In this document: in pieces, positions 1-64,000 of the stretch
Position numbering within the stretch: position 1 is the stretch's first letter
How the letters are laid out: each line of letters begins with the position of its first letter
Assembly (NCBI GenBank): GCA_965204755.1
Contig: OZ242011.1
Location: 992,001-1,056,000, forward strand
Length of the DNA stretch: 64,000 bases
Direction of reading: 5' to 3'
Origin: Candidatus Marinacidobacterium sp.
GTDB lineage: Bacteria; Acidobacteriota; Vicinamibacteria; Marinacidobacterales; Marinacidobacteraceae
Program-made: the position numbers and the translations under genes
The notes under the pieces: generated by a model
Databases searched by the model: none
What the model saw: only the letters and a program-made list of their open reading frames with translations
Told to the model about the DNA's origin: nothing

Positions 1-243
1 CTTGTCGTCCACATCGGTGAAGTTCATCGCCTGCTCCACCCGGTACCCCTTGAACTTCAGGTAGCGGCGGAGGAGGTCCTGGGCGACGAAGGTGCGGAAG
101 TTCCCGATGTGGCCGCGGGCGTACACGGTGAGGCCGCAGGTGTACATGCGGACGCGCGGCGGGTCGCCGGGAACCAGCGGCTCGACCCGGCCGCCGAGCG
201 TGTTTCGCAGGCGGAGCGGACGAATCGGGACGGCGTCTTCCAC
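1..243 (-). CDS. cysS: Cysteinyl-tRNA synthetase, 5' part (runs off window)
   Basis: Manual translation: RMYTCGLTVYARGHIGNFRTFVAQDLLRRYL...MNFTDVDDK (HIGH-like HIGN and TDVDDK motifs). GTG at 243 with GAGGGG upstream. Confidence 0.95.
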   Translation of the reverse strand, partial: MEDAVPIRPLRLRNTLGGRVEPLVPGDPPRVRMYTCGLTVYARGHIGNFRTFVAQDLLRRYLKFKGYRVEQAMNFTDVDDK

Positions 244-282
244 CGCGCGCTTCCCCTCAGCCGGACGCCTTCGACGCGGGCG

Positions 283-2085
283 TCATGCGGTCCGCTTCAG
301 GACGATGAGCGTGAGGTCGTCGGCGAGCGGTCTCGAACCGGCGAAGGCGCGGGCGCGGGAGACCAGTTCGCCGCAGATGTCGCGGGCGCTCTTGTCCCGG
401 GCGGCGTCCAGCGCTTCCACCAACCGTTCTTCCTCGAAGAGTTCCCCTTCCGGCGACTCGGTTTCGCTCAGCCCGTCGGTGAACAGGATGAGCAGGTCGC
501 CGGGTTCGAGCGTGAAGCGTCCGGTTTCGACTTCGATCTCGGGGAACAGGCCGAGCACGGTGGAGCCCCGGTCGAGCCGTTCGACTTTCCCGCCGGAGCG
601 CAGCAGCAGCGGCCGCACATGGCCGGCGTTCAGGTAGTCGAACCGCCCGGTCTCCGGCTCGAAGCGGGCGAGGACCGCGGTCATGTAGCGGTTCTCCGCG
701 GTGTTGTCGTGGAGCAACTGGTTCAGTTCGAGCGCCGCGCCGGCGATCTCGGTGTGGCCGTGGAAGAAGAAGGCGCGCAGCGAGGCCTGGACCGAGGCCA
801 TGATCAGCGCCGGGCCGGGCCCCTTCCCGGCCACATCGGCGATGGTCAGGAAGATGCCGCCGCGCAGGTCGAGGTAATCGTAGTAATCGCCGCCGACGGC
901 CAGGCAGGGGATGTTCACGCCGCCGATGTCCCAGCCGGCGGGACGCGGCGGCCGGTCGGGCAGGAAACGGCTCTGGATGCGCCGCGCCGCTTCGAGTTCC
1001 TTCTCCTTCTCGATGGCGGCGCGGGTCAGCCGCAGACTGTCCACCGCGGCGGCCGCCTGCGCGGCGAGCGAACCGAGGAACGACCGGCTGGCCGGCGAGA
1101 GCGCGGCGTCGTCCACGCTGCCCGCGCCGACGAAAAGCGCGCCCCGGAACGAGCCGCAGGCGAACGGCGCGACCCAGCCGATCTCCAGTTGCGCCAGGCC
1201 GGCGGCGAGGGCGCGGTCCTCCAACTCCGCCACCGGGAGCACCCCGGCGCCCGGGCCGACCCGGGCCGCCGCCCGGAGGAGCGCGCTCCAGTCCTCGTCG
1301 GGCCGCCGCGGCCCGCGGGCGGCGAGCACCCGTCCGCCGGCGACCACCGCGGCGCGGCTCGCCAGCACATGCCCCATCGCGCCGTTCAGCAGCAGGTCCC
1401 AGACGCCGGTCTCGTCGGTCGCGCGGTGGAAGCCGGTGGTCAGGTCCATCAGCGACTGCAACTGATAGACATTCAGCGAGAGCCGGCGGTTCGCCAGCCG
1501 GAGTTCCTCGTCCCGGCGGCAGCCTTCCAGCGCCGCCCCGGCGGCGGCGGCCAGCGCTTCCAGGAAGTCGCTCTTCGAGCCGGCGATCTCCGGGCGGCTC
1601 GCGCCGACGAGGAGCACCCCGAGGAGCCGGTCGTCGAACCGGAGGAGGGCCGCCGCGTCGGCGGAAGCGGTTTCGAGGAGGGAACACCAGGGCGCTTCGG
1701 GCTCGCCGCCGTCCGGAGGGCAGTCGCCGCTCCGGACCACCGCCGCCTCCGGCAGCGCCGCCGGGAGCGCCACCGCGAGTTCGGGCCAGGCCGGGTCGGC
1801 GGCCCCGCGCCGGCCCGCCGGGCGCAGCGCGCCGTTGCCGTCGGGGCGGAGGAGACCGGTCCAGCGGGCGCCGGTCTCGCCGAGCGCCACCAGCAGGATG
1901 AGCGCCGCCACTTCCTCGGCGCGGCGCGGCCGGGTCAGCGCCGCCGCGAAGTCCGTGAAGGCGAGGACTTCGGAGATCCGGCGGCCGGCCTCCGGCCCCA
2001 GTTCGCCCAGGTGCCGGGCGAGCAGGTGCTGGTACCGGGCGCCCGGCGACTCGGGAGCGGCCGCGGCCCCTCCGCCGGCCTTCAC
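283..2085 (-). CDS. PP2C/SpoIIE-family (RsbU-like) serine phosphatase with N-terminal GAF-like regions
   Basis: Motifs VGGDYYD, IADVAGKG, NAGH, FTDGLSE, DDLTL. GTG at 2085 overlaps the upstream stop (GTGA). Confidence 0.9.
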   Translation of the reverse strand: MKAGGGAAAAPESPGARYQHLLARHLGELGPEAGRRISEVLAFTDFAAALTRPRRAEEVAALILLVALGETGARWTGLLRPDGNGALRPAGRRGAADPAWPELAVALPAALPEAAVVRSGDCPPDGGEPEAPWCSLLETASADAAALLRFDDRLLGVLLVGASRPEIAGSKSDFLEALAAAAGAALEGCRRDEELRLANRRLSLNVYQLQSLMDLTTGFHRATDETGVWDLLLNGAMGHVLASRAAVVAGGRVLAARGPRRPDEDWSALLRAAARVGPGAGVLPVAELEDRALAAGLAQLEIGWVAPFACGSFRGALFVGAGSVDDAALSPASRSFLGSLAAQAAAAVDSLRLTRAAIEKEKELEAARRIQSRFLPDRPPRPAGWDIGGVNIPCLAVGGDYYDYLDLRGGIFLTIADVAGKGPGPALIMASVQASLRAFFFHGHTEIAGAALELNQLLHDNTAENRYMTAVLARFEPETGRFDYLNAGHVRPLLLRSGGKVERLDRGSTVLGLFPEIEVETGRFTLEPGDLLILFTDGLSETESPEGELFEEERLVEALDAARDKSARDICGELVSRARAFAGSRPLADDLTLIVLKRTA

Positions 2086-2576
2086 GGCGCGGGAGCGTCG
2101 GCCGAAGCGGCGCCGGCGCCGGGCGGGCGGTTCCGGACGAGCAGCCAACAGCCCACGCCCGGCGCCGGCCGGCGGTGCTCCACCGTGTCCATGAGCCGGC
2201 GCATGAGGTGGACGCCGAGCCCGCCGCGGCGCCGCTCCGCCGCCAGGCGGTCGAGGTCCATGCCGGAGGGCAGGTCGCCCGGCGGCTCGCCCCGGTGTTC
2301 CACCTCGATGGTCAGCGCCCGCTCCTCCCGGCGGAAGCGGAGCAGGACCTCGTGGCCGGGCTCGCCCCGGTAGGCGTGCTGCACCACATTGGTCACCGCC
2401 TCGTCCACGGCGGCGGCGATCTCCTGCGCCGCCACCGCGTCGAATCCGGCGGCGGCGGCCACTCGCCGCGCGGCTTCCCGCGTGAGCGCCAGCGACTCGC
2501 AGACCGCCGGAACCCGGATCTCGAACGAGGGCGGCGGGTCCCCGGCGGGGACCGGGTGGTCCTCGGCGGCGCTCAT
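2082..2576 (-). CDS. Anti-sigma factor kinase (RsbW-like, HATPase_c_2)
   Basis: AVDEAVTNVVQHAY and RRGGLGVHLMRRLMD; lies between the STAS and PP2C genes. Confidence 0.88.
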   Translation of the reverse strand: MSAAEDHPVPAGDPPPSFEIRVPAVCESLALTREAARRVAAAAGFDAVAAQEIAAAVDEAVTNVVQHAYRGEPGHEVLLRFRREERALTIEVEHRGEPPGDLPSGMDLDRLAAERRRGGLGVHLMRRLMDTVEHRRPAPGVGCWLLVRNRPPGAGAASADAPAP

Positions 2577-2586
2577 CGGGCCCCGG

Positions 2587-2961
2587 TCACGAAGGAGGCG
2601 GGCCCGGATCCTCCTCCGGGCCGAAACTGGCGACCGCTTCCGCCTCGCTCGCGAAGGTGCGGCAGAGGCGGTCGAAACCGAGCACCCGGAAGATGTGCGC
2701 GACCGGCCCGGTGAGGTCGGCGGCGCGCATGTCCCCTCCCCGGGAGCGGACTTCCTCGATCAGGCCCATGATCGCGCCGAAACCGGCGCTGGCCACATAG
2801 GACAGGTGGGCGCCGCCGATGACGATCCGCACCTCCCCGGCGGCGACCAGCCGGTTCAGCGCTTCTTCGAAGTCCGCCACCGTGTGGGCGTTCACGAAAC
2901 CCCGGGGCTCGACCACCGCCACCCGGCCCACCCGGCGGACGGTGACTTCGAGGTCGGGCAT
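2587..2961 (-). CDS. Anti-anti-sigma factor (STAS, RsbV/SpoIIAA-like)
   Basis: LSYVASAGFG phosphoacceptor motif, IFRVLGFD, 124 aa. Confidence 0.9.
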   Translation of the reverse strand: MPDLEVTVRRVGRVAVVEPRGFVNAHTVADFEEALNRLVAAGEVRIVIGGAHLSYVASAGFGAIMGLIEEVRSRGGDMRAADLTGPVAHIFRVLGFDRLCRTFASEAEAVASFGPEEDPGPPPS

Positions 2962-2997
2962 CGGGGGGGTCGGCTCTCCGGGGAAGACGCTGCCGGC

Positions 2998-4020
2998 CTA
3001 CGGCCCCGCGAGGGCGGGGCGGAGCGTCTCGACCCGCGGAGCGGGCGCCGGGGGGAGGGCCGGGTCGGAGGCGGCGGCTGCGTCGCGCTCGAGTTGGAGG
3101 CGGAGGGCCTCGGCGCCGGGGAACGCGCGGACCGGGCGGAGGAAACGGAGGAAGCGGAGGCGGAGCGCGCGCGGCGAGCCGGAGTAGTCCAGCAGGTGCG
3201 CTTCCAGCGAAGCGCCGTCGGAAAAGGTGGGGCGCGGGCCGAAGTGGACGATCGCCCGGCGCCGGGGGCCGGGCCGCGTCCCGCCGGAGGCGGGCGGCGG
3301 ATCGTCCTCCACCAGGGCGTCGGCGGCGTACACGCCTTCGCGGAGCAGCGGTTCCCCCTCCGGGAGGAGGTTCGCGGTGGGGAAGCCGAGTCCCCGGCCG
3401 CGGCCCGCGCCGGGGACGACCGCGCCGGAGAGTTCGTAAGGCCGGCCGAGCATCGCCTCCGCCTCTTCCGGGCGGCCCGCCGCCAGCGCCTCGCGGATGC
3501 GGGTCGAAGAGATCGGACGCCCGTCGAAGCGGACGGCCGGGGACTCGATCACCGCGAAGCCGCGGCGGGCGCCGACCGAGCGCAGGGTGCCGAGCCCGCC
3601 GGAGCGGCCGCGGCCGAAGCGGAAGTTCCCGCCCTGGACGACCGCCCGGACGCCGAGCCGCCCCAGGAGCAGGCGCTCCACGAAGTCCTCCGCCGGCGTC
3701 TTCGCCATCTCCGCCCCGAAGCGGAGGACGACCAGCAGTTCCACGCCGGCGGCGGCCAGCAGGGCTTCCCGGTCGGCGGGGGTGGAGATCGCCTTCGGGG
3801 CGCGGTCGGGGCGGAGGACCCGGGCCGGGTGGGGGTCGAAGGTGACGGAGGCGAAGGCCGCGCCGAGGCGGGCCGCTTCGCGCCGGGCGAGGACCAGCGT
3901 TTCCCGGTGGCCCCGGTGCACCCCGTCGAAGTTCCCGATGGCGGCGACGGAACCGTTCGGGAGGGGCGCGGCGGCGGGAGGGAGCGGGTCGCCGAGGGCC
4001 GCGAGGCGCGCCACCCTCAT
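2998..4020 (-). CDS. ribF: Riboflavin kinase/FAD synthetase
   Basis: IGNFDGVHRGH, TFDPHP, ISSTRIR, GRGLGFPTAN, EAHLLD. Confidence 0.95.
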   Translation of the reverse strand: MRVARLAALGDPLPPAAAPLPNGSVAAIGNFDGVHRGHRETLVLARREAARLGAAFASVTFDPHPARVLRPDRAPKAISTPADREALLAAAGVELLVVLRFGAEMAKTPAEDFVERLLLGRLGVRAVVQGGNFRFGRGRSGGLGTLRSVGARRGFAVIESPAVRFDGRPISSTRIREALAAGRPEEAEAMLGRPYELSGAVVPGAGRGRGLGFPTANLLPEGEPLLREGVYAADALVEDDPPPASGGTRPGPRRRAIVHFGPRPTFSDGASLEAHLLDYSGSPRALRLRFLRFLRPVRAFPGAEALRLQLERDAAAASDPALPPAPAPRVETLRPALAGP

Positions 4021-4048
4021 GGGGCCCCCGCCGCTCCTTCCCCGCCGC

Positions 4049-4975
4049 TCAACGACCGGCCGGCGCCGCGCCCGGGGCGCCGGCTCGCGCGAGGTAGTCC
4101 ATCCGCATCCGGTAGAGGGCGCGGGACATCATCCGGCTCTCCTCCTCGGTCCGGCGGGAGCGGGTGTGCCGCTCGAGGGCTTCCAGCATCCCGATGAATC
4201 CTTGGAAGGCGCCCAGTGCCTCCGCGCCGCGCAGCGCGGCCGCCGCGGCGTCCTCCGGGTCGGGCTCTCCCTCGCCCTTCGGGTCGGCGGCCGGCGTGGC
4301 GGCGGCCACCCGGAGCGAGAAGTCGGCGTGGGCGAGGAGCAACTGCGCCAACTGGCCGAGGCGGGGATCGCCCTTGGAATCCCCGGCCGGAGCCTCCTCC
4401 GCGTCGGGGGACCCGGCGGCGGCGCCGAGCCCGGTCGGCTCGGTGAGGAGGCGGAGAAAGGAGACCAACTGTTCCAGCCCGACGAAGGCCTGCGCCAGCC
4501 GGTCCTGCTCCGCCCGATCCCTCCGGTTCGCGTCGGCGCCGTCCGCTCCGGAGACCGGCTCGGCGGCCCGCGCGGCGATGATCTGGAGTTCGTTGTCCGC
4601 GAGGGTGAAGAGGAAGCGGACCAAGTGCTCCCGACCCTCGTTGCCGGCGCCGGGCTTCGGCGGGGCCGGTTCCTTCGTCGCCGCCGGCGGCGGCTGCGGT
4701 TTCGAGTCGGCGGGCGCCTCCGGCGTCGGCGGCGGAGCGGCGGGGCGGGGCGGCGCGTCGGGGGAGCCGGCGGCGGGGGCGCCGGCGGCGGGTTCGACCG
4801 GCGGCGGTCCGGAAGGGCGCGGTCCGGCGGGGCCGGTCTCTTCGGGGGGCCGGGGCTCGGCGGGGGCGGGTCGGCCCTCTCCCGTCTCCCCCGGTTCGGC
4901 GCGGGGGCGCCCGTCCGGGGTGAACCGGCGCCGGTCGCGCTCCACGATGCGCGGGGGTCTCCGGTCGTCGCTCAA
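4049..4975 (-). CDS. DUF1844-like protein with Pro-rich N-terminus
   Basis: C-terminal IGMLEALERHTRSRRTEEESRMMSRALYRMRMDY resembles the DUF1844 helical signature (from memory). Confidence 0.6.
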   Translation of the reverse strand: MSDDRRPPRIVERDRRRFTPDGRPRAEPGETGEGRPAPAEPRPPEETGPAGPRPSGPPPVEPAAGAPAAGSPDAPPRPAAPPPTPEAPADSKPQPPPAATKEPAPPKPGAGNEGREHLVRFLFTLADNELQIIAARAAEPVSGADGADANRRDRAEQDRLAQAFVGLEQLVSFLRLLTEPTGLGAAAGSPDAEEAPAGDSKGDPRLGQLAQLLLAHADFSLRVAAATPAADPKGEGEPDPEDAAAAALRGAEALGAFQGFIGMLEALERHTRSRRTEEESRMMSRALYRMRMDYLARAGAPGAAPAGR

Positions 4976-5059
4976 TGGTCTTCCGCCGAGGCCGCCGGAA
5001 TCCTACCGACCCGCGCCGAAAGCGCCTCGCGCCCGTCCCCCGGGCCGATAATCCTCCGG

Positions 5060-5806
5060 ATGATCTCCCGGACGGCCGCGCCCGACGCCGACCGGGCGCC
5101 CCCCGCGAAGACGGAAGCGGGGGAGGCGGTCGAACGGTTGGTCGCCGTCATGGCGCGCCTGCGGTCGGACGACGGCTGCCCGTGGGACCGGAAGCAGACT
5201 TGGGAGTCGCTTCGGCGGTATGTCCTCGAAGAGGCGCACGAGTTGGCGGAGGCCATTGACGAAGGGGACGAGGACGCGGTGCGCGAGGAGTGCGGCGACC
5301 TGCTGCTCGAAGTGGTGTTCCTCGCGCAGATCGCGTCCGAGGAGGGCCGGTTCGGGATGGCGGAAGTGGCGGCGGGGATCACCGCGAAACTCGTCCGCCG
5401 GCACCCGCAGGTGTTCCGGGACGCGCGGAGGGCCGCCGACGCCGACGAGGCGCTCGCCGCCTGGGAGGCGGTGAAGGCGCAGGAGAAGCGGGAGCGCGGC
5501 GGACGGAGCGGGCCGGAGTTGCCGGTGACGCTCCCGGCCCTGGTGGCCGCGGCCAAGGTGGCCGGGCGGGAGGCGGGCGCCGCCGAAGGGTCGCCCGACG
5601 GGTCACTCGACCGGTCGCCCGGGGCGGCGCTCGCCGCGCTCGGCCGCTCCGAGGCGGACGCGAACCGCGGCGGCGCCGGGAAGGAGCAACGGGAGGAGTT
5701 CGCCGCGGCGCTCGGCGAAGCGCTCTACGACCTCGCCCGGCGGGCGGCGGCCGCGGGAGTGGATCCGGAAGCGGCGCTGCTCGCCGCGGTGCGCCGCCGC
5801 CTGTAG
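5060..5806 (+). CDS. mazG: MazG-family NTP pyrophosphohydrolase (second domain degenerate)
   Basis: LRSDDGCPWDRKQT, EEAHE, REECGDLL, KLVRRHP, WEAVKAQEK. Confidence 0.9.
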   Translation: MISRTAAPDADRAPPAKTEAGEAVERLVAVMARLRSDDGCPWDRKQTWESLRRYVLEEAHELAEAIDEGDEDAVREECGDLLLEVVFLAQIASEEGRFGMAEVAAGITAKLVRRHPQVFRDARRAADADEALAAWEAVKAQEKRERGGRSGPELPVTLPALVAAAKVAGREAGAAEGSPDGSLDRSPGAALAALGRSEADANRGGAGKEQREEFAAALGEALYDLARRAAAAGVDPEAALLAAVRRRL

Positions 5807-5809
5807 TCC

Positions 5810-8368
5810 TTACCGCGGCCCGGCCACGGGAGGCAGGTCGCGGAAAGGGCGCACGGTCAGGGCGCCGTCCCTCGAGATCACCGCGGTAACGGCGCCGTGG
5901 CGGTCGGTGCGGTATACGCGGACGCCGAAGGCGGCGAGCCGCTCGATCACTTCGGGGAACGGGAGGCGGCGGCGGCGGTCCTCGCGGGTGGAGACCAGCG
6001 CCACCCGGGGACGGACCGCCTCGAGGAAGGCCTCGGAGGTGGAGAAGCGGCTCCCGTGGTGGCCGACCTTGAGCACCGAGGCCGCGAGGGCGTCCGGGTC
6101 GCGGTCGAGGAGAAGCCGCTCGGCGGGGAAGCCGGCGTCCCCGGTGAGCAGGGTCCGGCGGCCGGCGTAGTCGAGCGAGAGCACCAGCGAGCGCTCGTTC
6201 GGACTCGGGGGCGTCCCGGCGCCGGACTCCCACTCCGCGGCGTCCCCGGCGAGGAGGACCGTGAAGACCGCGCCGCCGAGGGGGATCCGGTCCCCGGCGC
6301 GGACCCGGCGCACCGGGATCCCCTCCCGGCGGCGGTCGCGGCGCAGCAGCCGCGCCGCCGGGCGGTCGTCGCCGGCGGTGGCCGGGCCCTCCCAGTACTC
6401 CTCGACCGGGAAGTCGCGGAAGACCGCCGAGAAGCCGCCGATGTGGTCGAGGTCGAGGTGGGTGGGGACGGCGGCGCGCAGCCGGCGGTGGCCCCGGTGG
6501 ACGAGGAACGGGGTGACGACCCGCTCGCCGGCGCTGTAGTCGGCGAAAGCGGAGCCGGCGTCCACCAGCACGGCGCCGCCCTCCGGCAGTTCGACCACCA
6601 ACGCGTCGCCGGCGCCCACATCGAGCGCGGTGATGCGCAGCGAGCCCTCTCCGCCGCCGCCGCGCGGCAAGGTGGAAAGCGCCAGGAGGAAGAGCGCCGC
6701 GCCGGGAAGGATCCGGCGGCGGCCGCGGAGCCGGATCGCCGGGAGGGAGGCCGCGATCCAGAGGACGAACCACCACCACGAGGGCCGCGCCACCGGGAAG
6801 GCGCCGAAGGGGAGGTCCGCGCCCCAGCGGCTCAGGCCGATCAGCCACTCGGCGGAGAGGCGCAGCCCCTCGAAGAGCGCCGGGCCGAGGAGCGGCAAGT
6901 CGCCGAACGCCAGCCAGCCGAAGCCGAAGCCCAGCAGCGGCCCGGCGAGGAACACCGCCGGGACGGCCACCAGCAGGCCCCCGAAGACCACCCGGCCGAA
7001 CGCGCGGGCGATGATCGGGAACCCCGCCACCTGCGCCGCCAGCGTGACCGCCACCGGGGCGAACAGGCGCGAGCGCCAGCGGGGGCGGTCCCAGGGCACG
7101 GTGGCCGGGTCCGGGGGGCGGAGGGCGGCGAGGATGCTGAGGGTGACCCCGAAACTGAGTTGGAAGCCCACATCCAGGGCGTTCCCGGGCGCGGCGGCGA
7201 GCAGGACGAGCGCCGCGAACCCGAGGCCGTTCCGCGCGCCGCCGGTGAGGCCGCGCCGGAGGCCGACGATGACCGAGCCGGCCATGAGCGCCGCCCGGAG
7301 GACGGAGGGGCGGGCGCCGGCGAGGGCGGCGTAGAAGGGCAGCACCGCGAGGACGACCGTCAGGGCCGCGCGCCGGCGGACTCCGAACAGGACGAGGACC
7401 CCGTAGAGGAGGGCGCTGAGCAGGCCCACATGGAGCCCGCTCACCGCCATCACATGGAGGGTCCCGGCGTCCCGGAAGGCGCGCTCGACCCGCGCCGGCG
7501 CCAAACTGCGGTCGCCGATCAGGAGCGCGGCGGCCACGCCGGCGGCCGGGCGGGAGAGGCCGGATTCCAGCAGCCGGGCGCGGATCGCCGAGCGGACCTG
7601 CCGGATCAGCCGCCAGAACGCCGGGGCCGGGCGGAGTTCGGCGACCAGGAGCGCGCTCTTGGTGTTGCCGAAAAGGCCCGTCGGGCCGGAGAACGGAGCC
7701 GCGCCGGGGTTGGAGGGGCCCCGGGACGCCGAGACCCGGCTCCACACCTCGACCTCGGCGCCCCGGGCCAACCCCGCGAGGCGGGCGCGGCGTTCCCCGC
7801 CGACGGTGATCCGGACCGGGCCGGAGACCGGGTAGGTCCTCTTGCCGGCGACCATTTCCCGCGCGGCGAGCCGGAGCGTCGTCTCGGCGCGCGCCTCTTC
7901 CGGTTCCGCGGTGAGGCGGCCGCGGAGCAGCACCGGCCGGCGGAGCCGATCCTCGCCGAGGGCCAGCGCCGCGGTGACCACCGAGGGCGGGCCCGGCGGC
8001 GGGCGGTTCGCCCACCCGGCGGCGAGGGCGGCGAACAGGAGGAGGCCGGTGAGCCGCCGGGCCCGCTTCGGGCCGGGCCGCGGGGACTCGCCGGCGCCGG
8101 GGTCGCCGGGCGCGGCGAAGAAGACGGCGAGGGCGGAGAGGGCCGCCGCCAGCGCCGGAAGCGCGGGGAGGGCGTCGAGGAACCGGGTGACGCCCGCCGG
8201 GAGGACCTCGGGGAGCGCGAGGCCCAGCCACAGGCCCGCGGCGAGCAGCAGGAGCGGCGCGTGGGCCGTTTCGTCGGGCCGCCGCGCGCCCGGCCCGGCG
8301 CCGACCGCCGCTCCGGCGGCGGAGGTCGCCCGGTGCTCGAGCCGGGGAGGGTCGGGCGCTTGTTCCAC
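5810..8368 (-). CDS. comEC: ComEC/Rec2 DNA uptake channel with C-terminal metallo-beta-lactamase domain
   Basis: HVMAVSGLHV, PSVLRA, GFQLSF, THLDLDHIGG, LKVGHHGS. Confidence 0.93.
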   Translation of the reverse strand: MEQAPDPPRLEHRATSAAGAAVGAGPGARRPDETAHAPLLLLAAGLWLGLALPEVLPAGVTRFLDALPALPALAAALSALAVFFAAPGDPGAGESPRPGPKRARRLTGLLLFAALAAGWANRPPPGPPSVVTAALALGEDRLRRPVLLRGRLTAEPEEARAETTLRLAAREMVAGKRTYPVSGPVRITVGGERRARLAGLARGAEVEVWSRVSASRGPSNPGAAPFSGPTGLFGNTKSALLVAELRPAPAFWRLIRQVRSAIRARLLESGLSRPAAGVAAALLIGDRSLAPARVERAFRDAGTLHVMAVSGLHVGLLSALLYGVLVLFGVRRRAALTVVLAVLPFYAALAGARPSVLRAALMAGSVIVGLRRGLTGGARNGLGFAALVLLAAAPGNALDVGFQLSFGVTLSILAALRPPDPATVPWDRPRWRSRLFAPVAVTLAAQVAGFPIIARAFGRVVFGGLLVAVPAVFLAGPLLGFGFGWLAFGDLPLLGPALFEGLRLSAEWLIGLSRWGADLPFGAFPVARPSWWWFVLWIAASLPAIRLRGRRRILPGAALFLLALSTLPRGGGGEGSLRITALDVGAGDALVVELPEGGAVLVDAGSAFADYSAGERVVTPFLVHRGHRRLRAAVPTHLDLDHIGGFSAVFRDFPVEEYWEGPATAGDDRPAARLLRRDRRREGIPVRRVRAGDRIPLGGAVFTVLLAGDAAEWESGAGTPPSPNERSLVLSLDYAGRRTLLTGDAGFPAERLLLDRDPDALAASVLKVGHHGSRFSTSEAFLEAVRPRVALVSTREDRRRRLPFPEVIERLAAFGVRVYRTDRHGAVTAVISRDGALTVRPFRDLPPVAGPR

Positions 8369-8374
8369 GAGCCG

Positions 8375-9259
8375 TCAGGCGGGATCGTCGAGGCGGAGCG
8401 CCGGGAGGGCGAGGGCGCGGGGGAGGCGGCGGCGGACGGCGGCGGCCAGGGCCTCCCGGTAGCCGGAAGGGGGCATCCGGCGGCGGAAGGCCGCGAGCGG
8501 CTCGGCGGCGGCGGCGGTGATCGCGGCGGAGGCCGCCGGGCGGAGCGCGTCCGCGAGGGAGCGGAGGAGTTCTTCTTCTACCGCTTCCAAATCGTTTTCC
8601 GGGTCGTTCTCCGGGTCGTTCTCCGGCTGGCTCCCCGGATTCTCCGGCGGCCGGGCGGGGCGGGCGCCGCCGGAGGCGGGGGAGCGGGAGGCGGCGAGGT
8701 CGGCGATCCGGCCGGCGGCGAGGGAAGCGGCGGCGGCGGCCCGTTCGGGCTCGACGGCGGACGCGTCGGGGCGCCAGGCGCGGAGTCCGGCGGCGAGTTC
8801 GAGGAGGCGGGCCGGCAGCGGGCACTCCGGCAGGGGGCGCTCCGCCGGCGGCGACGGGACCCGGTTCGGGCGCCGCGCGGCGCCTGCCGCCCGGGTCGGC
8901 GGAGTCTCCGCAGTCCCGGCGTCAGGAGGCTCGGCCGGAGAGGGGGGCGCGGGCGGCCCGGAGGCCGCGGCGGTCTCCGGGAGCCCGGCGCGGCGGCGGC
9001 GGTAGTCGGCGAACGCCGCCTCCACCGACCGGGCGCAGGCCCGGAGCCCCAGCCGCCCGGAGGCGGCGGCCCGGCGGTCGAACGCCCGGCGGATCCCTTC
9101 GACCACGACCGGGAGCGGGACGCCCCGGCGTTCCCAGTCGAGGATGAGTTGCCAGTCCGCCGGGCTCACCACGGACGCGCCGCCGCGCCGGGCCACGAAG
9201 GCCCGTTCGACCTCCCGGCAGAACTGTCCGGAAGGATCGCCGGGCGCGGGATCGGGCAC
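8375..9259 (-). CDS. Hypothetical protein
   Basis: Long ORF in an operon-like position. The N-terminus looks globular (FVARRGG..SPADWQLILDWERRGVPL); the rest is Ala/Pro-rich. Confidence 0.65.
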   Translation of the reverse strand: MPDPAPGDPSGQFCREVERAFVARRGGASVVSPADWQLILDWERRGVPLPVVVEGIRRAFDRRAAASGRLGLRACARSVEAAFADYRRRRAGLPETAAASGPPAPPSPAEPPDAGTAETPPTRAAGAARRPNRVPSPPAERPLPECPLPARLLELAAGLRAWRPDASAVEPERAAAAASLAAGRIADLAASRSPASGGARPARPPENPGSQPENDPENDPENDLEAVEEELLRSLADALRPAASAAITAAAAEPLAAFRRRMPPSGYREALAAAVRRRLPRALALPALRLDDPA

Positions 9260-9383
9260 GCCGCTTCCCCTTGGGGTCAGCGGGCCGGGTCAGCCCGCCG
9301 CCGCGCGGATGGAGGCCGGCCGAAGGGCCGGCCGGTCACGGACGGGGCCCGACGGACGGGGCCCGACGGGCGGCGCCCGGCGG

Positions 9384-10532
9384 TCAGCGGGAGGGGGCGG
9401 CGTGGACGAAGGAGATGGCATCGCTCGCGTGGACTACGGCGGCGCCTCCGTCGGCCAGCCGGACCCGGATGCCCCCGTCCCGGGCCAGGCCGTCCGTCCA
9501 CCCTTCCGCCGAGCCGCCCCCGCGCCGCCGGATGCGGCAGCGGACGTCCCGGGCGGTGGGGCTCCGCTCCTCCCACCGGGCGGCGAGCGCCGCCGGGTCG
9601 GCGGCGGCGAGGCCGAAGGCGCGGCGGAACGAGGCGATCAGGGCGCCGGCCAAGCAGGCGGGGTCGGCGGCCTTCGGAAGATGAGCCGGCGGCCTCCGGG
9701 GAGGGGGTTCGCCGGCGCGGGGGTCGAGTTCCACCGGAGTCAGGTTGACGCCGAACCCGACAACAGCCAAGTCGGGGGCGAATTCGGGGGCCGCATCGGG
9801 GGCCGGTTCAGGGGCCGGTTCGGGCGGTGGTTCCGGCGGAGGATCCGGGGCCCCGGTCCCCGACGGGGACTTCCGGAGCAGGCGGGCCGGGCCGGGCCCG
9901 GGGGAGAAGCCGGTCTCGGCGAGGACGCCCGCGAGTTTCCCGCCGTTCCAGTCGAGGTCGTTCGGCCAACGGAGTTCGACGCGGAGCCCGGCGGCCCGCT
10001 CCACGGCTTCCGCGGCGGCCAGTCCGGCGGCGATGGGGAGCAGGGAGAGCCCGGCCGCCGGGGGCGCGGCCACGAGGAGGCTGAGGTAGAAGCCGCCGGG
10101 AGGCGAGACCCAGCGCCGGCCGAACCGGCCCCGGCCGGCGGTCTGCTCGGAGGCGAACGCGACCGCGGCGACCGGAGGGAGCGCCGGCGGCCCTCCGGCG
10201 GCCTCCGCCGCCGGACCGGCGAGGACCCCGGCGGTCCCGTCGGCGGCGACGGCGCGGAGGAGGTCGTTGGTGGAGCCCACCCGGTCGAAGACCCCGACGA
10301 AGGGGACGGCCGCCGGGGCGACCGCCGCGCGGATCGCGTCCGCGACGGCCCGGCCGGGGAGGGAGCCGGGGAGCGAGCCGGGGAGGGAGAGGTCGCCGGA
10401 AGCGCTGACGGATGAATCGTCGGGAAAGCCGGGGGCTCGGACGCTCGCCTCCGGCGGCGCCGGCGGCGGCGTCCCCGGAACCGGCCGCCGCCCGGCGTCC
10501 GGCGGCCGAACGGCCGCGCTCGTTTCGGGCAT
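9384..10532 (-). CDS. birA: Biotin-protein ligase (no obvious HTH)
   Basis: GSTND, QTAGRGRFGRRWVSP, RWPND, KLAGVL, VGFGVN. Confidence 0.9.
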   Translation of the reverse strand: MPETSAAVRPPDAGRRPVPGTPPPAPPEASVRAPGFPDDSSVSASGDLSLPGSLPGSLPGRAVADAIRAAVAPAAVPFVGVFDRVGSTNDLLRAVAADGTAGVLAGPAAEAAGGPPALPPVAAVAFASEQTAGRGRFGRRWVSPPGGFYLSLLVAAPPAAGLSLLPIAAGLAAAEAVERAAGLRVELRWPNDLDWNGGKLAGVLAETGFSPGPGPARLLRKSPSGTGAPDPPPEPPPEPAPEPAPDAAPEFAPDLAVVGFGVNLTPVELDPRAGEPPPRRPPAHLPKAADPACLAGALIASFRRAFGLAAADPAALAARWEERSPTARDVRCRIRRRGGGSAEGWTDGLARDGGIRVRLADGGAAVVHASDAISFVHAAPSR

Positions 10533-10612
10533 CCCGGGCTCGCTTCGGGGTCGGGGTTCCGGCGGGATTCCGGGGTGACTCCGGGGTAACTCCGTGCTAA
10601 CGGGGAGGTCGC

Positions 10613-11062
10613 TCAGGACGACGCGGCGCGGGCGCGGCGGCGCTCGGCCAGGTTCTCGGAGATCGCGCGGGCGATGTCGGCGGTCGGGGTGTCCGGGCCG
10701 AAGACGCGGGCGACGCCGCCCTCGAGCAGGTCGGCGGCGTCCCGGTCGGGGATCACGCCGCCCACGAAGACCGGCGCCTCGCCGAGGCCGACTTCGCGGA
10801 GCCCGTCGAGGATGCGCCGCACCAGCGTGCGGTGCGCGCCGGAGAGGATGGAGACGCCGACCGCCTCCACATCCTCCTGCATCGCGGCCTCGGCGATCTC
10901 CTCCGGGGTGCGGCGGAGCCCGGTGTAGATGACCTCGAACCCGGCGTCGGTGAGCGCCCGGGCCACGATCAGCGCGCCCCGGTCGTGCCCGTCGAGGCCC
11001 GGCTTGGCGATCAGGATGCGGTAGGGCGGGTCCGCCCGCGCCACCGCCGCCGGGAGGTCCAC
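10613..11062 (-). CDS. Stand-alone cobalamin-binding subunit of an acyl-CoA mutase
   Basis: AKPGLDGHDRGA (DxHxxG), SILSGAH, GGVIP. GTG start at 11062 is an estimate. Confidence 0.9.
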   Translation of the reverse strand: MDLPAAVARADPPYRILIAKPGLDGHDRGALIVARALTDAGFEVIYTGLRRTPEEIAEAAMQEDVEAVGVSILSGAHRTLVRRILDGLREVGLGEAPVFVGGVIPDRDAADLLEGGVARVFGPDTPTADIARAISENLAERRRARAASS

Positions 11063-11066
11063 CGGG

Positions 11067-14000
11067 TCAGGTGGCGCGGCGGTACCGGCCGCCGACTTCG
11101 TAGAGCGCCTGCGTGATCTGTCCGAGGCTCGCCGAACGGACGGTGTCCATGAGTTCGGCGAACACATTGCCGCCTTCCAGCGCCGTCTTCCGCAGCCGGT
11201 CGAGGGCCGGCCCGGCGGCGGCGCGGCGGCGTTCGCGGAACGACTCCACCGCGCGGACCCGTTCTTCCTTCTCCTCCGCGGTCGCGCGCGCCAGCCGCTC
11301 CGCCGGCTCTTCGGGCTCTTCCGCCGCGCCGGGCCCGTCGTCTTCGGCGCGGAAGGTGTTCACGCCGATGATGGGGAGTTCCCCCGAATCTTTCCGGGAC
11401 TCGAACCGGAAACTCTCTTCCTGGATCCGGTGGCGCTGGTATTGCCGCTCCATCGCGGCGAGCACGCCGCCCCGCGCGTCCAACCGGTCGAACTCCTCGA
11501 GCACCGCTTCTTCGACGCGGTCGGTGAGCCAGGAAGCGGCGAAGGAACCGGAGAGCGAGTTCTCGTTCCAACTCATCCCGTATTCCTGCAGGATGATTTT
11601 CTGGATCGCCACCGCGCGCCGCACCGACTCCGGGGTCGGCGTGGTGATCGCTTCGTCGTAGGCGTTCGTGTGGAGCGAGTTGCAGGCGTCGGTCAGCGCG
11701 GTGAGCGCCTGGAGGGTGGTGCGGATGTCGTTGAACTGGACTTCCGAGGCGTGGAGCGAACGGCCCGAAGTCTGGATATGCACCTTGAACTTCTGGCTGC
11801 GCTCGCCGGCGCCGTAGAGCAGGCGCATCGCCCGCGCCCAGATGCGCCGCGCCACCCGGCTCATCACCGCGTACTCCGGATCGAGGCCGTTGCTGAAGAA
11901 GAACGACAGGTTGCGGGCGAACTCGTCCACCGGCAGGCCGCGGGCGAGGAAGTACTCCACATAGGTGAAACCGTTCGCCAGCGTGAAGGCCAGTTGGGTG
12001 ATCGGGTTGGCGCCGGCTTCGGCGATGTGGTAGCCGGAGACGGAAGCGGAGTAGAAGTTCCGCACGCCGTTCTCGATGAAGTACTCCTGCACATCGCCCA
12101 TGAGCCGGAGCGCGAACGCCGTCGAGAAGATGCAGGTGTTCTGGGCCTGGTCCTCCTTGAGGATGTCCGCCTGCACGGTGCCGCGGACGACTTCGAGCGC
12201 GCGGCGCCGGATCCCGGCGCGTTCTTCTTCGGTCGGCGCGCGGCCGCGTTCCCGGGTGAAGGCCTCGACTTCCTGGCGGACGGCGGTGTTCAGGAACATC
12301 GCCAGGACCGCCGGCGCCGGGCCGTTGATCGTCATGGAGACGGAGGTCTTCGGGTCGGTGAGCCGGAACCCCCGGAACAACTCCGCCATGTCGTCGAGCG
12401 TGGCGACGGAGACGCCGCCTTCGCCGATCTTGCCGAAGATGTCCGGGCGGCGGGCGGGGTCTTCGCCGTAGAGGGTCACGCTGTCGAACGCCACCGAGAG
12501 GCGGGTCGCGTCCTGGCTGCCGGCGAGCAGGTGGAACCGGCGGTTCGTCCGCGCCGGCCCCCCTTCCCCGGCGAACTGGCGGCGCGGCGGTTCGCCGGTT
12601 TCGCGGAAGGGGAAGACGCCGGCGGTGAACGGGTAGTGGCCGGGGAGGTTCTCCTGGTGGAGGAAGCGGAGCGTGTCGCCGGCGCTCCGGAACTCCGGGA
12701 GCGCGACGCGGGGGAGCGGCGTGCCGGACAGGGTCTCGCGGCGGTTTTCGACTTCGAGTTCGCGGCCGCGCACCGGGAACGGGGTCGTCGCCGCCAGGTA
12801 CCGCTCGCGGAGGTCCGGCCAACCTTCGAGGAGCGCCCGGCTGTCCGCGGAGAGTTGCCGCCGGAGCGCCGCGGCCCGCTCCGCCAACCGGGCCGGGAGG
12901 GCCGGCGCGTCGTTCGCGTCTTCCGCCGAATCGGAACCGGACAGGTCGGCGGCGGCGGCTTCGAGGTGTTCGATGCGGGCGGCCAGGTCGGACTCGCCTT
13001 CCACCCGGCGGCGCTCGGCGCGCAGCGCGGCGGCGATCTCGGCGAGGTAGGAGGAGCGCGAGGCCGGCAGGAGTCCGGGGGCGGGAGGCTCGGGCCGAGC
13101 CTCCGCCGCCGGGGCGGCGGTCGCCTCCGCCGGGGCTGCGGTCGCCTCCGCCGGCGCGAAGCCGAGGGCGGCGGAGATCCGGGCGTGGAGGGCGTCGAGG
13201 CCGGGGTCGGCGAAGCGGCCGGCGACCGTCGGGAACACCGGGACTTCGGCGCTCCGGGGAAGCGAGCGGGATCGCCGGACGGCGCGGCGGACGGAGAGCA
13301 GGGCGTCCTCGGCGCCGGGCCGATCCGCCTTGTTCAGCGCCACCGCGTCGGCGAAGTCGAGCATGTCGATCTTCTCGAGTTGGGTCTCGGCGCCGTAGTC
13401 GGCGGTCATCACATAGAGCGAGAAGTCGGCGATCTCGACCACCGCCGAGTTCCCCTGCCCGATGCCGCCGGTCTCCACGATGAGCAGGCCGCAGCCCGCC
13501 GCCCGGAGGACGAGCGCGGCGTCGGCGCAGGCCGCCGCCAGTTCGCTCCCGGTGCGCCGGGTGGCGAGGCTCCTCACGAAGACCCGGGGGACGGAGGCGG
13601 CGTTCAGCCGGATCCGGTCGCCGAGCAGCGCGCCCCCGGTGCGGCGCTTCGTCGGGTCCACCGCGAGGACGCCGATCTTCCCCGGCGCCGCGCCGTCCGA
13701 CGAGCCGCCGGAGAGGAAACGCAGCAGCAACTCGTCGAGGACGGAACTCTTCCCGGCGCCGCCGGTGCCGGTGATGCCGAGCAGCGGGGCGCGGGCGGCG
13801 GGCAGGAGAGCCCGGAGCGCCGCCCGCTCTTCTTCGGCGAGCCCCCGGACTTCCGCCCGGCTGATCAGCCGGGAGACCGCCGGCGCCGAAGCGGCGAAGG
13901 TCGGATCTCCGGGAGCGAGCGCTCCGAGGAGGGCCGCGAACGGGGGCTCCTCCCGCGCGGCGCGGGCCTCGCCGGCGCGCCGCAGCATGTCCTCCGCCAT

Positions 14001-14456
14001 CCCGGCGATCCCCAGCCGCCGACCGTCTTCCGGCGAGTAGATGCGGGCGACGCCGGCGCGGTGGAGGGCGTCGGCCTCGCGCGAGCGGATGACGCCGCCG
14101 CCGCCGCCGAACACCGGGATGCGCGCGCCGCCGCCCTCCCGGAGCAGTTCCACCAGGAAGCGGAAGAACTCGTTGTGGCCGCCCTGGTAGGAGGAAACCG
14201 CGACCCCGTCGGCGTCCTCCTCGACCGCGGCGGCGGCGATCTCGGCCGCCGACCGGTTGTGTCCGAGATGGACGACTTCCGCGCCCCGGTCCTGCAGCAG
14301 CCGGCGGAAGACATGGATCGAGGCGTCGTGCCCGTCGAAGAGCGCCGCCGCGGTCACGAACCGGAGCGGGGTCCCCGGATCCGGCGCCGCCCCTCCCGGC
14401 GAGACTGCCGGGGAGCGAAGCGTCGGCGCCCGGAGCGCCGCTTCGCCGGGGGTCAC
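11067..14456 (-). CDS. icmF: Fused isobutyryl-CoA mutase/MeaB-like GTPase (IcmF)
   Basis: FDGHDAS B12 domain; GTGGAGKSS and LLGDRIR GTPase; RQFAGEG, GTVQADILKEDQ, SLHTNAYDE mutase domain. Confidence 0.93.
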   Translation of the reverse strand: MTPGEAALRAPTLRSPAVSPGGAAPDPGTPLRFVTAAALFDGHDASIHVFRRLLQDRGAEVVHLGHNRSAAEIAAAAVEEDADGVAVSSYQGGHNEFFRFLVELLREGGGARIPVFGGGGGVIRSREADALHRAGVARIYSPEDGRRLGIAGMAEDMLRRAGEARAAREEPPFAALLGALAPGDPTFAASAPAVSRLISRAEVRGLAEEERAALRALLPAARAPLLGITGTGGAGKSSVLDELLLRFLSGGSSDGAAPGKIGVLAVDPTKRRTGGALLGDRIRLNAASVPRVFVRSLATRRTGSELAAACADAALVLRAAGCGLLIVETGGIGQGNSAVVEIADFSLYVMTADYGAETQLEKIDMLDFADAVALNKADRPGAEDALLSVRRAVRRSRSLPRSAEVPVFPTVAGRFADPGLDALHARISAALGFAPAEATAAPAEATAAPAAEARPEPPAPGLLPASRSSYLAEIAAALRAERRRVEGESDLAARIEHLEAAAADLSGSDSAEDANDAPALPARLAERAAALRRQLSADSRALLEGWPDLRERYLAATTPFPVRGRELEVENRRETLSGTPLPRVALPEFRSAGDTLRFLHQENLPGHYPFTAGVFPFRETGEPPRRQFAGEGGPARTNRRFHLLAGSQDATRLSVAFDSVTLYGEDPARRPDIFGKIGEGGVSVATLDDMAELFRGFRLTDPKTSVSMTINGPAPAVLAMFLNTAVRQEVEAFTRERGRAPTEEERAGIRRRALEVVRGTVQADILKEDQAQNTCIFSTAFALRLMGDVQEYFIENGVRNFYSASVSGYHIAEAGANPITQLAFTLANGFTYVEYFLARGLPVDEFARNLSFFFSNGLDPEYAVMSRVARRIWARAMRLLYGAGERSQKFKVHIQTSGRSLHASEVQFNDIRTTLQALTALTDACNSLHTNAYDEAITTPTPESVRRAVAIQKIILQEYGMSWNENSLSGSFAASWLTDRVEEAVLEEFDRLDARGGVLAAMERQYQRHRIQEESFRFESRKDSGELPIIGVNTFRAEDDGPGAAEEPEEPAERLARATAEEKEERVRAVESFRERRRAAAGPALDRLRKTALEGGNVFAELMDTVRSASLGQITQALYEVGGRYRRAT

Positions 14457-14824
14457 GGCCCCGGGTCTTCGGGGCGGGACTCCGGCGGCGCCGCCGCCGG
14501 CGGCGGGGGGGGCGCGCCGACCGCCGCGGCTTCCTCGACTTCTTCGCGGAGTTTCTTGCCGGGACGGAAGAAGGGCACCCGGCGCGGCGGGGCGATCACC
14601 GGCTCGCCGGTGCGCGGGTTCCGGGTCACGCGGGCCCGGCGGCTCCGCAGGCGGAAACTGCCGAAGCCCCGGATCTCCACTTCCTCCCCGGTGGCCAGGG
14701 CTTCGGCGATCGAGCGGAAGACCATGCCGACGACCGACTCCGCGTCCCGGCGCGAGATGCCGGTCGTCTCGGCGATCTCCGCCGCGAGGCGGGCGCGGGT
14801 GCTGCTCGGCGCCGCGGGCTTCAC
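14453..14824 (-). CDS. IHF/HU-family DNA-binding protein (IHF-beta-like position after rpsA)
   Basis: VEIRGFGSF, RNPRTGE, FRPGKKLRE. GTGA overlap with the rpsA stop. Confidence 0.9.
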   Translation of the reverse strand: MKPAAPSSTRARLAAEIAETTGISRRDAESVVGMVFRSIAEALATGEEVEIRGFGSFRLRSRRARVTRNPRTGEPVIAPPRRVPFFRPGKKLREEVEEAAAVGAPPPPPAAAPPESRPEDPGP

Positions 14825-16878
14825 CGCTTCCAGATGTCTCCGATCTTCACCGAACCCGGCGCGCCGAGATCGTCTCCCTCGTAGGACTCTTCCGCGGCGC
14901 GCAGCGAGAGCCCGACCTTCCGGTCGTCGCGGCTCAGCCGGACGATCCGCAACCGGTACGAAGTGCCGAGGTCGAGCGCGTCCTCGGCCTTCGAGGGCGG
15001 CGGCTCGGCGATGTCGTTCAGCCGCAGGAGTCCTTCGATGCCCTCCTCGATCTGGACGAAGGCGCCGAAGTCGGCGAAGCGGATGACGGTGCCGTCCACC
15101 AGGTCGCCTTCCTGCTGCCGGGTGAAGAAGCCCTCCCAGGCGTCGTCGGAGAGTTGCTTCCGCCCGAGCGAGAGGCGGCGGTTGTCCGGGTCGATGCTCA
15201 GGACCACGGTCTCCACCTTCTCGCCGAGTTTCAGCACATCGGAAGGATGGTTGATCCGCTTGTTCCAACTCAGGTCGGAGATGTGGATCAGCCCGTCTAT
15301 GGACTCGTCCACTTCCACGAAGGCGCCGAAGTCGGTGAACTTGCGGACCGTGCCGGCGAGGCGCGAGCCGATCGGGAAGCGCTCGGCGAGGCGCGGCCAG
15401 GGGTTCTCCTCGATCTGCTTGAGGCCGAGGCTGATGCGGCGCGCCTTGAGGTCCATGCGGAGCACCATCGCCTCCACATAGTCACCCTTGGAGAGGATGC
15501 GCGAGGGGTGCTTGATGCGGCTCGACCAACTCATCTCGCTCACATGGATGAGTCCCTCGACGCCGGGCTCCATCTCCACGAACGCGCCGTAGTCGGTGAG
15601 GCTGACCACCTTGCCGCGCACCTTGGAGCCGACGCTGTAGCGCTCGTTCACGGTGGTCCAGGGGTCCACATTCAACTGCTTGTAGCCGAGCGAGACCCGC
15701 TCCGCCTCGGAGTCGAACCGGAGGATGACCACTTCGATGCGGTCGCCCACCTTCATGAGTTCCGACGGATGCTCCAGGCGGCGGAAGGACATCTCGCGGA
15801 TGTGGAGCAGGCCGCAGATGCCGCCGATGTCCACGAAGGCGCCGTAGTCGGTGAGATCGCGGACTTCGCCGCGGAAGACCCGGCCCACTTCGAGCGCGGC
15901 CAGCGTCTTCTCCTTCTCCTCTTCGAGCACCACCCGGCGGGAGAGCACGATGTTCCCGCGCCGCTTGTTGAGTTTGATGACGCGCAGTTCGAGTTCGCGG
16001 CCCTTGTAACTGCCGAGGTTGCGCACCGGGCGCAGGTCCACCTGGGAGCCGGGAAGGAACCCGCGCACGCCGATCTCGCCGATCTCCACTTCGAGACCGC
16101 CGCGGATGCGCTCGACCACGCGGCCGAGCACCGTGGTCTGCTTCTCGAAGGCGTCTTCGATCTGGTTCCAGACGCGCATCTTCTGCGCCTTCCGGAAGGA
16201 CAGGCTCAGGTGGCCGCGGCGGTTGTCGCAGCGCTGGACGAGCACCTCGACTTCGTCGCCGGGGGCGATCTTGACATTCCCCTCCACATCGCGGAACTCG
16301 TCGAGGGAGATGATGCCTTCGGCCTTGTAGCCGATGTCCACGACCACTTCGCTGTCGCGCAACTGGACGACCCGGCCCACTTCCAACTCGTTCTCGTTGA
16401 CCTGGGGGTCGTAGGCGTCGAGGAACTGCTCGAACTGGGCGTCTTCGCTGAGTTCGACCGGGGCTTCCGCGCCGTTCCCGCTTCCGTTCCCGCTTCCGTT
16501 CGTGGAAGCGTCCACCGGCGTAACCGCCGGCGTTTCGCCGGCGCCGTCGGCCTCCGGGACAGGGTCGGGCGCGGCGCCGTCGCCGCCACCGTCGCCAACT
16601 GTCGCGGGAGCGGCGTCCGCTTCCGCGGCGGCCGCGCCGTCACCTCCGTCCGCCGCCGGCGGCGCCGGGACTTCGGGAGCGGCAACGGCGTCTGCGGCGT
16701 CGACGCTCGGGGCGGCGGCGATCGCCTCCGCGGAAAACTCGGGATCGGGCGCGGCCGCAAGAGACTCGGGAAGAGACTCGGGAAGCGGCTCGGGTCGGGG
16801 ATGATCCGTTCGTGGCTGTTCGGTTTGGGGGGTTTCGGGCATACCCTCGCTGACGGCCCCGGAAGACTGGGCGCTCAT
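14821..16878 (-). CDS. rpsA: 30S ribosomal protein S1 with long Ala/Pro/acidic N-terminal extension
   Basis: Repeated S1 domains (DYGAFV/DFGAFV, GLLHI/GLIHVSE), VDIGYKAEG, FLPGSQVD. ATG at 16878 is an estimate. Confidence 0.95.
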   Translation of the reverse strand: MSAQSSGAVSEGMPETPQTEQPRTDHPRPEPLPESLPESLAAAPDPEFSAEAIAAAPSVDAADAVAAPEVPAPPAADGGDGAAAAEADAAPATVGDGGGDGAAPDPVPEADGAGETPAVTPVDASTNGSGNGSGNGAEAPVELSEDAQFEQFLDAYDPQVNENELEVGRVVQLRDSEVVVDIGYKAEGIISLDEFRDVEGNVKIAPGDEVEVLVQRCDNRRGHLSLSFRKAQKMRVWNQIEDAFEKQTTVLGRVVERIRGGLEVEIGEIGVRGFLPGSQVDLRPVRNLGSYKGRELELRVIKLNKRRGNIVLSRRVVLEEEKEKTLAALEVGRVFRGEVRDLTDYGAFVDIGGICGLLHIREMSFRRLEHPSELMKVGDRIEVVILRFDSEAERVSLGYKQLNVDPWTTVNERYSVGSKVRGKVVSLTDYGAFVEMEPGVEGLIHVSEMSWSSRIKHPSRILSKGDYVEAMVLRMDLKARRISLGLKQIEENPWPRLAERFPIGSRLAGTVRKFTDFGAFVEVDESIDGLIHISDLSWNKRINHPSDVLKLGEKVETVVLSIDPDNRRLSLGRKQLSDDAWEGFFTRQQEGDLVDGTVIRFADFGAFVQIEEGIEGLLRLNDIAEPPPSKAEDALDLGTSYRLRIVRLSRDDRKVGLSLRAAEESYEGDDLGAPGSVKIGDIWKR

Positions 16879-17323
16879 TGGGATGGGGAAGAACCTCGGG
16901 ATCGGGGGCCCGAACCGGACGCCGCGGCGGATCGCCGGCGGCGAAACGGGAAGGCCCCTCTCTCCCCGACGAACGGCGAAGCCGGGAGTCGGCCGCGCCC
17001 GCAGGGCGCCGAGGCCGCCGTCGGGGGAACGGGGAATCCTAACAGCCCGAAGCCCGACCGCTGCGCGGCGCATCGGGCCGGCAGGCCGCCGAGCCGCGGG
17101 AGGCGGGGCGGCGGGGGCGCGCCGCGCCGCCGACCGGGCCCGGCCGAATTCCCGCCGGAGCGGGGCGCCGGAGAGGCGGGGAGGGCGCGGATGGTAGGAT
17201 TTCCGGCTGTTTCGCCGGCTGACGAGGCCGGCGGGAGGCCCGGCGTCCTCGGAGGGAGCCGCCGGGGAGGGCGGCCACCGCCCGATCTCGACCCTCCGGG
17301 AGACGACGAGCACGGTTCAACGC

Positions 17324-19129
17324 ATGGCACAGGGTTTCGACTTCACGCTCGCGATCGGCGGAGCGGCCGGACAGGGGATCGCCACCCCCGGCAACATCCT
17401 CGCCCGCATGTTCGTGCGGCGGGGACTCCACCTCCACGCCTACAACGCCTACCAGTCCATCATCCGGGGCGGGCACATCCTGCTCACCATGCGCGTGAAG
17501 GACGAAGAAGCGCTCTCGCACGGCGACGGCATGGACCTGCTCCTCAGCCTGAACCAGGACACGATGTCCCGCCACCTCGAACACCTCGGGCCCGGCGGAT
17601 ACGCGGTATTCAACTCGGATTCGGTCACTCCCGGCGAACACGCGGACGGCGTGCACCTCTGCGGGATGCCGGTGGACGAACTCACCGGCGACGCGAAGAA
17701 CCGCCTGGCGCAGAACACCGCGGCGCTCGGCGTCATCTGCCACCTGTTCGGCCTCGACTTCGAGGTCCTCGAAGAAGCGCTCACCCTGCAATTCCGCAGC
17801 AAGGGCGACGAAGTGGTCTCCTCCAATGTGGAAGTCGCCCGCGCCGCGTACCGGTACTCCGCGGAGAACTTCCCCCCGCACTCCGAGCCGCTGCCGAAGA
17901 ACCCGGACCCGCTCGCGGTCTGGACCGGGAACGAGGCGCTGGCGATGGGCGGCGCCGCCGCCGGCGTGAAGTTCTACTGCGCCTACCCGATGAGCCCCTC
18001 CACCGGGGTGCTCCACTGGATGGCCAAGAACGCGCGCGAACTCGGCATCATGGTGCGGCAGGTGGAAGACGAGATCGGCGTGGCCAACATGGCGGTCGGC
18101 GCGGCGCACACCGGCGCCCGGACCATGTGCGCCACTTCCGGCGGCGGCTTCGCGCTGATGACCGAAGCGGTGGGCTCGGCGGCGATGATGGAGATCCCGG
18201 TGGTGTTCATCAATGTGATGCGCGCCGGCCCCTCCACCGGAGTCCCCACGAAGACCGAGCAGGGCGACCTGTGGCAGGCGCTCGGCGCGAGCCAGGGTGA
18301 CTTCGAACGCATCGTGGTGGCGCCGAAGAGCGCGCGCGACGCCTTCTCGACCATCGGCGAAGTGTTCAACTTGGTCGACCGGTACCAGTGCCCGGCGATC
18401 GTCCTCTCCGACCTGCTGATCTCCGAAGGCACCTTCAGCGTGCCGCCGAAGGACATCGACATGTTCCCGCCGATCGACCGGGGGAAACTCATCCGCGAGG
18501 CGGCGGAGGGACAAAACGGGGCCGACGGGAACGGCGTCTACTTGCGGTACCGGGACACGGAGGACGGGATCTCGCCCCGCGCGACGCCCGGCGTCCCCGG
18601 ACATGTCCACACGGTCGCCACCGACGAACACGACGAGGAAGGCATCCTCATCTCCGACGAGTTCACGAACCCGATCAAGCGCCGGCAGATGGTGGAAAAG
18701 CGCGCCCGGAAGATGCGCGACTACCTGACGCGCATTCCCGCGCCGGAAGTCGAAGGCGACGAGGACGCCGAAGTCACGCTGGTCGGCTGGGGCTCCACCT
18801 GGGGAGTCATCGGCGAGGCGATGGAGCAGTTGCGCGCCGACGGCGTCCGGGTGAACCGCCTGGCGGTGAAGTGGATCCTGCCGCTCCACGGCGACGAGAT
18901 CGCGAAGTCGCTGACCGCCGCCCGGCGCGTGCTCATCGTCGAGAACAACCACTCCGGCCAGTTCCACCGCTACCTCCGGGGCGAAACCGGAGTCACCGCC
19001 GACGGGCACATCCGCAAGTACGACGGCGAGCCGTTCATGCCCCACCACATCGCCGACGGGGTGAAAGCCCACCTCGCCGGCGAAGTCCCGGACGGCGTCT
19101 TCGTGCCGACCCAGGAAATCATCGTCTAG
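17324..19129 (+). CDS. korA: 2-oxoacid:ferredoxin oxidoreductase alpha subunit
   Basis: GGAAGQGI, YPMSPST, EDEI, TSGGGF, RAGPSTGVPTKTEQGD. Confidence 0.93.
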   Translation: MAQGFDFTLAIGGAAGQGIATPGNILARMFVRRGLHLHAYNAYQSIIRGGHILLTMRVKDEEALSHGDGMDLLLSLNQDTMSRHLEHLGPGGYAVFNSDSVTPGEHADGVHLCGMPVDELTGDAKNRLAQNTAALGVICHLFGLDFEVLEEALTLQFRSKGDEVVSSNVEVARAAYRYSAENFPPHSEPLPKNPDPLAVWTGNEALAMGGAAAGVKFYCAYPMSPSTGVLHWMAKNARELGIMVRQVEDEIGVANMAVGAAHTGARTMCATSGGGFALMTEAVGSAAMMEIPVVFINVMRAGPSTGVPTKTEQGDLWQALGASQGDFERIVVAPKSARDAFSTIGEVFNLVDRYQCPAIVLSDLLISEGTFSVPPKDIDMFPPIDRGKLIREAAEGQNGADGNGVYLRYRDTEDGISPRATPGVPGHVHTVATDEHDEEGILISDEFTNPIKRRQMVEKRARKMRDYLTRIPAPEVEGDEDAEVTLVGWGSTWGVIGEAMEQLRADGVRVNRLAVKWILPLHGDEIAKSLTAARRVLIVENNHSGQFHRYLRGETGVTADGHIRKYDGEPFMPHHIADGVKAHLAGEVPDGVFVPTQEIIV

Positions 19130-19193
19130 ACCCCGTCAGACCCCCCGTCAACCCCCTGTCAGGCCCCGCAGCCCGAACCCCGCAGGAGAACCC

Positions 19194-20096
19194 ATGAGCA
19201 CCGCCGTAGCCGTAGCCGAAAAGCCGCTGACCGCCAAGGACTTCAAGGGCAAGGTCGAACCGGACTGGTGTCCCGGCTGCGGCGACTTCGGCCTGCTGCG
19301 GGCGACCCAGACCTCGGTCGCGCAACTCGGTCTCCGGCCGCACGACATCGTGTGCGTCAGCGGGATCGGCTGCTCCTCGAACTTCCCCGGGTTCTTCCAT
19401 TCCTACGGGATGCACACCCTGCACGGCCGGGCGCTCGCGGTGGCCACCGGCGTGAAGATGGCGAACCAGGGGCTCACCGTGCTGGTCACCGGCGGGGACG
19501 GCGACGGCTACGGCATCGGCGGCAACCACTTCACCCACACCGCCCGCCGCAACATCGACCTCACCTACCTGGTGATGAACAACCAGATCTACGGGCTCAC
19601 CACCGGCCAGGTGTCGCCGAGCAGCAGCGTCGGCATGAAGACCAAGTCCACCCCGTTCGGGAACCTCGAGCGGCCGGTGAACCCGATCACCTCCGCGATC
19701 ATGAACGGCGCGACCTATGTGGCGCGGAGTTTCTCCGGCAACCAGAAGCAGTTGGTCTCGCTCATCAAGGGCGCGATCGAACATCCCGGCTTCGCGGTCA
19801 TCGATGTGTTCAGCCCCTGCGTGACCTTCAACCGCGACAACACCTACGCCTTCTTCCGCGAGCGCATCCGGCCCCTCGAAGACGAGGAGCACGATCCCTC
19901 GGACTGGAAGGCGGCGTGCGAGAAGGCGATGTTCTGGGAGGACCGGATCTATACCGGTCTCTTCTTCCAAAACCGCGCCGAAAAGCCCCTCCACGAGTTG
20001 GAGCCGATCCTCGACGACGGCGCCCCGGCGGTGGCCCGACGGCCGGAACCGCTGACCGTGGAACAGCGCGACCGCATCGTCGCCCGAATGATGTAA
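19194..20096 (+). CDS. korB: 2-oxoacid:ferredoxin oxidoreductase beta subunit
   Basis: WCPGCGDF, SGIGCS, GGDGDG...NNQIYGLT (TPP-binding), SPCVTFN. Confidence 0.93.
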   Translation: MSTAVAVAEKPLTAKDFKGKVEPDWCPGCGDFGLLRATQTSVAQLGLRPHDIVCVSGIGCSSNFPGFFHSYGMHTLHGRALAVATGVKMANQGLTVLVTGGDGDGYGIGGNHFTHTARRNIDLTYLVMNNQIYGLTTGQVSPSSSVGMKTKSTPFGNLERPVNPITSAIMNGATYVARSFSGNQKQLVSLIKGAIEHPGFAVIDVFSPCVTFNRDNTYAFFRERIRPLEDEEHDPSDWKAACEKAMFWEDRIYTGLFFQNRAEKPLHELEPILDDGAPAVARRPEPLTVEQRDRIVARMM

Positions 20097-20102
20097 GGCG
20101 GA

Positions 20103-21101
20103 TTGGCGGTAAGTCCCTCGGGCCGGGACGGCGCCCGGAAGCCGTCCGATACGCCGCTCGCCGAGGGGAAGGCCCTGCTGGCGGGGCCGAAGCGGCCGCC
20201 GCCGGTCGGGTCGGCGGAACTCGGCCTGTTGGTCGTGGTCGCCGCCTGGGCGATGAATTTCAGTCTGGTCAAGTACGCGGTCGGCATCTGGGACGCCTAC
20301 GCGTTCAACCTGCTCCGGCTGGCCGCCGGGGTGGCGGTGCTCCTCGCCGCCTGGGCGCTCTCCCGGCGGCGGACGAAGTTCGAGTGGAGCGACGCGCCCA
20401 AACTGCTCGGGCTCGCCTTCGTCGGACATGTGGTCTTCCAGTTGGGGTTCATCCACGGCACCGACGCTTCGTCGGCGGGAAGCGCGGCGCTCATCCTGGC
20501 GCTGATTCCCCTGATGATCGCGGTGATGGCCTGGACCAGCCGGGCCGAGCCCTTCTGCCGGCACACCGCCGCCGGACTCGTCGTCTCCGGGGCCGGGGTC
20601 GCGCTGGTTTCCGGCGCGGAGCCGACGACGGCCGCGCTGCTCGGCGACCTGTGGCTCTTCTTCGCCGCGGTCGGCTGGGCGGTCTATACGGTGTGGAGCG
20701 CGCCGCTCGTCCGGAAGTACGGCCCGGTGCGCCTCTGCGCCTGGACGGTGACCCTGGGCGCCCTGATCCTGACGCTGCCGGCGCCGTTCTTCCTCGACTC
20801 CGCCGACTTCACGGCGGCGCCGTCGGCGGGACTCTGGGCGGCGGCAGTCTCCGGCGTGGCGGCGATCTCGCTGGCGCACATCTTCTGGGGGCACGCCTCG
20901 GCGCGGGTCGGCCCCACGCTGACCGGCGTGTATTCGCAGGTGGTGCCGCTCCCGGCCCTGGTCATCAGTTGGGTCTGGCTGGGCGAAACGCTGCCGGCCG
21001 CCAAGTTGATCGGCGGCTTCCTCGTGCTGGCCGGGATCTCGCTCGCCCGGATGCACTGGCTGTGGTCGGGCGATAGAGTTCACGGCCGCGCCGCGGCCTG
21101 A
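20103..21101 (+). CDS. DMT/EamA-family transporter
   Basis: About ten hydrophobic segments; LLGD and WLGETL motifs. Start uncertain. Confidence 0.8.
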
Positions 21102-21238
21102 CGGCCGGGAAAGCCGGCGCCCGGGTCACGCGGGCTGCCGAAACGGAATCCGCCGGCGCCGCCCGGCGCGCGGAACGGCCGCGGGGACGCCACGAGAACG
21201 CCGAGGAATCGAGCGACAACGAACAGGACACGAGGGCC

Positions 21239-22117
21239 ATGGCCACCGAATTCCAACTGAAGACCGGTCTCGCCGACATGCTCAAGGGCGGGGCGATCAT
21301 GGATGTGACCGACGCCGGGCAGGCGAAGATCGCCGAGGACGCCGGCGCGGTCAGCGTCATGGCGCTCGAGCGCGTGCCGGCGGACATCCGCCGGGACGGC
21401 GGCGTCGCCCGCATGTCCTCGCCGGAGAAGATCCGGGAGATCATGGAGACGGTGAGCATCCCGGTGATGGCGAAGGTCCGCATCGGCCACTTCGTCGAAG
21501 CGCAGATCCTCCAGCAGATGGGCGTGGACTTCGTGGACGAGAGCGAAGTGCTCACCCCCGCCGACGAGGAGAACCACATCGAGAAGCACGCCTTCGAGGT
21601 GCCGTTCGTCTGCGGCTGCCGCAACCTCGGCGAGGCGCTCCGCCGGATCGGCGAAGGCGCGGCGCTCATCCGCACCAAGGGCGAGGCCGGCTCCGGCAAC
21701 ATCGTGGAAGCGGTGCGACACCTCCGCCGGATCAACGCGGAGATGCGGCAGTTGACCGTGCTGTCGGCGGACGAACTGATGACCGCCGCGAAGGAACTCC
21801 AGGCGCCGTACGAGATCGTGCGGATGGTGGCCCGGGACGGCAAGTTGCCGGTCCCGAACTTCGCCGCCGGCGGCGTGGCGACCCCGGCGGACGCCGCGCT
21901 CTGCATGCAACTCGGCGCCGAGTCGGTGTTCGTCGGCTCCGGCATCTTCAAGTCCGACGACCCGGCGCAGCGCGCGCAGGCGATCGTGAAGGCGGTGACC
22001 CACTACCGGGATCCCGAGGTGCTGGTCGAGGTCTCCGAGGGCCTCGGCGAGCCGATGCGCGGCCTGGACATCGCCGCGATGCCGGAAGAGGAACTGCTGC
22101 AGACGCGGGGGAACTGA
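21239..22117 (+). CDS. pdxS: PLP synthase lyase subunit
   Basis: [42 protein letters not shown]. Confidence 0.97.
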
Positions 22118-22137
22118 CCTCTCCGGGGGAGCGGACG

Positions 22138-22785
22138 GTGGCCGACACGACCGACCCCTCCCCCGTCGCGCGCTCGTTGGCCGGGTCGCGTTCCTCCGCC
22201 CCGCCCCGCATCGGGGTGCTGGCGCTCCAGGGTAGTTTCGCGCTCCACCGCGTGATGCTGGAGCGCCTCGGCGCCTTCGCCGGCGAAGTGCGGAAGGCCG
22301 GCCAGTTGGACGGCCTCGACGGCCTGGTGATCCCCGGCGGCGAGAGTTCGACGATGCTGAAGTTCCTCCTCGAAGAGGGGCTGTACGACCCGCTCCGGGA
22401 GTTCGCCGCGCGCGGCGGCGCGCTCTACGGGACCTGCGCCGGCGCGATCCTGCTCGCCCGCTCGGTGGAGAACCCGTCCCAGGACTCGTTGGGACTGCTC
22501 GACCTGACGATCCGGCGCAACGGCTACGGCCGCCAGATCGACAGCCACATCTCGTCGGTCCCCTGCCCCGAGTTGGGCGACCCGGCGTTGCCGGTCGTCA
22601 TGATCCGCGCCCCGGTCATCTCCGCCTGCGGCCCCGGCGTCCGCGTGCTGGCGTCCCACCGGGGACAGGCGGTCCTGGTACGCGAGGGGCGCGTCTTGGC
22701 AAGCACCTTCCACCCGGAGTTGACGGACGATGGGCGGGTGCATTCCTACTTCGCGGCGATGGCAAGGCATCCCGAGCCTTGTTAG
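22138..22785 (+). CDS. pdxT: PLP synthase glutaminase subunit
   Basis: GVLALQG, PGGESS, GTCAG, FHPEL. Confidence 0.95.
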   Translation: MADTTDPSPVARSLAGSRSSAPPRIGVLALQGSFALHRVMLERLGAFAGEVRKAGQLDGLDGLVIPGGESSTMLKFLLEEGLYDPLREFAARGGALYGTCAGAILLARSVENPSQDSLGLLDLTIRRNGYGRQIDSHISSVPCPELGDPALPVVMIRAPVISACGPGVRVLASHRGQAVLVREGRVLASTFHPELTDDGRVHSYFAAMARHPEPC

Positions 22786-22789
22786 GTGC

Positions 22790-23440
22790 GACGCCGCTCA
22801 ACAATTGGCGCAGCTGCGGAGGACGGCAACTGGCACGCGCATATGCCCGCCATCTTTGCCGATCACGCCAACAACTCCGAGGTGGCGAAAACGGTCGCCC
22901 GCTGCCTTAGTTCGCAAGTTCGTCCCGGCGCTCTTTTCCCACTTTTTCTCCCGAAGTTGGTCCGCGATCTTCTCCAACTGGTAAGCGGTTCGTCAACGAA
23001 TTTACGAAGGTGAAGTACCGCTGGCGGCGACTTCCGCCCCTCGCCTTCTTCTGGAACTCGGTCTCCTCCCACTCGTCGCAGATGAACCACTGGTGGTTCC
23101 TCGTCAGGCCCCCGCACCGCGGCGGCAACGACGCGCTTAGCTTCGTCTTCCGTCAGGGGGTCACCGTCGTGGACAGGAATACTGCCGCCCTCGATGCCCA
23201 AGTCACAGATCATCCGCTTTTGCAATGTGCCCAATCGCACGGACGGCCTTCCAATCGCACACACCGAGATACCTCGCGCCTTGAAGAAAGGTCGATGGCG
23301 CGAGATCAGGGGATCAGCCGCTCGGCGACGGTACGCATGCGGCTCGAGACAGCGTCTCCTCCCACTCAACGGTCCGATGCAGAGGGTTGTCCGGCGAACG
23401 GTTGGAAGTACGACTCGGAGCGACGAAGTTCGGCTTGCGC
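22790..23440 (-). pseudogene. Possible frameshifted foreign gene remnant
   Basis: Lower GC. Protein-like text switches frames on the minus strand (DPLTEDEAKRVV / NHQWFICDEWEETEFQKK / YQLEKIADQLREKKWEK). No family recognised. Confidence 0.25.
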
Positions 23441-23444
23441 CCGA

Positions 23445-23825
23445 TCACGATGAGCCTCCTTGCGTCAGCATCGCTTCGAGCCGACTTGCCGCTCTCTCCG
23501 CCGCTCGAATCTGCGCACGCCACACTTTTCTCTGCTTGCGGAGCCCCTTGCCCCCCGCCGCATCGACCCGTGCAGTCAGTTTGGCGATGAGCGCCCTGTA
23601 GCCTGTGATCTGCTCCTCGACGCGAGAGATGATCTCGTCATCGGTCATGCTTCGCACAGTCGCACTCGATGGGCTGGCTGCTGGCCCGCTCCTGTTCGGC
23701 TTGCTCGTAAACGGCGACGGCCTTGCCGAGCGCCTGCGCTTCTCGCGAGCCAAGTTCGAGTGTTCCTCTCCGGTTGGGCGGGCTTGACCGCCGGATCGGC
23801 CGAGTGTACTGAATCGGTCATTCAC
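23445..23825 (-). CDS. Hypothetical basic coiled-coil protein
   Basis: 126-aa ORF with a helical C-terminal half (EIISRVEEQITGYRALIAKL...RAAERAASRLEAML). Confidence 0.45.
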   Translation of the reverse strand: MNDRFSTLGRSGGQARPTGEEHSNLAREKRRRSARPSPFTSKPNRSGPAASPSSATVRSMTDDEIISRVEEQITGYRALIAKLTARVDAAGGKGLRKQRKVWRAQIRAAERAASRLEAMLTQGGSS

Positions 23826-23946
23826 GACCGAGAGCCCAGTAGTGCGGGTAGGCGGGCACCGCCCGATCGAGTAACCCGGCGATCGCTTGGCTCCCCTGTC
23901 CCGATCGGAGCCGGGGGGGACTCGGTTTCGGGACGATGGGGATAGC

Positions 23947-26900
23947 TTACGGCGACGGCCAAGGCCCGTACGGAGCGCGGGGTTCGGCGGCCATCAACTC
24001 CGGCCCGACGGTCTCCGGCGCGGACTCCCGGTCGCGGGGGCGACGGACATCGAGGACGCATACGCTGATCTTCCGGGCGTCAGTCGGCGGGAGGCCGTCG
24101 AGTACGAGGCCCTTGCGGAGACGCTCTTCCATTTCCTCCGGGGACTTGGGGCGCCGTCCTTCCGGCGCGGGCGAGGTGCGGGCCGGATCCATCCACAACA
24201 CGAGGTAGATCCCGTATCCGTCCGCCGCCGGGTCGGTCGCGTACCGGGCAGCCAGTTGGCGGCTCGCGGAACTCCAGACCTTCCGATGGGTGTTCTTCTT
24301 GATCTCCACGGGAACCGCGAAGTTCCCGTAGGTTACGCGGAGGTCCGAACGGCGGTCGTCGGCGTGGCGGCCTTCGGGCCATACCTTCACGCCTTCCGGC
24401 AGGGCGGCGCGCAACAGGGAGAGCAGGGCGTCGCGGCAACTGTCCTCGTGTTTCGTTTCCGCCGGTTCGCGTCCGGGGCCGGTTTCGTTCCAGAAGAGGC
24501 GCCAGGGATTCGCGTCGCCGCCGCGGAGGTCGTCGCCGATCTCGAGGAGCCGGTCCACGACGAGGGCCGCGAGGTCGGCGGCGCTGGTGGGAGGACCGTC
24601 GTCCAGCGCCGCCGACAGTTCCTCCGGTGACGGGTGGCGGAAGGCGGCGTCCCGGGCGAGCGGACGCTGGCGCTCTCGCGCGGAGGCGAGTTCGGAGCGC
24701 CAGTCCGCCACGCTTTCGTCCGCGATGAGATCGTCGAGGACAGCAGAGGCAGAGGGATCGGCGCCGAGCCGCCGGATGAGTTCGCCGACCGCCACTTCGG
24801 TTCGCTCGTAGGCGCCGACCCGGCGAAACGGGTTGGTCTTCCATTCGAGGGGCTTCACGAGGTTTCCCAAGGCCCGGATCAGGAGGCCGAGCGTCTCGGC
24901 GTCGGTGACTTCGGGGAGGAGAGTCCGGTCGCCGGGTTCGCCGGCGAAAAGGAACTCGCCGAGGGCCGCGGCGCGGGCGGAATCCGCCTTCAGGAGGTCC
25001 GCCAGCGGATCGCGGTATTCATCGGGGGAAACCACGAGGCCGACGGCCAACCAGAGAACGCGTTGGGCCGGTGTCACCGTGCGGCTGTTGGCCTTCTTCG
25101 CGATCACGGCGGCGAGCGCGGCAGTGTCGGCGCGGAGGAGCGCGGCGCGCAGCAGCCACTTCAGGGATTCCAACTGCGCGGCCGAGGCGCGTGTGGGGAA
25201 GGCGCGGAGGAGCGGAGGGACAGCGAGAGGGGCGACAGCGGCGAAACCGTCGGCCCTCGCCAAGTCGTAGAACAGGTCGGTGGGTTCGCCGCCGGTCCGC
25301 AATTCGACCGTGGCGAACTCGACGATCACCTTCGCCGCCAACTCGGGGCGTTCGGTCGCGAGACGCTTGGCCAAGTCAGGCTCGCCATACTGGCGTCGCG
25401 GCCGGGCGTAGTGGCGGGCGCAGTGGAAGGCAAGGGCTCGTTCAAGGTCTTCGTCGCTCCAAGGCGGGATCCCGCCGGGTGCCGCGTAGGCGGCGTTCCG
25501 CGCGGCCGCGAGGAAGGCGGGGGCGAACCACGCAGCGGAGGACTCCTCGTTGCAGCGGCGGTGCTCGCCCATCCGTGCGATTTCCGAGAGGGACGGCGCG
25601 TCGGGGCGCGCCGGGGTTCCGCGAAGGGCCGCCCAAACGGCGGCGATGGTCTCCTCGTCCCCGCGGAACAGGCGCCGGAAGCGCTCGGACGGGTCGCTTC
25701 CTTCGCTCTCGGGGAGGTGGCCGTAGAAGGCGCTGCCCAAGTCGTAGAGCAAGGGCAGCGGCGCCCGATTCTCGCGGAGCATGTCCAGGTTCTGCTGCAC
25801 GCGCGTCAACCACTCGTTGGCGCGAGCGTCGGGTTCGGCGGCTTCCTGCAGTCCCTCGTCCCGGACCAAGAAGTAATCGTCTTCCAGATCGGTTCGCAGC
25901 AGCGGCGGAAGGCGCTCGGCCAGCAGCGGCGTTTCGCCGGAAAGTTCGAAGAGCAGGTCGAGGGTCAGGTTCTCGGTCTCCGCGCCTCCCTGCAGCGCGT
26001 TCACCGCTTCGCCGAGCAGCCATTGCGAGAGGTCCGGATGTTCCTGCGCTTCGTCGCGGGCCGCATCGAGGCAGAACCTTCCGTAGTCCGGCGGGAGCGT
26101 TCCGTAGAGCAGGCGGCGGGAGTCGAGGTACGGGAAAGAGACTTCGCCCGCATCGCGCAGTCGGGACCGGGCTTCCTCCAAGACGGCCTTCTGGAGGGCC
26201 GGCCGGCGGGACAGCCACTCACGGATTCCCTCGGCGCCGCGCGGCCACAGGCGCTGCGATGGCCGCTTGAGGCTGGCGACCCGGAGCCAGTCGTGGAGCC
26301 GGGCCGCGCCGATGTTCTCGCCGAGCGCATCCAGTCCACGAGTCAGCAAGCGCACGGGGAGGTCGGCCAAGGAGAGTCGCTTCCAGTCGGGCGGGACGGC
26401 GGGTTTCGACGCCGACAGCCGGGAAGAGAGCGCATCCAGGAGTTCCGCGACTTCGGTAGGGGACGATCGTTTCAGCAGTTCGTGGCTCCAGAAGAGCCAA
26501 GCCCCGGACTGCGCGCCGAGCCACTCCTCTGGCAGGTAGTCCCATACCCCGGCCGGAGGGATCTGGCGCGGGTAGAAGCGATCGAGGAGTTGGCCTCGCA
26601 GGTCGTCGTCGGGATCGGCCATCTCCCCGTCCCGGATCTGTCGAAGAAGGTTCAGCAATTCGTCTTCGCGATCCGACGGGATGCTCTTGACGAACGCCCT
26701 GACGGCCAGCCACCGCGTTTCGCCCGGTCGAGAGGAGTCCGTCGCCGTTCGAAGCAACTCGGCGGCGAGTTCCTCCGGCGGCGAGTCGGGAAGCGACGGC
26801 AGGACGAACTGCAGGGCCGCTTCGTCCGCCGGAGCGCGGCTGTCCGAGCGGAGCATCGCCACGACTTCGTCGAGCATGTCGGGGGCGGTGAGCAGCCGGT

Positions 26901-28128
26901 CGGCGAGGCCGGAGTAGATATCCACCGGTGAATGCTCGGCCCGGCGGCGGAGTTCGTCGAGTAACGCGCGCCGTTCCGCGAGCGAAAACTCCTCAAGATC
27001 GCCGTACTGTGCGACGGCGTAGGGGTCGGCAGCGACGAGGCGCGCCCGCAGGGGGAGCGAGAGGGTGGCGAGCCAGGCGGCGAGGCCGCGGAGGAGACTG
27101 GGCGGAGCGCCATCGCTTCCAGTGAGCAAGGCGAGAAGGCGGAGGCGGGGGAATCCGTCGTCCACTCGTCGGGCGAGGTAACGGGCGGCCAGGAACTCGG
27201 CGAACCGGCGGTGGGCAGGCTCGATGCCGCTTGCCGTTTCGCCGACGAACAGGCGCGAGCCGAGCGCGAGCCGGTAGGGGCTGCCGAGGGCCGCGGACTC
27301 GGCGTCGAGGGCCAAGTAGTCGTCGCTACCGAACTCCGGAGGAAGGGCGAAGCCCGCGGCGCCGCAGAGAAGCAGGCGGGCGGAGAGTTCACCGGCTGCG
27401 TCGAGTAACGCCTCCGACTCGTGGGGCTTCGCCGGGCGAATCCGGTGCTGCGGGTTTCGTTCGACGACGAGCCGGGAGCACGCCCGCTCGAAGCCTTCTC
27501 GCCAACTGCGAGGCCATTCTTCTCCGCTCCGCGCCGCCTCGGCGAAGAGCCGGAGGGTGAGCGGGTTCCCGATCATGGCCGCGCTCCGGTAGGCGCTCGA
27601 CGCCGTCAGCCAGAGAGATGTGTCGGAGTGGCCCCGCTTCCCTTTGAGGAACGCGGCGATTTCCGCCTCATCCAGCGGCTCGAGGCGGAGTACCGCCACC
27701 TCACCGTCGGGGGAGAGGGCTTTCAGTCGAACCCGGTCGTCCTCGCCGAGCCACTCCAGCGGGCGGCAGGAGAGACGGAATCGCGGTCTTCCCCGGCCGG
27801 CGAGCCGTTCCCGGAGACGGTCGAAGGGGCGGCGGGGGTCGTCCGCGGCGGCGCGGACTTCGTCGAGACCGTCCAGAAAGAGCGTCTCCGGCGTTGAGCC
27901 CCCTAGACCGGGTGGGAGCGTCAAGAAGTCACGGACAGTGGAGAAGCGACCGGCCGGCTCTTCTCCGCTCTCCCGCTCGAATGCCGCGGTTTTTCCCATG
28001 CCCGGGTCGCCGAGAAGGACATAGGCGCCCGCGTCGCGAAACTCGCTCAGTCGTCGCGTCGGTCTGTTCGCGGATGACCTACCGACCCGGGGGCCGAGCA
28101 CGGACACTCTGCGGTCGTAGGAGTTCAC
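23947..28128 (-). CDS. Large NACHT/STAND NTPase with helical middle region and C-terminal PD-(D/E)xK-like nuclease
   Basis: Walker A GDPGMGKT, Walker B LFLDGLDE, FRLSCR, GNPL, HRRFAEFLAA; C-terminal EGRHADDRRSDL...PVEIK. GTG at 28128 overlaps the upstream TGA. Confidence 0.82.
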   Translation of the reverse strand: MNSYDRRVSVLGPRVGRSSANRPTRRLSEFRDAGAYVLLGDPGMGKTAAFERESGEEPAGRFSTVRDFLTLPPGLGGSTPETLFLDGLDEVRAAADDPRRPFDRLRERLAGRGRPRFRLSCRPLEWLGEDDRVRLKALSPDGEVAVLRLEPLDEAEIAAFLKGKRGHSDTSLWLTASSAYRSAAMIGNPLTLRLFAEAARSGEEWPRSWREGFERACSRLVVERNPQHRIRPAKPHESEALLDAAGELSARLLLCGAAGFALPPEFGSDDYLALDAESAALGSPYRLALGSRLFVGETASGIEPAHRRFAEFLAARYLARRVDDGFPRLRLLALLTGSDGAPPSLLRGLAAWLATLSLPLRARLVAADPYAVAQYGDLEEFSLAERRALLDELRRRAEHSPVDIYSGLADRLLTAPDMLDEVVAMLRSDSRAPADEAALQFVLPSLPDSPPEELAAELLRTATDSSRPGETRWLAVRAFVKSIPSDREDELLNLLRQIRDGEMADPDDDLRGQLLDRFYPRQIPPAGVWDYLPEEWLGAQSGAWLFWSHELLKRSSPTEVAELLDALSSRLSASKPAVPPDWKRLSLADLPVRLLTRGLDALGENIGAARLHDWLRVASLKRPSQRLWPRGAEGIREWLSRRPALQKAVLEEARSRLRDAGEVSFPYLDSRRLLYGTLPPDYGRFCLDAARDEAQEHPDLSQWLLGEAVNALQGGAETENLTLDLLFELSGETPLLAERLPPLLRTDLEDDYFLVRDEGLQEAAEPDARANEWLTRVQQNLDMLRENRAPLPLLYDLGSAFYGHLPESEGSDPSERFRRLFRGDEETIAAVWAALRGTPARPDAPSLSEIARMGEHRRCNEESSAAWFAPAFLAAARNAAYAAPGGIPPWSDEDLERALAFHCARHYARPRRQYGEPDLAKRLATERPELAAKVIVEFATVELRTGGEPTDLFYDLARADGFAAVAPLAVPPLLRAFPTRASAAQLESLKWLLRAALLRADTAALAAVIAKKANSRTVTPAQRVLWLAVGLVVSPDEYRDPLADLLKADSARAAALGEFLFAGEPGDRTLLPEVTDAETLGLLIRALGNLVKPLEWKTNPFRRVGAYERTEVAVGELIRRLGADPSASAVLDDLIADESVADWRSELASARERQRPLARDAAFRHPSPEELSAALDDGPPTSAADLAALVVDRLLEIGDDLRGGDANPWRLFWNETGPGREPAETKHEDSCRDALLSLLRAALPEGVKVWPEGRHADDRRSDLRVTYGNFAVPVEIKKNTHRKVWSSASRQLAARYATDPAADGYGIYLVLWMDPARTSPAPEGRRPKSPEEMEERLRKGLVLDGLPPTDARKISVCVLDVRRPRDRESAPETVGPELMAAEPRAPYGPWPSP

Positions 28129-29357
28129 AGGGAATCCAACCACTCCGGGGCCGGGGTCGAGAGCACCTCGGTCAGTCGTTCCCCTCCGGGCCCGCCGACG
28201 ACGACGGGGATCGCTTCGGGGAAACGCTTCCGGAACGCGTCGAGGCCGGCTCCGCTCCCGGCCCTCGAGCCGCTGTTCACCTCGATGGCGTAGAGACGAC
28301 CGTCCCATTCGGTAACGAAGTCCACCTCGTGGTCTCCATCGCGCCAGTATCGGAGTTCCATTGCGGAGGACCCGGTGAGAAACAGGTGCCCGCCGATGGC
28401 GCTCTCGACGAGTCGGCCGCGGAAGGCGCGGTCGGTGAGCGCCGACTCCTCACCGCGACGCGTGGCCGCAGTCATCAACACCGGGTTCAACACATTCAGT
28501 TTGGGCGGTGCGGAACGGGGGAGGGACTCCCGGTCGACGAATCTCGGCAGCCCGGCGAGAAGACCCACTTCCTCAAGGAGGGGGAGGTAGCGCGCCAGCG
28601 TCGGTGCGCTGCCGGCGTCTCGCAGAAGGCGCTGCATCTTGCGGAAGGACACGATCTGCCCGGAGAGTTGCGAACCGGTCTGGAAGAGGCGCTCCAGCAG
28701 CCGGGCGTTGCCGACCCGAGTCATCGCCCGAACATCGCGACGCAGGATGGTTTCAACGAGGGAGCGCACCCGGTCCGACCACTCCCCGGGGCGGCCGTGG
28801 AAGGTGTGCGCCCGGGGATACCCCCCGTACCGGAGGAAATCGTCCAAAGTGAAGTCGAAACCGGCGGACATCTCGCCGAGCGACCAGTGGGTGATGCGGA
28901 AGGGGTGGAAGCGTCCGGCGAGGCTCTCGGTGAGACCCTGTTGCATCAGCATGGGAGTCGCCCCCAGCAACACGGCGCGCACCCGGTCGCCGCGACGGCG
29001 GTCCGCATCCCACAGACCCTTGACCGTCAACGACCAGTCGGGCGACCATTGGATTTCGTCGAGGACCAGCACCACCCAGGTCCCCGTCCGCCGCGCCTCC
29101 TGGCGAGCCTCGTTCCAGCGCGCCGCCAGCCAGTAGGGGTCCTTCGCAGCCGTAGAGCCGGGAGCGCCGGCCTCGTCGGGGTCGTCCTCGGCGTCCACGG
29201 CGTAGTAGATCGCCGGCATCCCGCAGTGGGCGATGGCCTGTCGGATGGCGGTCGTCTTGCCGGTCTGGCGCGGGCCGAAGATGGAGACGATCAGGTCGCT
29301 GCCGTCGGTGAGCCGGCGAACCAGGTCGGCCACGAGGGGGCGTTCGTAGTCCGGCAT
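28125..29357 (-). CDS. AAA_14 ATPase with DUF4143 C-terminal domain
   Basis: GPRQTGKTT, LDEIQ, ESLAGR, YGGYP, GRLVES, YWRD..HEVDFV...AIEVN. Confidence 0.88.
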   Translation of the reverse strand: MPDYERPLVADLVRRLTDGSDLIVSIFGPRQTGKTTAIRQAIAHCGMPAIYYAVDAEDDPDEAGAPGSTAAKDPYWLAARWNEARQEARRTGTWVVLVLDEIQWSPDWSLTVKGLWDADRRRGDRVRAVLLGATPMLMQQGLTESLAGRFHPFRITHWSLGEMSAGFDFTLDDFLRYGGYPRAHTFHGRPGEWSDRVRSLVETILRRDVRAMTRVGNARLLERLFQTGSQLSGQIVSFRKMQRLLRDAGSAPTLARYLPLLEEVGLLAGLPRFVDRESLPRSAPPKLNVLNPVLMTAATRRGEESALTDRAFRGRLVESAIGGHLFLTGSSAMELRYWRDGDHEVDFVTEWDGRLYAIEVNSGSRAGSGAGLDAFRKRFPEAIPVVVGGPGGERLTEVLSTPAPEWLDSL

Positions 29358-29384
29358 CGCCAAGGGAGTGTAACGCATCGTTTG

Positions 29385-29470
29385 TCCAGTGTTTTGCACT
29401 GTTGAACGATATGATACATATTTTTACTATCTCATTGATAAATCGTCGTTTATTTCCACATTCTCCAGCG
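29385..29470 (-). promoter_or_regulatory. AT-rich probable promoter/operator of the ATPase-STAND pair
   Basis: Sharp AT-rich patch. Inverted repeat CAGTG-N5-CACTG at 29387-29401 and a near-IHF motif TATCAATGAGATA on the minus strand. Confidence 0.45.
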
Positions 29471-29616
29471 TTGGAAGCCCCGACCGGGAAGTCTCTTTCG
29501 GGATCGGCGCTCCGACAGGGCTCGGCGGGAGATGGGAGGGCGCAGGAGCGGCCCGAGCGCACGGGCGCGCGTCGGGCCGGGGAAGTCGTGAGAACCCGGG
29601 CCGGGTGGCCGGGTTC

Positions 29617-30408
29617 TCAGCGGAAGATCGACTGGCCGATCGCGAACGCGACCGGGAGGATCACCGCCCAGAACCACCGCTGCTGCGACCGCCGGATGTC
29701 CGCGATCTCGCTCATGAAGCGGACCTCGAACCGCTCCACCCGATCCTCGAGCCGGTCGACGCGGCGGTCGATCCCGTCCAGGCGCTTGTCGACCCCGTCC
29801 AAGCGCTTGTCGACCCCGTCCAGGCGCTTGTCGACCCCGTCCAGGCGGTTGTCGATTCCGTCCAGGCGGTTGTCGATCCCGTCCAGGCGGTTGTCGACCC
29901 CGTCGAGGCGGTTGTCGATCCCGTCCAGGCGGTTGTCGATTCCGTCGAGGCGGTTGTCGATCCCGTCGAGGTGGCGGTAGATCGTCTGCAGGTGGTGGTT
30001 GATCGTCTGCAGTTGGTGGCCGACTGCGTGGAGGGCGACGGCGACGCTTCCGTCGGGCGCAGGCGCGAACGGCTCGGGGGCCGGCGCGCCGGGGAACGGC
30101 AGCGGAGCGGAGGGCGGCGGACCGACCGGCGGCGGCGGCGGAACGACCGGCGGCGGAACGACCGGCGGCGGACCGGCCGGCGGCGGCGACGGAGGCGCGG
30201 CAGCGGAGTCGGCGGGCAGCGCGACGGGAGCGTCGGGCAGCGCGGCGGCAGCGGAGTCGGCGGGCGGCGCGGCGGGGGCGTCGGGCGGCGCGGTGGGGGC
30301 GTCGGCCGGCGCGGGCTTGTCGCTGCGGGGCTCGGTCACGGTCTCGGGATGAGCGTAGTCCGCGGAGCGGAGGGCCGCAACCGCGGCGTCGGGGGCGGGT
30401 TCGGACAT
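29617..30408 (-). CDS. Pro-rich, heptad-repeat coiled-coil protein with C-terminal membrane anchor
   Basis: Ten LDG(I/V)D(N/K/R)R heptads followed by WFWAVILPVAFAIG. Confidence 0.75.
   Translation of the reverse strand: MSEPAPDAAVAALRSADYAHPETVTEPRSDKPAPADAPTAPPDAPAAPPADSAAAALPDAPVALPADSAAAPPSPPPAGPPPVVPPPVVPPPPPVGPPPSAPLPFPGAPAPEPFAPAPDGSVAVALHAVGHQLQTINHHLQTIYRHLDGIDNRLDGIDNRLDGIDNRLDGVDNRLDGIDNRLDGIDNRLDGVDKRLDGVDKRLDGVDKRLDGIDRRVDRLEDRVERFEVRFMSEIADIRRSQQRWFWAVILPVAFAIGQSIFR
29762..29972. repeat. 21-bp coding tandem repeat, about 10 copies
   Basis: Unit approximately GTCGATCCCGTCCAGGCGGTT, with no unique spacers. Confidence 0.92.
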
Positions 30409-30748
30409 CGTCGTCCTCCTGACGAGTGGCGGAATCGGCGCGCCGGCGACGGGTCGGCGAGCGGAATCCGCGCGATTTCCTCGTTTACTGGACGGATGGC
30501 CGGCGATTTCTGCTCACGAAAGCGCCCTCCAAGCCGCGAATTCGGATAAGTCGCGTTTCGGCGGCCGGTTCTTCGGCTCACGGCGACGCCGCGCCTCCGC
30601 TTCGGGGGAACCGGCGGGGGCGGGGAGCGTTCTTGCAGGGTGAGATGAGCGGCGGCGGCGGGAAACGGCGCACCGGTCGCCTCGCTTCCGCGTTCCGGCC
30701 GGCGGTCTCGCCGGCGGCGCCGTGATTCGCTCCCTTCCCCGCCCCGCC

Positions 30749-32266
30749 ATGTCCCGTTCCTCCGTCACCATCGCCGACCGGCGAACTACGCCCTACGGCG
30801 GCGCGGAGGACCGGCGGGCGGCCGGCGGACACGGACGCGCGGCGGGGGAGACGGTGGCGGTGGTCGGGGGCGGGACGGCGGCGCGGGAGGCGGCGCGCCT
30901 GCTTCGGGACGAGTCGCTCGGGGTGGTGGAGATCGGGGCGCTCGACGGCGAGCGAGGGGTCGAGACCCGAAGCGGCGCGGAATCGGCTCCCGAGCCGCTG
31001 GTCGGGGCCTCCGTGGTGGTGTTGGAGGCCGCCGACGCCAGCGGCGCGGCGGACGGGGCGGCGGAGGCGCAGTTGGAAGTCCTCTCACGGATCAGCCCGG
31101 AGGCGGCGGCGATCGTGCTGGCGCCGCCGGGGGCGGCTCTGCCGGACTACGACCGGCTGGGGCCGCACCGGCCGCGAGTGGTCTCGGCGCCGGTCACGCG
31201 GGAGTCGCTGCTCTCCGCGCTGGACGCGGCGCTCTCCTACCGCAACCTGCTGCGGGAGAACCGGGCGCTCCGCAGCGAGTTGCGGACGCATACCCGGCTC
31301 ACCGACTGGGTGGGGAGTTCCCCGGCGTCGGCGGCGATCCGGGGCGCGATCGTCACCGCCGCCTTCTCGGAGACGCCGGTCCTGCTCCTCGGCGAACCGG
31401 GGAGCGGACTGCGACTCGCGGCGGAGTTGGCGCACCGGCTCTCCCGGAGGGCCGCGCAGCCGTTCCTCGCGCTGGATGCGTCGAGCCTGCCGGCCGGGGA
31501 GTTGGGCCTCTTCTTCTCCGGGCTGCGGCGCGCCGCCGGCGTAGGACCGGGCGAAGGGCGGGCGGAACGCCGGGCCGGGGCAACGGTCGGCGACTCCGCC
31601 GCCGGGCCGCCGGGCAGCGTGTACCTGGGCGGGATCTCCGGGCTCGGAACCAACGACCAGGCGGCGCTCGAGGAAGCGCTGCGGCGGCCGCCCCCGTTCC
31701 GGCTGCTCGTTTCGGCGGACCCCGGGATCCGGACGCTGGCGCGGGAAGGGCGGTTTTCGCCCCGCCTCCTGCGGAAGTTGGAAGCGCTCGCGATCCGCGT
31801 CGCGCCGCTGCGGGAGCGGCGGGAGGATGTCCCGGAACTCACGCTCCACTTCCTCTCCGCGGCCTGCCGGGAGAAGGGGGTCGGGCCGTTCGGGATCCCC
31901 GAGGCGGCGATGCGGGCGTACGGCGCTTACCGCTGGCCCGGCAACACCGCGGAGTTGAAGGGGCGGGTGGGGCGCGCGGTGGCGATGGCGGCGGTCTCCC
32001 GGTTCGAGGGCGCCGTCCTGCCGGAGGCGCTCTGCCCGCTGCCCGAGACTCCGGGGGCGGCGGGGTTCGAGGGCGGCGCGGCGCGGCCGCTGAAGGCGGT
32101 AGTGAACGACTTCGAGAAGTCGCTCATCACCCGGGCGCTTCGCCGGTTCCGGGGCAACCAGAAAGAGACCGCGAAGGCGCTGGGCGTGAACCCGACGACG
32201 CTCCACGAGAAGATGAAGCGCCTCGGGCTGCTGCGGAGGAAGCGAACGCCCGAACCGGCGGCGTAG
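30749..32266 (+). CDS. Degenerate NtrC/sigma-54 activator-like regulator with Fis-type HTH
   Basis: PLRERRED, YRWPGNTAEL and GNQKETAKALGVNPTTLHEKMK are present; Walker A/B and GAFTGA are altered or absent. Confidence 0.8.
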   Translation: MSRSSVTIADRRTTPYGGAEDRRAAGGHGRAAGETVAVVGGGTAAREAARLLRDESLGVVEIGALDGERGVETRSGAESAPEPLVGASVVVLEAADASGAADGAAEAQLEVLSRISPEAAAIVLAPPGAALPDYDRLGPHRPRVVSAPVTRESLLSALDAALSYRNLLRENRALRSELRTHTRLTDWVGSSPASAAIRGAIVTAAFSETPVLLLGEPGSGLRLAAELAHRLSRRAAQPFLALDASSLPAGELGLFFSGLRRAAGVGPGEGRAERRAGATVGDSAAGPPGSVYLGGISGLGTNDQAALEEALRRPPPFRLLVSADPGIRTLAREGRFSPRLLRKLEALAIRVAPLRERREDVPELTLHFLSAACREKGVGPFGIPEAAMRAYGAYRWPGNTAELKGRVGRAVAMAAVSRFEGAVLPEALCPLPETPGAAGFEGGAARPLKAVVNDFEKSLITRALRRFRGNQKETAKALGVNPTTLHEKMKRLGLLRRKRTPEPAA

Positions 32267-32304
32267 CGCGGCCTCCGCCGCCCCGGCGGCCCCCGTACGC
32301 AGGA

Positions 32305-32333
32305 AAACCCGGCGGGACGGACCCGCCGGGTTT
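32305..32333. terminator. Hairpin between convergent genes, probably a bidirectional terminator
   Basis: AAACCCGGCGGG-acgga-CCCGCCGGGTTT, a perfect 12-bp stem. Confidence 0.7.
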
Positions 32334-32400
32334 CGCCGGAGGAGAAGACCGACGACCGGGCGCCGCCTGCGGGGGCGCCCGGCTCAGCCGGAGGCGGGCG

Positions 32401-32961
32401 TTACTTCTCGGTGATGCGGAAGTGGGCGCGCCGGTTCTGCATCCAGCACTCCTCGTTCGAGTCGGTGCACTGGGGGCGCTCCTTCCCGTAACTCACCATG
32501 CGGAGGCGGCTCTCGGGCACGCCGAGTGAAGTCAGGAAGTCCATCGCGGCCCGCGCGCGGCGCTCGCCGAGCGCCTGGTTGTACTCGACCGTGCCCCGCT
32601 CGTCGCAGTGGCCTTCGATCTCGATCATCGCGGACACATAGGGACGCTGCAGCCAGTCGGAGTTCGCCCGGAGGGTGCTCTGCGCCGAGTCGGTGAGTTC
32701 CGACATGTCGTAGTCGAAGTGGATGTCCGACAGGTTGCGCTGCAGTTCCATCATGTCTGCGTCGAGATACATGTCCCGCTCGGTGGGCTCCGGCGGCGGC
32801 GGCGGCGGAGGCGGCGGAGGCGGCGGCGGAGGCGGCGGAGGCGGCGGAGGCGGCTCCTCCGGCGGAGGCGGCGGCGGGGGAGGCTTGGAGCACGCGGTCA
32901 GGGCGAGCCCGAAGCCGGCTGCCAGACTGAGGAGCAGCAGCAGGGCGAGAACTTTCTTCAC
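32401..32961 (-). CDS. pal: Peptidoglycan-associated lipoprotein (OmpA-like domain) with poly-Pro linker
   Basis: Lipobox LTAC, IHFDYD, IEGHCDERGTVEYNQALGERRA, SYGKE, NRRA. GGAGG RBS before the GTG. Confidence 0.9.
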   Translation of the reverse strand: MKKVLALLLLLSLAAGFGLALTACSKPPPPPPPPEEPPPPPPPPPPPPPPPPPPPPPEPTERDMYLDADMMELQRNLSDIHFDYDMSELTDSAQSTLRANSDWLQRPYVSAMIEIEGHCDERGTVEYNQALGERRARAAMDFLTSLGVPESRLRMVSYGKERPQCTDSNEECWMQNRRAHFRITEK

Positions 32962-33004
32962 CTGAGACCTCCGGGGCAACGGAAAGACAAGGTTGGCCGG
33001 GGAG

Positions 33005-33032
33005 AGTATCGGAATCGTCCGTATGGCGTCAA
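33005..33032 (-). promoter_or_regulatory. Candidate sigma-70 promoter of pal
   Basis: TTGACG-16 bp-GATACT on the minus strand. Confidence 0.35.
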
Positions 33033-33109
33033 CGAGTTGTGCGGGCGCAAGTCCCTTCGTCGTCCCCCGTCGAAGACGGCGCGTGACCCGGCGGAGCGGG
33101 GACCGCGGG

Positions 33110-33916
33110 TCAACGGCGGGCGCTTTCGGTCTCTTCGCGGATGCGGCGGGCGGCGGCGGCGGGGTCGGGGCTGCGCGTGATGGCGCGGCCGACGACCAGG
33201 TAGTTCGCGCCCCGGCGGGCGGCTTCGGCGGGGGTGGCGACGCGGCGCTGGTCGTGGGTTTCGCCCGCCCAGGAGGGGCGGACGCCGGGGACGAGGAGCA
33301 CCGGGGCGTCGCCGAGCCGTTCGCGGAGGAGGGGCGCCTCCTCGGCGGAAGCGACCACCCCGTCCGCGCCGGCTTCGACGGAGAGCGCGGCCAGGCGGAG
33401 GACCTGGTCGGCGATGGAGACGCCGGGGAAGACTTCGGAGGCCGCCGGCGGGTCGAGGTGGGTGAGCACCGTTACCGCGAGCAGGAGGGGGCGGTCGCCG
33501 GGCGCCCGCGGCGGCGGCGAACCGGCGGCGAGTGGGCGCGGCGGTTCGCGGAGGGCGGCGGCGGCGGCTTCGATCATGGGACGGCCGCCGGAGGCGTGGA
33601 GGTCCACCAGGTCCGCGCCGAGGGCGGCCGCCGAGCGGACCGCGCCGGCGACCGTCGCCGGGATGTCGTGGAACTTCAGGTCGAGGAAGACCCGGCCGGC
33701 GTCCGCGAAGGCGGCGACCGCGCGGGGGCCGGCGGCGGTGAAGAGTTCCTTGCCGATCTTGAAGAAGTCGGCCGCGTCCCCGAGCCGGTCGCGGAGGCGG
33801 AGGGCTTCGTCGAGGTCGCCGGTGTCCACGGCGACCACCAGCCGCCCGGCGCCGGGGGGCGCGACCCAGTCCGGCAGCGGAAGGGGGGCGGGGCCGGGAA
33901 TATGACCGGGAGTCAT
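33110..33916 (-). CDS. pyrF: Orotidine-5'-phosphate decarboxylase
   Basis: FLDLKFHDIPATV, VTVLT, PGVR, DQRR, VVGRAI. Confidence 0.95.
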   Translation of the reverse strand: MTPGHIPGPAPLPLPDWVAPPGAGRLVVAVDTGDLDEALRLRDRLGDAADFFKIGKELFTAAGPRAVAAFADAGRVFLDLKFHDIPATVAGAVRSAAALGADLVDLHASGGRPMIEAAAAALREPPRPLAAGSPPPRAPGDRPLLLAVTVLTHLDPPAASEVFPGVSIADQVLRLAALSVEAGADGVVASAEEAPLLRERLGDAPVLLVPGVRPSWAGETHDQRRVATPAEAARRGANYLVVGRAITRSPDPAAAARRIREETESARR

Positions 33917-34875
33917 GTTGCGTCTCCGAAGTCCAGGGCGCCGGTGAGATCCCTGAGCGCGGCGACCCGGTGGCGGAGGCAGTAGGCGCGGAGGTCGTCG
34001 AGCGTGCGGCGCCAGACGCCGGGGTCCACGAAGTTCATCGTCCCGATCTGCACCGCCGAGGCGCCGGCGAGGAAGAACTCCAGGGCGTCCTCGGCGCCGG
34101 CGATCCCGCCCATCCCGATCACCGGCAGGCCGGGCGCGCCGCGGAAGACCTCCCAGACCATGCGGACGGCGATCGGCCGGACCGCCGGGCCGGAGAGGCC
34201 GCCCACGATGTTGGCGAGGCGGGGGCGTCGGGTCTCCACCTCCACCGACATCGCCGGGATGGTGTTGATCAGCGAGACCGCGTCGGCGCCGGCTTCGCGG
34301 ACGCGGCGGGCGACGGCGGCGAGGTCCGGCGCGCTCGGGCTCAACTTGGGGATGACCGGGAGGGTGGTGCCGCGGCGGACGACTTCGGTGGCGCGCGCGG
34401 CGGCGGCGGGGTCGCGGCCGAACTCGATGCCGCCCTCCGCCACATTGGGGCAGGAGATGTTGATCTCGATCCCGTGGACGCCCTCCGCGTCGTCGAGGAT
34501 GCGGGCGAGTTCCGCGTACTCCTCGAGCGAACTGCCGCAGATGTTCGCCAGGAGCACTTTGCCGAGGGCGCGGACGGCGGGGAGTTTCGCCGCCAGGAAC
34601 TCGCGGATGCCGACCTCCTGGAGGCCGATGGCGTTCAGCATCCCCGACGGGGTCTCCCAGATGCGGGGCGGCGGGCAGCCGGGGCGGGGCTCCAGGTAGA
34701 GGCCCTTCGCGCTGACCGCGCCGATGGCGGAGTAGTCGGCGACGCCGCGGTACTCGTCGCCGTAGCCGAAGGTGCCGCTCGCGGCGATGAGCGGGGTGGG
34801 GAGGCGAAGGCCGGCGACTTCGACGGAGAGGTCGGGCTCGGGCGCCGGCGGGCGCGGATCGGCGGGCGGGGTCAC
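33913..34875 (-). CDS. pyrD: Dihydroorotate dehydrogenase, family 1B catalytic subunit
   Basis: ASGTFG, NAIGL, INISCPN, KLSP, LINT, GGLSG. Confidence 0.95.
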   Translation of the reverse strand: MTPPADPRPPAPEPDLSVEVAGLRLPTPLIAASGTFGYGDEYRGVADYSAIGAVSAKGLYLEPRPGCPPPRIWETPSGMLNAIGLQEVGIREFLAAKLPAVRALGKVLLANICGSSLEEYAELARILDDAEGVHGIEINISCPNVAEGGIEFGRDPAAAARATEVVRRGTTLPVIPKLSPSAPDLAAVARRVREAGADAVSLINTIPAMSVEVETRRPRLANIVGGLSGPAVRPIAVRMVWEVFRGAPGLPVIGMGGIAGAEDALEFFLAGASAVQIGTMNFVDPGVWRRTLDDLRAYCLRHRVAALRDLTGALDFGDAT

Positions 34876-35759
34876 AGCGGGTGCGGGTCGCGGGTCCAGA
34901 CGATCCGGTCGGCGTCGAAGACCGGGCCTTCGGTGCAACTGCGGAGGTATTCCGGGGGCTCGCCGGGCGAAGGCGCGGCCCAGACCACGCAGCCGAGGCA
35001 GCAGCCCATGCCGCAGCCCATGCGGCGTTCGATGGAGACCTGGTGCGGGACGCCGGCGGCCGCGCCGAGTTCGGCGGCGCGGAGGAGCATCCCGGTGGGG
35101 CCGCAGGAATAGAGCGCGGGGCGTCCGGCGTCGGCCAGGGCGCCGTCCAGGAGTTCGGTGACGAAGCCGCGGCGGCCGGCGCTGCCGTCCTCGGTGGCGC
35201 AGCGGACCTCCATGCCGAAGTCGGTGAAAGCGTCGCGGAGGTAGAGGTCTTCCGCCGTCCGGCCGCCGAGCAGCACCAGGGCGCGGCGGCCGGCGTCGCG
35301 CAGCGCCCGGCAGAAGAGGACGAACGGGGCGATGCCGACGCCGCCGGCGACGATGACCGGAGTCCGGTCGGCTGACGGCCGGCGGAAGACCGTGCCCAGC
35401 GGGCCGAGGCAGTCCGCTTCCCCGCCGGGTTCGAGCCGGGCGAGGGCGCGGCTGCCGGCGCCGAACTCCTTGACCAGCAGGGAGAAGCCGGCGGACTCCG
35501 GGGCCCGGTCGCAGTAGGAGTAGGGGCGGCGGAGGAGGCCGGCGCCGGCGAGCCGGAGCATCGCGAACTGGCCGGGAAGCGGGGAGTCTCCCGGCCCCGG
35601 CCCCGACCCCGACTCCGCCGGCGGGGAAACCGGCGCGAAGTGGAGCAGGCAGGCGTCGCGGGACAGCGGCTCCTTCCGCTCCAGCCGGACGCGGAGGTCG
35701 CGGCGGCGCGGCGGCGCGTCGGCGGGCCCCGGCGGGTTCGCGGACAGTGGGGAGGTCAG
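34872..35759 (-). CDS. pyrK: DHODH electron-transfer subunit
   Basis: RRPYS, GPLG, GGVGIAP, CGP, MGCGMGCCLGC, CTEGPVF. Start uncertain. Confidence 0.9.
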   Translation of the reverse strand: MTSPLSANPPGPADAPPRRRDLRVRLERKEPLSRDACLLHFAPVSPPAESGSGPGPGDSPLPGQFAMLRLAGAGLLRRPYSYCDRAPESAGFSLLVKEFGAGSRALARLEPGGEADCLGPLGTVFRRPSADRTPVIVAGGVGIAPFVLFCRALRDAGRRALVLLGGRTAEDLYLRDAFTDFGMEVRCATEDGSAGRRGFVTELLDGALADAGRPALYSCGPTGMLLRAAELGAAAGVPHQVSIERRMGCGMGCCLGCVVWAAPSPGEPPEYLRSCTEGPVFDADRIVWTRDPHPL

Positions 35760-37510
35760 GACTCGCGGGAGGTGACGCGGTTCGCTTCGGCGAGCGTGGT
35801 GCGCCCGGCGGCGACCGCGGCGAGGGCGTTCGCGCGGAGGGAGGTCATCCCGTCCCCTTCCGCCGTTTCGCGGATCTGCGGGCCGCCGCGCCGGGCGAGG
35901 ATCATCTCCCGCACCGCCGGGCTCAGCGGCAGCACCTCGCTCACCGCGGTCCGGCCGCGAAAGCCGCGTCCGTCGCACCGGCGGCAGCCCCCGGGCCGGA
36001 AGACGCTCTCTACCGGGAAGCCGGCGGCGTCCAGCGTGGAGCGCTCGCGCCCGTCCGGCGGCTCCGGGCGGCGGCAGTCGGCGCACAGCAGCCGCAGCAG
36101 CCGCTGGGCGGCGATGCAGTGGAGGGCGGAGACGAAGTTGTGCGGGTCGGCGCCCATGTGGAGGAACCGGCCGATCACATCGAAGGCGTGGTTCGCGTGG
36201 ACGGTGGTCAGCACCAGGTGGCCGGTCAGCGCCGCCTGCACCGCGATGGAGGCGGTCTCCGGGTCGCGGACTTCACCGACCATGATCGTGTCCGGGTCGT
36301 GGCGGAGGATGGAGCGGAGGCCGCGGGCGAAGGTGAGGCCCTTCTTCTCGTTCACCGGCACCTGGGTGACGCCGGCGATCTCGTATTCCACCGGATCCTC
36401 GATGGAGACGATCTTGGCCTCGGAGGTGGCGATCTCCGAGAGCGCGGCGTAGAGCGTGGTGGTCTTGCCGCTGCCGGTGGGGCCGGTGACCAGGAACATC
36501 CCGAAGGGGCGGCGGGTGTGTTCGCGGATGACTTCGAGTTCGCGGCCGGCGAAGCCGAGGGCGTCGAGCGAGAGCGCCTCGAACCGGGAGCCGAGGCTCT
36601 GCTTGTCGAGGACGCGGATCACCACATCCTCGCCGTGGACGCTCGGCATCACCGAGACCCGGAAGTCCACGGTGCGGGGCGCCCCGCCCGCGCCGCCGGG
36701 GACGAGCGCGCGGAACCGGCCGTCCTGGGGGACCCGCCGCTCCGCCACATCGAGTTCCGCCATGACCTTGAGCCGGGCGGCGATCGTCCCGTGGTAGGCG
36801 GCGCTCACCGGATCCATCGCCGGGTAGAGGACGCCGTCCACCCGGTACTTGAGGACGACTTCCTCCGCCCGGGTCTCGATGTGGATGTCCGTGGCGCGGC
36901 GCTCGATGGCGTTCACCAGCAGCGAGTCCACCAGCCGGACGACCGGGCTGCCGCCCTGGGGTTGTTCCAGCGACTCCAGCGAGATGACCGGTGTCCCGGC
37001 GCCGGCTTCCGCCCCGGCGAGGCGTTCGATGCGGAGGTCTTCGGAGGCCCGGTCGAGGAGGAAACTGGAGTTGGTGTTCCGCTCGATGATCGCGGCGATC
37101 CGCTCGGCGTCCCCGGTATGGACGGTGAGCGGACGCCCGAGCAGGAGTTCCAGCCGGTCGGTCTCCCGCTCGTCCACCGGCGGGGCGACCGCCACCGCGA
37201 GGCGCTCGCCGTCCTCCGCGAGCGGGACGAAACGGAACCGGCGCACCAACTCCATCGGGACGGCGCGCCAGAGCGCGACCTCGTCGCGGTACGCGGAGAG
37301 GTCGGCGACGGGATAGCCGCCGCCGTTTCCGCCGGCGCGGGCGGACGCGGGCGGGCGCGGGCCCGCCTCCGGCGAAGCGGACCCGGGGGACTCCGCCGAT
37401 GACAGCGAAGACGGGGAAGACGGGGAACCCCCCGCGAAGACCCCCCGCGGCGCGGCGGCCCGCGACCGGACCGGCGACAGGGCGCCGGCCGTTTCCGGCC
37501 GGCGGACTAC
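35756..37510 (-). CDS. GspE/PilB-family secretion ATPase
   Basis: ATDIHIE, PQDG, TGPTGSGKTTTLY, EDPVE, LRHDPD, GHLVLTTVH. Start uncertain. Confidence 0.9.
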   Translation of the reverse strand, partial: VVRRPETAGALSPVRSRAAAPRGVFAGGSPSSPSSLSSAESPGSASPEAGPRPPASARAGGNGGGYPVADLSAYRDEVALWRAVPMELVRRFRFVPLAEDGERLAVAVAPPVDERETDRLELLLGRPLTVHTGDAERIAAIIERNTNSSFLLDRASEDLRIERLAGAEAGAGTPVISLESLEQPQGGSPVVRLVDSLLVNAIERRATDIHIETRAEEVVLKYRVDGVLYPAMDPVSAAYHGTIAARLKVMAELDVAERRVPQDGRFRALVPGGAGGAPRTVDFRVSVMPSVHGEDVVIRVLDKQSLGSRFEALSLDALGFAGRELEVIREHTRRPFGMFLVTGPTGSGKTTTLYAALSEIATSEAKIVSIEDPVEYEIAGVTQVPVNEKKGLTFARGLRSILRHDPDTIMVGEVRDPETASIAVQAALTGHLVLTTVHANHAFDVIGRFLHMGADPHNFVSALHCIAAQRLLRLLCADCRRPEPPDGRERSTLDAAGFPVESVFRPGGCRRCDGRGFRGRTAVSEVLPLSPAVREMILARRGGPQIRETAEGDGMTSLRANALAAVAAGRTTLAEANRVTSRES

Positions 37511-37511
37511 T

Positions 37512-37787
37512 TCAGTCGCAGCAGTCGGACTGGAAGGGCTTCGCGGGCTTGACGCGGACCACATCCCGCGCCGGGATCTGGATCGCCTCGCCGGTCTGGA
37601 CATTCCGGCCGGTGCGCGCCTGGCGGTGGCCGATCGTGAACCGGCAGATGCCGGGAAGGACGAAGGGCTCCCCGCTGCGCAGTTCGTCGACGGCGGCGGC
37701 CCGCAACTCGTCGAGACAGTCCGTCGCCTGGCGGCGGGTGATCTCGGCCGCGTCGGCGAGGCGACCGATGAGTTCCGCTTTGGTCAT
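37512..37787 (-). CDS. HU-family DNA-binding protein
   Basis: MTKAELI...ARTGRNVQTGEAIQIPA; AAGGAG RBS. Confidence 0.9.
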   Translation of the reverse strand: MTKAELIGRLADAAEITRRQATDCLDELRAAAVDELRSGEPFVLPGICRFTIGHRQARTGRNVQTGEAIQIPARDVVRVKPAKPFQSDCCD

Positions 37788-37971
37788 GTACGAGGGGCTC
37801 CTTCCCTACGGTGTCCGCTGACTCTCGCCCGGCGGTTGTTTGTGGAGTGGGTTCGCGCGCGGCGGACGGGGCCGCGCCGCGGGCAAGCGAGTATGCCACA
37901 GGAAGCGCCCCGGCGGACGACCGAACGCGGGATTTTTTCCCGCGGAACGGGAGCGTTCGGCGGAGCGGTGT

Positions 37972-40900
37972 TCACTGCGACAGGAGTTGGTCGAGGGTGG
38001 CCAGCCGACCGTTCCGGACGACGGCCCGGACGCGCCGGAGCGCGGTGAGGTCTTCGAGCGGGTCGCCGTCGAGCAACACCAGGTCGGCGAGCGCGCCCGG
38101 GGCGACCACGCCGAGTTCGCCGGCGAGACCCAGCGCTTCCGCGGCGCCCGCGGTCGCGGTCCGCAGCGCGCCGGCGGCGCCGAGGCCGGCTTCGGCGAGT
38201 TGCTCGATCTCCAGGATCAACCCGAGTCCGTAGGGGACGATCGGGGTGTCGGTGCCGGCGATGACGCGGGCGCCGGCCTCGTGGACGGCGGCGATGGTTT
38301 CCCACATCGGGCGCATCAGTTCGAGCCGCTCCGCCGGGTCGCCGGGGTTTTCGAGCGGGGCGACGAGGCGGGTGGCCAGCCAGTGCGGCAGCGCGTGGAT
38401 CCGGCGGTCGGTCTCCAGCAGGGTCGGCTCGCGGGCGAGGGCGAGGTCCCAGCCGCCGTAGATCAGCAGCGTCGGGGTGAAGAAGACGCCGGACTCGACG
38501 AGCAGCGACCGGACATCGGCGTACGAGCGGCCGAGGTCGGTGATCTTCGGGGAGAAGCCGCGGCGGGAGGTGCCCTTCAGGTGCTCGATGCCGCTGATGC
38601 CGTAGCGGACCGCCGGGTAGATCTCGTGGGAGGAGACGAAGAGGCCGCGGCGGCGGGCGCGTTCGACCGCGTCCTTCTGGGAGGCGTCGTCGAGGCGGAC
38701 ATAGGTCTTGAGGAGGTCGTAGTCGAGTTCCTCGGCTTGGCGGAAGGCGGCGTCGGCGCCGGGGCCGCCGGCGGAGGGGGCGGAGCCCGGGTAGTAGATG
38801 CGGCTGCCGTCCAGCGTGGCGCCGGTGAGGAAGAGGCGGGGGCCGACGCGGCGGCCGGCGAGGATGGCTTCCCGTTCGGCGACCGCGCGGTAGGGGGCGG
38901 CGGCGGTGATGCGGACCGAGGTGATGCCGTAGGCGAGGTGCGCGCGTCCGAACCGGTTCCCGAAGGCGGCGCCCATCGGGTGGGTGTGCATCTCGATCAG
39001 GCCGGGGATCAGGGTCGCGCCGTTCGCGCGGATGACGCGGAGGTCTTCGTCGGTCGGTTCCGCGGCGGGTTCGACGGAGACGATGCGGCCGGCTTCGATG
39101 AGGACTTGGCGGTCGGGGGTGGTTACGCCGGCTTCGGGGTCGAAGACGCGGACGCCGTGGAGGAGCAGGCGGCCGGCGGGCGCCGGGACGGTGTAGGCGT
39201 GGCGGAGGGGGATTTCCTCGGGATCGCCGCCGGCGGCGGGTATGCGGAGGAGGCGGGCGCCGGAGAGGAAGGTGAGGTGTTCGCCGTCGGCGGTCCACGC
39301 CGGGTAGTCGGCGGGGCCTTCGTAGATGGTCTCGAGTTCGGCGGCGGGGGTGTGGTCGGGGGCGAGGGGGAGGACGGCGAGGCCGCCGTCGAGGGCGAAG
39401 GCGAGGGCGCGGCCGTCGGGGGCCCAGACCGGGCCGTCGGAGTCGCGGATGCCTACGGAGGCGCGGGGTTCTTCGAGGAGGCGGGCTTCGCCGGTGTCGG
39501 CGGCGACGAGGGCGATGCGGTTCCAGCCCTCGCGGAAGCGGGTGGAGAAGGGGGAGAGGACGGAGGTGGCGACGGTTTCGCCGTCGGGGCTCCAGTGGGG
39601 GGCGCCGAGGCCGCGGCGGCCGCGGTAGAGGACTTGGTCGGGGTCGGTCGGGGTCGGGGTGGGAGCGGTGTTCGCGGGGCCGTCGGTCGGGGGGACGCGG
39701 GCGGCGAGGCGGAGGTTGCCGGACTCGTCGAGGTAGGCGATGCGGGCGCCGTCCGGGGAGAGCGCCGGGGCGGTTTCGGCGCCGAGGCGGGTGGTGAGTT
39801 GGGTGAGGCCGGCGCCGGGGGCGGAGTCGGCGCGTTTCTCCCAGAGGTCCATCGTGCCCCGGCGGTCGCTGGCGAAGATGACGCTTTGGCCGTCGGGGGT
39901 CCAGATGGGGTCGGTGTCTTCGTAGCCGTCGCGGGTGAGGGGTCTGGGGGCTTCGGGGGTCTCGGCGTCGAGGGCGAGGAGCCAGAGGTCGCCGAGGGCG
40001 GCGTAGAGGAGGGTCTTTCCGTCGGGGCTGAGGGTGGGGCGGACGATGCCGCGGACCGGTTGCGGGTCTTCGGTTTCCGTGCGGATGCGGCCGGGGCGGA
40101 CGCGGGGGGCGCGGACGGCGAGTTCCGCGGTGAAGGGGACTGTGGCGGGGGTCGGGTCGGCGGGTTCGGGGGCGGCGGGGGTCGGCGGGGCGGCGAGGCG
40201 GGTGATGCGGCCGTCGGCGGTGTAGAGGAGCGTGTCCTCGTCGAGCCACTGCGGGCGGAAGGGGAAGATGTCTTCGCCGGCGGTCGGGAGGACGGTCGGG
40301 GGGGCGGGGGCGTCGTTCGCGGCGTTCCCATCGCCGGGGGGCGGCGTCCGCTCGTCGTCGAGGGGGGCGAGGGCGAGTTCGCTCGCCGTGCCGAGGTCGA
40401 AGCGGGAGCCCATGAGGGTGAGGCCCTCGTAGCGGAGTCGGCGGAAGGCCACGCGGGCGCCGTCGGGGCTGACCGCCGGGGCGGCGACCTTGCCGGCGGT
40501 CTGCGGGATTTCGCGGGGGGCGGGGGCGTCGGGGGCGAGCGGGTGGTGGCGGAGGGCGCCGTCGGCGGCGCCTTCGGGGGTCGCCACATAGACGAGGGCG
40601 GCGCCGTCGGGCATCCAGGCGGGTTCGCTTTCGTTGCCGAGGGCGGAGGTGAGTTGGGTGAGGCCGCCGGTTTCGAGGTCGTGGAGCCAGATGTCGTAGG
40701 TGCCGCCGCGGTCGGAGGAGAAGGCGACGCGCGTCCCGTCGGGGGAGACGGCGGGCTCCCGGTCGTCTCCTTCGCCGTCGGTGAGTCGCTCGGGAGTGGT
40801 TGCGGTCCGGAGGTCGGGGGGCGGGGTATCTGCTGCTGCGGCTTCGTCGGTCGCCGTCGCCGCGTCGGGGCGCGGCGGCAGGGCGAGCGCCCAGAGGTCC

Positions 40901-41352
40901 CAGGTCCCGCTGCGGTAGGACTGGAAGACGACTCGCCCGCCGTCCGGGTGGAAGTCCGGCCAGCGGTCGTCGCCGAGCCCGTCGGTGAGCGGCTCCGCTT
41001 CGCCGCCCGCCGCGGGGAGGCGCCAGAGGGTGCCCTGGAGGTCGATGACGAGGGTTTCCCCGTCCGGGGACGCCGCGACGGCGAAGTTGGTGCCTTCGCT
41101 GACGCGGACGGGGCGCGGTTCGGCTTCCGGTTGCGTATGCGCCGTTGCGGCGGGGGCGGGCGGGGCCTCGCGCGGAGCGGCCCGCAGCGCTGCGGAGGAG
41201 GCAAGGAGCCCGGCGACCGCGCCGACGATCCCGAATGCCGGGAGGCCGCGCCACCGCGCGGGGCGGGGTGACCGGGTTCCGGCGCCTCCCGGAGCGGGGC
41301 GGAGGCCCGCCGCCGCGTTCTTCCCGGGCGCTTCCGGAGCGGGCGCGCGCAT
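37972..41352 (-). CDS. Exported amidohydrolase with TolB/PD40-like beta-propeller repeats
   Basis: Repeated SPDG blades, PGLIEMHTH, GTD, PGALADLVLLDGDPL. Start uncertain. Confidence 0.87.
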   Translation of the reverse strand: MRAPAPEAPGKNAAAGLRPAPGGAGTRSPRPARWRGLPAFGIVGAVAGLLASSAALRAAPREAPPAPAATAHTQPEAEPRPVRVSEGTNFAVAASPDGETLVIDLQGTLWRLPAAGGEAEPLTDGLGDDRWPDFHPDGGRVVFQSYRSGTWDLWALALPPRPDAATATDEAAAADTPPPDLRTATTPERLTDGEGDDREPAVSPDGTRVAFSSDRGGTYDIWLHDLETGGLTQLTSALGNESEPAWMPDGAALVYVATPEGAADGALRHHPLAPDAPAPREIPQTAGKVAAPAVSPDGARVAFRRLRYEGLTLMGSRFDLGTASELALAPLDDERTPPPGDGNAANDAPAPPTVLPTAGEDIFPFRPQWLDEDTLLYTADGRITRLAAPPTPAAPEPADPTPATVPFTAELAVRAPRVRPGRIRTETEDPQPVRGIVRPTLSPDGKTLLYAALGDLWLLALDAETPEAPRPLTRDGYEDTDPIWTPDGQSVIFASDRRGTMDLWEKRADSAPGAGLTQLTTRLGAETAPALSPDGARIAYLDESGNLRLAARVPPTDGPANTAPTPTPTDPDQVLYRGRRGLGAPHWSPDGETVATSVLSPFSTRFREGWNRIALVAADTGEARLLEEPRASVGIRDSDGPVWAPDGRALAFALDGGLAVLPLAPDHTPAAELETIYEGPADYPAWTADGEHLTFLSGARLLRIPAAGGDPEEIPLRHAYTVPAPAGRLLLHGVRVFDPEAGVTTPDRQVLIEAGRIVSVEPAAEPTDEDLRVIRANGATLIPGLIEMHTHPMGAAFGNRFGRAHLAYGITSVRITAAAPYRAVAEREAILAGRRVGPRLFLTGATLDGSRIYYPGSAPSAGGPGADAAFRQAEELDYDLLKTYVRLDDASQKDAVERARRRGLFVSSHEIYPAVRYGISGIEHLKGTSRRGFSPKITDLGRSYADVRSLLVESGVFFTPTLLIYGGWDLALAREPTLLETDRRIHALPHWLATRLVAPLENPGDPAERLELMRPMWETIAAVHEAGARVIAGTDTPIVPYGLGLILEIEQLAEAGLGAAGALRTATAGAAEALGLAGELGVVAPGALADLVLLDGDPLEDLTALRRVRAVVRNGRLATLDQLLSQ

Positions 41353-41530
41353 CAGCCCCCGCGCCCGCCGCCGCATCGGAACGATGCTAGCAGCCGCCGG
41401 GTCGCGAGGGCCGGGTGCTGACGAGTTCGCCCCTCCGAGGGTGGGTTTGCGGGGACGGGACGGCGCGAGGGATGTCCGGGACCGCCGCCTGCCCCGACCT
41501 CGCTTCGCCACTACACTCCGCCGGCAACGG

Positions 41531-41854
41531 ATGTTCAGCACTCGGCGGGTCGGTCTCCGGCCTTGGACCCTCTTCCTGCGCGGCGTGGGAAGCCTGATCG
41601 AAATCTGTCCTCCCAAGAGTCGCTACTACGAACTCCTCCCCCCGAGGACTGTCGAGCAAACGTTCGCGGAGTACCGCGCCAACATCGAGCACTACTTGGG
41701 CGCGGCCACCCGCGCGTGGGAGGTGGAGCACCAGGAAGAAGCGCGCGGCGGGGAAGAACCGCCCGGCGGGGAAGAACCGCCCGGCGGGGAAGAACCGCCC
41801 GGCGCGCCGAACGAGTCCGACTCGACGAAGTCCGAAGAAGAAGAAACCGGCTGA
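41531..41854 (+). CDS. Hypothetical 107-aa protein with acidic repeat tail
   Basis: ATG at 41531; ends 24 bp before the MTase; (GGEEPP)x3. Confidence 0.4.
   Translation: MFSTRRVGLRPWTLFLRGVGSLIEICPPKSRYYELLPPRTVEQTFAEYRANIEHYLGAATRAWEVEHQEEARGGEEPPGGEEPPGGEEPPGAPNESDSTKSEEEETG
41746..41803. repeat. 18-bp tandem repeat, 3 copies
   Basis: GGCGGGGAAGAACCGCCC x3. Confidence 0.9.
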
Positions 41855-41878
41855 CCCCGGCCCGACTTCGCCGCCGCC

Positions 41879-43123
41879 GTGCCCCGCGCCCGCCGCCCTC
41901 CCGAGTACCGGGTGGAATCGGTCCGGGGCGCGAAGAATGTCGCCTCGCTCTATCTCCGGGAGATCGATCTGGAGAACAGCGTTCGTTTCGGGCTGCCGGA
42001 AGTGGACGACCGCTACCACTGCTGGCGGGTTCCGCTCAAGTCGAACGGTCACGCGGTCGGCGAAGTCGTCGTCGACGCGAAGACCAGCCTCGTGGTCGAG
42101 GAAAAGACCACCACGCGGGAAGTCCTCGAATCCCGCATCCTCGGCCGCGCCGCGCCCCGGGCGCCGAAGACGGCAAAGAAGAACGCCGCGCCGCGGATCT
42201 CCACGGTCCGGAACACGATCGGCATCGGGGATTCCGAGCAACTCCTCCTCGAAACGCCGGCGGAGTCGGTGGACCTGGTCTTCACCTCCCCGCCGTATTT
42301 CAACGCCCGGCCGGAATACGCCGACTACATCGAGTACGAGGAATACCTGCTGAAGATGAAGCGGGTCCTGAGCCAGTGCCACCGCGCGCTGGGCGAAGGA
42401 CGCTTCTTCGTCCTCAATGTATCGCCCGTCCTCGTCCGCCGATCCAGCCGCTCCGAAGCGTCCCGGCGCCTGGCCGTCCCCTTCGATTTCCACCGGCTGT
42501 TCATCGAGACCGGTTTCGTCTTCATGGACGACATCATCTGGCAGAAACCCGAAGGCGCCGGCTGGGCCACCGGCCGGGGCCGCCGGTTCGCCGCCGACCG
42601 CAACCCGCTCCAATACAAGCCCGTTCCGGTGACGGAGTATGTCTTGGTCTATCGCAAGAAGACGGACCGCTTGATCGACTGGAACATCCGGAAGCATCCG
42701 GACCAGGAGGCCGTCCGGCAGTCCAAGATCGGCGACGGTTACGAAGTAACCAATATCTGGAAGATCCACCCGGCCCACTCGCCGCACCATCCGGCAGTCT
42801 TTCCGCAGGAACTCGCCGCGAAGGTGATCACTTACTACAGTTTCCGCAACGATGTGGTGCTGGACCCCTTCGGCGGCATCGGCACGACGGCCGAAGCGGC
42901 GCACCGCAACGGACGCCGGTTCGTCCACTACGAGATCTCCGACGAGTACGCGGAAGTGTTGCGGAACTCCATCTCCTCCTGGTATTCCGAACCGCTGGAC
43001 TCCATCAACTGGGTCAACACCGAAGCGCCCGACGATGCTCCGTTCCGACTGTTCGTCGACCGCGCGCCGCAGGAGAACGACACTCGGCCCTTCGTGGAAG
43101 GCGTCGCAAGTAGAGAGGCTTGA
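41879..43123 (+). CDS. Class-beta amino DNA methyltransferase (probably N4-cytosine)
   Basis: TSPPY catalytic motif precedes HPAVFP and VLDPFGGIGTT; IIWQK. Confidence 0.9.
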   Translation: MPRARRPPEYRVESVRGAKNVASLYLREIDLENSVRFGLPEVDDRYHCWRVPLKSNGHAVGEVVVDAKTSLVVEEKTTTREVLESRILGRAAPRAPKTAKKNAAPRISTVRNTIGIGDSEQLLLETPAESVDLVFTSPPYFNARPEYADYIEYEEYLLKMKRVLSQCHRALGEGRFFVLNVSPVLVRRSSRSEASRRLAVPFDFHRLFIETGFVFMDDIIWQKPEGAGWATGRGRRFAADRNPLQYKPVPVTEYVLVYRKKTDRLIDWNIRKHPDQEAVRQSKIGDGYEVTNIWKIHPAHSPHHPAVFPQELAAKVITYYSFRNDVVLDPFGGIGTTAEAAHRNGRRFVHYEISDEYAEVLRNSISSWYSEPLDSINWVNTEAPDDAPFRLFVDRAPQENDTRPFVEGVASREA

Positions 43124-43130
43124 GACACCG

Positions 43131-44582
43131 ATGAGACACGCGTGGACCCGCGCCCTGCTCGGGGTGGCGGCGGTTTGGGTGGCAGGCTGCTCGCCGCCGA
43201 ACGGGGACCTGGTGGCGCCGGCCACCTTGGAAGCCGCCGCGGAGGCCGCGGCGGCGGAAGTTCGGGAGGCGGTCGAGGCGGACGGGAGGGGCGGGGCGGC
43301 GCTCGGGATCTTCGTGGGCGGGGAGGCGGTGCTGGTCGAGGGGTTCGGGCTGGCGGACATGGAGAGCGGGGAGGCGGCGGGCCCGGAGCACTTGTTCCGC
43401 ATCGGCTCCATCACGAAACCGGTGACGGCGATGGCGATGTTGGCGTTGATCGAGGAGGGGCGGGCGCGGCGCGGCGATCCGGTGCGGCGGTTCGTGCCGG
43501 AGTTGTCGCGGGTGGAGAACCCGCTCGATTGGGCGCCGGGGCCGACGATCTTCCAACTGGCGACGATGACCGGGGGGTTGGCGCGGGAACCGGCGAACTT
43601 GCCGACTTACCTCGTGGGCGCTCCGGAGGAATGGCTTTCCGTCGTGTTCCGGGCGTTGGAGGAGACTCGGTTCGAGTACGAGCCGGGCACGAAGTACCGG
43701 TACTCGAACATCGGGTATGCAGTGCTCGGCGGCGCGGTGGAGCGGGCGGCGGAGCAGCCGTTCATGGAGTTCGTTTCGGAGCGGCTGCTGCGGCCGCTGG
43801 GGATGGAGGAGACGATCTTCTACCCGACGGAAGCGCTTTCGGGGCGGATCGCCGCCGGGTACCAGGTGGAGGACGACGGCACGGTGGATGCCGAGACTCC
43901 GGCGCGGGAACACGGGGGACGCGGTTACAAGGTGCCGAACGGGGCGCTCTACTCGACGGTCGCCGACTTGGGCGTGTTCCTGCGGTTTCTGGTCGGCGTG
44001 GAGGCGGCGGCGTTCGATGCGGTGATCCCTTCGGGAACGCGGCAGGACAACCTCACCCGGACCTTCGCCGCCGGCGACCTGGCGAGCGGCTACGGCTTCG
44101 GGTTCATGTCCCGCCGCCTGGGGGACGCCGCCGGCGGGGAGTTCACCGCCTACGGCCACGGCGGCAGCGTCGCCGGCTACCGCGCCGCCGCGTGGATCGA
44201 ACCGGAGACCGGGGCCGCGGTCGTCGTCCTGCGGAATGTCGGCGGGGACTCGGTGAGCGTCGGTGACCTCGCGTCGTCGGCGCTCGGGCGCGTGGTGGCG
44301 TCCGTGCGACACGGTGATCCCCCCATCCGTGCGAACGGCGTCCGTCCCCCTCACCCCGCGTTCGGACAAACAAGGCTGTACACTCATCCGCCCCTACGGC
44401 GCTCAACTCACCCACCTCCCGCGTCACACATCTTGCTGCATCGGTTGGCGGGCACGCACTCCACGCCCTTCCTCCAGCTCGCGAATACGCCCGTCCCGGT
44501 CTTGTCGGCAGATAGACCTATCGGGAGTCGGCCGCAATACCGGCCCACTGGGCGTTTCTCGACCTTCACCACCTACGACTGA
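43131..44582 (+). CDS. Serine hydrolase (beta-lactamase class C-like) lipoprotein with atypical C-terminal tail
   Basis: Lipobox VAGC, GSITK (SxxK), YSN, HGG. Confidence 0.87.
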   Translation: MRHAWTRALLGVAAVWVAGCSPPNGDLVAPATLEAAAEAAAAEVREAVEADGRGGAALGIFVGGEAVLVEGFGLADMESGEAAGPEHLFRIGSITKPVTAMAMLALIEEGRARRGDPVRRFVPELSRVENPLDWAPGPTIFQLATMTGGLAREPANLPTYLVGAPEEWLSVVFRALEETRFEYEPGTKYRYSNIGYAVLGGAVERAAEQPFMEFVSERLLRPLGMEETIFYPTEALSGRIAAGYQVEDDGTVDAETPAREHGGRGYKVPNGALYSTVADLGVFLRFLVGVEAAAFDAVIPSGTRQDNLTRTFAAGDLASGYGFGFMSRRLGDAAGGEFTAYGHGGSVAGYRAAAWIEPETGAAVVVLRNVGGDSVSVGDLASSALGRVVASVRHGDPPIRANGVRPPHPAFGQTRLYTHPPLRRSTHPPPASHILLHRLAGTHSTPFLQLANTPVPVLSADRPIGSRPQYRPTGRFSTFTTYD

Positions 44583-44586
44583 GAAC

Positions 44587-46674
44587 ATGCAGGCGATACA
44601 AGCGCCCGTCACGGAGTTCATTCGTCAACGAGGACAGTTCATCGTTCCCGTGTTCCAACGGGACTACACTTGGACTGCCGAGAGGGAGTGTTCCCAGTTG
44701 TGGAACGATCTCATCTTCGCCGCCTCTCTACCGGAGAAGAGCTGCCACTTCCTCGGTTCGATTGTCCACAAGAAGGTTGGCGGTGGTGTCACCCTGCCCC
44801 AGTACTTGATCATTGATGGTCAACAACGTCTCGCGACGCTGACGCTTCTTCTTATCGCCGTTCGGGACCACATCGCCAAGACTGGCGTTACACCCGAGGC
44901 GCTGCCTTCCGTACCAGAACTCGACGACTACTATCTCTTGAACACTCACAAGAGCGGCCGGTCCCGTTACCGGATGCTTCTTCGCCGACAAGATGCCGAG
45001 GCTCTCATCCGTTTGGTTGACGGACACGACGAACCTGATGGTTCCGAACTGGTCTCGCGAAACTACGAGTGGTTCCGCGCTCGGGTCGAGACAGCCGATC
45101 TTGATGTACTTTGGCACGGGCTCAGTCGACTCGTCATTGTTGATGTTTCGCTGCACGACGACGACGATGCGCAATCGATCTACGAAAGCTTGAACGCCAC
45201 CGGCATAAGGCTTCGTGTTTCGGATCTAGTCCGCAACTATCTGCTCATGAATCTGCCGCTGGACCGACAGACTGCTCTCTACGAGACACATTGGAGCGAG
45301 GTCGAGGCTCTCTTCCGCGGGAATCTTGACGACTTTGATCGTTTCGTACGAGACTGGCTGGACCTCAGAACACGAGCAGCGTTTCGGACACCATGGCCCG
45401 AAGTCTACACTCGATTCCGACATCACTGGCACGATAGACGGGACGCTAATCTCACTGTCGACCTTGACGACATTCGAAAGGCGGCGCGAAGCAACGCAGC
45501 GTTTCGATTCGGTACCAACGCACCTCAGGTTCACCGTGAGCACTATTCGTTCATCAGGGCCGCTGCACGGGTCGCACCCGCGATCACCGTTATGCGCCTC
45601 CATGAATCTCTGAGACGCCACGACGGCATCTCCGAAAGAGCCTATCAGGAGGCCTTGATGTTGATCGAGAGCTTTCTCATGAGGCGAGCCGTGTGCGGCG
45701 AGCCGACCAATTCCTATGAGAAAGCCTTTTGTTGGTTGTCATCGCAACTTCGGGATGACAACGCGTTGATCGATCTGAAGACGTCCTTTCAGCGTCGGCC
45801 TTGGGGATACCACTTCCCTTCCGACGCTGAGTTCGAAAGCGCCCTTCTTGAGAATCCACTGGCGAAGAATCGGTTCATCAAGACACTGCTTGAACGCTTG
45901 GAGACCCACGAGAATAGGGCCCGCCCGGACACGAGTCGTTACACCGTGGAGCACATCCTGCCCCAGAACCCACAACCGCGTCGAGGATGGTCGGGAATTT
46001 CGCCCGAACGGTTCCCGGAGGTGCAAGAACAGTGGGTACACAGACTGGGCAACCTTACGCTCACGGCGTACAACTCCCGGTACTCTGACCATCCGTTCGA
46101 GGAGAAGAAAACGATGGCCCGCGGCTTCTTGGAGAGCGCCTTGAGCATCAACAGGTATGTCAACGAGCAGACTGTGTGGACGGAAGTAGAGATCGAAGAG
46201 CGCACGAGACTACTTGCTGCGCGCGCCTTGAAGGTGTGGCCGGCGCTTGATGTTGATGGAGCCCTTGTGGAGCGTGCGGAATTCCGTGACTTGTGTTCTG
46301 GACCGCACGCCAGAACAAAGATTTTCGCTTCGCCTGGTGTTCGCGTACTCTTCGAGCGGTACAGGAGCGCTATCTGCGGTGTCGGTTCCGACATCGTTGA
46401 GCTGACGGACGGCAAGGCGGCGAGTTATCACCGAGATGGTCGCTACTTCGCGGAGATCGTTCCCAGGACGCACGATTTGCGCGTGTTGCTACGCCTTGAT
46501 CGAGACCGTGCTGAGAAGACGGCTCCGCACTGGGTATGGGACTCCTCAAAGATCCAACACGCCCGGTATGTGCAGCGGATGCCTACCCGTTTCTGGCATT
46601 TCCCTCACGAGGAGGAATCCGAATTCAAGATCGCGTTGAGGCTGATTGCGATGGCGTATTCGTCATTGGACTAG
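44587..46674 (+). CDS. GmrSD-family type IV restriction enzyme (DUF262 + DUF1524/HNH + DUF5655-like tail)
   Basis: PVFQRDYTW, IDGQQRL, ESLNATG, EHILPQ, LGNLTLT..NS..S..PFEEKK; lower GC than the flanks. Confidence 0.92.
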   Translation: MQAIQAPVTEFIRQRGQFIVPVFQRDYTWTAERECSQLWNDLIFAASLPEKSCHFLGSIVHKKVGGGVTLPQYLIIDGQQRLATLTLLLIAVRDHIAKTGVTPEALPSVPELDDYYLLNTHKSGRSRYRMLLRRQDAEALIRLVDGHDEPDGSELVSRNYEWFRARVETADLDVLWHGLSRLVIVDVSLHDDDDAQSIYESLNATGIRLRVSDLVRNYLLMNLPLDRQTALYETHWSEVEALFRGNLDDFDRFVRDWLDLRTRAAFRTPWPEVYTRFRHHWHDRRDANLTVDLDDIRKAARSNAAFRFGTNAPQVHREHYSFIRAAARVAPAITVMRLHESLRRHDGISERAYQEALMLIESFLMRRAVCGEPTNSYEKAFCWLSSQLRDDNALIDLKTSFQRRPWGYHFPSDAEFESALLENPLAKNRFIKTLLERLETHENRARPDTSRYTVEHILPQNPQPRRGWSGISPERFPEVQEQWVHRLGNLTLTAYNSRYSDHPFEEKKTMARGFLESALSINRYVNEQTVWTEVEIEERTRLLAARALKVWPALDVDGALVERAEFRDLCSGPHARTKIFASPGVRVLFERYRSAICGVGSDIVELTDGKAASYHRDGRYFAEIVPRTHDLRVLLRLDRDRAEKTAPHWVWDSSKIQHARYVQRMPTRFWHFPHEEESEFKIALRLIAMAYSSLD

Positions 46675-46967
46675 GGACCGGCCGTGCGCGGGCGCGAGGC
46701 CATGGGTGCAGGCGAACGCTGAGCGAGACCCGAGAGCACACTGGTGGCGAGTAGCCCCGCATCGCGCCGCGCAATGGCGCGGGCGGGAGGCAGAGTCGGT
46801 TGGCTCGTCGGGGTCGTGGCCAAGACGATGTGATACGAGGAAGTGCCGTAGGCCGTGATTCGAGTTTCCGGAGCGACTCCACAACGGCCGGCGACGCGAC
46901 TCCGGCCCTCGTGAACCGGCTGTGCCGACCGCGATGGGAGGCCGTGGCGGGCCGACACGGGAGGGGG

Positions 46968-47888
46968 TCAGGGGCGGCGGAGGAGGCGGTGGGCTTGTTC
47001 GAGGTGGAGGGGTTCCAGGAGTTGGCCGTCCAGTTCGGTTACGGCTTCGCCGCGGGCGGCGGCCGATTCCATGGTGGTGATGACGCGTTCGGCCCAGTGG
47101 CGTTCGGTGGGGGTGGGGGCGAAGGCGGCGTGGATGAGGGGGATTTGGGAGGGGTGGACGGCGGTCATTCCGTCGAAGCCCTGGCGGGCGGCGCGGCGGG
47201 CGGCGCGGGTGGTTCCTTCTCGGTTGCGGAAGGCGAAGTGGGGGGCGTCCCAGGCGCGGACTCCGGAGGCGCGGGCGGCGAGGAGGAGGCGTTGGCGGGC
47301 GTGGGTGAGGGCCGGGGGGTCGGTTTCGGGGGATTCGGGATGCGGCGCGGAAGGCTCGGAGGGGGCGGGCGGAGTCGTCGCTGACTCGGGGGCGGGGGTG
47401 GACGCAGGGCCCGAAGTGCGGAGGCCGAGGCTGAGGGTGTAGTCGGCGGAGCCGAAGATGAGGCCGGCGACGCCGGTGATGCCGGAGAGGTGGAACGCCC
47501 GCGCCATTCCCGCGGCGGTTTCGATCATGAGGAGCAGGGGCGGCGGGCCGATGGAGCGGGACCGGGCGGTGAAGATGGGCCCGGCTCCTTCCACCTTGGG
47601 GAGGACGATGTTCTCGAAGCCGGCCTTCCACGCGGCTTCGAGGTCGGCGCTCCACCACGGGGTGTCCGGGCCGTTCACGCGGACCGCCGCGCGGGCGCCG
47701 GCGTCGGTGAGGCGGCGGCGGGCGTCGGCGAGGGCGGAGCGGGCCTCCGCCTTCCGGTCGGGGTGGACGCCGTCTTCGAGGTCGAGGATGAGGAGGTCGG
47801 CGCCGCGCTCGGCCGCTTTCTCGATCATTCGGCGGTTGGACGCGGGCACATAGAGGAGCGAACGGACGCCGGCGAGGGGTTCGGACAT
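46968..47888 (-). CDS. CitE/malyl-CoA lyase-family (HpcH/HpaI) enzyme
   Basis: RSLLYVPA, LDLEDGV, VRVN, LPKVE, MIETA, FGSAD, HPSQI. Confidence 0.9.
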   Translation of the reverse strand: MSEPLAGVRSLLYVPASNRRMIEKAAERGADLLILDLEDGVHPDRKAEARSALADARRRLTDAGARAAVRVNGPDTPWWSADLEAAWKAGFENIVLPKVEGAGPIFTARSRSIGPPPLLLMIETAAGMARAFHLSGITGVAGLIFGSADYTLSLGLRTSGPASTPAPESATTPPAPSEPSAPHPESPETDPPALTHARQRLLLAARASGVRAWDAPHFAFRNREGTTRAARRAARQGFDGMTAVHPSQIPLIHAAFAPTPTERHWAERVITTMESAAARGEAVTELDGQLLEPLHLEQAHRLLRRP

Positions 47889-48017
47889 GGGTGGAATCTT
47901 CGCCTACGGCCGGGCGGCTGCGGCGCTGGGGGGACGGCGGAGCGCGGGCGGCGCGTCGGGGGCCGTGGCGGCGGAACGGGGAACCGCAGGCGGCGGGGGA
48001 TCGTTAGGAACGGTCAT

Positions 48018-48599
48018 ATGCTCGACGCCCTCCGACGCCACTGCTTCCTTCGCCTCGGCGCGGTCGCCGCCGCGGGGTTCGCGCTGCTCGCCGCGCCGGC
48101 GGCGCAGGCGGCCAACCAGACCGACCAGCCCTGGATCCATGTCCGGGTCGAGGGCGCGTCGGAGGACGAGCGCGTCGCGGTGAATGTGCCGCTCGCCGCC
48201 GCGGGCGCGATGGCCGATTCGCTCGGGGAGGAGATCTTCGGCGAACTGTACGAAGAGGTGGCCGAGCACGCGGACGAGGACGAAATCGTCGAACTCCGCG
48301 ACCTCTGGCAGGCGCTGCGCGACGATCCCGGGACTTCCATCGACATCTCCGAGGGCGGGAGCGAACGGCTCACCGCGGTCATGGACGGCGACGAAGTGCG
48401 GGTCGAGGGCAGCGGCGACGACGGGACGATCTTCATCCGCGTTCCCGTGGCTTTCGGCGATGCGCTCTTCGCGGGGGACGACCCGACCGAACTCGACTTC
48501 GCCGCGGCGTTGGAGACTCTCTCCACTCACGAAGGCGACCTGGTTTCCGTGGAGGGCGACGACGGGCGGGTCCGGGTCTGGATCGGGCCCCAGGAGTAA
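48018..48599 (+). CDS. Hypothetical exported acidic protein
   Basis: Signal peptide ending AAQA; internally duplicated V.VP(L/V) modules. Confidence 0.7.
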   Translation: MLDALRRHCFLRLGAVAAAGFALLAAPAAQAANQTDQPWIHVRVEGASEDERVAVNVPLAAAGAMADSLGEEIFGELYEEVAEHADEDEIVELRDLWQALRDDPGTSIDISEGGSERLTAVMDGDEVRVEGSGDDGTIFIRVPVAFGDALFAGDDPTELDFAAALETLSTHEGDLVSVEGDDGRVRVWIGPQE

Positions 48600-48641
48600 A
48601 GCGGGCGGACGGCGCCCGGAGACGAAACGAGGAGTTCCATC

Positions 48642-49322
48642 GTGCTGCGTGTTCTCGGTTACCTGTTCCTGCTCGCGCTGGTGGCGGCGCTGCTGTTCAG
48701 CGCGTGCGTTTCCGCTTGCGGCGTCGCGGTAGTCTCGGTGGCCGCGGAGGGCGAAACCTTCACCGCGCCGGTCCCGCTGCTTCTGCCGCTGGCGGCGTTG
48801 CGGTTCGCGCCGGAGCGCCTGTTCGACGGGCGGTTGTTCGACGACCGTCATGAGCGCTACCGGCGCGCCTTCGAGGAGCGCCGGGCCTGGCGCCGGGACG
48901 GACGGGAATGGCGGCATTGGCGGCGCGGCGAATTTCCCCGGCTGCCGCCGGAGGCCGTGCTGGGAATGCGCGCAGTCTCCGGGCTGCTCGACTCGCTGGA
49001 AGGCGTGGAGAACGCGCAACTCGTGGAAGTGCGCGACGGGGAGAGCCGCGTGAGCGTCTCCGTCGAAGACGGCGAACTGGTGGTGCTCGCGCGCGACGGC
49101 GTCCGGGACGCGCGGGGAACCGATGAGGCCCGAAACGGCGATACCGTGGAAGTGCGCGTCCCGCTCGAAGCGCTCCGGGAGGCGGCGGACGCCTGCCGCG
49201 AGGACGGGGAGCGCGTGGAGTGCGACGCGCGCCGTTTGGCGTCCCGGTTCCTGCGGGCGGCGCGCGGTTCGACAGTTCGCGTCGAAGCGGAAGACGCGCG
49301 GGTCGGGATCACCGTCTGGTAG
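48642..49322 (+). CDS. Hypothetical membrane-anchored protein, probably related to the upstream gene
   Basis: GAGGAG RBS, hydrophobic N-terminus, similar V.VPL modules. Confidence 0.7.
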   Translation: MLRVLGYLFLLALVAALLFSACVSACGVAVVSVAAEGETFTAPVPLLLPLAALRFAPERLFDGRLFDDRHERYRRAFEERRAWRRDGREWRHWRRGEFPRLPPEAVLGMRAVSGLLDSLEGVENAQLVEVRDGESRVSVSVEDGELVVLARDGVRDARGTDEARNGDTVEVRVPLEALREAADACREDGERVECDARRLASRFLRAARGSTVRVEAEDARVGITVW

Positions 49323-49375
49323 CGGCCCCGGCGGCGGCGAAAAGCCCGCCCGGAAAGCCCGCCCGCGCGGGCCGG

Positions 49376-51790
49376 TCAGAACCGGAAGAGGCGGGTGAAC
49401 TTGACGATGAAACTGCGCTCTTCGAGCGCCGGGTAACCGGGCGAGAGCGTGTCGCGCTGCGAGTTGTACACCACGAACAGGTCGCTGCCCGGCTGGTATT
49501 CCCAGCGGAACCGGATGTTCGTGGAGAGGCTGTCGGCGGCGGTGTTGTATTGGAGGAAGGCGGCGAAGAAACTGCGCGGCGAGAGCGTGTAGTTCACCCG
49601 CGCGGCGAGCAGGCGGGTGTCGTAGTCGCCGCGCGGCAACTCGATCCAGTTCAGGGAAACCAGCGGTTCGAGCGTGAGACGCGGCATCACTTCCACCCGC
49701 CCGCGCCACGCCAGTTCGCGCCGGGTCCCGTCGAAGAAGCCTCCCTGCTGGAAGGCGAAGTTGCCGGAGATCGGCCGCTGCGGGCCGGCCTGGTAACTCA
49801 CGCGGGCGTAGTCGAAGTCGTAGGCGCCGACCGGAACCGCCAGGTCGGCGCCGAGCGCGAAGTCCTCGCTCAGCACTTCCCGGTTCCGGGCGAACCTCAG
49901 GTTCAGGCTGTCGCCGTGTTCGAGTTCCACATCGCTCCGGAGCGAGAAGATGCGGGTTTCGAGCACATTCTCGTTGTCGGTGGTGTAGTCCACGCTGGCG
50001 GTCCCGCCGATCTTCCGCAGCCAGGAGATCGAGTGCGGGCGCGGGCTGAAGCGCGCCTCGGCGTAGTTCCGGCGGAAGTCGCGCCGCCGGAGGAAACCGA
50101 TCCCCGGGTCGAACCTGTCACCGACGACCAGCCGTTCGACCTGCAGGCCGTAGCGGTCGCCGTTGTAGTCCAACTGGCCGAGGTAACTCAGGCCGGTCCG
50201 GTCTTCGAGTTCGTTCTGCGTCCACGCGGCGTAACCGCGCAGGTCGAGGTGCTGGAAGAAACCGAACCGCGCGTCCACGCCTCCGGCGAAGTTCCGGCCG
50301 AGACCGTTCGACGAATCGGAGCGGTAGGTTCCCATCACCCCGACGGTGCTGCGGGCGAGGATGTCGCGCTTCAGGCGGAATACCGAGAAGTCGGTCTGCG
50401 GTTCGCCGCCGGTCCCGTCGGCGGTCAGGTCGGTCGCCCCGGTGCGGATGGCGAGCGCCCCGAGCGTGTAGTCGCCGATCTTCCCGGTGACCCGGCCGCC
50501 GGCGGTGATCGGGACGGCCAAACCCCCCGAGAGCCCGATGCGGCGGCTGAAGAAGAGGACCGGCGTGCTGCTCGGCGGACCGAAACTGCGGGTGGATCCG
50601 GCCGGCGGCGCGCGCGTCGAAGTGCCGAAACCGAAGATGCCCTGCCCTTCGAGGAAGAACTCGCGCTTTTCCGGGAAGAACAGGCTGAACCGGGTGAGGT
50701 TGACCTGCTGGGCGTCCGCTTCCACCTGCGCGAAGTCGGTGTTCCAGGTGAGGTCGGCGGTGAGGCCGCTGGTGATGCCGATCTTGGCGTCGCCGCCGAA
50801 GTCGCCGTGGAAGGTGTTCTCGAACGCGCCTTCGGCGGCGAACGAACCGGCGGAGTCGCCGATCAGGTAGGGCTTGACTTCGAAGGTGCGGCTGCTCGCC
50901 GGGGCGTCGAGGCCGACCAGCGTGCCGGCGGAACTCACCTTCGTGATGGCGCGCGGCCCGAGCGCCGCCGGCACTTTCGTCAGGTAGGAGATCTCGTTCT
51001 TCCAGCGGACGACCCGGCGGAAGTTGATACCCCAGACCTGCGGCCCGCCGCCGGGATAGCGCAGCGTCTTGAACGGGATCGCCATCTCCATCGTCCAGCC
51101 GTCATCGGTGCGCTGCGCGCGGGAATCCCAGACCGCCGTCCAGTCCCGGTTCACATTCCGCTCGTCCACGATGAGCCCGTCGAAGAAACCGCCGACGGGA
51201 TTCATGTAGAAGAAGAAGGCGTTCCGGCGGTCGTAGAAGGTGTCGAAGATGACCGCGAGGTTCTCGTTGTTGAAGATGCCGAAGTTGTCGCGCCGCATCT
51301 CGGTGGCCACCATGCGGTCCGGCTGGCTGTCGTAACACCGCCCGGCGATATAGACGGTGTCGTCGTCGTAGAAGACCCAGACCTCGGTCTGTTCGGTGGC
51401 CGGCTCCCCTTCGAGCGGCAGCGCCTGGATGAAACCGCCCACTCCCGGCACCCGGTCGTAGATGGGATCGTCGAGCCGGCCGTCGAACTCGAACGGGCCT
51501 TCGAGCCGGGCGGCGCGCATGGTGGCGCGGCCGGCCTCGTCGCGCCGCACCATCTCCGGGAGGTCCGGGGGCGCCGGGCCCCGGATGACGATGGTGGGGG
51601 TATCGTCGGGTTCGGTCGGCGCCGTCGACGCCGCGCCGGCGCGGTTCGCGTCGTCGGGAAGCGCCGCCGACGCCTGGTCGGCCTCGCCGCGCTGCTGCGC
51701 GGGCCCGGAGGAAAGGGCGAGGGCCGGCGCCGGCGTTACCACCGCCGCGACGAACGCGAACGCGGCGAGCCGGCGTTTCGAGTGATCCAC
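49376..51790 (-). CDS. DUF5916-family outer-membrane protein (CBM9-like N-domain + beta-barrel)
   Basis: DGRLDD, EMAIPFKTLRY, WGINFRR, NTDFAQVEAD, FFPEKREFFLEG; ends in Phe. Confidence 0.85.
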   Translation of the reverse strand: MDHSKRRLAAFAFVAAVVTPAPALALSSGPAQQRGEADQASAALPDDANRAGAASTAPTEPDDTPTIVIRGPAPPDLPEMVRRDEAGRATMRAARLEGPFEFDGRLDDPIYDRVPGVGGFIQALPLEGEPATEQTEVWVFYDDDTVYIAGRCYDSQPDRMVATEMRRDNFGIFNNENLAVIFDTFYDRRNAFFFYMNPVGGFFDGLIVDERNVNRDWTAVWDSRAQRTDDGWTMEMAIPFKTLRYPGGGPQVWGINFRRVVRWKNEISYLTKVPAALGPRAITKVSSAGTLVGLDAPASSRTFEVKPYLIGDSAGSFAAEGAFENTFHGDFGGDAKIGITSGLTADLTWNTDFAQVEADAQQVNLTRFSLFFPEKREFFLEGQGIFGFGTSTRAPPAGSTRSFGPPSSTPVLFFSRRIGLSGGLAVPITAGGRVTGKIGDYTLGALAIRTGATDLTADGTGGEPQTDFSVFRLKRDILARSTVGVMGTYRSDSSNGLGRNFAGGVDARFGFFQHLDLRGYAAWTQNELEDRTGLSYLGQLDYNGDRYGLQVERLVVGDRFDPGIGFLRRRDFRRNYAEARFSPRPHSISWLRKIGGTASVDYTTDNENVLETRIFSLRSDVELEHGDSLNLRFARNREVLSEDFALGADLAVPVGAYDFDYARVSYQAGPQRPISGNFAFQQGGFFDGTRRELAWRGRVEVMPRLTLEPLVSLNWIELPRGDYDTRLLAARVNYTLSPRSFFAAFLQYNTAADSLSTNIRFRWEYQPGSDLFVVYNSQRDTLSPGYPALEERSFIVKFTRLFRF

Positions 51791-51870
51791 CGGGACGACG
51801 GGATGGGCGGAACGCGGGAGGGCGAGCGCGGCCGCGAACGGCGGACGAACGGCGGCGGAACCGGGCGCGG

Positions 51871-54543
51871 TCAGAACCGGAACAGGCGGGTGAACTTGAC
51901 CACCAGCGTCCGGTCCGTGAGCCCGAGGACTTCCCCGGAGAGCCCGTCGTCCGCTTCCCGGTTCGTGCTGAACACCACGAACAGGTCGCTGCCCGGCGAA
52001 TACTCCCAGCGGTACCGCAGGTTCGCCGACCAGACCTCCGCCGCCGAGTTGTACTGGACGAGCGCGCCGAAGTAACTGCGCGGCGAGATCGTGTAGGAAG
52101 CCCGCACGCGGGCGAGCGTCGTCTGCACTTCGCCCGCCGGGACGCGAATCCAGTTCAGCCCCAGGTTCGGTTCCAGCGCGAGGCGTTCGTGCACCTCGGT
52201 GCGGCCCCAGTAACTCAGTTCCCGCCGGTCGCCGCCGAAGAAGTCGCCGAACTGGTAGCGGAAGTACCCGGAGACCGGCCGGTGCGAACCGAGCCAGTAG
52301 CGGACGCTGCCGCGCGAGAACCGGTATTCCCCGGCGGGAACGCCGACTTCGTCCACCAGGTCGAAACCGTCGAGCAGCCGTTCCTCGGTATGCGAATAGT
52401 CGAAGACCAACCGGTCGCTGCTCTCGAAGATGGTGCGCAGTTCGACCACATACTCGCGGGTCTCCAACTCGCCGTCGGGGCGGTCGTAGTTGGCCGCATC
52501 GACCTTCACCTCGAACTGCCGGATCGCATCGATCCCGGACGGCCGCGGCGCCAACTTGAGACTGCCGGCGGTCTTGACGAAGTCGCGCCGCCGCACGAAA
52601 CCCATACCCGGGTCGAACAGGTCGCCGAGGTAGAGCCGCTCCGCCGAAACCCCGATCAGGTCCGTGTCGTAGCGCACCTGGCCGAGATAACTCGCGTTCT
52701 CGATCCCGCCCCACGACTCGGTGTTCGAGTCGCGCGTCGCCATGTAGAAGGTGTTGATGCGCAGGTGCTCCGTCGGCGCGAAGTTGCCGTCCACGCCGTA
52801 GAGCGTGTTCGGCCCGCCGCTGCCCTCGTCGAAACTGCGGTGCGTGGCGATCACGCCGATGTTGCTGCGCGAGAAGATGTCGCGCTTCACCCGGAACGCG
52901 CTGAAGTTGGTGGCGTCCACGCCGAGGTCGTCCTGCGCCTGCGTCTGGATGTTGAGCAGCCCCATCGAATAGGCGCCGGCGCGTCCGTGGAGCCGGGCGC
53001 CGCCGAGTATGGGCACCGCGCTCGACCCGGAGATCCCGATGGACCGGCTGAAGAAGGGAATGGGAATGTCGGTCGGCCCGCCGAACGCGCGGCTCTCCCG
53101 GCCGCCGAAGTCGAACACGCCCTGCCCTTCGAGGAAGAACTCGCGCTTCTCCGGGAAGAACAGGCTGAACCGGCTCAGGTTGACCTGCGACTCGTCGTCC
53201 TCGACCTGCGCGAAGTCGGTGTTCCAGGTGAGGTCGGCGGTCAGGCCTTCGGTGACCCCGAACTTGAAGTCCGCGCCGAAGTCGCCGGTGAGGTCGTTCG
53301 TCACGCTGTCGAGCGGCCGGTGCGCCTGCCCGCCGATCGCGTAGGGCTTCAACTCCATGCGGCGAGAACCCGGCGGCGCGACGAGCCCCACCAGCGTAGC
53401 CGCTTCGGAGAGGCGCAGCAGCGCGTCGCGGCTGTAGGCCTGCGAAAGCGGCGTGAAGAACGCGCGTTCGTTCTTGTGCTTGATCAGGCGGCGGAAGTTG
53501 ATGCCCCACAGTTGCGCCCCGCCGGAGGCGTAACGGAGCGAGCGGAAGGGGATCCGCATCTCCACGCTCCAACCGCGTTCGGTGGGCGCGCCTTCGGAAT
53601 ACCAGACGGTGTTCCAGTCGCTGTTCGTGTTGCGCTCGTCGGTGACCTGCGCGTCGAAGAGGCCGCCCTGCTCGTTGGTATGGAAGAGGAAACCGTTCCG
53701 CCGGTCGTAGAAGGTGTCGAGGATGACGGAGAAACTGTCCTGCCAGCCGATGTTCCGGTGGTCGCGCCGCATCTCGCCGCCGATGATGCGGTCGCGGCGC
53801 TGTTCCAGGTCGGCGGAGACATAGAGGCTGTCGCGGTCGTAGAAGACCCAGACGCGCGTGGGTTCGGAGACGGGCGCGCCTTCGAGGGGCTCCTGCTGGA
53901 GGAATCCCTCGGCGGCGGGGACTTCGTCGTACACCGGGTCGTCGAGGACGCCGTCCACGGTGACCCCTTCCGCGAGCGGCCAGGCGCGCAAGGTGACCCG
54001 CCCGTCGTCACTCCGCCGCGCCGACTCCCCGGCGGCGGGCGCCGGCGGGCCGAGGATGCGCCGGGCGAGGGATTCCGGGGGCGGCGGCGGGCGGTCGTCC
54101 GCGACCCGGCCGGCGCCGCGGTCGAGGTCGTCGCGGCCGCGGTCGAGTTCGTCGCCGCCCTGGGGCTCGTTGTCCGGGGCGTCCCGGTCCAAGTCGGCAG
54201 TGGCCGCGGCAGCCTCGGCCGCCAAGGCGAAGTCACCCGGAGCGAAGTCCGACGGAGCCCGCCGGGGCCGTTCGGAGTCGCTCGCCCCGTCCCGCTCTTC
54301 CCCCGCCGAACCCGGCGAGGCCGCGACCGCGGCGAACAGCCCGACCAGCGCGGCGGCCGCCGCCCGCCGCGGCGCGAGGGACGGCCGGGTCGGGCGGCCG
54401 GCGGGCCGGACCGGAAAGTCCCCGGGGAAGTCGTCGGAGAAGTCGCCCGGGAAGTCGCCGGGGCGCACCGATCCCGTAACGCGGAGGGAGGATGGCGCCC
54501 GCCGGGGGCGCGCGGAGAACCGGAACAACGGAGCGCTGGCCAA
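51871..54543 (-). CDS. DUF5916-family outer-membrane protein, tandem paralog
   Basis: Same motifs and identical C-terminus VKFTRLFRF. Start uncertain. Confidence 0.85.
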   Translation of the reverse strand: MASAPLFRFSARPRRAPSSLRVTGSVRPGDFPGDFSDDFPGDFPVRPAGRPTRPSLAPRRAAAAALVGLFAAVAASPGSAGEERDGASDSERPRRAPSDFAPGDFALAAEAAAATADLDRDAPDNEPQGGDELDRGRDDLDRGAGRVADDRPPPPPESLARRILGPPAPAAGESARRSDDGRVTLRAWPLAEGVTVDGVLDDPVYDEVPAAEGFLQQEPLEGAPVSEPTRVWVFYDRDSLYVSADLEQRRDRIIGGEMRRDHRNIGWQDSFSVILDTFYDRRNGFLFHTNEQGGLFDAQVTDERNTNSDWNTVWYSEGAPTERGWSVEMRIPFRSLRYASGGAQLWGINFRRLIKHKNERAFFTPLSQAYSRDALLRLSEAATLVGLVAPPGSRRMELKPYAIGGQAHRPLDSVTNDLTGDFGADFKFGVTEGLTADLTWNTDFAQVEDDESQVNLSRFSLFFPEKREFFLEGQGVFDFGGRESRAFGGPTDIPIPFFSRSIGISGSSAVPILGGARLHGRAGAYSMGLLNIQTQAQDDLGVDATNFSAFRVKRDIFSRSNIGVIATHRSFDEGSGGPNTLYGVDGNFAPTEHLRINTFYMATRDSNTESWGGIENASYLGQVRYDTDLIGVSAERLYLGDLFDPGMGFVRRRDFVKTAGSLKLAPRPSGIDAIRQFEVKVDAANYDRPDGELETREYVVELRTIFESSDRLVFDYSHTEERLLDGFDLVDEVGVPAGEYRFSRGSVRYWLGSHRPVSGYFRYQFGDFFGGDRRELSYWGRTEVHERLALEPNLGLNWIRVPAGEVQTTLARVRASYTISPRSYFGALVQYNSAAEVWSANLRYRWEYSPGSDLFVVFSTNREADDGLSGEVLGLTDRTLVVKFTRLFRF

Positions 54544-54736
54544 GAGCCGCCGGCCGCAGGAGTGACTCGCCCGGAAGCGGCGGGAGTCTAGCCGTCCCCG
54601 CCGCGTTCCCGCGCCGGGGAAACGGAGTCCCGGAGCCGCTCACAGCGGCGCGCTGTCCCCGGCGCGGGCCGGGTCGGCGGGTCGGGCTCCATCGGGCTCG
54701 GTGGGTCCGTTCCGGGAGACGCGGAGGCCCCGCCGG

Positions 54737-55161
54737 AAAGACACAGGCTCGCGATCCGAAAAACACAGGCTCATGCCGGAAAGACACAGGCTCGACCAAA
54801 GACACAGGCTCCCGCGGCCAAAGACACAGGCTTCCGAAGAATCGGCGGTCTGCCCACCTGCGCCCGCCGCACGCTCGTGAGCCGTCCCATCGGCGCAAGA
54901 GATGCCGTTGTTCGGGCCTCCATGCGCGTTCGGGCCGCGTCCACCTCCCGGAACCGCGCCCTGCGCCGTTCCCCGGAGCGCCACCCCGCCGCACGCGTCC
55001 CAAGTCATATAACTGTAACTAAATCAAGGAGTTAGAATACAAAAACACAGGCTGCCGACCTAAAGACACAGGCTAAAGACACAGGCTCGCGGTCGAAAAA
55101 CACAGGCTAAAGACACAGGCTCGACCCAAAGACACAGGCTCCCCGCCGAAAGACACAGGGT
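54737..55161 (+). repeat. Intergenic array of twelve 13-bp direct repeats AAA(G/A)ACACAGGCT in two clusters
   Basis: Copies start at 54737, 54759, 54780, 54798, 54820, then 55041, 55062, 55075, 55096, 55109, 55128 and 55149 (last copy has one mismatch). Confidence 0.95.
55022..55034 (+). promoter_or_regulatory. IHF-binding consensus in AT-rich patch
   Basis: AATCAAGGAGTTA is a perfect match to WATCAANNNNTTR. Confidence 0.6.
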
Positions 55162-55265
55162 CCGACCTGCCGGAAGCGGGCGCGAGAGTCGCCCCGGACC
55201 GGCCTCCCGGCCGACCTCCGCGCGGCGGGAGGGCCGCATCCGGTATCGTCGGCAGCGGCGAACCC

Positions 55266-56330
55266 ATGTCTCGCGGAGAGTCCGAACGGCGGCCATCGGA
55301 GGAGGCGCTTTCCTCGGAGCCGGTAGAGACCGGGACGCAGCAGCCACCGAAGCCGGCGTCGGGGATTCCGGGCGCGCTCCGCCGGCTCGGAGGCGGCATC
55401 GCGGATCGGTGGCGACGAGTCGGCGGCCTGTCCGGTCTGCTGGCGCCGGTGGCCGACGGCGCCCGTTGGCTCTACCGGAACCGCAGCCGCATCGCCACCG
55501 GAGTCCGCCGGTTCGGCGAAGTCCTGGTGGCGATCCTGAAGACCGCCGCCCGCGTCGGCGCCGTCCTCGTCCGGATGGGCGAGGCGCTGGCCCGTCTCGA
55601 AGAGCAGCGCGCGGCCAAACCGATCGGGCCGGGCCGGAAACGAGCCGCCCGCGCCGGCGCCGGCCTCTCCCGATTCGGACGACGACTCGACGACTTCGGC
55701 CGGGGCCTGCTCCCGGTGGCGGACGGCATCGAGGACATCGGTGAACACCTCGAGAGCGCCGCCCCCGGAGACGCCACCCCCCTGCCCCCGGCGCTGCCGG
55801 ATCCGACGCCTCCCGCCGCTCCGTCCCGAGCGTCCGAGCGGGCGCCCGACCCCGCGCCCCCGCCTGCACCCCGGAAGGCCGGGACCGCTCCCGCGGGCCG
55901 CGTTTCCTCCCCGCCGCCGGCGAGTCCCGAAGCCGCGCCCGCTGTCGAGCCGCGCGCCCCCGAACCGGCCGCGCCGCCACCCGCGGCCGCCGAGCGCCCG
56001 CGTCCCGCCCCGAAGTCCGCCACCACCCGACCGAAGACACCGCGCGCCCCCGTCGCCGACGACCCGGCGGCGGCCCTCCCGGAGGAGTTGCTCACCCGCA
56101 TCCGCGGACTCCGCCGGCGCCCCGGCCGCGCCACGATGGAGACCCTCATCGAAGACATCTGCCGCGCCCGCGAGTGGAGCACCACCGCCGAACTCTCCGC
56201 CATCCTCGGCCGGGATTCCCGCAGTCTGAACCGGACCTACCTCAAACCCATGGCCGCCGCCGGCCGCCTCGTCCGCCGCTACCCGGACCGATTCAGCCAC
56301 CCCGACCAGGCCTTCCGGGCCGCGAAGTGA
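55266..56330 (+). CDS. Protein with amphipathic N-terminal helices, Pro-rich linker and C-terminal winged-HTH (Fic-like C-terminal type)
   Basis: C-terminal TTAELSAILGRDSRSLNRTYLKPMAAAGRLVRRYPDRFSHPDQAFRA. Confidence 0.72.
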   Translation: MSRGESERRPSEEALSSEPVETGTQQPPKPASGIPGALRRLGGGIADRWRRVGGLSGLLAPVADGARWLYRNRSRIATGVRRFGEVLVAILKTAARVGAVLVRMGEALARLEEQRAAKPIGPGRKRAARAGAGLSRFGRRLDDFGRGLLPVADGIEDIGEHLESAAPGDATPLPPALPDPTPPAAPSRASERAPDPAPPPAPRKAGTAPAGRVSSPPPASPEAAPAVEPRAPEPAAPPPAAAERPRPAPKSATTRPKTPRAPVADDPAAALPEELLTRIRGLRRRPGRATMETLIEDICRAREWSTTAELSAILGRDSRSLNRTYLKPMAAAGRLVRRYPDRFSHPDQAFRAAK

Positions 56331-56672
56331 CGCCTCGACGAGAACGGCGCCTACGCCTGCCCCCCGCCCCGTTCTCGCTGCTTTTCCGGGAGACCCGCTT
56401 CGTGCTATATACGATTCTTGGCGTGCGCTCCCGTCCCGCCGGCGGTCCCGCGCCCGAAGGCGACCACGCCCCGACCGGCGGAGCGGTGGCGTCGGGCTCC
56501 GCCTCCCGGCCGCGCTCGGGCATGATGGTTTCTGTCGTGCTCCCGGAGAAGAATCCCCGTATCGCGCCCTTCGGCTCCCTCCGCGGGCGCGACCCCGCCG
56601 ATGTCCCGCACTTCTCTCTTCTGCCCCCCTGCGGCGAGTCCCTTCGTCCGCTTCGAGTCGGGTAAGTCGCCG

Positions 56673-57761
56673 ATGACCCGAACCGTGGAACGCTCGCTCG
56701 ACCCGGCGGCGCGCTTTCGCTTCATCGACCTCTTCGCCGGCATCGGCGGCATGCGCCGCGGCTTCGAAACGGCAGGCGGCCGGTGCGTGTTCACGAGCGA
56801 GTGGAACCGTTTCGCCCAGCAGACCTACGCCGCCAACCACGATTGCGACCACCCGCTCGTCGGTGACATCCGCGCCGTGGACAGCGAGGACATTCCCCCG
56901 CACGACCTTCTGTTGGCCGGCTTTCCGTGCCAACCCTTCTCCATCGCGGGCGTCTCGAAGAAGAACGCCCTGAACCGCCCTCACGGTTTCCGCTGCGAAG
57001 TCCAGGGAACACTCTTCTTCGAGATCGCCCGCATCCTTCGACACCACCGTCCGGCCGCATTCCTTCTCGAGAATGTCAAGAATCTCCTGAACCACGACCG
57101 CGGCCGCACCTTCGAGATCATCAAGACGACACTCGAAAAGGACTTGGGCTACACCGTCTCCTGCCGGGTCATCGACGCCCGCTCGTTCGTGCCCCAGCAC
57201 CGCGAACGAGTCTTCATCGCCGGATTCCGTGAGCCGACCCCCTTCTCGCTGGACGAGATGGCATTGCCTCCCCCGAACCGCGGTCCCCGCCTCCGGGAAG
57301 TGCTTCATCCGGAAGCCGGCCTCGAACCCGCGGAGCCTCCGTACACGGTCGGGCCCAAGGCACGCGTCTCGTCGCGGTACACGCTGACACCGCACCTCTG
57401 GACCTACCTCCAACAGTACGCCGAAAAGCACCGAAGCAAGGGGAACGGCTTCGGCTACGGCCTGGTCGGTCGCGGAGATGTCAGCCGGACGCTCTCCGCG
57501 CGTTACTACAAGGATGGCTCGGAAATCCTGGTCCGCCGGCCCGGTCCCGCCGCCCCGCGTCGCCTCACCCCCAGAGAGTGCGCTCGGCTGATGGGCTTCG
57601 ACCGGCCAGGGCGACCTCCTTTCGAGATCCCGGTCTCTGACACCCAAGCGTATCGCCAGTTCGGAAACGCCGTCGTCGTACCGGTAGTCGAGGCCGTGGC
57701 GCACCAAATGGTTCCACACCTCACCGGCATCGTCGCCGGGGCGGCGCGGCGTGTCGCCTGA
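56673..57761 (+). CDS. dcm: DNA cytosine-5 methyltransferase, Dcm/M.EcoRII-like
   Basis: [55 protein letters not shown]. Confidence 0.95.
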
Positions 57762-57810
57762 TTCCAGCGTCACCTGATGATCGCCACCCGCCGTCTCCCG
57801 AGTTAACCCG

Positions 57811-59082
57811 ATGTCCAACGCGCATCGTCTCCGCCGATGGATCGAGTCCGCCGCCACGGCACGGATCATCTACGCCAAGAGACTCTCCGGGAACGACACC
57901 TTGGCAAACGGCGCCAATCAGGCCGGACTCTATGTGAGCAAACCAGTCGCCTTCGACATCGCGCCATCCGTCGACACCGTGGACAAGGAGAACCCCAAGT
58001 CGTGGTTTCCGCTGACCATCGTGTCGCACGGCCTGCCTCAACGCGCTGTCGTGCTCACTTACTACAACAGCAAACGTATTTCCGAATCCAGGGACAGCGA
58101 CAAGGAGACGGAGGAGGAGGGGAAGAAGAAGACGAAGAGAGACGAGGTGCGAATAACCCGTTTCGGCGGCAGGAACTCGCCGCTTCTGAACCCGGACAGT
58201 ACCGGGGCATTGGCCATCTTTGCCTTTTTCCAATCCGGATCCGACCTGCGCTCCGAGGTTTGGGTCTGCCACCGTGAGGCCGAGGAGGAAATCGCCGAGG
58301 AGTGGCTCGGCATGGTTGATCCGGGGCGCACCGTTCTGTTCTACCCGGAGTCCGGGCTCCCGGTCATCCCTCAGCGAGTTGGAAAGTGCCGATTCTCGTC
58401 GGGCGAACTACCCCTTGCCTGGCGCGAGGCCTATCCGTCCGGCGAGGACATAGTCGCCAAGACGCTGGAGATTCTCCCGACCACGGCAGGTGACGCCGAC
58501 AAGCGCCTGCTGCGACGGCGACAGTGCGAGTTGGAGATCTTCGAGAGCATTCAGGAGGCGATCGAACTTCCGAGGGTGAAAGCCGGCTTCGACGGCTTGG
58601 GGCCGTTCCTGCAATGCGCGATGAGCATCGTCAACAGGCGCAAGTCCCGCAGCGGTCGGTCGCTCGAACTCCAAGTGCGGCAGATCCTGCTGGAGAGCGG
58701 ATTCGTTCAGGGTGAGCACTTCGACCACGATGTGATCTCCGAGGGTTCGAGCCGTCCCGACTTCGTGTTCCCGTCGCAAGCCGCGTACTCGAATCCTCGA
58801 TACGCGGAAAGCGATCTGCGGATGCTGGCGGTAAAGACTACCTGTCGCGATCGCTGGCGCCAGATCTTGACCGAAGCTCACCGCATCTCGTGCAAGCATC
58901 TGCTCACGCTGCAACGGGGCGTCAGCGAGAATCAATTCCGACAGATTCAGGAGGCGCGCGTCCGCCTCGTTGTGCCCGAGGATCTTCACAAGAGATATCT
59001 CGCCTCGATACGGCCTCACCTCCTGACGCTCGAAAAGTTTTTGAAGTCTTTGGGCTCGCTCCTCAATATCCCCGCTCGTTAG
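57811..59082 (+). CDS. EcoRII-like type IIE restriction endonuclease
   Basis: N-terminal KRLSGND...NQAGLY effector domain; NRRKSRSGRSLE, RPDFVFP, KTTCRDRWRQILTE. Confidence 0.92.
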   Translation: MSNAHRLRRWIESAATARIIYAKRLSGNDTLANGANQAGLYVSKPVAFDIAPSVDTVDKENPKSWFPLTIVSHGLPQRAVVLTYYNSKRISESRDSDKETEEEGKKKTKRDEVRITRFGGRNSPLLNPDSTGALAIFAFFQSGSDLRSEVWVCHREAEEEIAEEWLGMVDPGRTVLFYPESGLPVIPQRVGKCRFSSGELPLAWREAYPSGEDIVAKTLEILPTTAGDADKRLLRRRQCELEIFESIQEAIELPRVKAGFDGLGPFLQCAMSIVNRRKSRSGRSLELQVRQILLESGFVQGEHFDHDVISEGSSRPDFVFPSQAAYSNPRYAESDLRMLAVKTTCRDRWRQILTEAHRISCKHLLTLQRGVSENQFRQIQEARVRLVVPEDLHKRYLASIRPHLLTLEKFLKSLGSLLNIPAR

Positions 59083-59176
59083 TCGTGGGGCTCCTGTCAC
59101 GGCAGCCACGCGACAGGCCCGTCTCTTGACAACTCCTGCCGAACGGCGACCTCACCCGCTCGCAACACGGATCACC

Positions 59177-61354
59177 TCACCGGCCGCACCCTTGACGATG
59201 ACCGGCCGGAAGATCGAAGGTAAACCGCGCTCCCCGGTTCCCGGGTTCGACTGACATCTTCCCGTCGTAAGCGGCGACGACTTCCCGGGCGACCGTCAGC
59301 CCCATTCCGATCCCTCCCGGTCTCGTCGTCACGCCCGGCAGGAACACTTCGTCCTCATCCTCGGCGGCGATGCCGGGACCGGAGTCTTCGACTCGAACCC
59401 TGACCCGGCCGGTCGGGCCGCGCGATTCGACGACGAAGCCGATCTCCCTCGGCCGGTCGTCGACGCCGCTCAACCAGTAGAGCGCGTTCGTAATCAGGTT
59501 CAGCAGTACGGTATCCAGTTCACCCGGATCGACCGCCACCACCGTACGGGAATCCGGGACGCTGCACTGAACCTCGAAGCGGCGAATACGCCCGCGCTCC
59601 AGGTCGAGGCACCGGTGGATGCACTCCTCGACTACCGCCGTTCGCTGCGCGCGACGGTACGATCGGCTGGCCAAGGGGGACAGTCCGTCCGACAGGGTTT
59701 CGAGCGCCATCGCGGCGTGGTCGGCGCGGGCGCGTTCGGTCTCCAGCCGCGGGTGCGGTTCGCGATCCAGGTGCTCCTTCATCGAGATCAGGAACCGGCC
59801 GATCGAAGTCGTGCGATTCCGGATCTCGTGCACCAGCATCTGCGCGATCGTCCCTACGGTCGCCAACTGGCTGTAGCGGACGAACCGGTCCCGGATCGCC
59901 GCCAAACTCTCCTCGGCCTGTTCGGCGTAACCCTCGACGACCGGCAGGACGGCGTTCGCGCCTGCCCCCTCCCGCGCGGCGGTCCGCGCGCGCTCCAGCA
60001 TGGCCCCGGGGGACAGGTCCGCGAACAGCGAGGTCATCGCCTTCCCCCGCTGCGGGTTCGGGCGGTCTCGATCTCGCTGCGCTTCCAGGGCCTTGACGAT
60101 CTCCTCGAGAAGTCTGCTGAAGTCCCTCAGCGCCGGCCCGTCCGTGAGCCGCTCCCGGTCGCTCGTGTCGCGGATCTCGGGATTGCTCCGTGACGAAATC
60201 GAGACGAAGCCGACGATCTGGTTCGTGCTCAGCCGCGTCCCGACCCTTCCGAGGCGCCGACGATCGAGTCCGAGCCAGTCTCTCGCCGCATCGGACTTCG
60301 GCAACACGAGGACGCCGTCGCGATAGACGGAAATCCCCCGGTGGGCGCGAATGGCGTTTCGGATGGCGCTTCGCTTCAGTTCGAACCGGTGGGTGGTCTC
60401 CCCGGCGCCGTCCCGATCGAGGTCCCAAGCCCGGATCTCGAAGTCGAAAGGGCCGCATCGCGGCGAATCGGCAGCGACGGGCGCCCGCGACGCTTCGTTA
60501 CCGTCCAGGACCTGCAGCCGACTCAGGTTGACCGCGCATTCCCTCGGGGCGCCGTCTTCCGCCAGCGGAGCGAACCGATACGACGCGGCGATGGCGCCGT
60601 CGGCATTCACGGAGCCCGCGATGCGGTATTTCGGCTTCGCCAGGAACTCGTCCGGCTCGATTCGAATCGCCTCGGCATCCCCGGCGCCGGGCGGCGACAG
60701 GAAGAGATGGAATTCCCCGGCGTCGGCGAACGGCGGGACGAGCCGCGACAGGTCGGCGCGAAGGTCCTCGATCCGCTCCGCGGTCCACTCCTGTTTCAAG
60801 TCGCTCACGCGGATTCTCGTTCCCGGCCCCCGAAGACCGTCCTCGCGCGGCCTCAACTCGACGGAGCCCCGCGCCGAATCGTCCGTCTTCGCCAGCGACG
60901 GCCAGGAGACCCGCGCCTCCAGGCACGGCTCGCCCGGCGCCCGCGTCCACATGCGGAACTCGTCACCGAGGCGAGCGGCGGACAGCCGACCGATTCCCTT
61001 CTCCCCCGAAGCGCGCCGCCGACCGGAGACCCCGCCGATCACCGGATTCCGGGCCTTGTGGGGCGTGGCCACGACGCACCAGACCTCCTCGACGGTCTCG
61101 CGGCTCATTCCGCAACCGTCATCTTCGACCTCCAAGTACTCGGGGATCGGCGACCCTCCGCCGAAACGCACGGTGACCCTGCGCGCCCCGGCGTCGTACG
61201 AGTTCTTCACCAGTTCCATCACAGCAACGACATCGTCGGTGACGAGGTCCGCACCCAGCGCGGCGAAGACGCGCGGATGGAACCGGAAGGGAATCTTCGC
61301 GGGCGGCGCGGCGCCCGCCGGCGCCGCGGGCGCGGCCGGTGCGGCCGTCGCCAT
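59177..61354 (-). CDS. MORC/MutL-like GHKL ATPase fused to a histidine kinase
   Basis: N-terminal ELVKNSYDA, DDGCGM, GEKGIGRL, GTRI; C-terminal HEIRN, NLITNA, DSGPGI, GMGL. Confidence 0.88.
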   Translation of the reverse strand: MATAAPAAPAAPAGAAPPAKIPFRFHPRVFAALGADLVTDDVVAVMELVKNSYDAGARRVTVRFGGGSPIPEYLEVEDDGCGMSRETVEEVWCVVATPHKARNPVIGGVSGRRRASGEKGIGRLSAARLGDEFRMWTRAPGEPCLEARVSWPSLAKTDDSARGSVELRPREDGLRGPGTRIRVSDLKQEWTAERIEDLRADLSRLVPPFADAGEFHLFLSPPGAGDAEAIRIEPDEFLAKPKYRIAGSVNADGAIAASYRFAPLAEDGAPRECAVNLSRLQVLDGNEASRAPVAADSPRCGPFDFEIRAWDLDRDGAGETTHRFELKRSAIRNAIRAHRGISVYRDGVLVLPKSDAARDWLGLDRRRLGRVGTRLSTNQIVGFVSISSRSNPEIRDTSDRERLTDGPALRDFSRLLEEIVKALEAQRDRDRPNPQRGKAMTSLFADLSPGAMLERARTAAREGAGANAVLPVVEGYAEQAEESLAAIRDRFVRYSQLATVGTIAQMLVHEIRNRTTSIGRFLISMKEHLDREPHPRLETERARADHAAMALETLSDGLSPLASRSYRRAQRTAVVEECIHRCLDLERGRIRRFEVQCSVPDSRTVVAVDPGELDTVLLNLITNALYWLSGVDDRPREIGFVVESRGPTGRVRVRVEDSGPGIAAEDEDEVFLPGVTTRPGGIGMGLTVAREVVAAYDGKMSVEPGNRGARFTFDLPAGHRQGCGR

Positions 61355-61356
61355 GG

Positions 61357-61848
61357 TCAGCGGCGGGCGGCCGAACGGCGCCGACCGTCCGGGCCCGGTA
61401 TCTCGAGGAACGGTAGGCTCGACCGGACGAAGTCGGCCGCTTCGCGGCACGCCTCGTCGAGCGCGCGGTCGCGGTCGAGGCCGGCGCGGCGGAAACGGCA
61501 TTCCCAGATGGTCAGCACCCGCCATCCGAGGCTCCGCAGCCGGGACACGGCGCGGGCGTCCCGCTCCGCGTTGCGTTCCAGTTTCTCCTTCCACCAGTCG
61601 CGGCGGGTGTCCGGGATCGAAGACAACTCGCAGCCGTGGAGATGCCAGAAGCACCCGTGGACGAAGACGGCGGAGCGATGCTTCGGGAACACGAAGTCGG
61701 GCGTGCCCGGAAGGTCCCGGCGGTGCAGCCGGTAGCGCAGTCCTTGGGCGAACAGGCGCTTTCGCACCGCGACCTCGATCCGGGAATTGCGCGACCGCAC
61801 CGCGGACATCATCCGACTTCTGGTCCGCGCATCCACGGTGTCCGTCAC
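61357..61848 (-). CDS. vsr: Very-short-patch repair endonuclease
   Basis: RSRMMSAVR, LPGTPD, FVHGCFWH, RNAERD, GWRVLTIWEC. Confidence 0.95.
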   Translation of the reverse strand: MTDTVDARTRSRMMSAVRSRNSRIEVAVRKRLFAQGLRYRLHRRDLPGTPDFVFPKHRSAVFVHGCFWHLHGCELSSIPDTRRDWWKEKLERNAERDARAVSRLRSLGWRVLTIWECRFRRAGLDRDRALDEACREAADFVRSSLPFLEIPGPDGRRRSAARR

Positions 61849-62294
61849 GACTGCTCCCGCACTGCTTTCGAAAGGTTGTCCCCCGGCGGGCTGCCGGGGG
61901 AAGCGGTCCGTCGTTCCCGACACGAACGACGAACGGCAGGTCAGCAACCAATCGTAGCGGAAGGCCGGGGCCGGATAGCGCAGGCCGGGCGGCGGCGCCG
62001 CCGGGCGCCGCTCGGCCCGCCGCCGTCGGATGCGGGGATCGCGCCGCCGAAGAAGCCCCGGGGCGGAAGCCGCGGAAGGCGGGCGCGACGCCGCCCCGAG
62101 TCCGAGGCGCCGGTCGCCGCCCCTTGCCTCCGGTTCGGTATCGTTCGGCCCGCCGTCGCCGAACGGCCCACCCTGAAACCATTGCTCATCCGCTCGCCCC
62201 TCGGGCGCTCGCTCGCCTCGCCACGGAGCCTCTCCGGCGCATCCACGCGACGGAGCGCCGGATCACCCCCCGGAGCGGTTCGCTCTCTGACCGC

Positions 62295-63200
62295 ATGAGC
62301 CGCGAGACCACCGACCCCGCCGTCCGCAGCGCCGCCTTCGCGTGGCTCAGGCAGCAAGCGGAACGACGAGGACAGCCGATCTTCGACTTCCGGGAACTCG
62401 AGCGCGGCTTCGAGGTCGGCGGTGAGAAGTTGACGCTGGTCAGCGTGCAGGGGATCTGGACGCCGAAACTCTGCGCCGTACCCATCTCGGTGCGCACCGC
62501 CGCGCCGCGTCGGAACGCATCCCGCCCCTACGAGGACACTTTCTCCGAAGGACTCGCCTCCTACAAGTACTTCGGTACCGATCCAAACCATCTCGACAAC
62601 ACGCGTCTTCGCCAAGCCATGCGACAGAGGGTGCCGCTGGTTTACTTCCTCGGCGTCGTCGGGAGCAGGTACCTGGCGGCGTGGCCGGTCTTCGTCGTTC
62701 ACGACGATCCCGAGAACCACGAATTCCGGCTCCGCATCCACGAATCGCTGCCGGCGGCGCAGGAAACGCCGTGGCTCTCGCCCGACCGGCCCGACTCGAC
62801 CACGGAAGACGAGGTCAGCGAAACCCTCTTCCGGGAGCGGGTTCTCGACGCGTATCGGACGCAGTGCGCCGTGTGCCGCCTGCAGGTGCGGGGCCTGCTC
62901 GGCGCCGCCCGCATCTGGCCGCGCAGCGATGGCGGCCAGCCGCTCGTCGACAACGGCATGGCACTCTGCGAACTCCACCGCGCGGCGTTCGACCGGATGT
63001 TCCTCGGCATTCGACCGGACTTCACCGTGGAAGTGCGGCGGGAGGTTCTCGATCACCCGGACGACTCGCCGGTGCGCCGAGGGCTGCTGGACATCCACGG
63101 CTCGAAGATCGCCGTTCCGCGTCGGGAGAACGACCGCCCGGATCCCCTCCTGCTGGCCATGCGGCTCGAGCGGTTCCGGCAGGCGCCGCTCCACCTCTGA
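62295..63200 (+). CDS. HNH endonuclease-family protein with probable modified-base-reader N-domain; active site substituted
   Basis: FRERVLDAY..CAVC....LLGAARI...NGMALCELHRAAFD; N-terminal YED...YKYFGTDP.H.DN..LR.AM...PLVYF. Confidence 0.85.
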   Translation: MSRETTDPAVRSAAFAWLRQQAERRGQPIFDFRELERGFEVGGEKLTLVSVQGIWTPKLCAVPISVRTAAPRRNASRPYEDTFSEGLASYKYFGTDPNHLDNTRLRQAMRQRVPLVYFLGVVGSRYLAAWPVFVVHDDPENHEFRLRIHESLPAAQETPWLSPDRPDSTTEDEVSETLFRERVLDAYRTQCAVCRLQVRGLLGAARIWPRSDGGQPLVDNGMALCELHRAAFDRMFLGIRPDFTVEVRREVLDHPDDSPVRRGLLDIHGSKIAVPRRENDRPDPLLLAMRLERFRQAPLHL

Positions 63201-63261
63201 CCACTCCCACGGCGGCTATCGTTCTCTCCCACCCGGCTACACCCCGAGGCAGAGTCCACAC

Positions 63262-63588
63262 ATGAATCCCACGCAACAGACCACGCCGCCGATCGTCTGG
63301 GACGGCTCTACCTTCCACATCAACCTGAAGGCCGCGAACATCGAGGCGAAGTGGACGCCGGATGTCACCTTCGTCATCCGGGTCCGCGAAGTCGGCAAGG
63401 AATGGAGCGTCGGCTTCGAGACGCCGCTCACCGGCTGCAGCCTGAACGGCCTCGCCCCGGACACCGACTACGAGATGGAAGTGCGGACGAAGCAGGGCTC
63501 GAAACTGGGTTCGCCCACGAAGGTCCGCATCCGCCCCGACTCGAGCGGCGTGTTCACGCAGGACATCGCCCCGGAGCGCACCCAGTAG
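63262..63588 (+). CDS. Small fibronectin-type-III-like protein
   Basis: W...F.IRVRE....W........LNGLAPDTDYEMEVR FN3 pattern. Confidence 0.6.
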   Translation: MNPTQQTTPPIVWDGSTFHINLKAANIEAKWTPDVTFVIRVREVGKEWSVGFETPLTGCSLNGLAPDTDYEMEVRTKQGSKLGSPTKVRIRPDSSGVFTQDIAPERTQ

Positions 63589-63608
63589 CGGATCACACGC
63601 CGCCGCGC

Positions 63609-63629
63609 CGCCGGGCAAGACGCCCGGCG
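63609..63629. terminator. GC hairpin between convergent genes
   Basis: CGCCGGGC-aagac-GCCCGGCG; no U-tract. Confidence 0.35.
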
Positions 63630-64000
63630 TCAACTCACATTGAAGCGGACGACGAGGACATCGCCGTCCTGGACCGGGTAGTCCTTTCCTTCCAGCCGCA
63701 ACGCGCCGGCGCGGCGGCAGGCGTCCCAGGAACCGTGTTCCACCAGCGTGTCGTAGTGGACGACTTCGGCGCGGATGAAGCCGCGCTCCATATCGGAATG
63801 GATGGTTCCGGCGGCTTCCTGCGCCCGCGTGTTGCGGCGGATGAGCCAGGCGCGGGACTCGGTGTCGCCGGCGGTGTAGAAGACGACGCGGTCCATCAAC
63901 TCGAAGATGGCGCGCACCACGCGGTCGGCGGCGCCGGATTCGACGCCGAGGTCGGCGCGGAAGGCAGCGGCGTCCGCCTCCGGGAGTTCGGCGATCTCGG
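63630..64000 (-). CDS. ychF: YchF/Obg-like ATPase, 3' part
   Basis: FYTAG..ESRAW, AAGTIHSDMERGFIRAEV, RLEGKDYPVQDGD. Confidence 0.95.
   Translation of the reverse strand, partial: EIAELPEADAAAFRADLGVESGAADRVVRAIFELMDRVVFYTAGDTESRAWLIRRNTRAQEAAGTIHSDMERGFIRAEVVHYDTLVEHGSWDACRRAGALRLEGKDYPVQDGDVLVVRFNVS

Follow-up and report, generated by a model that had tools for sequence, protein, structure and literature searches.

We found the palindromes AGCT and ACGT to be almost completely purged from the core genes of an uncultured acidobacterium, and we consider it probable, at roughly two chances in three, that this purge arose by selection against self-restriction by long-resident systems of the restriction-modification type. 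The window, by which we mean the whole stretch of 64,000 nucleotides analysed here (G000:C1:992001-1056000, with G000 denoting the window's own genome of 3.98 Mb), contained exactly 9 AGCT and 5 ACGT, compared to 137.4 ± 11.8 and 183.1 ± 14.6 in dinucleotide-preserving shuffles of the window, and for AGCT and ACGT alike the observed count lay below 100 of 100 shuffles.

RESULTS

Depletion and codon choice

Upon extending the count to the whole genome with a maximal-order Markov model, we obtained 332 AGCT against 7446 expected [observed/expected ratio (O/E) 0.045] and 265 ACGT against 7147 expected (O/E 0.037). These are the lowest two ratios among the 256 tetramers, with CTAG third at 0.13, and palindromes of the same composition were normal (GATC, 0.98; TCGA, 1.21). 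In core genes, depletion reached 53 of 5815 expected AGCT (O/E 0.009) and 71 of 5292 expected ACGT (O/E 0.013). The original prediction that both words are nearly absent from core DNA was hence borne out more strongly than claimed: core counts were far below expectation, at an O/E of about 0.01, and the sites were clustered in 10-kb bins. The words were depleted outside called genes too (0.29 and 0.15), a finding that speaks against a cause acting on mRNA alone, and genes of low GC3 were still 7- to 9-fold depleted. As O/E fell stepwise with increasingly native-looking codon usage, from 0.139 (GC3 0.70-0.75) to 0.007 (GC3 >= 0.90), the words can rank the residence time of DNA, in line with the earlier suggestion that they date insertions. 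A third palindrome, GTCGAC, was 5-fold depleted (416/2076), and the genome encodes a restriction enzyme of the BbrUII/HgiDII family adjoining a C5 methylase; this match provides an internal positive control for restriction-type avoidance.

Codon choice, examined across roughly 1 million codons from 2231 core genes, showed the substitutions that had been named from the window alone to be real. Asp ahead of Val (GTN) was encoded by GAT in 99.2% of cases compared to 7.8% elsewhere, GAA stood ahead of CTN in 99.8% compared to 31% elsewhere, and TTG followed NAG in 98.6% compared to 3.4% elsewhere, with codon odds shifted about 200- to 2000-fold. Depletion was seen in all three codon frames, both for AGCT (12/1499, 29/7051, and 9/157) and for ACGT (14/2097, 38/7435, and 19/122), including the frame in which silent escapes exist only by changes other than C-to-T. 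The junctions xxA-GCT and xxA-CGT, where deamination would alter the protein, were depleted 6- to 17-fold: an A-ending codon preceded GCT in 0.3% of cases and GCC in 3.1%, and it preceded CGT in 0.7% and CGC in 4.1%. Thr ACG ahead of T gave way to ACC and ACT at their usual ratio, and the deamination product ACA stood at 1.0% compared to 0.6%. Synonymous usage among the allowed codons kept its usual balance, which fits old selection on the word rather than a single mutational path.

Location of the remaining sites

Most residual sites in G000 mark DNA that either arrived recently or is under constraint. Mean local GC was 0.659 at AGCT and 0.647 at ACGT, compared to 0.716 at random positions; 266 of the 398 10-kb bins were without AGCT, the same number were without ACGT, and 55% of sites fell in the top 10% of bins. 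The rRNA operon held 31 surviving sites, and 70 of the genome's 332 AGCT sites belonged to an iteron repeat family that is young and has AGCT in its unit. The 34 iteron copies without AGCT read AGGT (25), AGCC (6), or AGGC (3), and none read AGTT or AACT. In fifteen further large clusters, Pfam placed site-bearing ORFs among Eco57I-type methylases, DUF1156, PIN, AAA_15/21, PD-(D/E)XK, GmrSD, and Cas1/Cas3 proteins, whereas many others had no Pfam match.

Within the window, the nine AGCT positions listed beforehand proved to be the exact set, and the three listed ACGT sites (44826, 45781, and 58074) are present, but two ACGT sites at 9544 and 41660 had been missed. The accompanying claim that every site lies in a lower-GC segment is true of 12 of the 14 (500-bp GC 0.555-0.693) and fails for these two. 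The site at 9544..9547, within a minus-strand gene of the biotin/lipoate ligase family (9384-10532; local 500-bp GC 0.796), is the only window site located in high-GC core DNA, and that at 41660..41663 (GC 70.5%) lies directly upstream of an orphan methylase gene, within an ORF of 107 codons whose low complexity is that of a probably spurious gene call. Three AGCT sites (22812, 23139, and 23944) occupy a 63%-GC stretch (22786..23947) between an SNO gene and a 1350-aa protein, where the ORFs 22863-23369 and 23460-23945 had no Pfam match. A GmrSD-type nuclease gene (44263..46674, plus strand; type IV, modification-dependent; Pfam GmrSD_N and GmrSD_C; PADLOC Orf5/mREase_IV) lies in an island of 57.9% GC with 5 AGCT and 2 ACGT against 8.9 of each predicted from composition; judged by these features, the island looks like the window's youngest DNA.

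The last island (GC 0.631) would be expected to contain 8.1 copies of each word but has a single AGCT and a single ACGT, both in an EcoRII-type restriction nuclease gene (57811..59082, plus strand; AGCT at 58875, ACGT at 58074; Pfam EcoRII-N and EcoRII-C; PADLOC REase_II, E 4.4e-69). Its partner is a Dcm-like C5 cytosine methylase (56685..57761, plus strand; PF00145, E 6.6e-80), which scored 415 bits against NCBIfam PRK10458, under the 710-bit cut-off. Downstream, a protein of 725 aa that carries a pair of GHKL ATPase domains (59177..61354, minus strand; N-terminal HATPase_c_3, C-terminal histidine-kinase type) and weakly matches the BbrUII/HgiDII family of restriction enzymes (E 2.1e-18) adjoins a Vsr very-short-patch repair endonuclease (61357..61812, minus strand; PF03852, E 9.7e-27). 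Together, the nuclease, the Dcm-like methylase, and Vsr form a set that resembles the enterobacterial EcoRII-Dcm-Vsr module, with a target presumed by family to be CCWGG, yet it differs in lying on a low-GC, site-bearing island and in that CCWGG is abundant in G000 (CCAGG 6754/7204, CCTGG 6343/6779; O/E 0.94). As methylases scoring nearly equal to the Dcm-like one are also scattered among relatives, the island is a recent arrival unrelated to the purge of AGCT and ACGT, which agrees with the earlier remarks that CCWGG remains common and that Vsr or a recent Dcm could be involved.

Distribution of the depletion and of candidate systems

The purge is young and lineage-specific. In 20-kb samples of relatives, G001, from the same genus, had 13/94 AGCT and 9/93 ACGT in pooled samples that include islands, and 2/31 and 0/18 in a core sample. 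G005 was depleted of ACGT (8/103) with AGCT at 258/299, as was G007 (10/60 and 106/105). All 16 sampled genomes of the sister genus g2, the genera g3, g4, and g6, and 15 genomes from other families of the order were near expectation. AGCT depletion is confined to the window's genus, and ACGT depletion extends over three neighbouring genera.

Co-occurrence points to candidate agents behind the purge. G000 is rich in methylases (6 PF00145 genes; 26, 14, and 18 matches to PF01555, PF02384, and PF07669) and its Vsr genes number at least four. A pair of paralogous cassettes share a make-up of five genes, for a C5 methylase, a GHKL (MORC/MutL-like) ATPase, two uncharacterised proteins, and a Vsr: System A (about 1.259-1.264 Mb), a candidate for AGCT, corresponds to PADLOC PDC-M33 (PDC-M33A/B/C, E 5e-93, 2.5e-40, and 1e-22), and System B (about 1.516-1.5215 Mb) is a candidate for ACGT. 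Among the order's 55 genomes, the System A methylase was found in two, namely G000 and G001 (73% identity), in syntenic loci whose partners are all 54-74% identical, and that of System B occurs in G000 and G005 (74%), with its ATPase also in G007 (53%, at a contig end). These identities equal those of a housekeeping yardstick, methylmalonyl-CoA mutase (79% and 72%), as vertical descent predicts. The 17-kb System B locus contains neither word, and low-GC cassette genes free of both words point to old residents. From its predicted structure (mean pLDDT 76), the large System A protein is a GHKL ATPase, with Foldseek matches to Hsp90 and topoisomerase VI-B (E 7e-9, probability 1.00), and its System B counterpart is homologous (hhalign 94%). 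Searches with Pfam and NCBIfam revealed no nuclease domain in either cassette, and the 297-aa protein gave no fold match. GHKL ATPases accompanied by cytosine methylases and Vsr have been described as restriction-modification components (Iyer, Abhiman & Aravind 2008, PMC2292703), and System A resembles the MORC/paraMORC operons described there in its GHKL fold, cytosine methylase, and Vsr neighbourhood; unlike those operons, Systems A and B have no helicase and no recognisable nuclease. A literature search on PDC-M33 or DUF6339 returned no experimental work.

Co-occurrence makes Systems A and B the prime suspects, although we consider it less likely than not that these particular cassettes are the agents. 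At the family level, co-occurrence amounts to two or three independent events only. The orphan beta-class methylase of the window (41879..43123, plus strand; PF01555, E 5.7e-43), itself free of AGCT and ACGT, is a further candidate for ACGT, either in place of System B or alongside it. By its TSPPY motif it is probably of the N4-cytosine type, its closest solved relatives are 2zie and M.PvuII, and no nuclease gene adjoins it. It occurs in G000, G001 (80%, syntenic), and G007 (59%), with a fragment in G005 and no copy among 24 other genomes of the family, a distribution that is the same as that of ACGT depletion. The window methylase and System B fit the ACGT pattern equally well. At the System B locus of G001, the genes are divergent (methylase 43%, ATPase 26%), a transposase is inserted, and ACGT is frequent, yet ACGT depletion in G001 is still strong. 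Alignment with relatives splits both the ATPase and the Vsr of System B in G000 across two reading frames, which may reflect either a dead restriction arm or indel errors in the assembly. Both words are normal in G312, G403, G435, and G203 and on an Acidimicrobiia contig (ACGT 28/29), all of which carry a complete homologous cassette whose methylase is 53-61% identical. G127, whose homologue of the window methylase is 66% identical, is likewise normal. Either specificities differ in these distant carriers, or their systems are recent, or the genes are not the cause.

DISCUSSION

Avoidance of Type II restriction-modification sites in host genomes was reportedly noted by Gelfand and Koonin in 1997 and by Rocha and co-workers in 2001. 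In the account of Rusinov et al. (2015, PMC4687349), short palindromes fall below Markov expectation, avoidance grows with the duration of a system's residence, and traces can outlast the system. The candidate systems here sit in the chromosome, keep their synteny from one species to another, and have a settled composition. We suggest that chromosomal systems of the restriction-modification type recognising AGCT and ACGT have probably been resident very long, such that an unmethylated or half-methylated site would pose an occasional hazard of self-cutting and, on the time scale of a genus, every harmlessly removable site would be lost via whichever substitution was available. The leftovers would then be DNA that cannot change (rRNA), the young AGCT-containing repeats, and recent arrivals such as defence islands; that newly arrived DNA is already poor in the words is expected if restriction filters incoming DNA. 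The long-acting pressure on two palindromes proposed originally stands in this form, being word-specific, shared among kin, and compatible with old, vertically kept, methylase-linked cassettes. Counting against multi-gene cassettes, the same account reports avoidance among orthodox Type II systems but none among complex ones.

It is less likely, though the best of the alternatives, that the depletion is a fossil footprint, with causal AluI-like and MaeII-like enzymes lost, the cassettes bystanders, the window methylase a leftover half, and the words slowly returning. Lost systems do leave documented traces (PMC4687349), the window methylase has no neighbouring nuclease, homologous cassettes elsewhere confer no depletion, and pooled G001 samples are less depleted (0.10-0.14) than the whole of G000 (about 0.04). 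Among about 40 neighbours of C5 methylases and the window genes, we recognised no small nuclease of an orthodox Type II kind for AGCT or ACGT, a scan that such an enzyme could have escaped. However, the pooled G001 samples take in islands, in contrast to its core sample, and G000 core genes are still about 100-fold depleted with no sign of relaxation, as are low-GC3 genes 7- to 9-fold, which is more easily explained by a barrier that still acts.

Mutational decay, the driver named in the original prediction, is improbable. Both words would carry m5C, and its spontaneous or methylase-catalysed deamination to AGTT/AACT and ATGT/ACAT would outpace regeneration without selection. When the methyl donor runs short, C5 methylases can themselves deaminate the base that they target. 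G000 has six such enzymes, and its Vsr adjoining System B may be frameshifted. As in CpG-type depletion, m5C could form in the central dinucleotides, and the C-to-T products are the commonest main-frame replacements (GAT-GTN, GAA-CTN, NAG-TTG, and AGT-T), but in those frames they are also the sole silent escapes and do not discriminate. The 200- to 2000-fold odds shifts would demand an equally large site-specific rate increase, far beyond vertebrate methylated CpG, where O/E is only about 0.2. Depletion is moreover present where C-to-T is not silent, deamination products are not in excess where alternatives exist (ACA, and 0 of 34 iterons), G005 with an intact Vsr beside its methylase is as depleted of ACGT as G000, both suspect cassettes bear a Vsr, and the window methylase looks to be of the N4C type.

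A cause other than restriction, be it a DNA- or RNA-level process like the one suggested for pandoraviruses lacking AGCT, DNA structure, or a by-product of repair (for instance, a bias in Vsr repair), is the least likely: although the agent here is unproven and Vsr genes are several, two palindromes were lost at two times in lineages differing by methylase-linked cassettes, the genome is exceptionally rich in methylases, GTCGAC depletion agrees with an encoded enzyme family, GATC and TCGA are normal, and, by reasoning, Vsr-type repair restores C and so raises the methylase's own target, and we could derive neither word as the single T-product of another palindromic site. The precedent on that side is the A-clade pandoraviruses, in which, as Poirot et al. 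describe (bioRxiv 10.1101/712018), AGCT was eliminated in one clade and is normal in sister clades, with no explanatory methylase or nuclease reported. Clade-specific AGCT loss, varied replacements, and same-composition controls (there ACGT and GATC) are shared with our case; unlike those eukaryotic giant viruses, which lost AGCT only, the present bacterium lost two words, has dozens of methylase genes, and retains survivors in rRNA, repeats, and islands.

Overall, selection against self-restriction would make this purge a known kind of phenomenon, set apart from reported Type II avoidance by an O/E of about 0.01 in core genes, by two 4-mers, and by suspects that are candidate multi-gene GHKL-ATPase cassettes rather than orthodox two-gene systems. 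With codon choice rewritten near-totally around both words, it represents an unusually extreme new instance.

AGCT and ACGT are nearly absent from native genes

Exact counting gave nine AGCT and five ACGT sites in the window, which is 71.3% G+C, whereas dinucleotide-preserving shuffles of the same DNA held 137 ± 12 and 183 ± 15, respectively, with 100 of 100 shuffles of each exceeding the observed number. Two palindromes of the same composition, GATC (363) and TCGA (495), are abundant there. The original prediction had located all nine AGCT sites exactly and three of the five ACGT sites, missing those at 9544 and 41660. Its statement that all sites fall in lower-GC segments applies to 12 of the 14, around which the 500-bp G+C is 0.555-0.693; it fails for the same two ACGT sites, one (9544) inside a core gene of 79.6% G+C and the other (41660) at 70.5% G+C.

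Across the genome under study (G000), a single contig of 3.98 Mb in which the window occupies bases 992,001-1,056,000, a maximal-order Markov model gave 332 AGCT observed versus 7446 expected (observed/expected ratio, O/E, 0.045) and 265 ACGT versus 7147 (O/E 0.037). A Markov-corrected check had been proposed both genome-wide and in sliding windows, and the genome-wide count came out as anticipated: the two words are the lowest of the 256 tetramers, with CTAG third (O/E 0.13) and GATC (0.98) and TCGA (1.21) normal. The sites are clumped, as 55% of them lie within the top tenth of 10-kb bins, while 266 of the 398 bins lack AGCT and 266 lack ACGT, and local G+C averages 0.65-0.66 at sites versus 0.716 at random positions. 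By Markov expectation and by shuffling, AGCT and ACGT thus show the under-representation that marks restriction-site avoidance.

The depletion deepens with the native character of the genes. A simple codon-score caller yielded 2774 genes, spanning 88% of the genome; the genes it misses are the most foreign ones, so what it leaves uncalled is a mixture of intergenic DNA and young islands. In genes with a GC3 of at least 0.85, which make up 76.6% of the genome, we counted 53 AGCT versus 5815 expected (O/E 0.009) and 71 ACGT versus 5292 (O/E 0.013), compared to 56/390 (0.14) and 58/537 (0.11) in genes with GC3 below 0.80, and 209/725 (0.29) and 108/738 (0.15) in uncalled or intergenic DNA. O/E declines stepwise with rising GC3, from 0.139 at 0.70-0.75 to 0.007 at 0.90 and above, which agrees with the proposal that the words rank the age of insertions; 55 of the 101 low-GC3 genes in which at least five sites were expected contain none.

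Codon-pair counts in 2231 core genes showed how native genes avoid the two words, and the substitutions that had been predicted around them were found. Before CTN, Glu is encoded by GAA in 99.8% of cases (31% elsewhere), and after NAG, Leu is encoded by TTG in 98.6% (3.4% elsewhere), while Asp, Asn, His and Tyr before Val take the T-ending codon in 98.7-99.4% of cases versus 4-11% elsewhere. For Ser before T, AGC drops to 0.2% from 26.8% elsewhere, and AGT rises to 24.1% from 1.7%.

Surviving sites lie in the rRNA operon, iteron arrays and acquired islands

The largest cluster of remaining sites is the rRNA operon, with 25 AGCT and 6 ACGT. Because these 31 sites persist in a single rRNA operon, we infer that surviving sites would have to be protected by methylation if restriction is active. 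A further 70 AGCT sites, 21% of the genome total, belong to arrays of a repeat family, the iterons, at nine intergenic loci, none of them inside the window: G000:C1 357894-358245, 756031-756433, 1207930-1208352, 1659926-1660364, 2045498-2045920, 2895445-2895816, 2970770-2971137, 3119128-3119630 and 3494174-3494710. Each locus consists of two arrays with 4-9 direct copies of the 15-nt unit GAATTGTGTATAGST, spaced mostly by ~20 bp (range 20-41 bp; two loci use 30 bp), which flank an unrelated, non-homologous G+C-rich centre of 137-219 bp. The nine loci have no flanking gene in common. The unit occurs in 91 exact copies in G000 and in none of 27 other family genomes, and we take the layout to resemble iteron or centromere-like protein-binding arrays.

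In 15 further large clusters, the site-bearing open reading frames matched Pfam families of Eco57I-type methylases, DUF1156, PIN, AAA_15/21 ATPases, PD-(D/E)XK nucleases, GmrSD-Schlafen and Cas1/Cas3, and many had no match. Within the window, an island with a GmrSD type IV nuclease (57.9% G+C) holds 5 AGCT and 2 ACGT versus 8.9 expected of each, and further survivors lie in an EcoRII-type nuclease gene and in an unannotated stretch of 63% G+C.

Other features were recorded alongside. A small CRISPR array (G000:C1:3176417-3177000; 37-nt repeat, ~8-9 spacers) lies beside cas genes at ~3.169-3.176 Mb that include Cas3, Cas1 and a GSU0054-family gene; a 28-nt part of one spacer had no exact match among viral contigs, and searches of G000 for phage markers, meant as a test of active restriction, found no HK97 capsid and no TerL_ATPase match. 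In the window, a 1350-aa protein encoded at 23947-27999 (-), which matches no Pfam family at E ≤ 1e-5, adjoins an AAA_14/DUF4143 ATPase gene. At 29778-29925, CCAGG recurs at 21-bp steps (29820, 29841, 29862, 29883), indicating that the gene at 29617-30408, itself weakly matched by the DUF7310 coiled-coil family, contains a tandem repeat of 21 bp.

Selection on the words, rather than cytosine deamination, probably accounts for the loss

The substitutions had been linked to deamination of m5C within the two sites, with the remark, which holds in the main reading frame, that the C-to-T products are also the only silent escapes. Deamination would retain the words where the C-to-T change alters the protein and would leave an excess of C-to-T products where other silent escapes exist, and we observed neither. 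In the frame xxA-GCT, where deamination changes the protein, core genes contain 9 sites versus 157 expected, and in xxA-CGT 19 versus 122; correspondingly, A-ending codons make up 0.3% before GCT versus 3.1% before GCC, and 0.7% before CGT versus 4.1% before CGC. Thr codons offer several silent escapes: ACG falls to 0.3% before T versus 39% elsewhere, and its share is filled by ACC and ACT, while the deamination product ACA stands at 1.0% versus 0.6% elsewhere. ACT gains through a general NNT-T effect present in every codon box, implying that the allowed codons sit at their usual balance. The iterons provide a natural experiment: among 104 copies, 70 carry AGCT, 25 AGGT, 6 AGCC and 3 AGGC, and none of the 34 variants carries AGTT or AACT.

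The size of the effect points the same way, with codon odds shifted ~200- to 2000-fold around both words; heavily methylated vertebrate CpG has an O/E of only ~0.2. Four results, namely the non-silent frame, the Thr codons, the size of the odds and the iteron variants, thus speak for selection on the word, and deamination fails as the driver. Biased Vsr repair was discarded as a cause by argument alone. A search for the mutational path in codon usage found the Thr, Ser, Ala and Arg contexts at equilibrium, with no footprint of the path. The broader prediction of long-term restriction or methylation stands, and restriction-type selection on AGCT and ACGT is well supported.

Close relatives have lost neither, one or both words

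Word counts in relatives were taken from 20-kb samples, with 20-100 kb read per genome. G001, of the same genus, is depleted in both words (AGCT 13/94, ACGT 9/93), while G005, of genus g5, and G007, of genus g7, are depleted in ACGT (8/103 and 10/60, with AGCT at 258/299 and 106/105). In genus g2, O/E ranges over 0.47-1.04 for AGCT and 0.9-1.4 for ACGT across the 16 genomes sampled; genera g3, g4 and g6 are near normal, as are 15 genomes from the order's two other families. CTAG and GTCGAC are low across the family. With FastTree we built a midpoint-rooted tree, with no outgroup, from four proteins in 17 genomes (1897 columns; 11 family genomes left out). In it, g1, g7 and g5 follow one another between (g4, g6) and g2, the order of g5 and g7 being unsupported (0.34). 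Methylmalonyl-CoA mutase is only 79% identical between G000 and G001, implying that even "same genus" is old and that silent sites have had time to reach equilibrium.

Candidate restriction systems

G000 encodes six C5 methylase genes, 26 PF01555 matches, one clear D12 gene, and 14 PF02384 and 18 PF07669 matches, the last two lists overlapping. This load is very high for a 4-Mb genome and similar in G001 (22 PF01555 matches) and G007 (15); many of the G000 genes lie alongside GmrSD, AAA_15/21 and PD-(D/E)XK genes in islands of low GC. One known pairing serves as a control: GTCGAC shows a 5-fold deficit (416 observed versus 2076 expected), and within G000:C1:2385000-2404000 a BbrUII/HgiDII-family restriction enzyme adjoins a C5 methylase.

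Two five-gene cassettes are of particular interest, System A (~1.259-1.264 Mb) for AGCT and System B (~1.516-1.5215 Mb) for ACGT. The System A methylase (1,262,789-1,263,769) is the sole C5 methylase that both AGCT-depleted genomes share at high identity, and of the 55 genomes compared within the order it was found in 2. The order-level tallies include one unpublished genome (G033), which matches neither cassette methylase and bears on no other claim. The cassette is syntenic in G000 and G001; in G001 it is followed by a Vsr gene and a D12 methylase. Its proteins match PDC-M33A, PDC-M33B and PDC-M33C of PADLOC (E 5.3e-93, 2.5e-40 and 9.9e-23). The AlphaFold model of its large protein (mean pLDDT 76.4) matched Hsp90/TRAP1 and topoisomerase VI-B in Foldseek at E 7e-9 to 4e-7, with TM-scores of only 0.2-0.5, and N-box- and G-box-like motifs are conserved in the alignment; these results assign it a GHKL (Bergerat) ATPase fold. 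System B comprises three proteins of 545, 329 and 240 aa, a C5 methylase of 444 aa (1,519,737-1,521,071) and Vsr, and is present in G000 and G005 (identities 53, 45, 59 and 72%), its large protein also lying on a G007 contig end (53%); the single C5 methylase of G005 is that of System B. PDC-M33 is matched by its large protein alone, and weakly (E 4e-6); hhalign (94%) makes this protein a homologue of the large protein of System A. The 329-aa protein has no M33B match.

The order methylase-ATPase-B-C-Vsr is kept in G001, G005, G312, G403 and G435, so that the PDC-M33-type genes are accompanied by an adjacent DNA methylase and Vsr. Sequence-family searches recognised no nuclease family in the A, B and C proteins, and the B protein model had no fold match at E ≤ 0.001. 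Methylase-GHKL-Vsr neighbourhoods are described as restriction-modification systems in PMC2292703, and Systems A and B match the neighbourhoods described there.

A second candidate for the ACGT pattern is the orphan beta-class methylase of the window, at 41879-43123 (+), whose TSPPY motif makes it probably an N4C enzyme. It occurs in G001 (80%, syntenic) and G007 (59%); G005 has a fragment of it, and 24 other family genomes gave no match. A Pfam scan of the window genes found no nuclease neighbour.

The candidate cassettes are syntenic, or diverged between species as much as housekeeping genes, and are free of both words. The window also holds a young island, at 56685-61812, with an EcoRII-Dcm-Vsr module: EcoRII N- and C-terminal domains (E 1.7e-32 and 2.2e-54), a Dcm-like C5 methylase (6.6e-80) and Vsr (9.7e-27), for which the family suggests CCWGG specificity. 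CCWGG is unaffected, in keeping with the earlier remark on Vsr repair or a recent arrival of Dcm. Cassette synteny and divergence, the word-free cassettes and the CCWGG contrast together indicate that avoidance goes with long residence of a system; PMC4687349 likewise has avoidance strength increasing with residence time.

Several findings weaken the assignment of agents. Four other Acidobacteriota genomes and an Acidimicrobiia contig carry complete homologues of the cassettes, their methylases being 53-61% identical, yet are undepleted, and G127, with a homologue of the window methylase at 66%, is not depleted in either word. When 400 genomes of the phylum were sampled per methylase, scoring only the 4-5 best candidates in each genome, the three enzymes yielded 2, 2 and 5 carriers; G307, at 38% GC and poor in many palindromes, was set aside, and none of five well-tested carriers (G312, G403, G435, G203 and G127) showed depletion. 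The G001 core is still purged despite a swapped System B locus. The assignment is weakened, too, by the apparent frameshifts in System B of G000 and by the failure to recognise a nuclease in either cassette. Systems A and B and the window methylase are accordingly candidates by co-occurrence in the genomes compared, and their roles as agents, and as agents still acting, are not well supported.

The System B-syntenic locus of G001 (G001:C1:243000-260000) carries a diverged cassette (ATPase 26%, methylase 43% identical) with a DDE transposase inserted before the methylase and nine ACGT sites within the locus; the cassette has been exchanged while its chromosomal position stayed the same. Aligning the ATPase gene of G000 System B with its relatives in G005 and G001 takes two different reading frames, and so does aligning the Vsr gene. 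These apparent frameshifts, at about 4082-4360 and 9074-9508 of G000:C1:1512000-1529000, one of which falls within a run of proline codons, reflect either gene decay or long-read assembly indels.

Further leads gave little. A scan of genome contigs with the System B methylase found two loci, a Vicinamibacteria record (71%) and the Acidimicrobiia contig, where ACGT is normal, and 3336 homologues at E ≤ 1e-30 bore no names indicative of specificity. The System A methylase had one relative (30%) in a metagenome contig scan. No 6-mer is depleted in cassette carriers only, GTCGAC depletion being family-wide. The PF01555 genes at 2,357,113 and 490,694 were ruled out as agents because many genomes that carry them are undepleted. 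Literature searches on PDC-M33 and DUF6339, and on Vicinamibacteria combined with methyltransferase or restriction-modification, found no papers.

Discussion

Restriction-site avoidance is usually mild in bacterial chromosomes. In the core genes of G000, two 4-letter words are ~100-fold depleted, and codon-pair choice around them is almost deterministic. We regard this as the known phenomenon in an extreme form, with stages that can be compared within one lineage. The five-gene cassettes might be restriction systems of a separate class that target 4-bp words, in which leaky methylation protection or an aggressive ATPase-driven nuclease would let the host keep them only by forbidding the target word; the family tree would then capture three stages (not started, ACGT only, ACGT and AGCT), and the swapped or broken loci would be cases of a footprint outliving its cause. 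We consider this reading unlikely, at roughly one chance in five.

Pandoraviruses free of AGCT, a loss left unexplained in bioRxiv 10.1101/712018, resemble G000 in that loss but differ in that G000 has candidate enzymes; if the cassettes are the true agents, they would offer a candidate enzyme type to seek there. The widespread PDC-M33-type methylase-GHKL-Vsr cassette is now linked to a testable phenotype. In these genomes the words provide an inexpensive built-in clock for DNA gained by horizontal transfer, and within the family close relatives with no, one or both purges form a natural series for the rate and routes of word removal and for the persistence of its footprint.

Follow-up and report, generated by a model that had tools for sequence, protein, structure and literature searches.

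A divergent Erebus/Avs10-type NACHT gene in operon with an AAA_14-DUF4143 ATPase gene

RESULTS AND DISCUSSION

Features of the locus

The window analyzed in this study (the whole stretch of DNA, 64,000 nucleotides) carries an inserted island in which two minus-strand genes lie side by side (Table 1). The larger gene, hereafter called the target, codes for an EruA-like protein, and the gene upstream of it codes for an ATPase. The frame of the target is open from 28308 to 23947, and the GTG at 28128, taken as the start, yields its 1393-aa product. This start codon is shared by the catalogued protein P0004, which is about 99% identical to the target (listed as 100%). Long open reading frames are common by chance in the local DNA (∼70% GC), and one of 765 aa lies opposite the target. 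The target is judged to be a real gene because its GC content is 0.80 at third codon positions versus 0.53 at second positions, and because its product has 1451 homologs at E ≤ 1e-3, the best 120 of which score 778–3074 bits. Close relatives, at 78–89% identity, keep the full length. Within positions 23300–30000, scans found no promoter-like sites and two terminator-like sites versus 4.0 expected.

Table 1. Positions in the window of the genes, domains and motifs discussed in the text
Feature	Position	Strand	Basis or remark
pdxT	22138-22785	+	Island flank
Inserted island, ~7.9 kb	22786..30721	.	Between pdxT and sigma-54-type activator gene
EruA-like (Erebus/Avs10-family) NACHT-sensor-nuclease gene (target)	23947..28128	-	GTG start, 1393 aa; translation, NF058535 and homologs
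PD-(D/E)xK nuclease core, residues ~1225-1365	24034..24456	-	AF2, VIA-align and Foldseek
Catalytic motif D1262 ... E1275-I-K1277	24298..24345	-	Alignment blocks
Middle region, residues 431-1150, presumed sensor	24679..26838	-	Least conserved part; no Pfam family
NACHT NTPase module (NBD, helical and winged-helix subdomains), residues 1-~430	26839..28128	-	AF2 and structure matches
Walker B, L83-FLD86-GLD89-E90, NACHT-type hhhhDGhDE	27859..27882	-	From translation
Walker A, G40-DPGMG-K46-T47	27988..28011	-	From translation
Partner gene, AAA_14 ATPase + DUF4143 (PD-(D/E)xK-like), PADLOC PDC-S01	28125..29399	-	Pfam and PADLOC; upstream of target
Sigma-54-type activator gene	30722-32266	+	Island flank

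The NTPase comes first

Koonin and Aravind reportedly defined the NACHT signature in 2000 as a Walker A motif GxxxxGK[ST] and a Walker B motif hhhhD[GAS]hDE. Both are present in the target, as G40DPGMGKT47 and L83FLDGLDE90. Residues G43, G45, K46, D86 and D89 are invariant in alignments of 41 and of 73 sequences, and conservation of the Walker B residue E90 reaches 90% or more in aligned homologs. Pfam NACHT (PF05729) does not match the target at E ≤ 1, and the sole Pfam match is AAA_22 (E 0.12); relatives of the EruA-like protein carry PF28130 (DUF8371). Likewise, searches of the PDB found no structure for the protein, either by sequence (best E 1) or with a profile of 41 sequences (best E 0.055, a ribosome-recycling factor).

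Structure prediction with AF2 covered residues 1–470 and 1150–1393. The N-terminal model (pLDDT 80.3) aligns with the NACHT module of NLRP3 over 357 residues (Z 18.5, rmsd 3.7), followed by NLRP1 (Z 17.4), NOD2 (17.2) and NLRP9 (15.8). Lower values are obtained for the plant NB-ARC protein NRC2 (12.1) and for Apaf-1 (8.2). A Foldseek search gives 75 matches at E ≤ 1e-3, including NOD2 (E 7e-9) and NLRC4 (E 3e-8), and nearly all among the matches listed are NLRs. On the evidence of this model, residues 1 to ∼430 are a NACHT module with an NLR-like NBD-helical-winged-helix fold. The alignment to NLRP3 begins at residue 1 of the target, and the position of Walker A at residues 40–47 leaves no room for an N-terminal effector, as an earlier note on this DNA had claimed. 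That note also described roughly 900 aa of helical sequence after Walker A. This stretch is better divided into the NACHT module of ∼430 aa and a middle region of ∼720 aa (residues 431–1150), and helices are modeled only at residues 171–462 and 1168–1212.

The nuclease comes last

The model of residues 1150–1393 (pLDDT 82.8) has the element order alpha-beta-beta-beta-alpha-beta. In fragment numbering, where position 1 is residue 1150, the elements are H79-93, E99-102, E114-118, E121-129, H135-147 and E157-163. This places D1262 where strand 2 begins, with both E1275 and K1277 on strand 3. Among 70 sequences, E1275 never varies, and D1262 and K1277 are conserved to at least 90%; E1228, D1233, E1252 and Q1291 are likewise invariant or conserved to 90% or more.

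With VIA-align, the best match of the tail is PaqCI (Z 7.6, 122 aligned residues, rmsd 4.0), followed by Can2 (7.5), BglII (7.2), BamHI (7.1) and HamA (6.2). Nearly all of the 50 matches listed are PD-(D/E)xK nucleases, with Z values of at most 7.6 in a range (Z < 8) that the tool calls common. The best Foldseek match is Hjc (E 0.011). The model thus predicts a PD-(D/E)xK nuclease fold for the tail, with matches that are middling (Z at most 7.6, Foldseek E 0.011). The earlier note had placed a nuclease with E...D...E-I-K residues at this end and had proposed AlphaFold as a check; the conserved E1252, D1262 and E1275-I-K1277 and the predicted fold both bear this out.

A diverged middle region

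The region between the two modeled domains is the least conserved part of the protein. Mean identity to 31 distant homologs is 35% in the middle region versus 41% in the NACHT module and 49% in the tail, and this low conservation fits the expectation for a sensor. No Pfam family matches residues 431–1150, and a protein atlas search with residues 471–1150 gave a best score of 0.84, below the useful range. By analogy with Avs10, residues 431–1150 are presumed to be the sensor.

Relationship to Erebus/Avs10 and other defense systems

The NCBIfam profile NF058535 (EruA) matches the target almost from end to end (E 5.6e-242, 806.7 bits), with residues 21–1361 corresponding to profile positions 12–1317 of 1318. 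Since the equivalog cut-off of this profile is 1000 bits, the target is a homolog outside NCBI's equivalog boundary. Ten Pseudomonadota homologs pass the cut-off at 1008–1115 bits, and the identity of the target to members above it is ∼32%–36%. EruA is Erebus, and a 2026 paper in Nature unites Erebus, Hypnos and bNACHT64 under the name Avs10. Published work reports antiphage activity for named members of the family, sensing of the phage major capsid protein by Avs10 through its sensor region, and a requirement for its effector domain.

The target shares with Erebus/Avs10 full-length homology, a size class of ∼1320–1400 aa, and a domain order in which the NACHT module is followed by a long sensor region and, at the C terminus, by a PD-(D/E)xK-type nuclease. 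It differs in falling below the equivalog cut-off and in its diverged sensor region, and therefore its trigger may differ. Given ∼32%–36% identity, and with divergence strongest in the sensor, capsid recognition is not transferable to the target with confidence. Hypnos (HyoA), another NACHT antiphage protein, shares both superfamily and layout with the target, but its profile NF058534 matches far more weakly and only in part (124.7 bits, residues 142–660). With 1430 positions, this profile exceeds that of EruA in length, and the offset of the match suggests ∼55 extra residues at the N terminus of HyoA.

The earlier note compared the target with Avs3 and Avs4, but the comparison with Erebus/Avs10 is closer. 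Avs3 and Avs4 likewise combine a STAND NTPase with a nuclease effector, and as antiphage sensors they recognize a structural or packaging protein of the phage. Their nuclease effector is N-terminal, whereas the nuclease of the target is C-terminal and no effector precedes its NTPase. The N-terminal model does match Avs4 (8dgf; Foldseek E 3.3e-5, Z 8.8), but it is much closer to the NACHT modules of animal NLRs (Z 15.8–18.5). A PADLOC check, also suggested at that time, gives no model (2023) that matches the target.

By homology, the target is a divergent member of the known Erebus (EruA)/Avs10 NACHT antiphage family, and a defense activity would follow from this analogy. The inverted layout emphasized earlier is present but is not novel, as it is found in Erebus, Hypnos, Avs10 and at least 1451 catalogued homologs; no new category is needed. 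The NACHT and PD-(D/E)xK folds, together with EruA homology, support the proposed NLR-like antiphage protein with a restriction-like effector at its C terminus, in which activity and a central sensor role are suggested by analogy. With the target, the family, whose trigger (the phage capsid protein) was recently established, gains a divergent, high-GC lineage.

The best explanation, which we hold with considerable confidence, is that the locus encodes a divergent Erebus/Avs10 NACHT antiphage protein that shares an operon with a partner and is carried on a mobile cassette; its activity, trigger, oligomerization and DNA target, and any role of the partner, are inferred. In the resting cell, the target would be an ADP-bound, auto-inhibited monomer. 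The middle region would bind a phage protein, and analogy with tested Avs10 members makes the HK97-fold major capsid protein the likeliest candidate. Binding would release the NACHT module and permit nucleotide exchange and oligomerization, which would join the C-terminal PD-(D/E)xK domains into an active DNA nuclease. This nuclease would then halt the infection, and the cell itself would probably be lost.

A tightly coupled partner ATPase

The less ordinary feature of the target is its tightly coupled partner ATPase gene, which was missed when the target was treated as standing alone. The TGA stop codon of the partner and the GTG start codon of the target overlap by four bases (GTGA, 28128-28125), and the two genes are one operon. 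The partner matches AAA_14 (E 4.7e-18) and DUF4143 (E 7.1e-22) in Pfam, both above the cut-offs. It also matches the PADLOC model PDLC04791 over positions 2–393 of 395 (E 5.6e-116, 385 bits), far above other PDC-S01 models.

A homolog of the partner lies directly upstream in 74 of the 80 outside loci of related NACHT genes and in all three of the other NACHT-gene copies of the same genome. Partner and NACHT gene are fused in frame at three of these loci (L026, L042 and L061) and in the 1812-aa protein P0247. Of the 10 homologs above the EruA cut-off, eight have the partner as well. Matrices of pairwise identity, one for each of the two proteins, are correlated with r = 0.88 over 64 loci, a value that is reached by none of 999 permutations and is inflated by the shared ancestry of whole cassettes. 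A complex prediction for NACHT residues 1–470 with the partner, run without controls, scored 0.00 and speaks neither for nor against an interaction. Two other parts of the island were considered as members of the system and rejected, since neither the coiled-coil gene (29617-30408) nor the small open reading frames at 22863-23945 have counterparts in the 80 outside loci.

PDC-S01 is described in PMC12988326 as a fusion of an ATPase with a PD-(D/E)xK domain, and as a very common single-gene candidate that ranks fourth in frequency among defenses throughout prokaryotes. A representative tested alone is reported to be outside the four candidates that protected E. coli. The partner resembles PDC-S01 in its full-length match to PDLC04791 and in its AAA_14 and DUF4143 domains. 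It differs in being half of a conserved, sometimes fused pair, and in carrying Asn in place of the ExK lysine, which is K in 73 of 79 partners. The nuclease of the partner itself may therefore be inactive here. The main text of the Avs10 paper has no occurrence of DUF4143, operon or PDC-S01 in its preprint and none of DUF4143 or two-gene in its Nature version. In the literature covered, which leaves out the first report on Erebus (van den Berg 2024), we found no description of the partner–NACHT pairing.

The target and the ATPase probably work as one machine. A stronger form of this idea is an obligate two-component system, in which the AAA_14-DUF4143 protein is an essential subunit (a co-sensor, a loader or a second nuclease) and the NACHT protein is inactive alone, unlike single-gene Avs10. 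The frequency of the pair, its fusions, the presence of a separately diverged partner at each of the four copies in this genome, and the failure of PDC-S01 to protect alone in the one test covered here all favor this possibility. However, six related loci have no partner, and the genes upstream of these are unrelated (PLD nuclease, resolvase, PIN and acyl-CoA dehydrogenase). Homologs on Pantoea and Bradyrhizobium plasmids have no DUF4143 neighbor, the partner in the window has lost the ExK lysine, and the available source-data headers name the tested Avs10 as a single protein, EhAvs10. On balance, we give an obligate system slightly less than an even chance.

It is improbable that the two are independent defense genes that merely travel together in islands, with PDC-S01 placed beside an Erebus-like gene. 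Clustering of defense genes does occur, and PDC-S01 is common as a single gene. This reading is countered by the fixed order and strand, the stop/start overlap, the in-frame fusions, the co-divergence, and the membership of the partner in one specific sub-model.

Returning to the Erebus/Avs10 operon, we tentatively extend the pairing, with prospects somewhat short of even, to a large branch of the family that spans phyla. There the NLR-like nuclease would not act as a single-gene system; it and a PDC-S01 ATPase-nuclease would be the two halves of a cognate pair, fused (∼1850 aa) in some Acidobacteriota. If true, part of PDC-S01, which is among the commonest untested defense candidates, would be subunits of NLR-like machines, and this link could explain why PDC-S01 genes can look inactive when tested alone. 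The partner could act on the NACHT nuclease by gating, loading or complementing it, a control layer not described for bacterial NLRs, and a second ATPase would be dedicated to some bacterial NLR-like sensors. What deserves a bench test is the DUF4143 partner, which is conserved, co-diverges and is occasionally fused.

A mobile cassette beside pdxT

In four relatives of the same family that lack the insert, only 0.4–0.9 kb separates pdxT from the activator gene. A genome of the same genus has a homologous cassette at this site, beside methyltransferase and ResIII genes of restriction-modification type. The GC content of the island is 0.665–0.70 versus 0.71–0.77 in the flanks, and GC3 is 0.80–0.83 versus 0.90–0.93 in flanking genes. 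The protein family of the target is patchy among relatives, occurring in 11 of 24 genomes of the host's family and in none of the 16 genomes from the order's two other families. No integrase was seen in the island, and a scan of the 64-kb window found no tRNA gene. The cassette is mobile cargo in a defense hotspot adjoining pdxST.

Marginally less probable still than unlinked defense genes is a reading outside defense, in which the NACHT-nuclease serves a mobile element as an addiction or exclusion module, or is a decaying, non-functional copy: one of the four genome copies has an internal TGA, several homologs in genome assemblies are broken into two frames, the partner's catalytic lysine is lost, and the island has no visible integrase or tRNA gene, but the target is intact with all NTPase and nuclease motifs conserved, its close relatives are full length, named family members have published antiphage activity, and the congener's neighboring genes are of restriction-modification type.

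For the favored Erebus/Avs10 antiphage reading, the copies in this 4-Mb genome are of further use. Among three of the four, pairwise identities are 42%–56% for the partners and 35%–53% for the NACHT proteins, and each copy keeps its own diverged partner. The four diverged cassettes form a natural set for the joint diversification of sensor and partner specificity. Separately, one open reading frame neighboring the cassette matches the syntenic spot in the congener.

Family assignment and domain architecture

The NACHT protein encoded at 23947–28128 (hereafter the target) belongs, as a divergent member, to the known Erebus/Avs10 family and does not represent a new architecture. It is matched from end to end by the NCBIfam EruA model NF058535 (NACHT domain-containing antiphage protein), with 806.7 bits, a score below the equivalog cut-off of 1000 bits, and in part by the HyoA model (NF058534), with 124.7 bits. 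EruA corresponds to Erebus, and HyoA to Hypnos. Avs10 is equated with "Erebus/Hypnos/bNACHT64" in a Nature paper of 2026 (PMC13581612) and in the preprint of that work, and is described there as sensing major capsid proteins (MCPs). Models presented there have Avs10 bound to the MCP A-domain interface, and mutation or deletion of the effector domains abolishes cell death. The earlier note had taken the layout of the target to be unusual. This view does not hold because the family is already in print with the same layout, although the features on which it was based are real and were correctly read. A PADLOC check proposed at that time finds no model for the target in the 2023 set. Relatives carry Pfam PF28130 (DUF8371), and 1451 homologs with E ≤ 1e-3 were found when 8000 candidates were scored.

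The target reading frame is open on the minus strand from 28308 to 23947. Long ORFs are frequent by chance in the ∼70% GC DNA of the window; the composition of the target is of the coding type (GC3 0.80, GC2 0.53). The GTG start assigned by the earlier note, which yields 1393 amino acids, agrees with that of P0004, a catalogued protein of ∼99% identity (100% as tabulated) that has the same start codon. This start and the TGA stop of the upstream partner gene share four bases (GTGA, 28128–28125). An early Walker A motif and a C-terminal E...D...E-I-K series had been noted, and both are borne out by conservation: The key Walker residues are invariant in two alignments (n = 41 and n = 73 sequences), and each of the tail residues listed in the table is invariant or at least 90% conserved (n = 70 sequences). 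The sequence RFRLSCRP follows Walker B at residues 116–123.

An AlphaFold2 (AF2) model of residues 1–470 (73 aligned sequences, pLDDT 80.3) matches the NACHT of NLRP3 with Z 18.5 (rmsd 3.7, 357 residues), and also those of NLRP1 (Z 17.4), NOD2 (Z 17.2), and NLRP9 (Z 15.8). Foldseek likewise returns NOD2 (E 7e-9) and NLRC4 (E 3e-8) among 75 matches with E ≤ 1e-3. In contrast, Avs4 matches the NTPase fold with only Z 8.8 and E 3.3e-5. Because the modeled fold matches NLR NACHT structures and the alignment begins at model residue 1, the NTPase as modeled is a NACHT module with nothing ahead of it, which is the NTPase-first layout lacking an N-terminal effector that had been proposed. The Pfam NACHT model gives no match to the target.

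The AF2 model of residues 1150–1393 (70 sequences, pLDDT 82.8) has the element order helix, three strands, helix, strand, with D1262 at the start of strand 2 and both E1275 and K1277 on strand 3. Nearly all of the 50 rows listed by VIA-align are restriction-endonuclease-fold proteins, including PaqCI (Z 7.6), Can2 (7.5), BglII (7.2), BamHI (7.1), and HamA (6.2), and the top Foldseek row is Hjc resolvase (E 0.011). These scores are middling. Nevertheless, with the motif and the kinds of protein listed taken together, a PD-(D/E)xK nuclease domain is the clear reading of the predicted tail, and the AlphaFold check suggested in the earlier note fits its proposal. The region between the two modules is the least conserved, with 35% identity to 31 distant homologs, compared with 41% for the NACHT module and 49% for the tail, and no Pfam family is found in it. 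By homology to Avs10, the target likely acts in three steps: The middle region would sense a phage protein, possibly capsid, the NACHT module would then oligomerize, and the C-terminal nuclease would be activated thereafter.

One subgroup with ∼42% identity to the target (P0046, P0053, P0070, P0079, and P0114) has a degenerate nuclease motif, in which the strand-2 Asp is missing and VEIK is replaced by VEVR. Judged by this motif, its members may be nuclease-dead. The NF058535 score of P0046 is only 504 bits.

A conserved DUF4143 partner gene

The most interesting point is the DUF4143 partner, which is conserved, co-diverging, and sometimes fused to the NACHT protein. The source genome (3.98 Mb, one contig) carries four EruA-like genes, and a partner-type gene precedes each of them. 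These cassette copies are old: In pairwise comparisons of three of them, NACHT proteins are 35–53% identical and partners 42–56%. In cassette L004, a single internal TGA marks the EruA-like copy as a possible pseudogene. Among the 80 loci from outside this genome, 74 have, on the same strand, a partner homolog (256–393 bits) that ends where the NACHT gene starts; the upstream genes of the other six are unrelated. In three of the 74, partner and NACHT protein occupy one open frame of 1852–1880 amino acids, where AAA_14 and DUF4143 precede a second P-loop as judged by Pfam. P0247 (1812 amino acids), from a large protein library, has the same fused build.

A tree was made from 68 full-length rows; 16 of 84 loci, which have no single ORF spanning 1250 query residues, were omitted. 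The fused forms group together with branch support of only 78%, and only among rows labeled as fused; the starred clade around them includes L038, from which the partner is absent. Partner-less rows are scattered over the tree. The identity matrices of partner and NACHT protein correlate with r = 0.88 over 64 loci, a value inflated by the shared descent of whole cassettes, and none of 999 permutations is as high. In nine loci from metagenome-assembled genomes (L021, L024, L027, L043, L045, L048, L051, L076, and L081), the EruA-like gene is split into two frames by decay or assembly error.

Ten proteins score above the EruA cut-off, all from Pseudomonadota, and eight have the partner. Distant plasmid homologs (Pantoea, Bradyrhizobium; identity ≤35%) have no DUF4143 neighbor, and therefore the pairing is a mark of a large family branch and not of the whole family. 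An ExK lysine is present in 73 of 79 partners. The window partner has Asn at this position (residue 375, IEVN versus IEVK), a substitution suggesting that its own nuclease site may be inactive, and the L003 partner has T.

The terms DUF4143, "operon," and PDC-S01 do not occur in the main text of the Avs10 preprint, nor do DUF4143 and "two-gene" in that of the Nature paper. A literature search on DUF4143–NACHT pairing in phage defense returned two papers, both unrelated, and no description of the pairing was found there or in these Avs10 main texts. In one study, a PDC-S01 gene tested alone is not among the four protective candidates.

Coordinates of the cassette, related loci, and flanking genes (window positions unless a locus is named)
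Feature	Location	Strand	Description
Target gene	23947–28128	−	GTG start at 28128, 1393 aa
Walker A	G40DPGMGKT47		target
Walker B	L83FLDGLDE90		target
Middle region	residues 431–1150		target
Tail residues	E1228, D1233, E1252, D1262, E1275-I-K1277, Q1291		target
Partner gene	28125–29399	−	AAA_14 + DUF4143; PDC-S01 model PDLC04791, E 5.6e-116
Cassette L002	G000:C1 2598555–2605523		own genome, EruA-like + DUF4143
Cassette L003	G000:C1 342380–349345		own genome, EruA-like + DUF4143
Cassette L004	G000:C1 2296371–2303288		own genome, EruA-like + DUF4143
Fusion L026	2558–8197		Acidobacteriota MAG, partner N-terminal
Fusion L042	2606–8161		Acidobacteriota MAG, partner N-terminal
Fusion L061	2606–8161		Acidobacteriota MAG, partner N-terminal
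pdxS/pdxT	21239–22785		one flank of cassette
Sigma-54-type activator	30722–32266		other flank of cassette
Coiled-coil protein	29617–30408	−	263 aa, island-specific
Housekeeping	11067–14846	−	island-flanking
Housekeeping	14821–17316	−	island-flanking
Housekeeping	17324–20096	+	island-flanking
L086 (same-genus locus) extra genes	G001:C1:1982000–2001999, 8379–17900		two AAA_16 ATPases; two DNA methyltransferases (type II- and type III-like); ResIII-type, 1123 aa

Genomic context

The spacing between pdxT and the activator gene is ∼8.4 kb in the window versus 0.4–0.9 kb in four same-family relatives. At the same site, a cassette homologous to this one (68% DNA identity) is present in a same-genus genome, with the methyltransferase, ResIII-type, and AAA_16 genes of locus L086 beside it. 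The EruA-like family is found in 11 of 24 same-family genomes and in none of 16 from the order's other two families. Because the insert has no counterpart in the four relatives, the congener has both a cassette and restriction-modification-type genes, and the distribution is patchy, the cassette bears the marks of mobile defense cargo in a hotspot.

The coiled-coil protein has no counterpart in 80 related loci; its matches to DUF7310, to coiled coils, and to coiled-coil parts of the PADLOC models PbeC, DruC, and JetA are weak. The 11067–20096 genes encode an IcmF-like fused B12-binding/MeaB/methylmalonyl-CoA-mutase, an S1 protein with six repeats, and a 2-oxoacid:ferredoxin oxidoreductase (alpha and beta subunits). 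The EruA-like family spans at least 10 phyla among the 80 outside loci, and several of L013, L022, L029, L030, L038, L063, L065, and L078 appear from their names to be sponge- or marine-invertebrate-associated lineages (Spongiisociaceae, Entotheonella, Porisulfidus).

Follow-up and report, generated by a model that had tools for sequence, protein, structure and literature searches.

What is an array of twelve short direct repeats doing in front of a winged helix-turn-helix (wHTH) gene on a bacterial chromosome? Most known proteins that recognise direct-repeat arrays come from plasmids and phages, where the arrays serve as origins and centromeres. The locus analysed here lies in a stretch of 64,000 nucleotides (the window) from the genome of Candidatus Marinacidobacterium sp., and it presents the same logic as a chromosomal family of several paralogs, with neither motor nor initiator, in uncultivated sponge symbionts. 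We consider it probable that the array is the docking platform of the adjacent wHTH protein and controls its gene together with the cassette behind it, that further arrays of the same repeat unit (the word) lying away from the gene, here called orphans, are served in trans, and that the whole forms a lineage-specific family.

The repeat array and its AT-rich patch

The array consists of 12 matches to AAARACACAGGCT, all on the forward strand; 11 are exact and the last one (55149–55161) reads GGGT. Five AAA(G/A)ACACAGGCT 13-mers make up cluster 1 (54737–54832, starts at 54737, 54759, 54780, 54798 and 54820) and seven make up cluster 2 (55041–55161, starts at 55041, 55062, 55075, 55096, 55109, 55128 and 55149). 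The start spacings are 22, 21, 18 and 22 bp in the first and 21, 13, 21, 13, 19 and 21 bp in the second, exactly as the first-pass annotation had given them, with a step of 221 bp in between. By chance the 13-mer would be expected 0.01 times, and 0 of 100 dinucleotide shuffles reached 12 copies, so that the claim of 12 direct copies in clusters of five and seven holds. The description of the periods as mostly two helical turns is correct for part of the spacings, but not for those of 13, 18 and 19 bp, which are off-phase. The clusters have a tail sequence in common and are separated by a GC-rich spacer (54833–55000), which is weakly conserved and in fact barely alignable with that of the syntenic array in a congener (G001). 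Among metagenomic contigs aligned to the window, the strain differences of run X3 were concentrated in this spacer (54877–54922), and short-read contigs ended within the array; an 11.9-kb contig from a sponge metagenome of another study (X8) covers the array, the gene and the start of the methylase gene behind it.

Just before cluster 2 lies an AT-rich patch (about 55001–55040, forward strand) holding GTAAC ... GGAGTTAG, and within it positions 55022–55034 of the forward strand match the IHF consensus at 13 of 13 positions. Both features, pointed out at first pass, are real: the same pattern has only 6 matches in the 3.98-Mb genome (71.7% GC), which carries three genes of the HU/IHF family, and its consensus positions are kept in the congener while the four free positions differ. 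The perfect match is, however, peculiar to the copy in the window and not the conserved feature, the other four arrays of the same word having near matches only. The conserved element is instead AT-rich with GACTTAG or GAGTTAG at its end, and it may equally be a promoter or an operator; in other genera related elements (GTAAC..GACTTAG) separate the array from the gene, and orphan arrays contain them too. The block GCATCCGGTATCGTCGGC (55236–55253, forward strand), 13–30 bp 5' of the start codon and conserved in the congener, is possibly the gene's own promoter or leader. No sigma-70-type promoter was found in a scan of 54500–55400, AT-rich patch included.

The winged-helix protein and its cassette

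The gene behind the array (55266–56330, forward strand) encodes a protein of 354 aa (P0001). Gene calls were made with a crude GC3 script; this one is backed by the codon-position GC pattern and by 17 homolog clusters. AlphaFold2 predicts three parts: a helical N-terminal domain (residues 38–164, 55377–55757) of four helices, two of them long, at a pLDDT of about 70–80; a Pro/Ala-rich linker (residues 165–265, 55758–56060), predicted to be disordered and variable in length among paralogs; and a C-terminal winged HTH (residues 266–354, 56061–56327) at a pLDDT above 93, in agreement with the first-pass statement that the gene ends in such a domain. The recognition helix would span approximately residues 318–331, and the wing closes with a conserved Q-A-(Y/F). 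The profile of the N-terminal domain resembles coiled coils and chemoreceptor bundles; a PDB profile search returned hits of the coiled-coil type only, and no family could be assigned to this domain.

The folds closest to the C-terminal domain are small wHTH domains (TM 0.83–0.85, normalised to the target), with no Foldseek match against the PDB at E <= 0.001. A Pfam search with P0001 gave no family at E <= 0.01, Rep_3 included. The nearest sequence family of the domain is PF21247, the Fic-like C-terminal wHTH, against which homologs score 20–38 bits for a gathering cut-off of 27 (20–29 bits for full-length homologs and 22–38 bits for shorter or fused wHTH relatives); P0001 itself has no hit. 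The Fic structure 4rgl occurs among the fold neighbours and the sequence neighbours alike. A wHTH common to P0001 and the adjacent Fic and AlbA_2 proteins was ruled out, as there is no significant similarity.

Behind the gene and co-oriented with it on the forward strand follow a Dcm-type C5 methylase (56601–57761) and an EcoRII-type endonuclease (57811–59082). The home locus is syntenic in two species, with a core gene at its flank, and the same site holds NOV_C genes in the congener, which bears out the earlier placement of the module at the edge of a defence island, in so far as it sits beside variable defence cargo. Behind the wHTH gene, 9 of 18 modules have a co-oriented gene that begins within 420 bp; in 5 the co-oriented gene is more distant, and in 4 the gene has the opposite orientation. 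The wHTH gene is often found at the head of variable toxin-antitoxin, restriction or defence cassettes, with cargo ranging from PIN/Phd, trypsin-like peptidases with DUF4143 and nucleotidyltransferase to NOV_C and Dcm/EcoRII, and IS elements, integrases and toxin-antitoxin genes abound in the neighbourhoods.

Homologs, words and dispersed arrays

Of the 55 genomes of the order, 20 encode homologs of the wHTH protein; all 20 belong to one family, and a genome has up to 7 copies. A direct-repeat array (at least 6 copies, within 1.5 kb) accompanies 27 of 30 homolog loci: at 19 it lies upstream on the strand of the gene, as the centromere does in type II/III plasmid partition, at 6 downstream and at 2 ambiguously, while 3 loci, one of them at a contig edge, have no array. 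Counted as exact 9-mers, seven or more copies occurred at 23 of the 30 loci, whereas among 600 random windows of 3.6 kb from this genome 12 had as many and 18 had six or more. These figures support the first-pass reading of a module made up of a cis-array and its protein.

The words differ between paralogs. We found at least 12 classes of 13–15 bp at spacings of 13–33 bp (e.g. GAATTGTGTATAG and TATCGCACCCAG at other paralogs), most of which align in one common frame, TA(T/G)(C/T)GAC, 4 or 5 variable bases and (A/G)GCT. In other genera the arrays run to 8–21 units at 31–33 bp; in two examples every spacing (19 of 19 and 20 of 20) is 32 bp. Paralogs also differ in the wing and in the first part of the recognition helix. 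In a close pair of paralogs in one genome (G008; 73% identity over the N-terminal 135 residues) three positions differ where the recognition helix begins, and the words are two bases apart; between the orthologs of this genome and its congener, helix and wing differ and the words differ at the 3' side (GGCT versus GGGY). The proposal that the word changes with the protein is thus borne out across the homologs, though this co-variation follows shared phylogeny and is not independent proof of contact.

Synteny walks show the word of the window to be genus-specific, since the 27 other genomes of the family have no array downstream of era and 48 of 49 loci have none upstream of DUF5916 homologs. 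Loose-pattern scans of metagenomic and viral sequences returned unrelated tandem and coding repeats among the matches listed, and a stricter scan of viral sequences returned one chance coding match only.

Within the genome, all 47 exact 13-mers of the single-contig assembly sit in five loci, one home array and four orphans (type A). We count their concentration there, while the spacer drifts, as support for selection on the word. Since four orphans carry the word of the home array, the protein would act not only in cis but also in trans. The first-pass annotation would have taken a dispersed repeat unrelated to the gene as refuting its reading: dispersed the motif is, but the association of homologs with arrays outweighs this point. 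The word of a second paralog (type B) forms nine arrays in this genome, 8 of them orphans, and that of a third forms giant arrays, with at least 3 dispersed arrays in all; lone sites of this third word turn up within type A and type B spacers. Several same-word arrays stand between housekeeping genes, e.g. era and pyruvate kinase. At three of the five type A arrays a convergent gene comes next, so that not every array can serve as a promoter for the sequence that follows it, and an obviously defence-like neighbour is present at only about half of the 14 type A and B arrays. Same-word arrays without a gene were also found in G008, G014, G024 and G042; in G014 two inward-pointing orphans bracket a 10.5-kb island (ParE, McrBC, HTH_3, IS, DUF4143). 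A DnaA-box, Ter or KOPS-like reading was rejected, as the arrays show no consistent orientation with respect to dnaA (at 1.82 Mb) or the weak GC skew.

Readings of the module and its relation to known systems

Taken together, sequence and predicted structure make it reasonably likely that the locus encodes an autoregulated array-binding regulator or a boundary module. Each 13-mer would be read by one C-terminal winged-helix domain, and bound copies could associate through the helical N-terminal domain and the long flexible linker. The two clusters and a bent AT-rich patch would then be gathered into a single large nucleoprotein complex covering the gene's control region. This complex would set the expression of both the wHTH gene and the variable cassette that follows (here Dcm and EcoRII), and the same protein would occupy the four orphan arrays in trans. 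Every one of the several paralogs in a genome would have a word to itself, with home and orphan arrays of that word, and these arrays would tend to mark the junctions of core genes with swappable defence, toxin-antitoxin or IS islands.

A bolder version, which we offer tentatively, is a lineage-specific chromosomal ‘address’ system: the paralogs would nucleate on their own words, laid out in dispersed, phased arrays where horizontally acquired defence, toxin-antitoxin or IS islands begin and end, and, by self-association through helical domain and linker, build boundary or silencing complexes that insulate the islands or control them jointly. If true, a bacterium would here delimit foreign DNA with chromatin boundaries nucleated by sequence, and the specificities would diversify as incompatibility groups do.

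Alternatively, chromosome architecture might be the primary role, with the proteins bridging or tethering dispersed arrays through their N-terminal helical, Trp/Arg-rich region and effects on expression being secondary. The Trp/Arg-rich N-terminal segment belongs to the paralogs of the 32-bp type. The dispersed arrays of three paralogs in one genome and the single third-word sites within the spacers of the other two types fit such a role, as does the combination of an oligomerisation-type domain, a long linker and a DNA-binding domain, which recalls H-NS, Lsr2 and the membrane tethering of Noc. We nevertheless consider it unlikely: the three type A orphans tested out of four (B588, D2291 and E3356) are absent from the congener, which would be odd for structural elements, and no orientation rule is apparent.

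Could the array instead be the centromere or iteron set of an integrated plasmid, phage or ICE, with the wHTH protein as its ParR/TubR/StbA-like or Rep-like binder and the words as incompatibility groups? Two clusters around an AT-rich, IHF-like patch 5' of a binder gene, as in R1 parC, tubC, stbDRs and R6K gamma, the multiple specificities per genome and the surroundings rich in mobile elements would all agree with this. However, neither Rep nor ParA/MinD-type, ParM (actin-like) or TubZ (tubulin-like) families were found among 137 neighbouring proteins at 18 loci (E <= 1e-4), in line with the absence of a Rep or ParA partner remarked on earlier, and the window contains no cytomotive NTPase gene either. 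P0001 has a single wHTH and does not match Rep_3, up to nine arrays of one word share a single-contig assembly, several of them between housekeeping genes, and the home locus keeps its place beside a core gene in two species. An integrated replicon of this kind is therefore quite unlikely in our view.

The arrays might also be a selfish or neutral MITE-like minisatellite without function, placed by chance near a multi-copy island gene. Their presence or absence between species at precise intergenic sites is suggestive (D2291 adds ~700 bp between two convergent genes that are the same in both species, and E3356 is missing as well), as are recent unit duplications (D2291 has seven units of 22 bp, and G001 has 340-bp blocks in tandem) and the tail sequence common to the clusters. 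Yet the words stay intact while the spacers drift, each paralog has its own word beside it in several genera, the 32-bp phasing is strict, and the one filled/empty pair, D2291, which aligns poorly, shows no terminal inverted repeats or target duplications, all of which makes an idle repeat very improbable. A CsrB-like, repeat-rich small RNA transcribed from the AT-rich patch as a protein sponge would account for copies all on one strand, for the variable spacing of the window's type and for hairpin-capable CCGG..CCGG spacers in some G001 arrays, but it is extremely improbable given that there is no Rfam match near threshold and no terminator standing out in the scan of 54500–55400, that CsrA and Hfq (PF02599, PF17209) were not found in the 89%-complete genome, and that the arrays come with a cognate DNA-binding gene and, in related families, with strict helical phasing.

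This protein-plus-repeat family of sponge-dwelling Acidobacteria appears to be undescribed; in the titles and abstract openings of the literature retrieved, which are no proof of absence in print, we found no such chromosomal module of direct repeats and wHTH protein. If the pairing is real, it would provide a dozen or more orthogonal protein/word pairs on one scaffold, and with them a route to a wHTH recognition code and to DNA-binding parts that are orthogonal to one another. It would also give access to the way in which defence islands are controlled or bounded, and allow island borders to be recognised in this lineage.

Among known systems, ParR-parC of plasmid R1, a type II partition system in which a ribbon-helix-helix protein works with ParM, likewise has two clusters of direct repeats that flank the control region of the operon encoding the binder, with autoregulation to be expected; here the candidate binder is a wHTH protein, the setting is chromosomal, a genome holds many arrays and paralogs with different words, and an NTPase partner is missing from the 137 neighbours. 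TubR-tubC (pBtoxis, type III) and StbA-stbDRs (R388) also pair an HTH or wHTH protein with two blocks of short direct iterons upstream, but the present family differs from them in its extra helical N-terminal domain, its roughly 100-residue linker predicted to be disordered and its orphan arrays spread over megabases, and has neither TubZ nor a conjugation context. Iteron origins (R6K gamma, pSC101, P1/F) have an AT-rich patch and an IHF-type site next to about seven repeats and a second cluster nearby, a layout that the copy in the window resembles with its candidate IHF site; here, however, a two-winged-helix Rep is absent, five to nine same-word arrays lie on one replicon and synteny extends between species. 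The C-terminal domain is nearest in sequence to Fic-like_C, which is also terminal in AlbA_2/HATPase_c_4 proteins; we know of no repeat arrays that go with Fic-type wHTH domains. The plasmid-borne Omega repressor of pSM19035, a ribbon-helix-helix protein, reads 7–10 contiguous heptads at several loci and so couples the control of copy number, partition and toxin-antitoxin genes. It resembles our module as a small protein with short-repeat arrays at several separate loci, but here the words are longer and spaced apart, the predicted reader is a wHTH domain and the arrays are chromosomal. Finally, wHTH-WYL regulators of the BrxR/CapW type share the position of the wHTH gene in front of variable defence genes; the present proteins differ in lacking a WYL or sensor domain and in having orphan arrays, and their candidate operator is a direct-repeat array of 8–21 units in place of a single inverted repeat.

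The window array and its counterparts in the genus

On its + strand the window carries AAARACACAGGCT 12 times, with one mismatch in a single copy and none in the other 11, grouped in two clusters (54737-54832 and 55041-55161); 0.01 copies are expected by chance, and none of 100 shuffles came near 12. This confirms the first-pass annotation, which had described 12 direct 13-mers in two clusters, with identical spacings. Because it is flanked by the gene of an 890-aa DUF5916 protein (51871-54543, - strand) and by the gene of the 354-aa winged-HTH (wHTH) protein P0001 (55266-56330), the array fills the 722 bp between these two divergent genes. The clusters are separated by 168 bp of GC-rich DNA and an AT-rich patch of ~40 bp, in which 55022-55034 fully matches the IHF consensus, as that annotation had also claimed; the pattern occurs just 6 times in the genome (G000; 3.98 Mb, 71.7% GC, single contig). 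Two neighbouring stretches of 49368-54058, ~2.5 kb apart and partly inside the DUF5916 gene, resemble each other at ~67-69% DNA identity (52837-54058 with 50321-51587; 51862-52286 with 49368-49782).

Searching the genome and its relatives for the 13-mer, as had been proposed, we found that the motif is not unique to the wHTH site and that the word is restricted to the genus. All 47 exact 13-mers of G000 fall within five loci, at ~245.6 kb (+), 588.2 kb (-), 1046.9 kb (+, the window), 2291.9 kb (+) and 3357.0 kb (+). All five share one layout: two clusters set 190-252 bp apart, both finishing in a similar tail, with an AT-rich patch that ends in GGAGTTA, GGACTTA or AAGTTAC ahead of the second. 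Beyond the repeats these five copies can barely be aligned, and their neighbours are unrelated from locus to locus: one array follows era, opposite a convergent metalloprotease-like gene, another has a PD-(D/E)XK gene on one side and pyruvate kinase on the other, and another is flanked by two convergent genes. An interim reading as a repeat-rich RNA, or as a dispersed DNA site unconnected to the wHTH gene, became unlikely once arrays were found at homolog loci. The window locus is present in sponge and marine metagenome runs, among others.

Among 55 genomes of the order, the triple-core pattern of the exact word occurs in two, G000 and its congener G001. The latter has at least five array loci, in which the word has changed to AAAGACACAGGGY, with GACACATGCY and GACACCTGCT as variants, and some of its arrays are giant (~35 units). 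One ~35-unit array (in L079, G001:132500-137500) has units of 33-35 bp with spacers capable of CCGG..CCGG hairpins and abuts a gene that, by the likeness of its N-terminal translation, is presumably an IS1634-like transposase. Two further loci (L080 and L081, G001:3910203-3910247 and 4195003-4195047) carry a 19-bp tandem unit, GACACAGGGTGGTCGATCC, that fuses the core of the window word to a core like that of type C (see below) in a single repeat. Synteny between the two genomes is found at the window locus only (DUF5916 gene, array, wHTH ortholog); there the repeats and the core of the AT-rich patch are kept and the spacer is not, and the IHF-like site retains its consensus positions and differs at its four free ones. 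Three other G000 arrays of this word are presence/absence differences between genomes. That at 2291.9 kb is an additional ~700 bp between two convergent genes that lie ~40 bp apart in G001, the one at 3357.0 kb is absent from G001 together with a PD-(D/E)XK gene, and the era array is absent from G001 and the 26 other genomes of the family. Upstream of the 245.6-kb array lies a DUF1156 gene (L001:1714-4582; G000 243.1-245.0 kb) with at least 10 matches in G001 at 72-84% DNA identity, a multi-copy and possibly mobile gene of methylase type.

Arrays and repeat words at homologs of the wHTH gene

We examined 30 homolog loci with 1.5 kb of flank, counting as an array at least 6 copies with one mismatch to the 9-mer allowed. 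Arrays were present at 27, upstream on the gene's strand at 19, downstream at 6 and ambiguously placed at 2; three loci had none within 1.5 kb, one of them with just 17 bp of upstream sequence. At least 7 exact 9-mer copies within 700 bp were found in 23 of the 30 loci, compared with 12 of 600 random G000 windows (18 of 600 at the six-copy threshold). The association of homologs of 55266-56330 with arrays, which the first-pass annotation had put forward as a test, holds at most of these loci, and the word changes from paralog to paralog; examples are AAAGACACAGGCT, TAGTGACAGGAGCT, TAGTGACGGTAGCT, TATCGCACCCAG(C/T)T, TATCGACCCCAGCT, TATCGCCCCAGGCT, TATCGACCGGAGCT, TATCGACGCCGGTGG, ATAGACGCATGCT, TTGACCATGGCT, GAATGCGGATAGCT and GAATTGTGTATAGCT. 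Most words share a frame of TA(T/G)(C/T)GAC, 4 or 5 variable bases and (A/G)GCT. In other genera the units are very regular, with a period of 31-33 bp (spacing 32 in 19/19 cases at one locus and 20/20 at another). The 32-bp families have a conserved element, cgTAAGTGAC..GTAACaa.GACTTAG, between array and gene, to which the patches of the window (..ctGTAACtaaatcaaGGAGTTAG..) and of the orphan arrays, i.e. same-word arrays without the gene, look related. This AT-rich element may be a bend site of the IHF type, and three HU/IHF genes are present in G000; a promoter or operator is just as possible, and a simple sigma-70 scan of the region in the window returned no promoter.

G000 contains three paralogs of the wHTH gene, each with its own word. 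Type A, the window's (AAAGACACAGGCT), has one home array and four orphans. Type B (GAATTGTGTATAG) has 100 exact copies at nine loci (357.9k, 756.0k, 1207.9k, 1660.0k, 2045.5k, 2895.5k, 2970.8k, 3119.1k and 3494.2k; L420, L424-L431), one of them directly before the paralog gene at 2.046 Mb; every array is bipartite, with 4-6 and 4-9 copies, a gap of 153-206 bp and a period of 20-22 or ~30 bp. Type C, GGATCGA(C/G)CCC, forms giant arrays in which four units make up a 120-bp super-repeat: 67 copies immediately after the gene of the third paralog (2587861-2589887, L421), and 67 (339978-341740, L432) and 45 (2780725-2782581, L434) elsewhere. Lone type C sites lie within spacers of type A and type B arrays. 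Orphans are general: in G008 one word has four loci and a second has two, with one home each, and G014, G024 and G042 have three or four loci of TATCGCACCCAG apiece.

The wHTH is the best-conserved part of the family alignment, and most of its variation falls where the recognition helix begins (S-L-N-R-T-Y in P0001; L-S-R-R-Y, L-T-R-R-Y, L-V-R-R-H, L-Q-K-R-Q or L-A-R-R-H in others) and in the wing. Where loci share a word, their helices are almost identical (L381/L382/L383; L391/L392). In a close-paralog pair of G008 (73% identity across the N-terminal 135 residues) three helix-start positions differ and the words differ at 2 bases, and between the G000 and G001 orthologs helix and wing differ, as do the 3' ends of the words. 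In sequence, this is the pattern expected of cognate protein-word pairs; it is suggestive rather than proof because protein and word share ancestry.

The wHTH protein and its distribution

In an AlphaFold2 model built on this alignment, P0001 has helices at 38-51, 54-71, 73-115 and 123-164 (pLDDT about 70-80), an unstructured, Pro/Ala-rich stretch of variable length (165-265) and the wHTH (266-354, pLDDT above 93). Foldseek with the model gave nothing below E 0.1. The folds that fit the wHTH best are minimal wHTH domains (Z-alpha, the C-terminus of a Fic protein (4rgl), FeoC and PapI). Z-alpha fits it (window 56061-56327) with a TM of 0.83-0.85 normalised to the target and E about 0.1-0.3, a likeness that probably reflects just the minimal fold. 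In three repeat words purines and pyrimidines alternate in the core (ACACA, TGTGTATA and ACGCATGC). A PDB profile search gave coiled coils and chemoreceptor bundles for the N-domain, and a weak match to 4rgl (E 0.22); Pfam places the wHTH near Fic-like_C (PF21247), with scores around the cut-off, and a wHTH of this type also terminates many AlbA_2/HATPase_c_4 proteins. Other paralogs begin with M-L-(N/D)-L-R-S-E-E-P ... P-P-G-L-D-A-I-R-A-W-I-R-K-P-R-P-W-L, followed by a Trp/Arg-rich helix.

None of the 17 close homolog clusters of P0001 has a Pfam family. Of the 55 genomes from the order, 20 have matches, at most 7 each and all in the family holding G000 (19 of its 27 other genomes; 0/8 and 0/19 in two sister families). 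A 29-member profile detects the protein family in 21 of these 27; outside the order, 4 genomes among those sampled from the class gave matches, all partial and mostly to the wHTH alone. A search of 1.84 billion representatives yielded 64 proteins below 1e-30 (~45 full-length) and 988 below 1e-10, the latter mostly via the wHTH alone.

Defence cargo and the proposed role of the module

Right behind the window's wHTH gene lies a complete EcoRII-type restriction-modification pair (56601-59082), a C5 methylase (Dcm) and an endonuclease with EcoRII N and C domains. At the syntenic site of G001 it is replaced by two NOV_C genes and two unknowns; in both genomes a convergent HATPase_c gene bounds the cargo on the side away from the wHTH gene. 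Running Pfam on 137 neighbours at 18 modules, with gene order from crude gene calls, we found toxin-antitoxin proteins (PIN, Phd/YefM, ParE, HepT/MNT, RES), Fic, MmeI, N6/N4 methylases, AlbA_2/HATPase_c_4, DUF4143/AAA_14, type I-U Cas proteins, and mobile-element proteins (IS transposases, integrases, a serine recombinase). Rep, ParA-type, actin-like and tubulin-like proteins are absent from these 137 neighbours. By the same crude calls, the gene after the wHTH gene is co-oriented within 420 bp in 9 of the 18 modules, co-oriented further off in 5 and opposite in 4. Orphan arrays frequently have a housekeeping gene on one side and a defence-like gene (such as DUF1156, SNF2, PD-(D/E)XK, Uma2 or DUF4143) on the other. 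In G014 (L438, G014:1911500-1928000), two inward-pointing TATCGCACCCAG orphans bracket a 10.5-kb island containing a ParE toxin, a PALP enzyme, McrB/McrC, an HTH_3 regulator, an IS and DUF4143, with core genes outside.

We conclude that the arrays are very probably multi-site platforms of their cognate DNA-binding wHTH proteins, a pairing that is predicted. The protein would be autoregulatory at its home array and act in trans at the orphans; an association-type helical domain, a long flexible linker and a wHTH would suit assembly along phased sites, and the protein might perhaps bridge clusters or loci. Its position at the head and edges of variable cassettes points to acquired genes being controlled or insulated, and we put forward a regulatory or boundary role of the predicted module tentatively, as one possibility. 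Rival readings are a plasmid-type centromere or origin, an architectural role, a neutral minisatellite and a sponge RNA. Systems that pair a direct-repeat array with a cognate, autoregulated binder are of a familiar kind. Without a counterpart known to us or found in a literature search are the wHTH protein family itself, its confinement to a single family of Acidobacteria associated with sponges, the presence of several orthogonal words per genome, the dispersed orphan arrays, an array-binder module without any motor or initiator, and the link of such a module to the heads and borders of defence islands.
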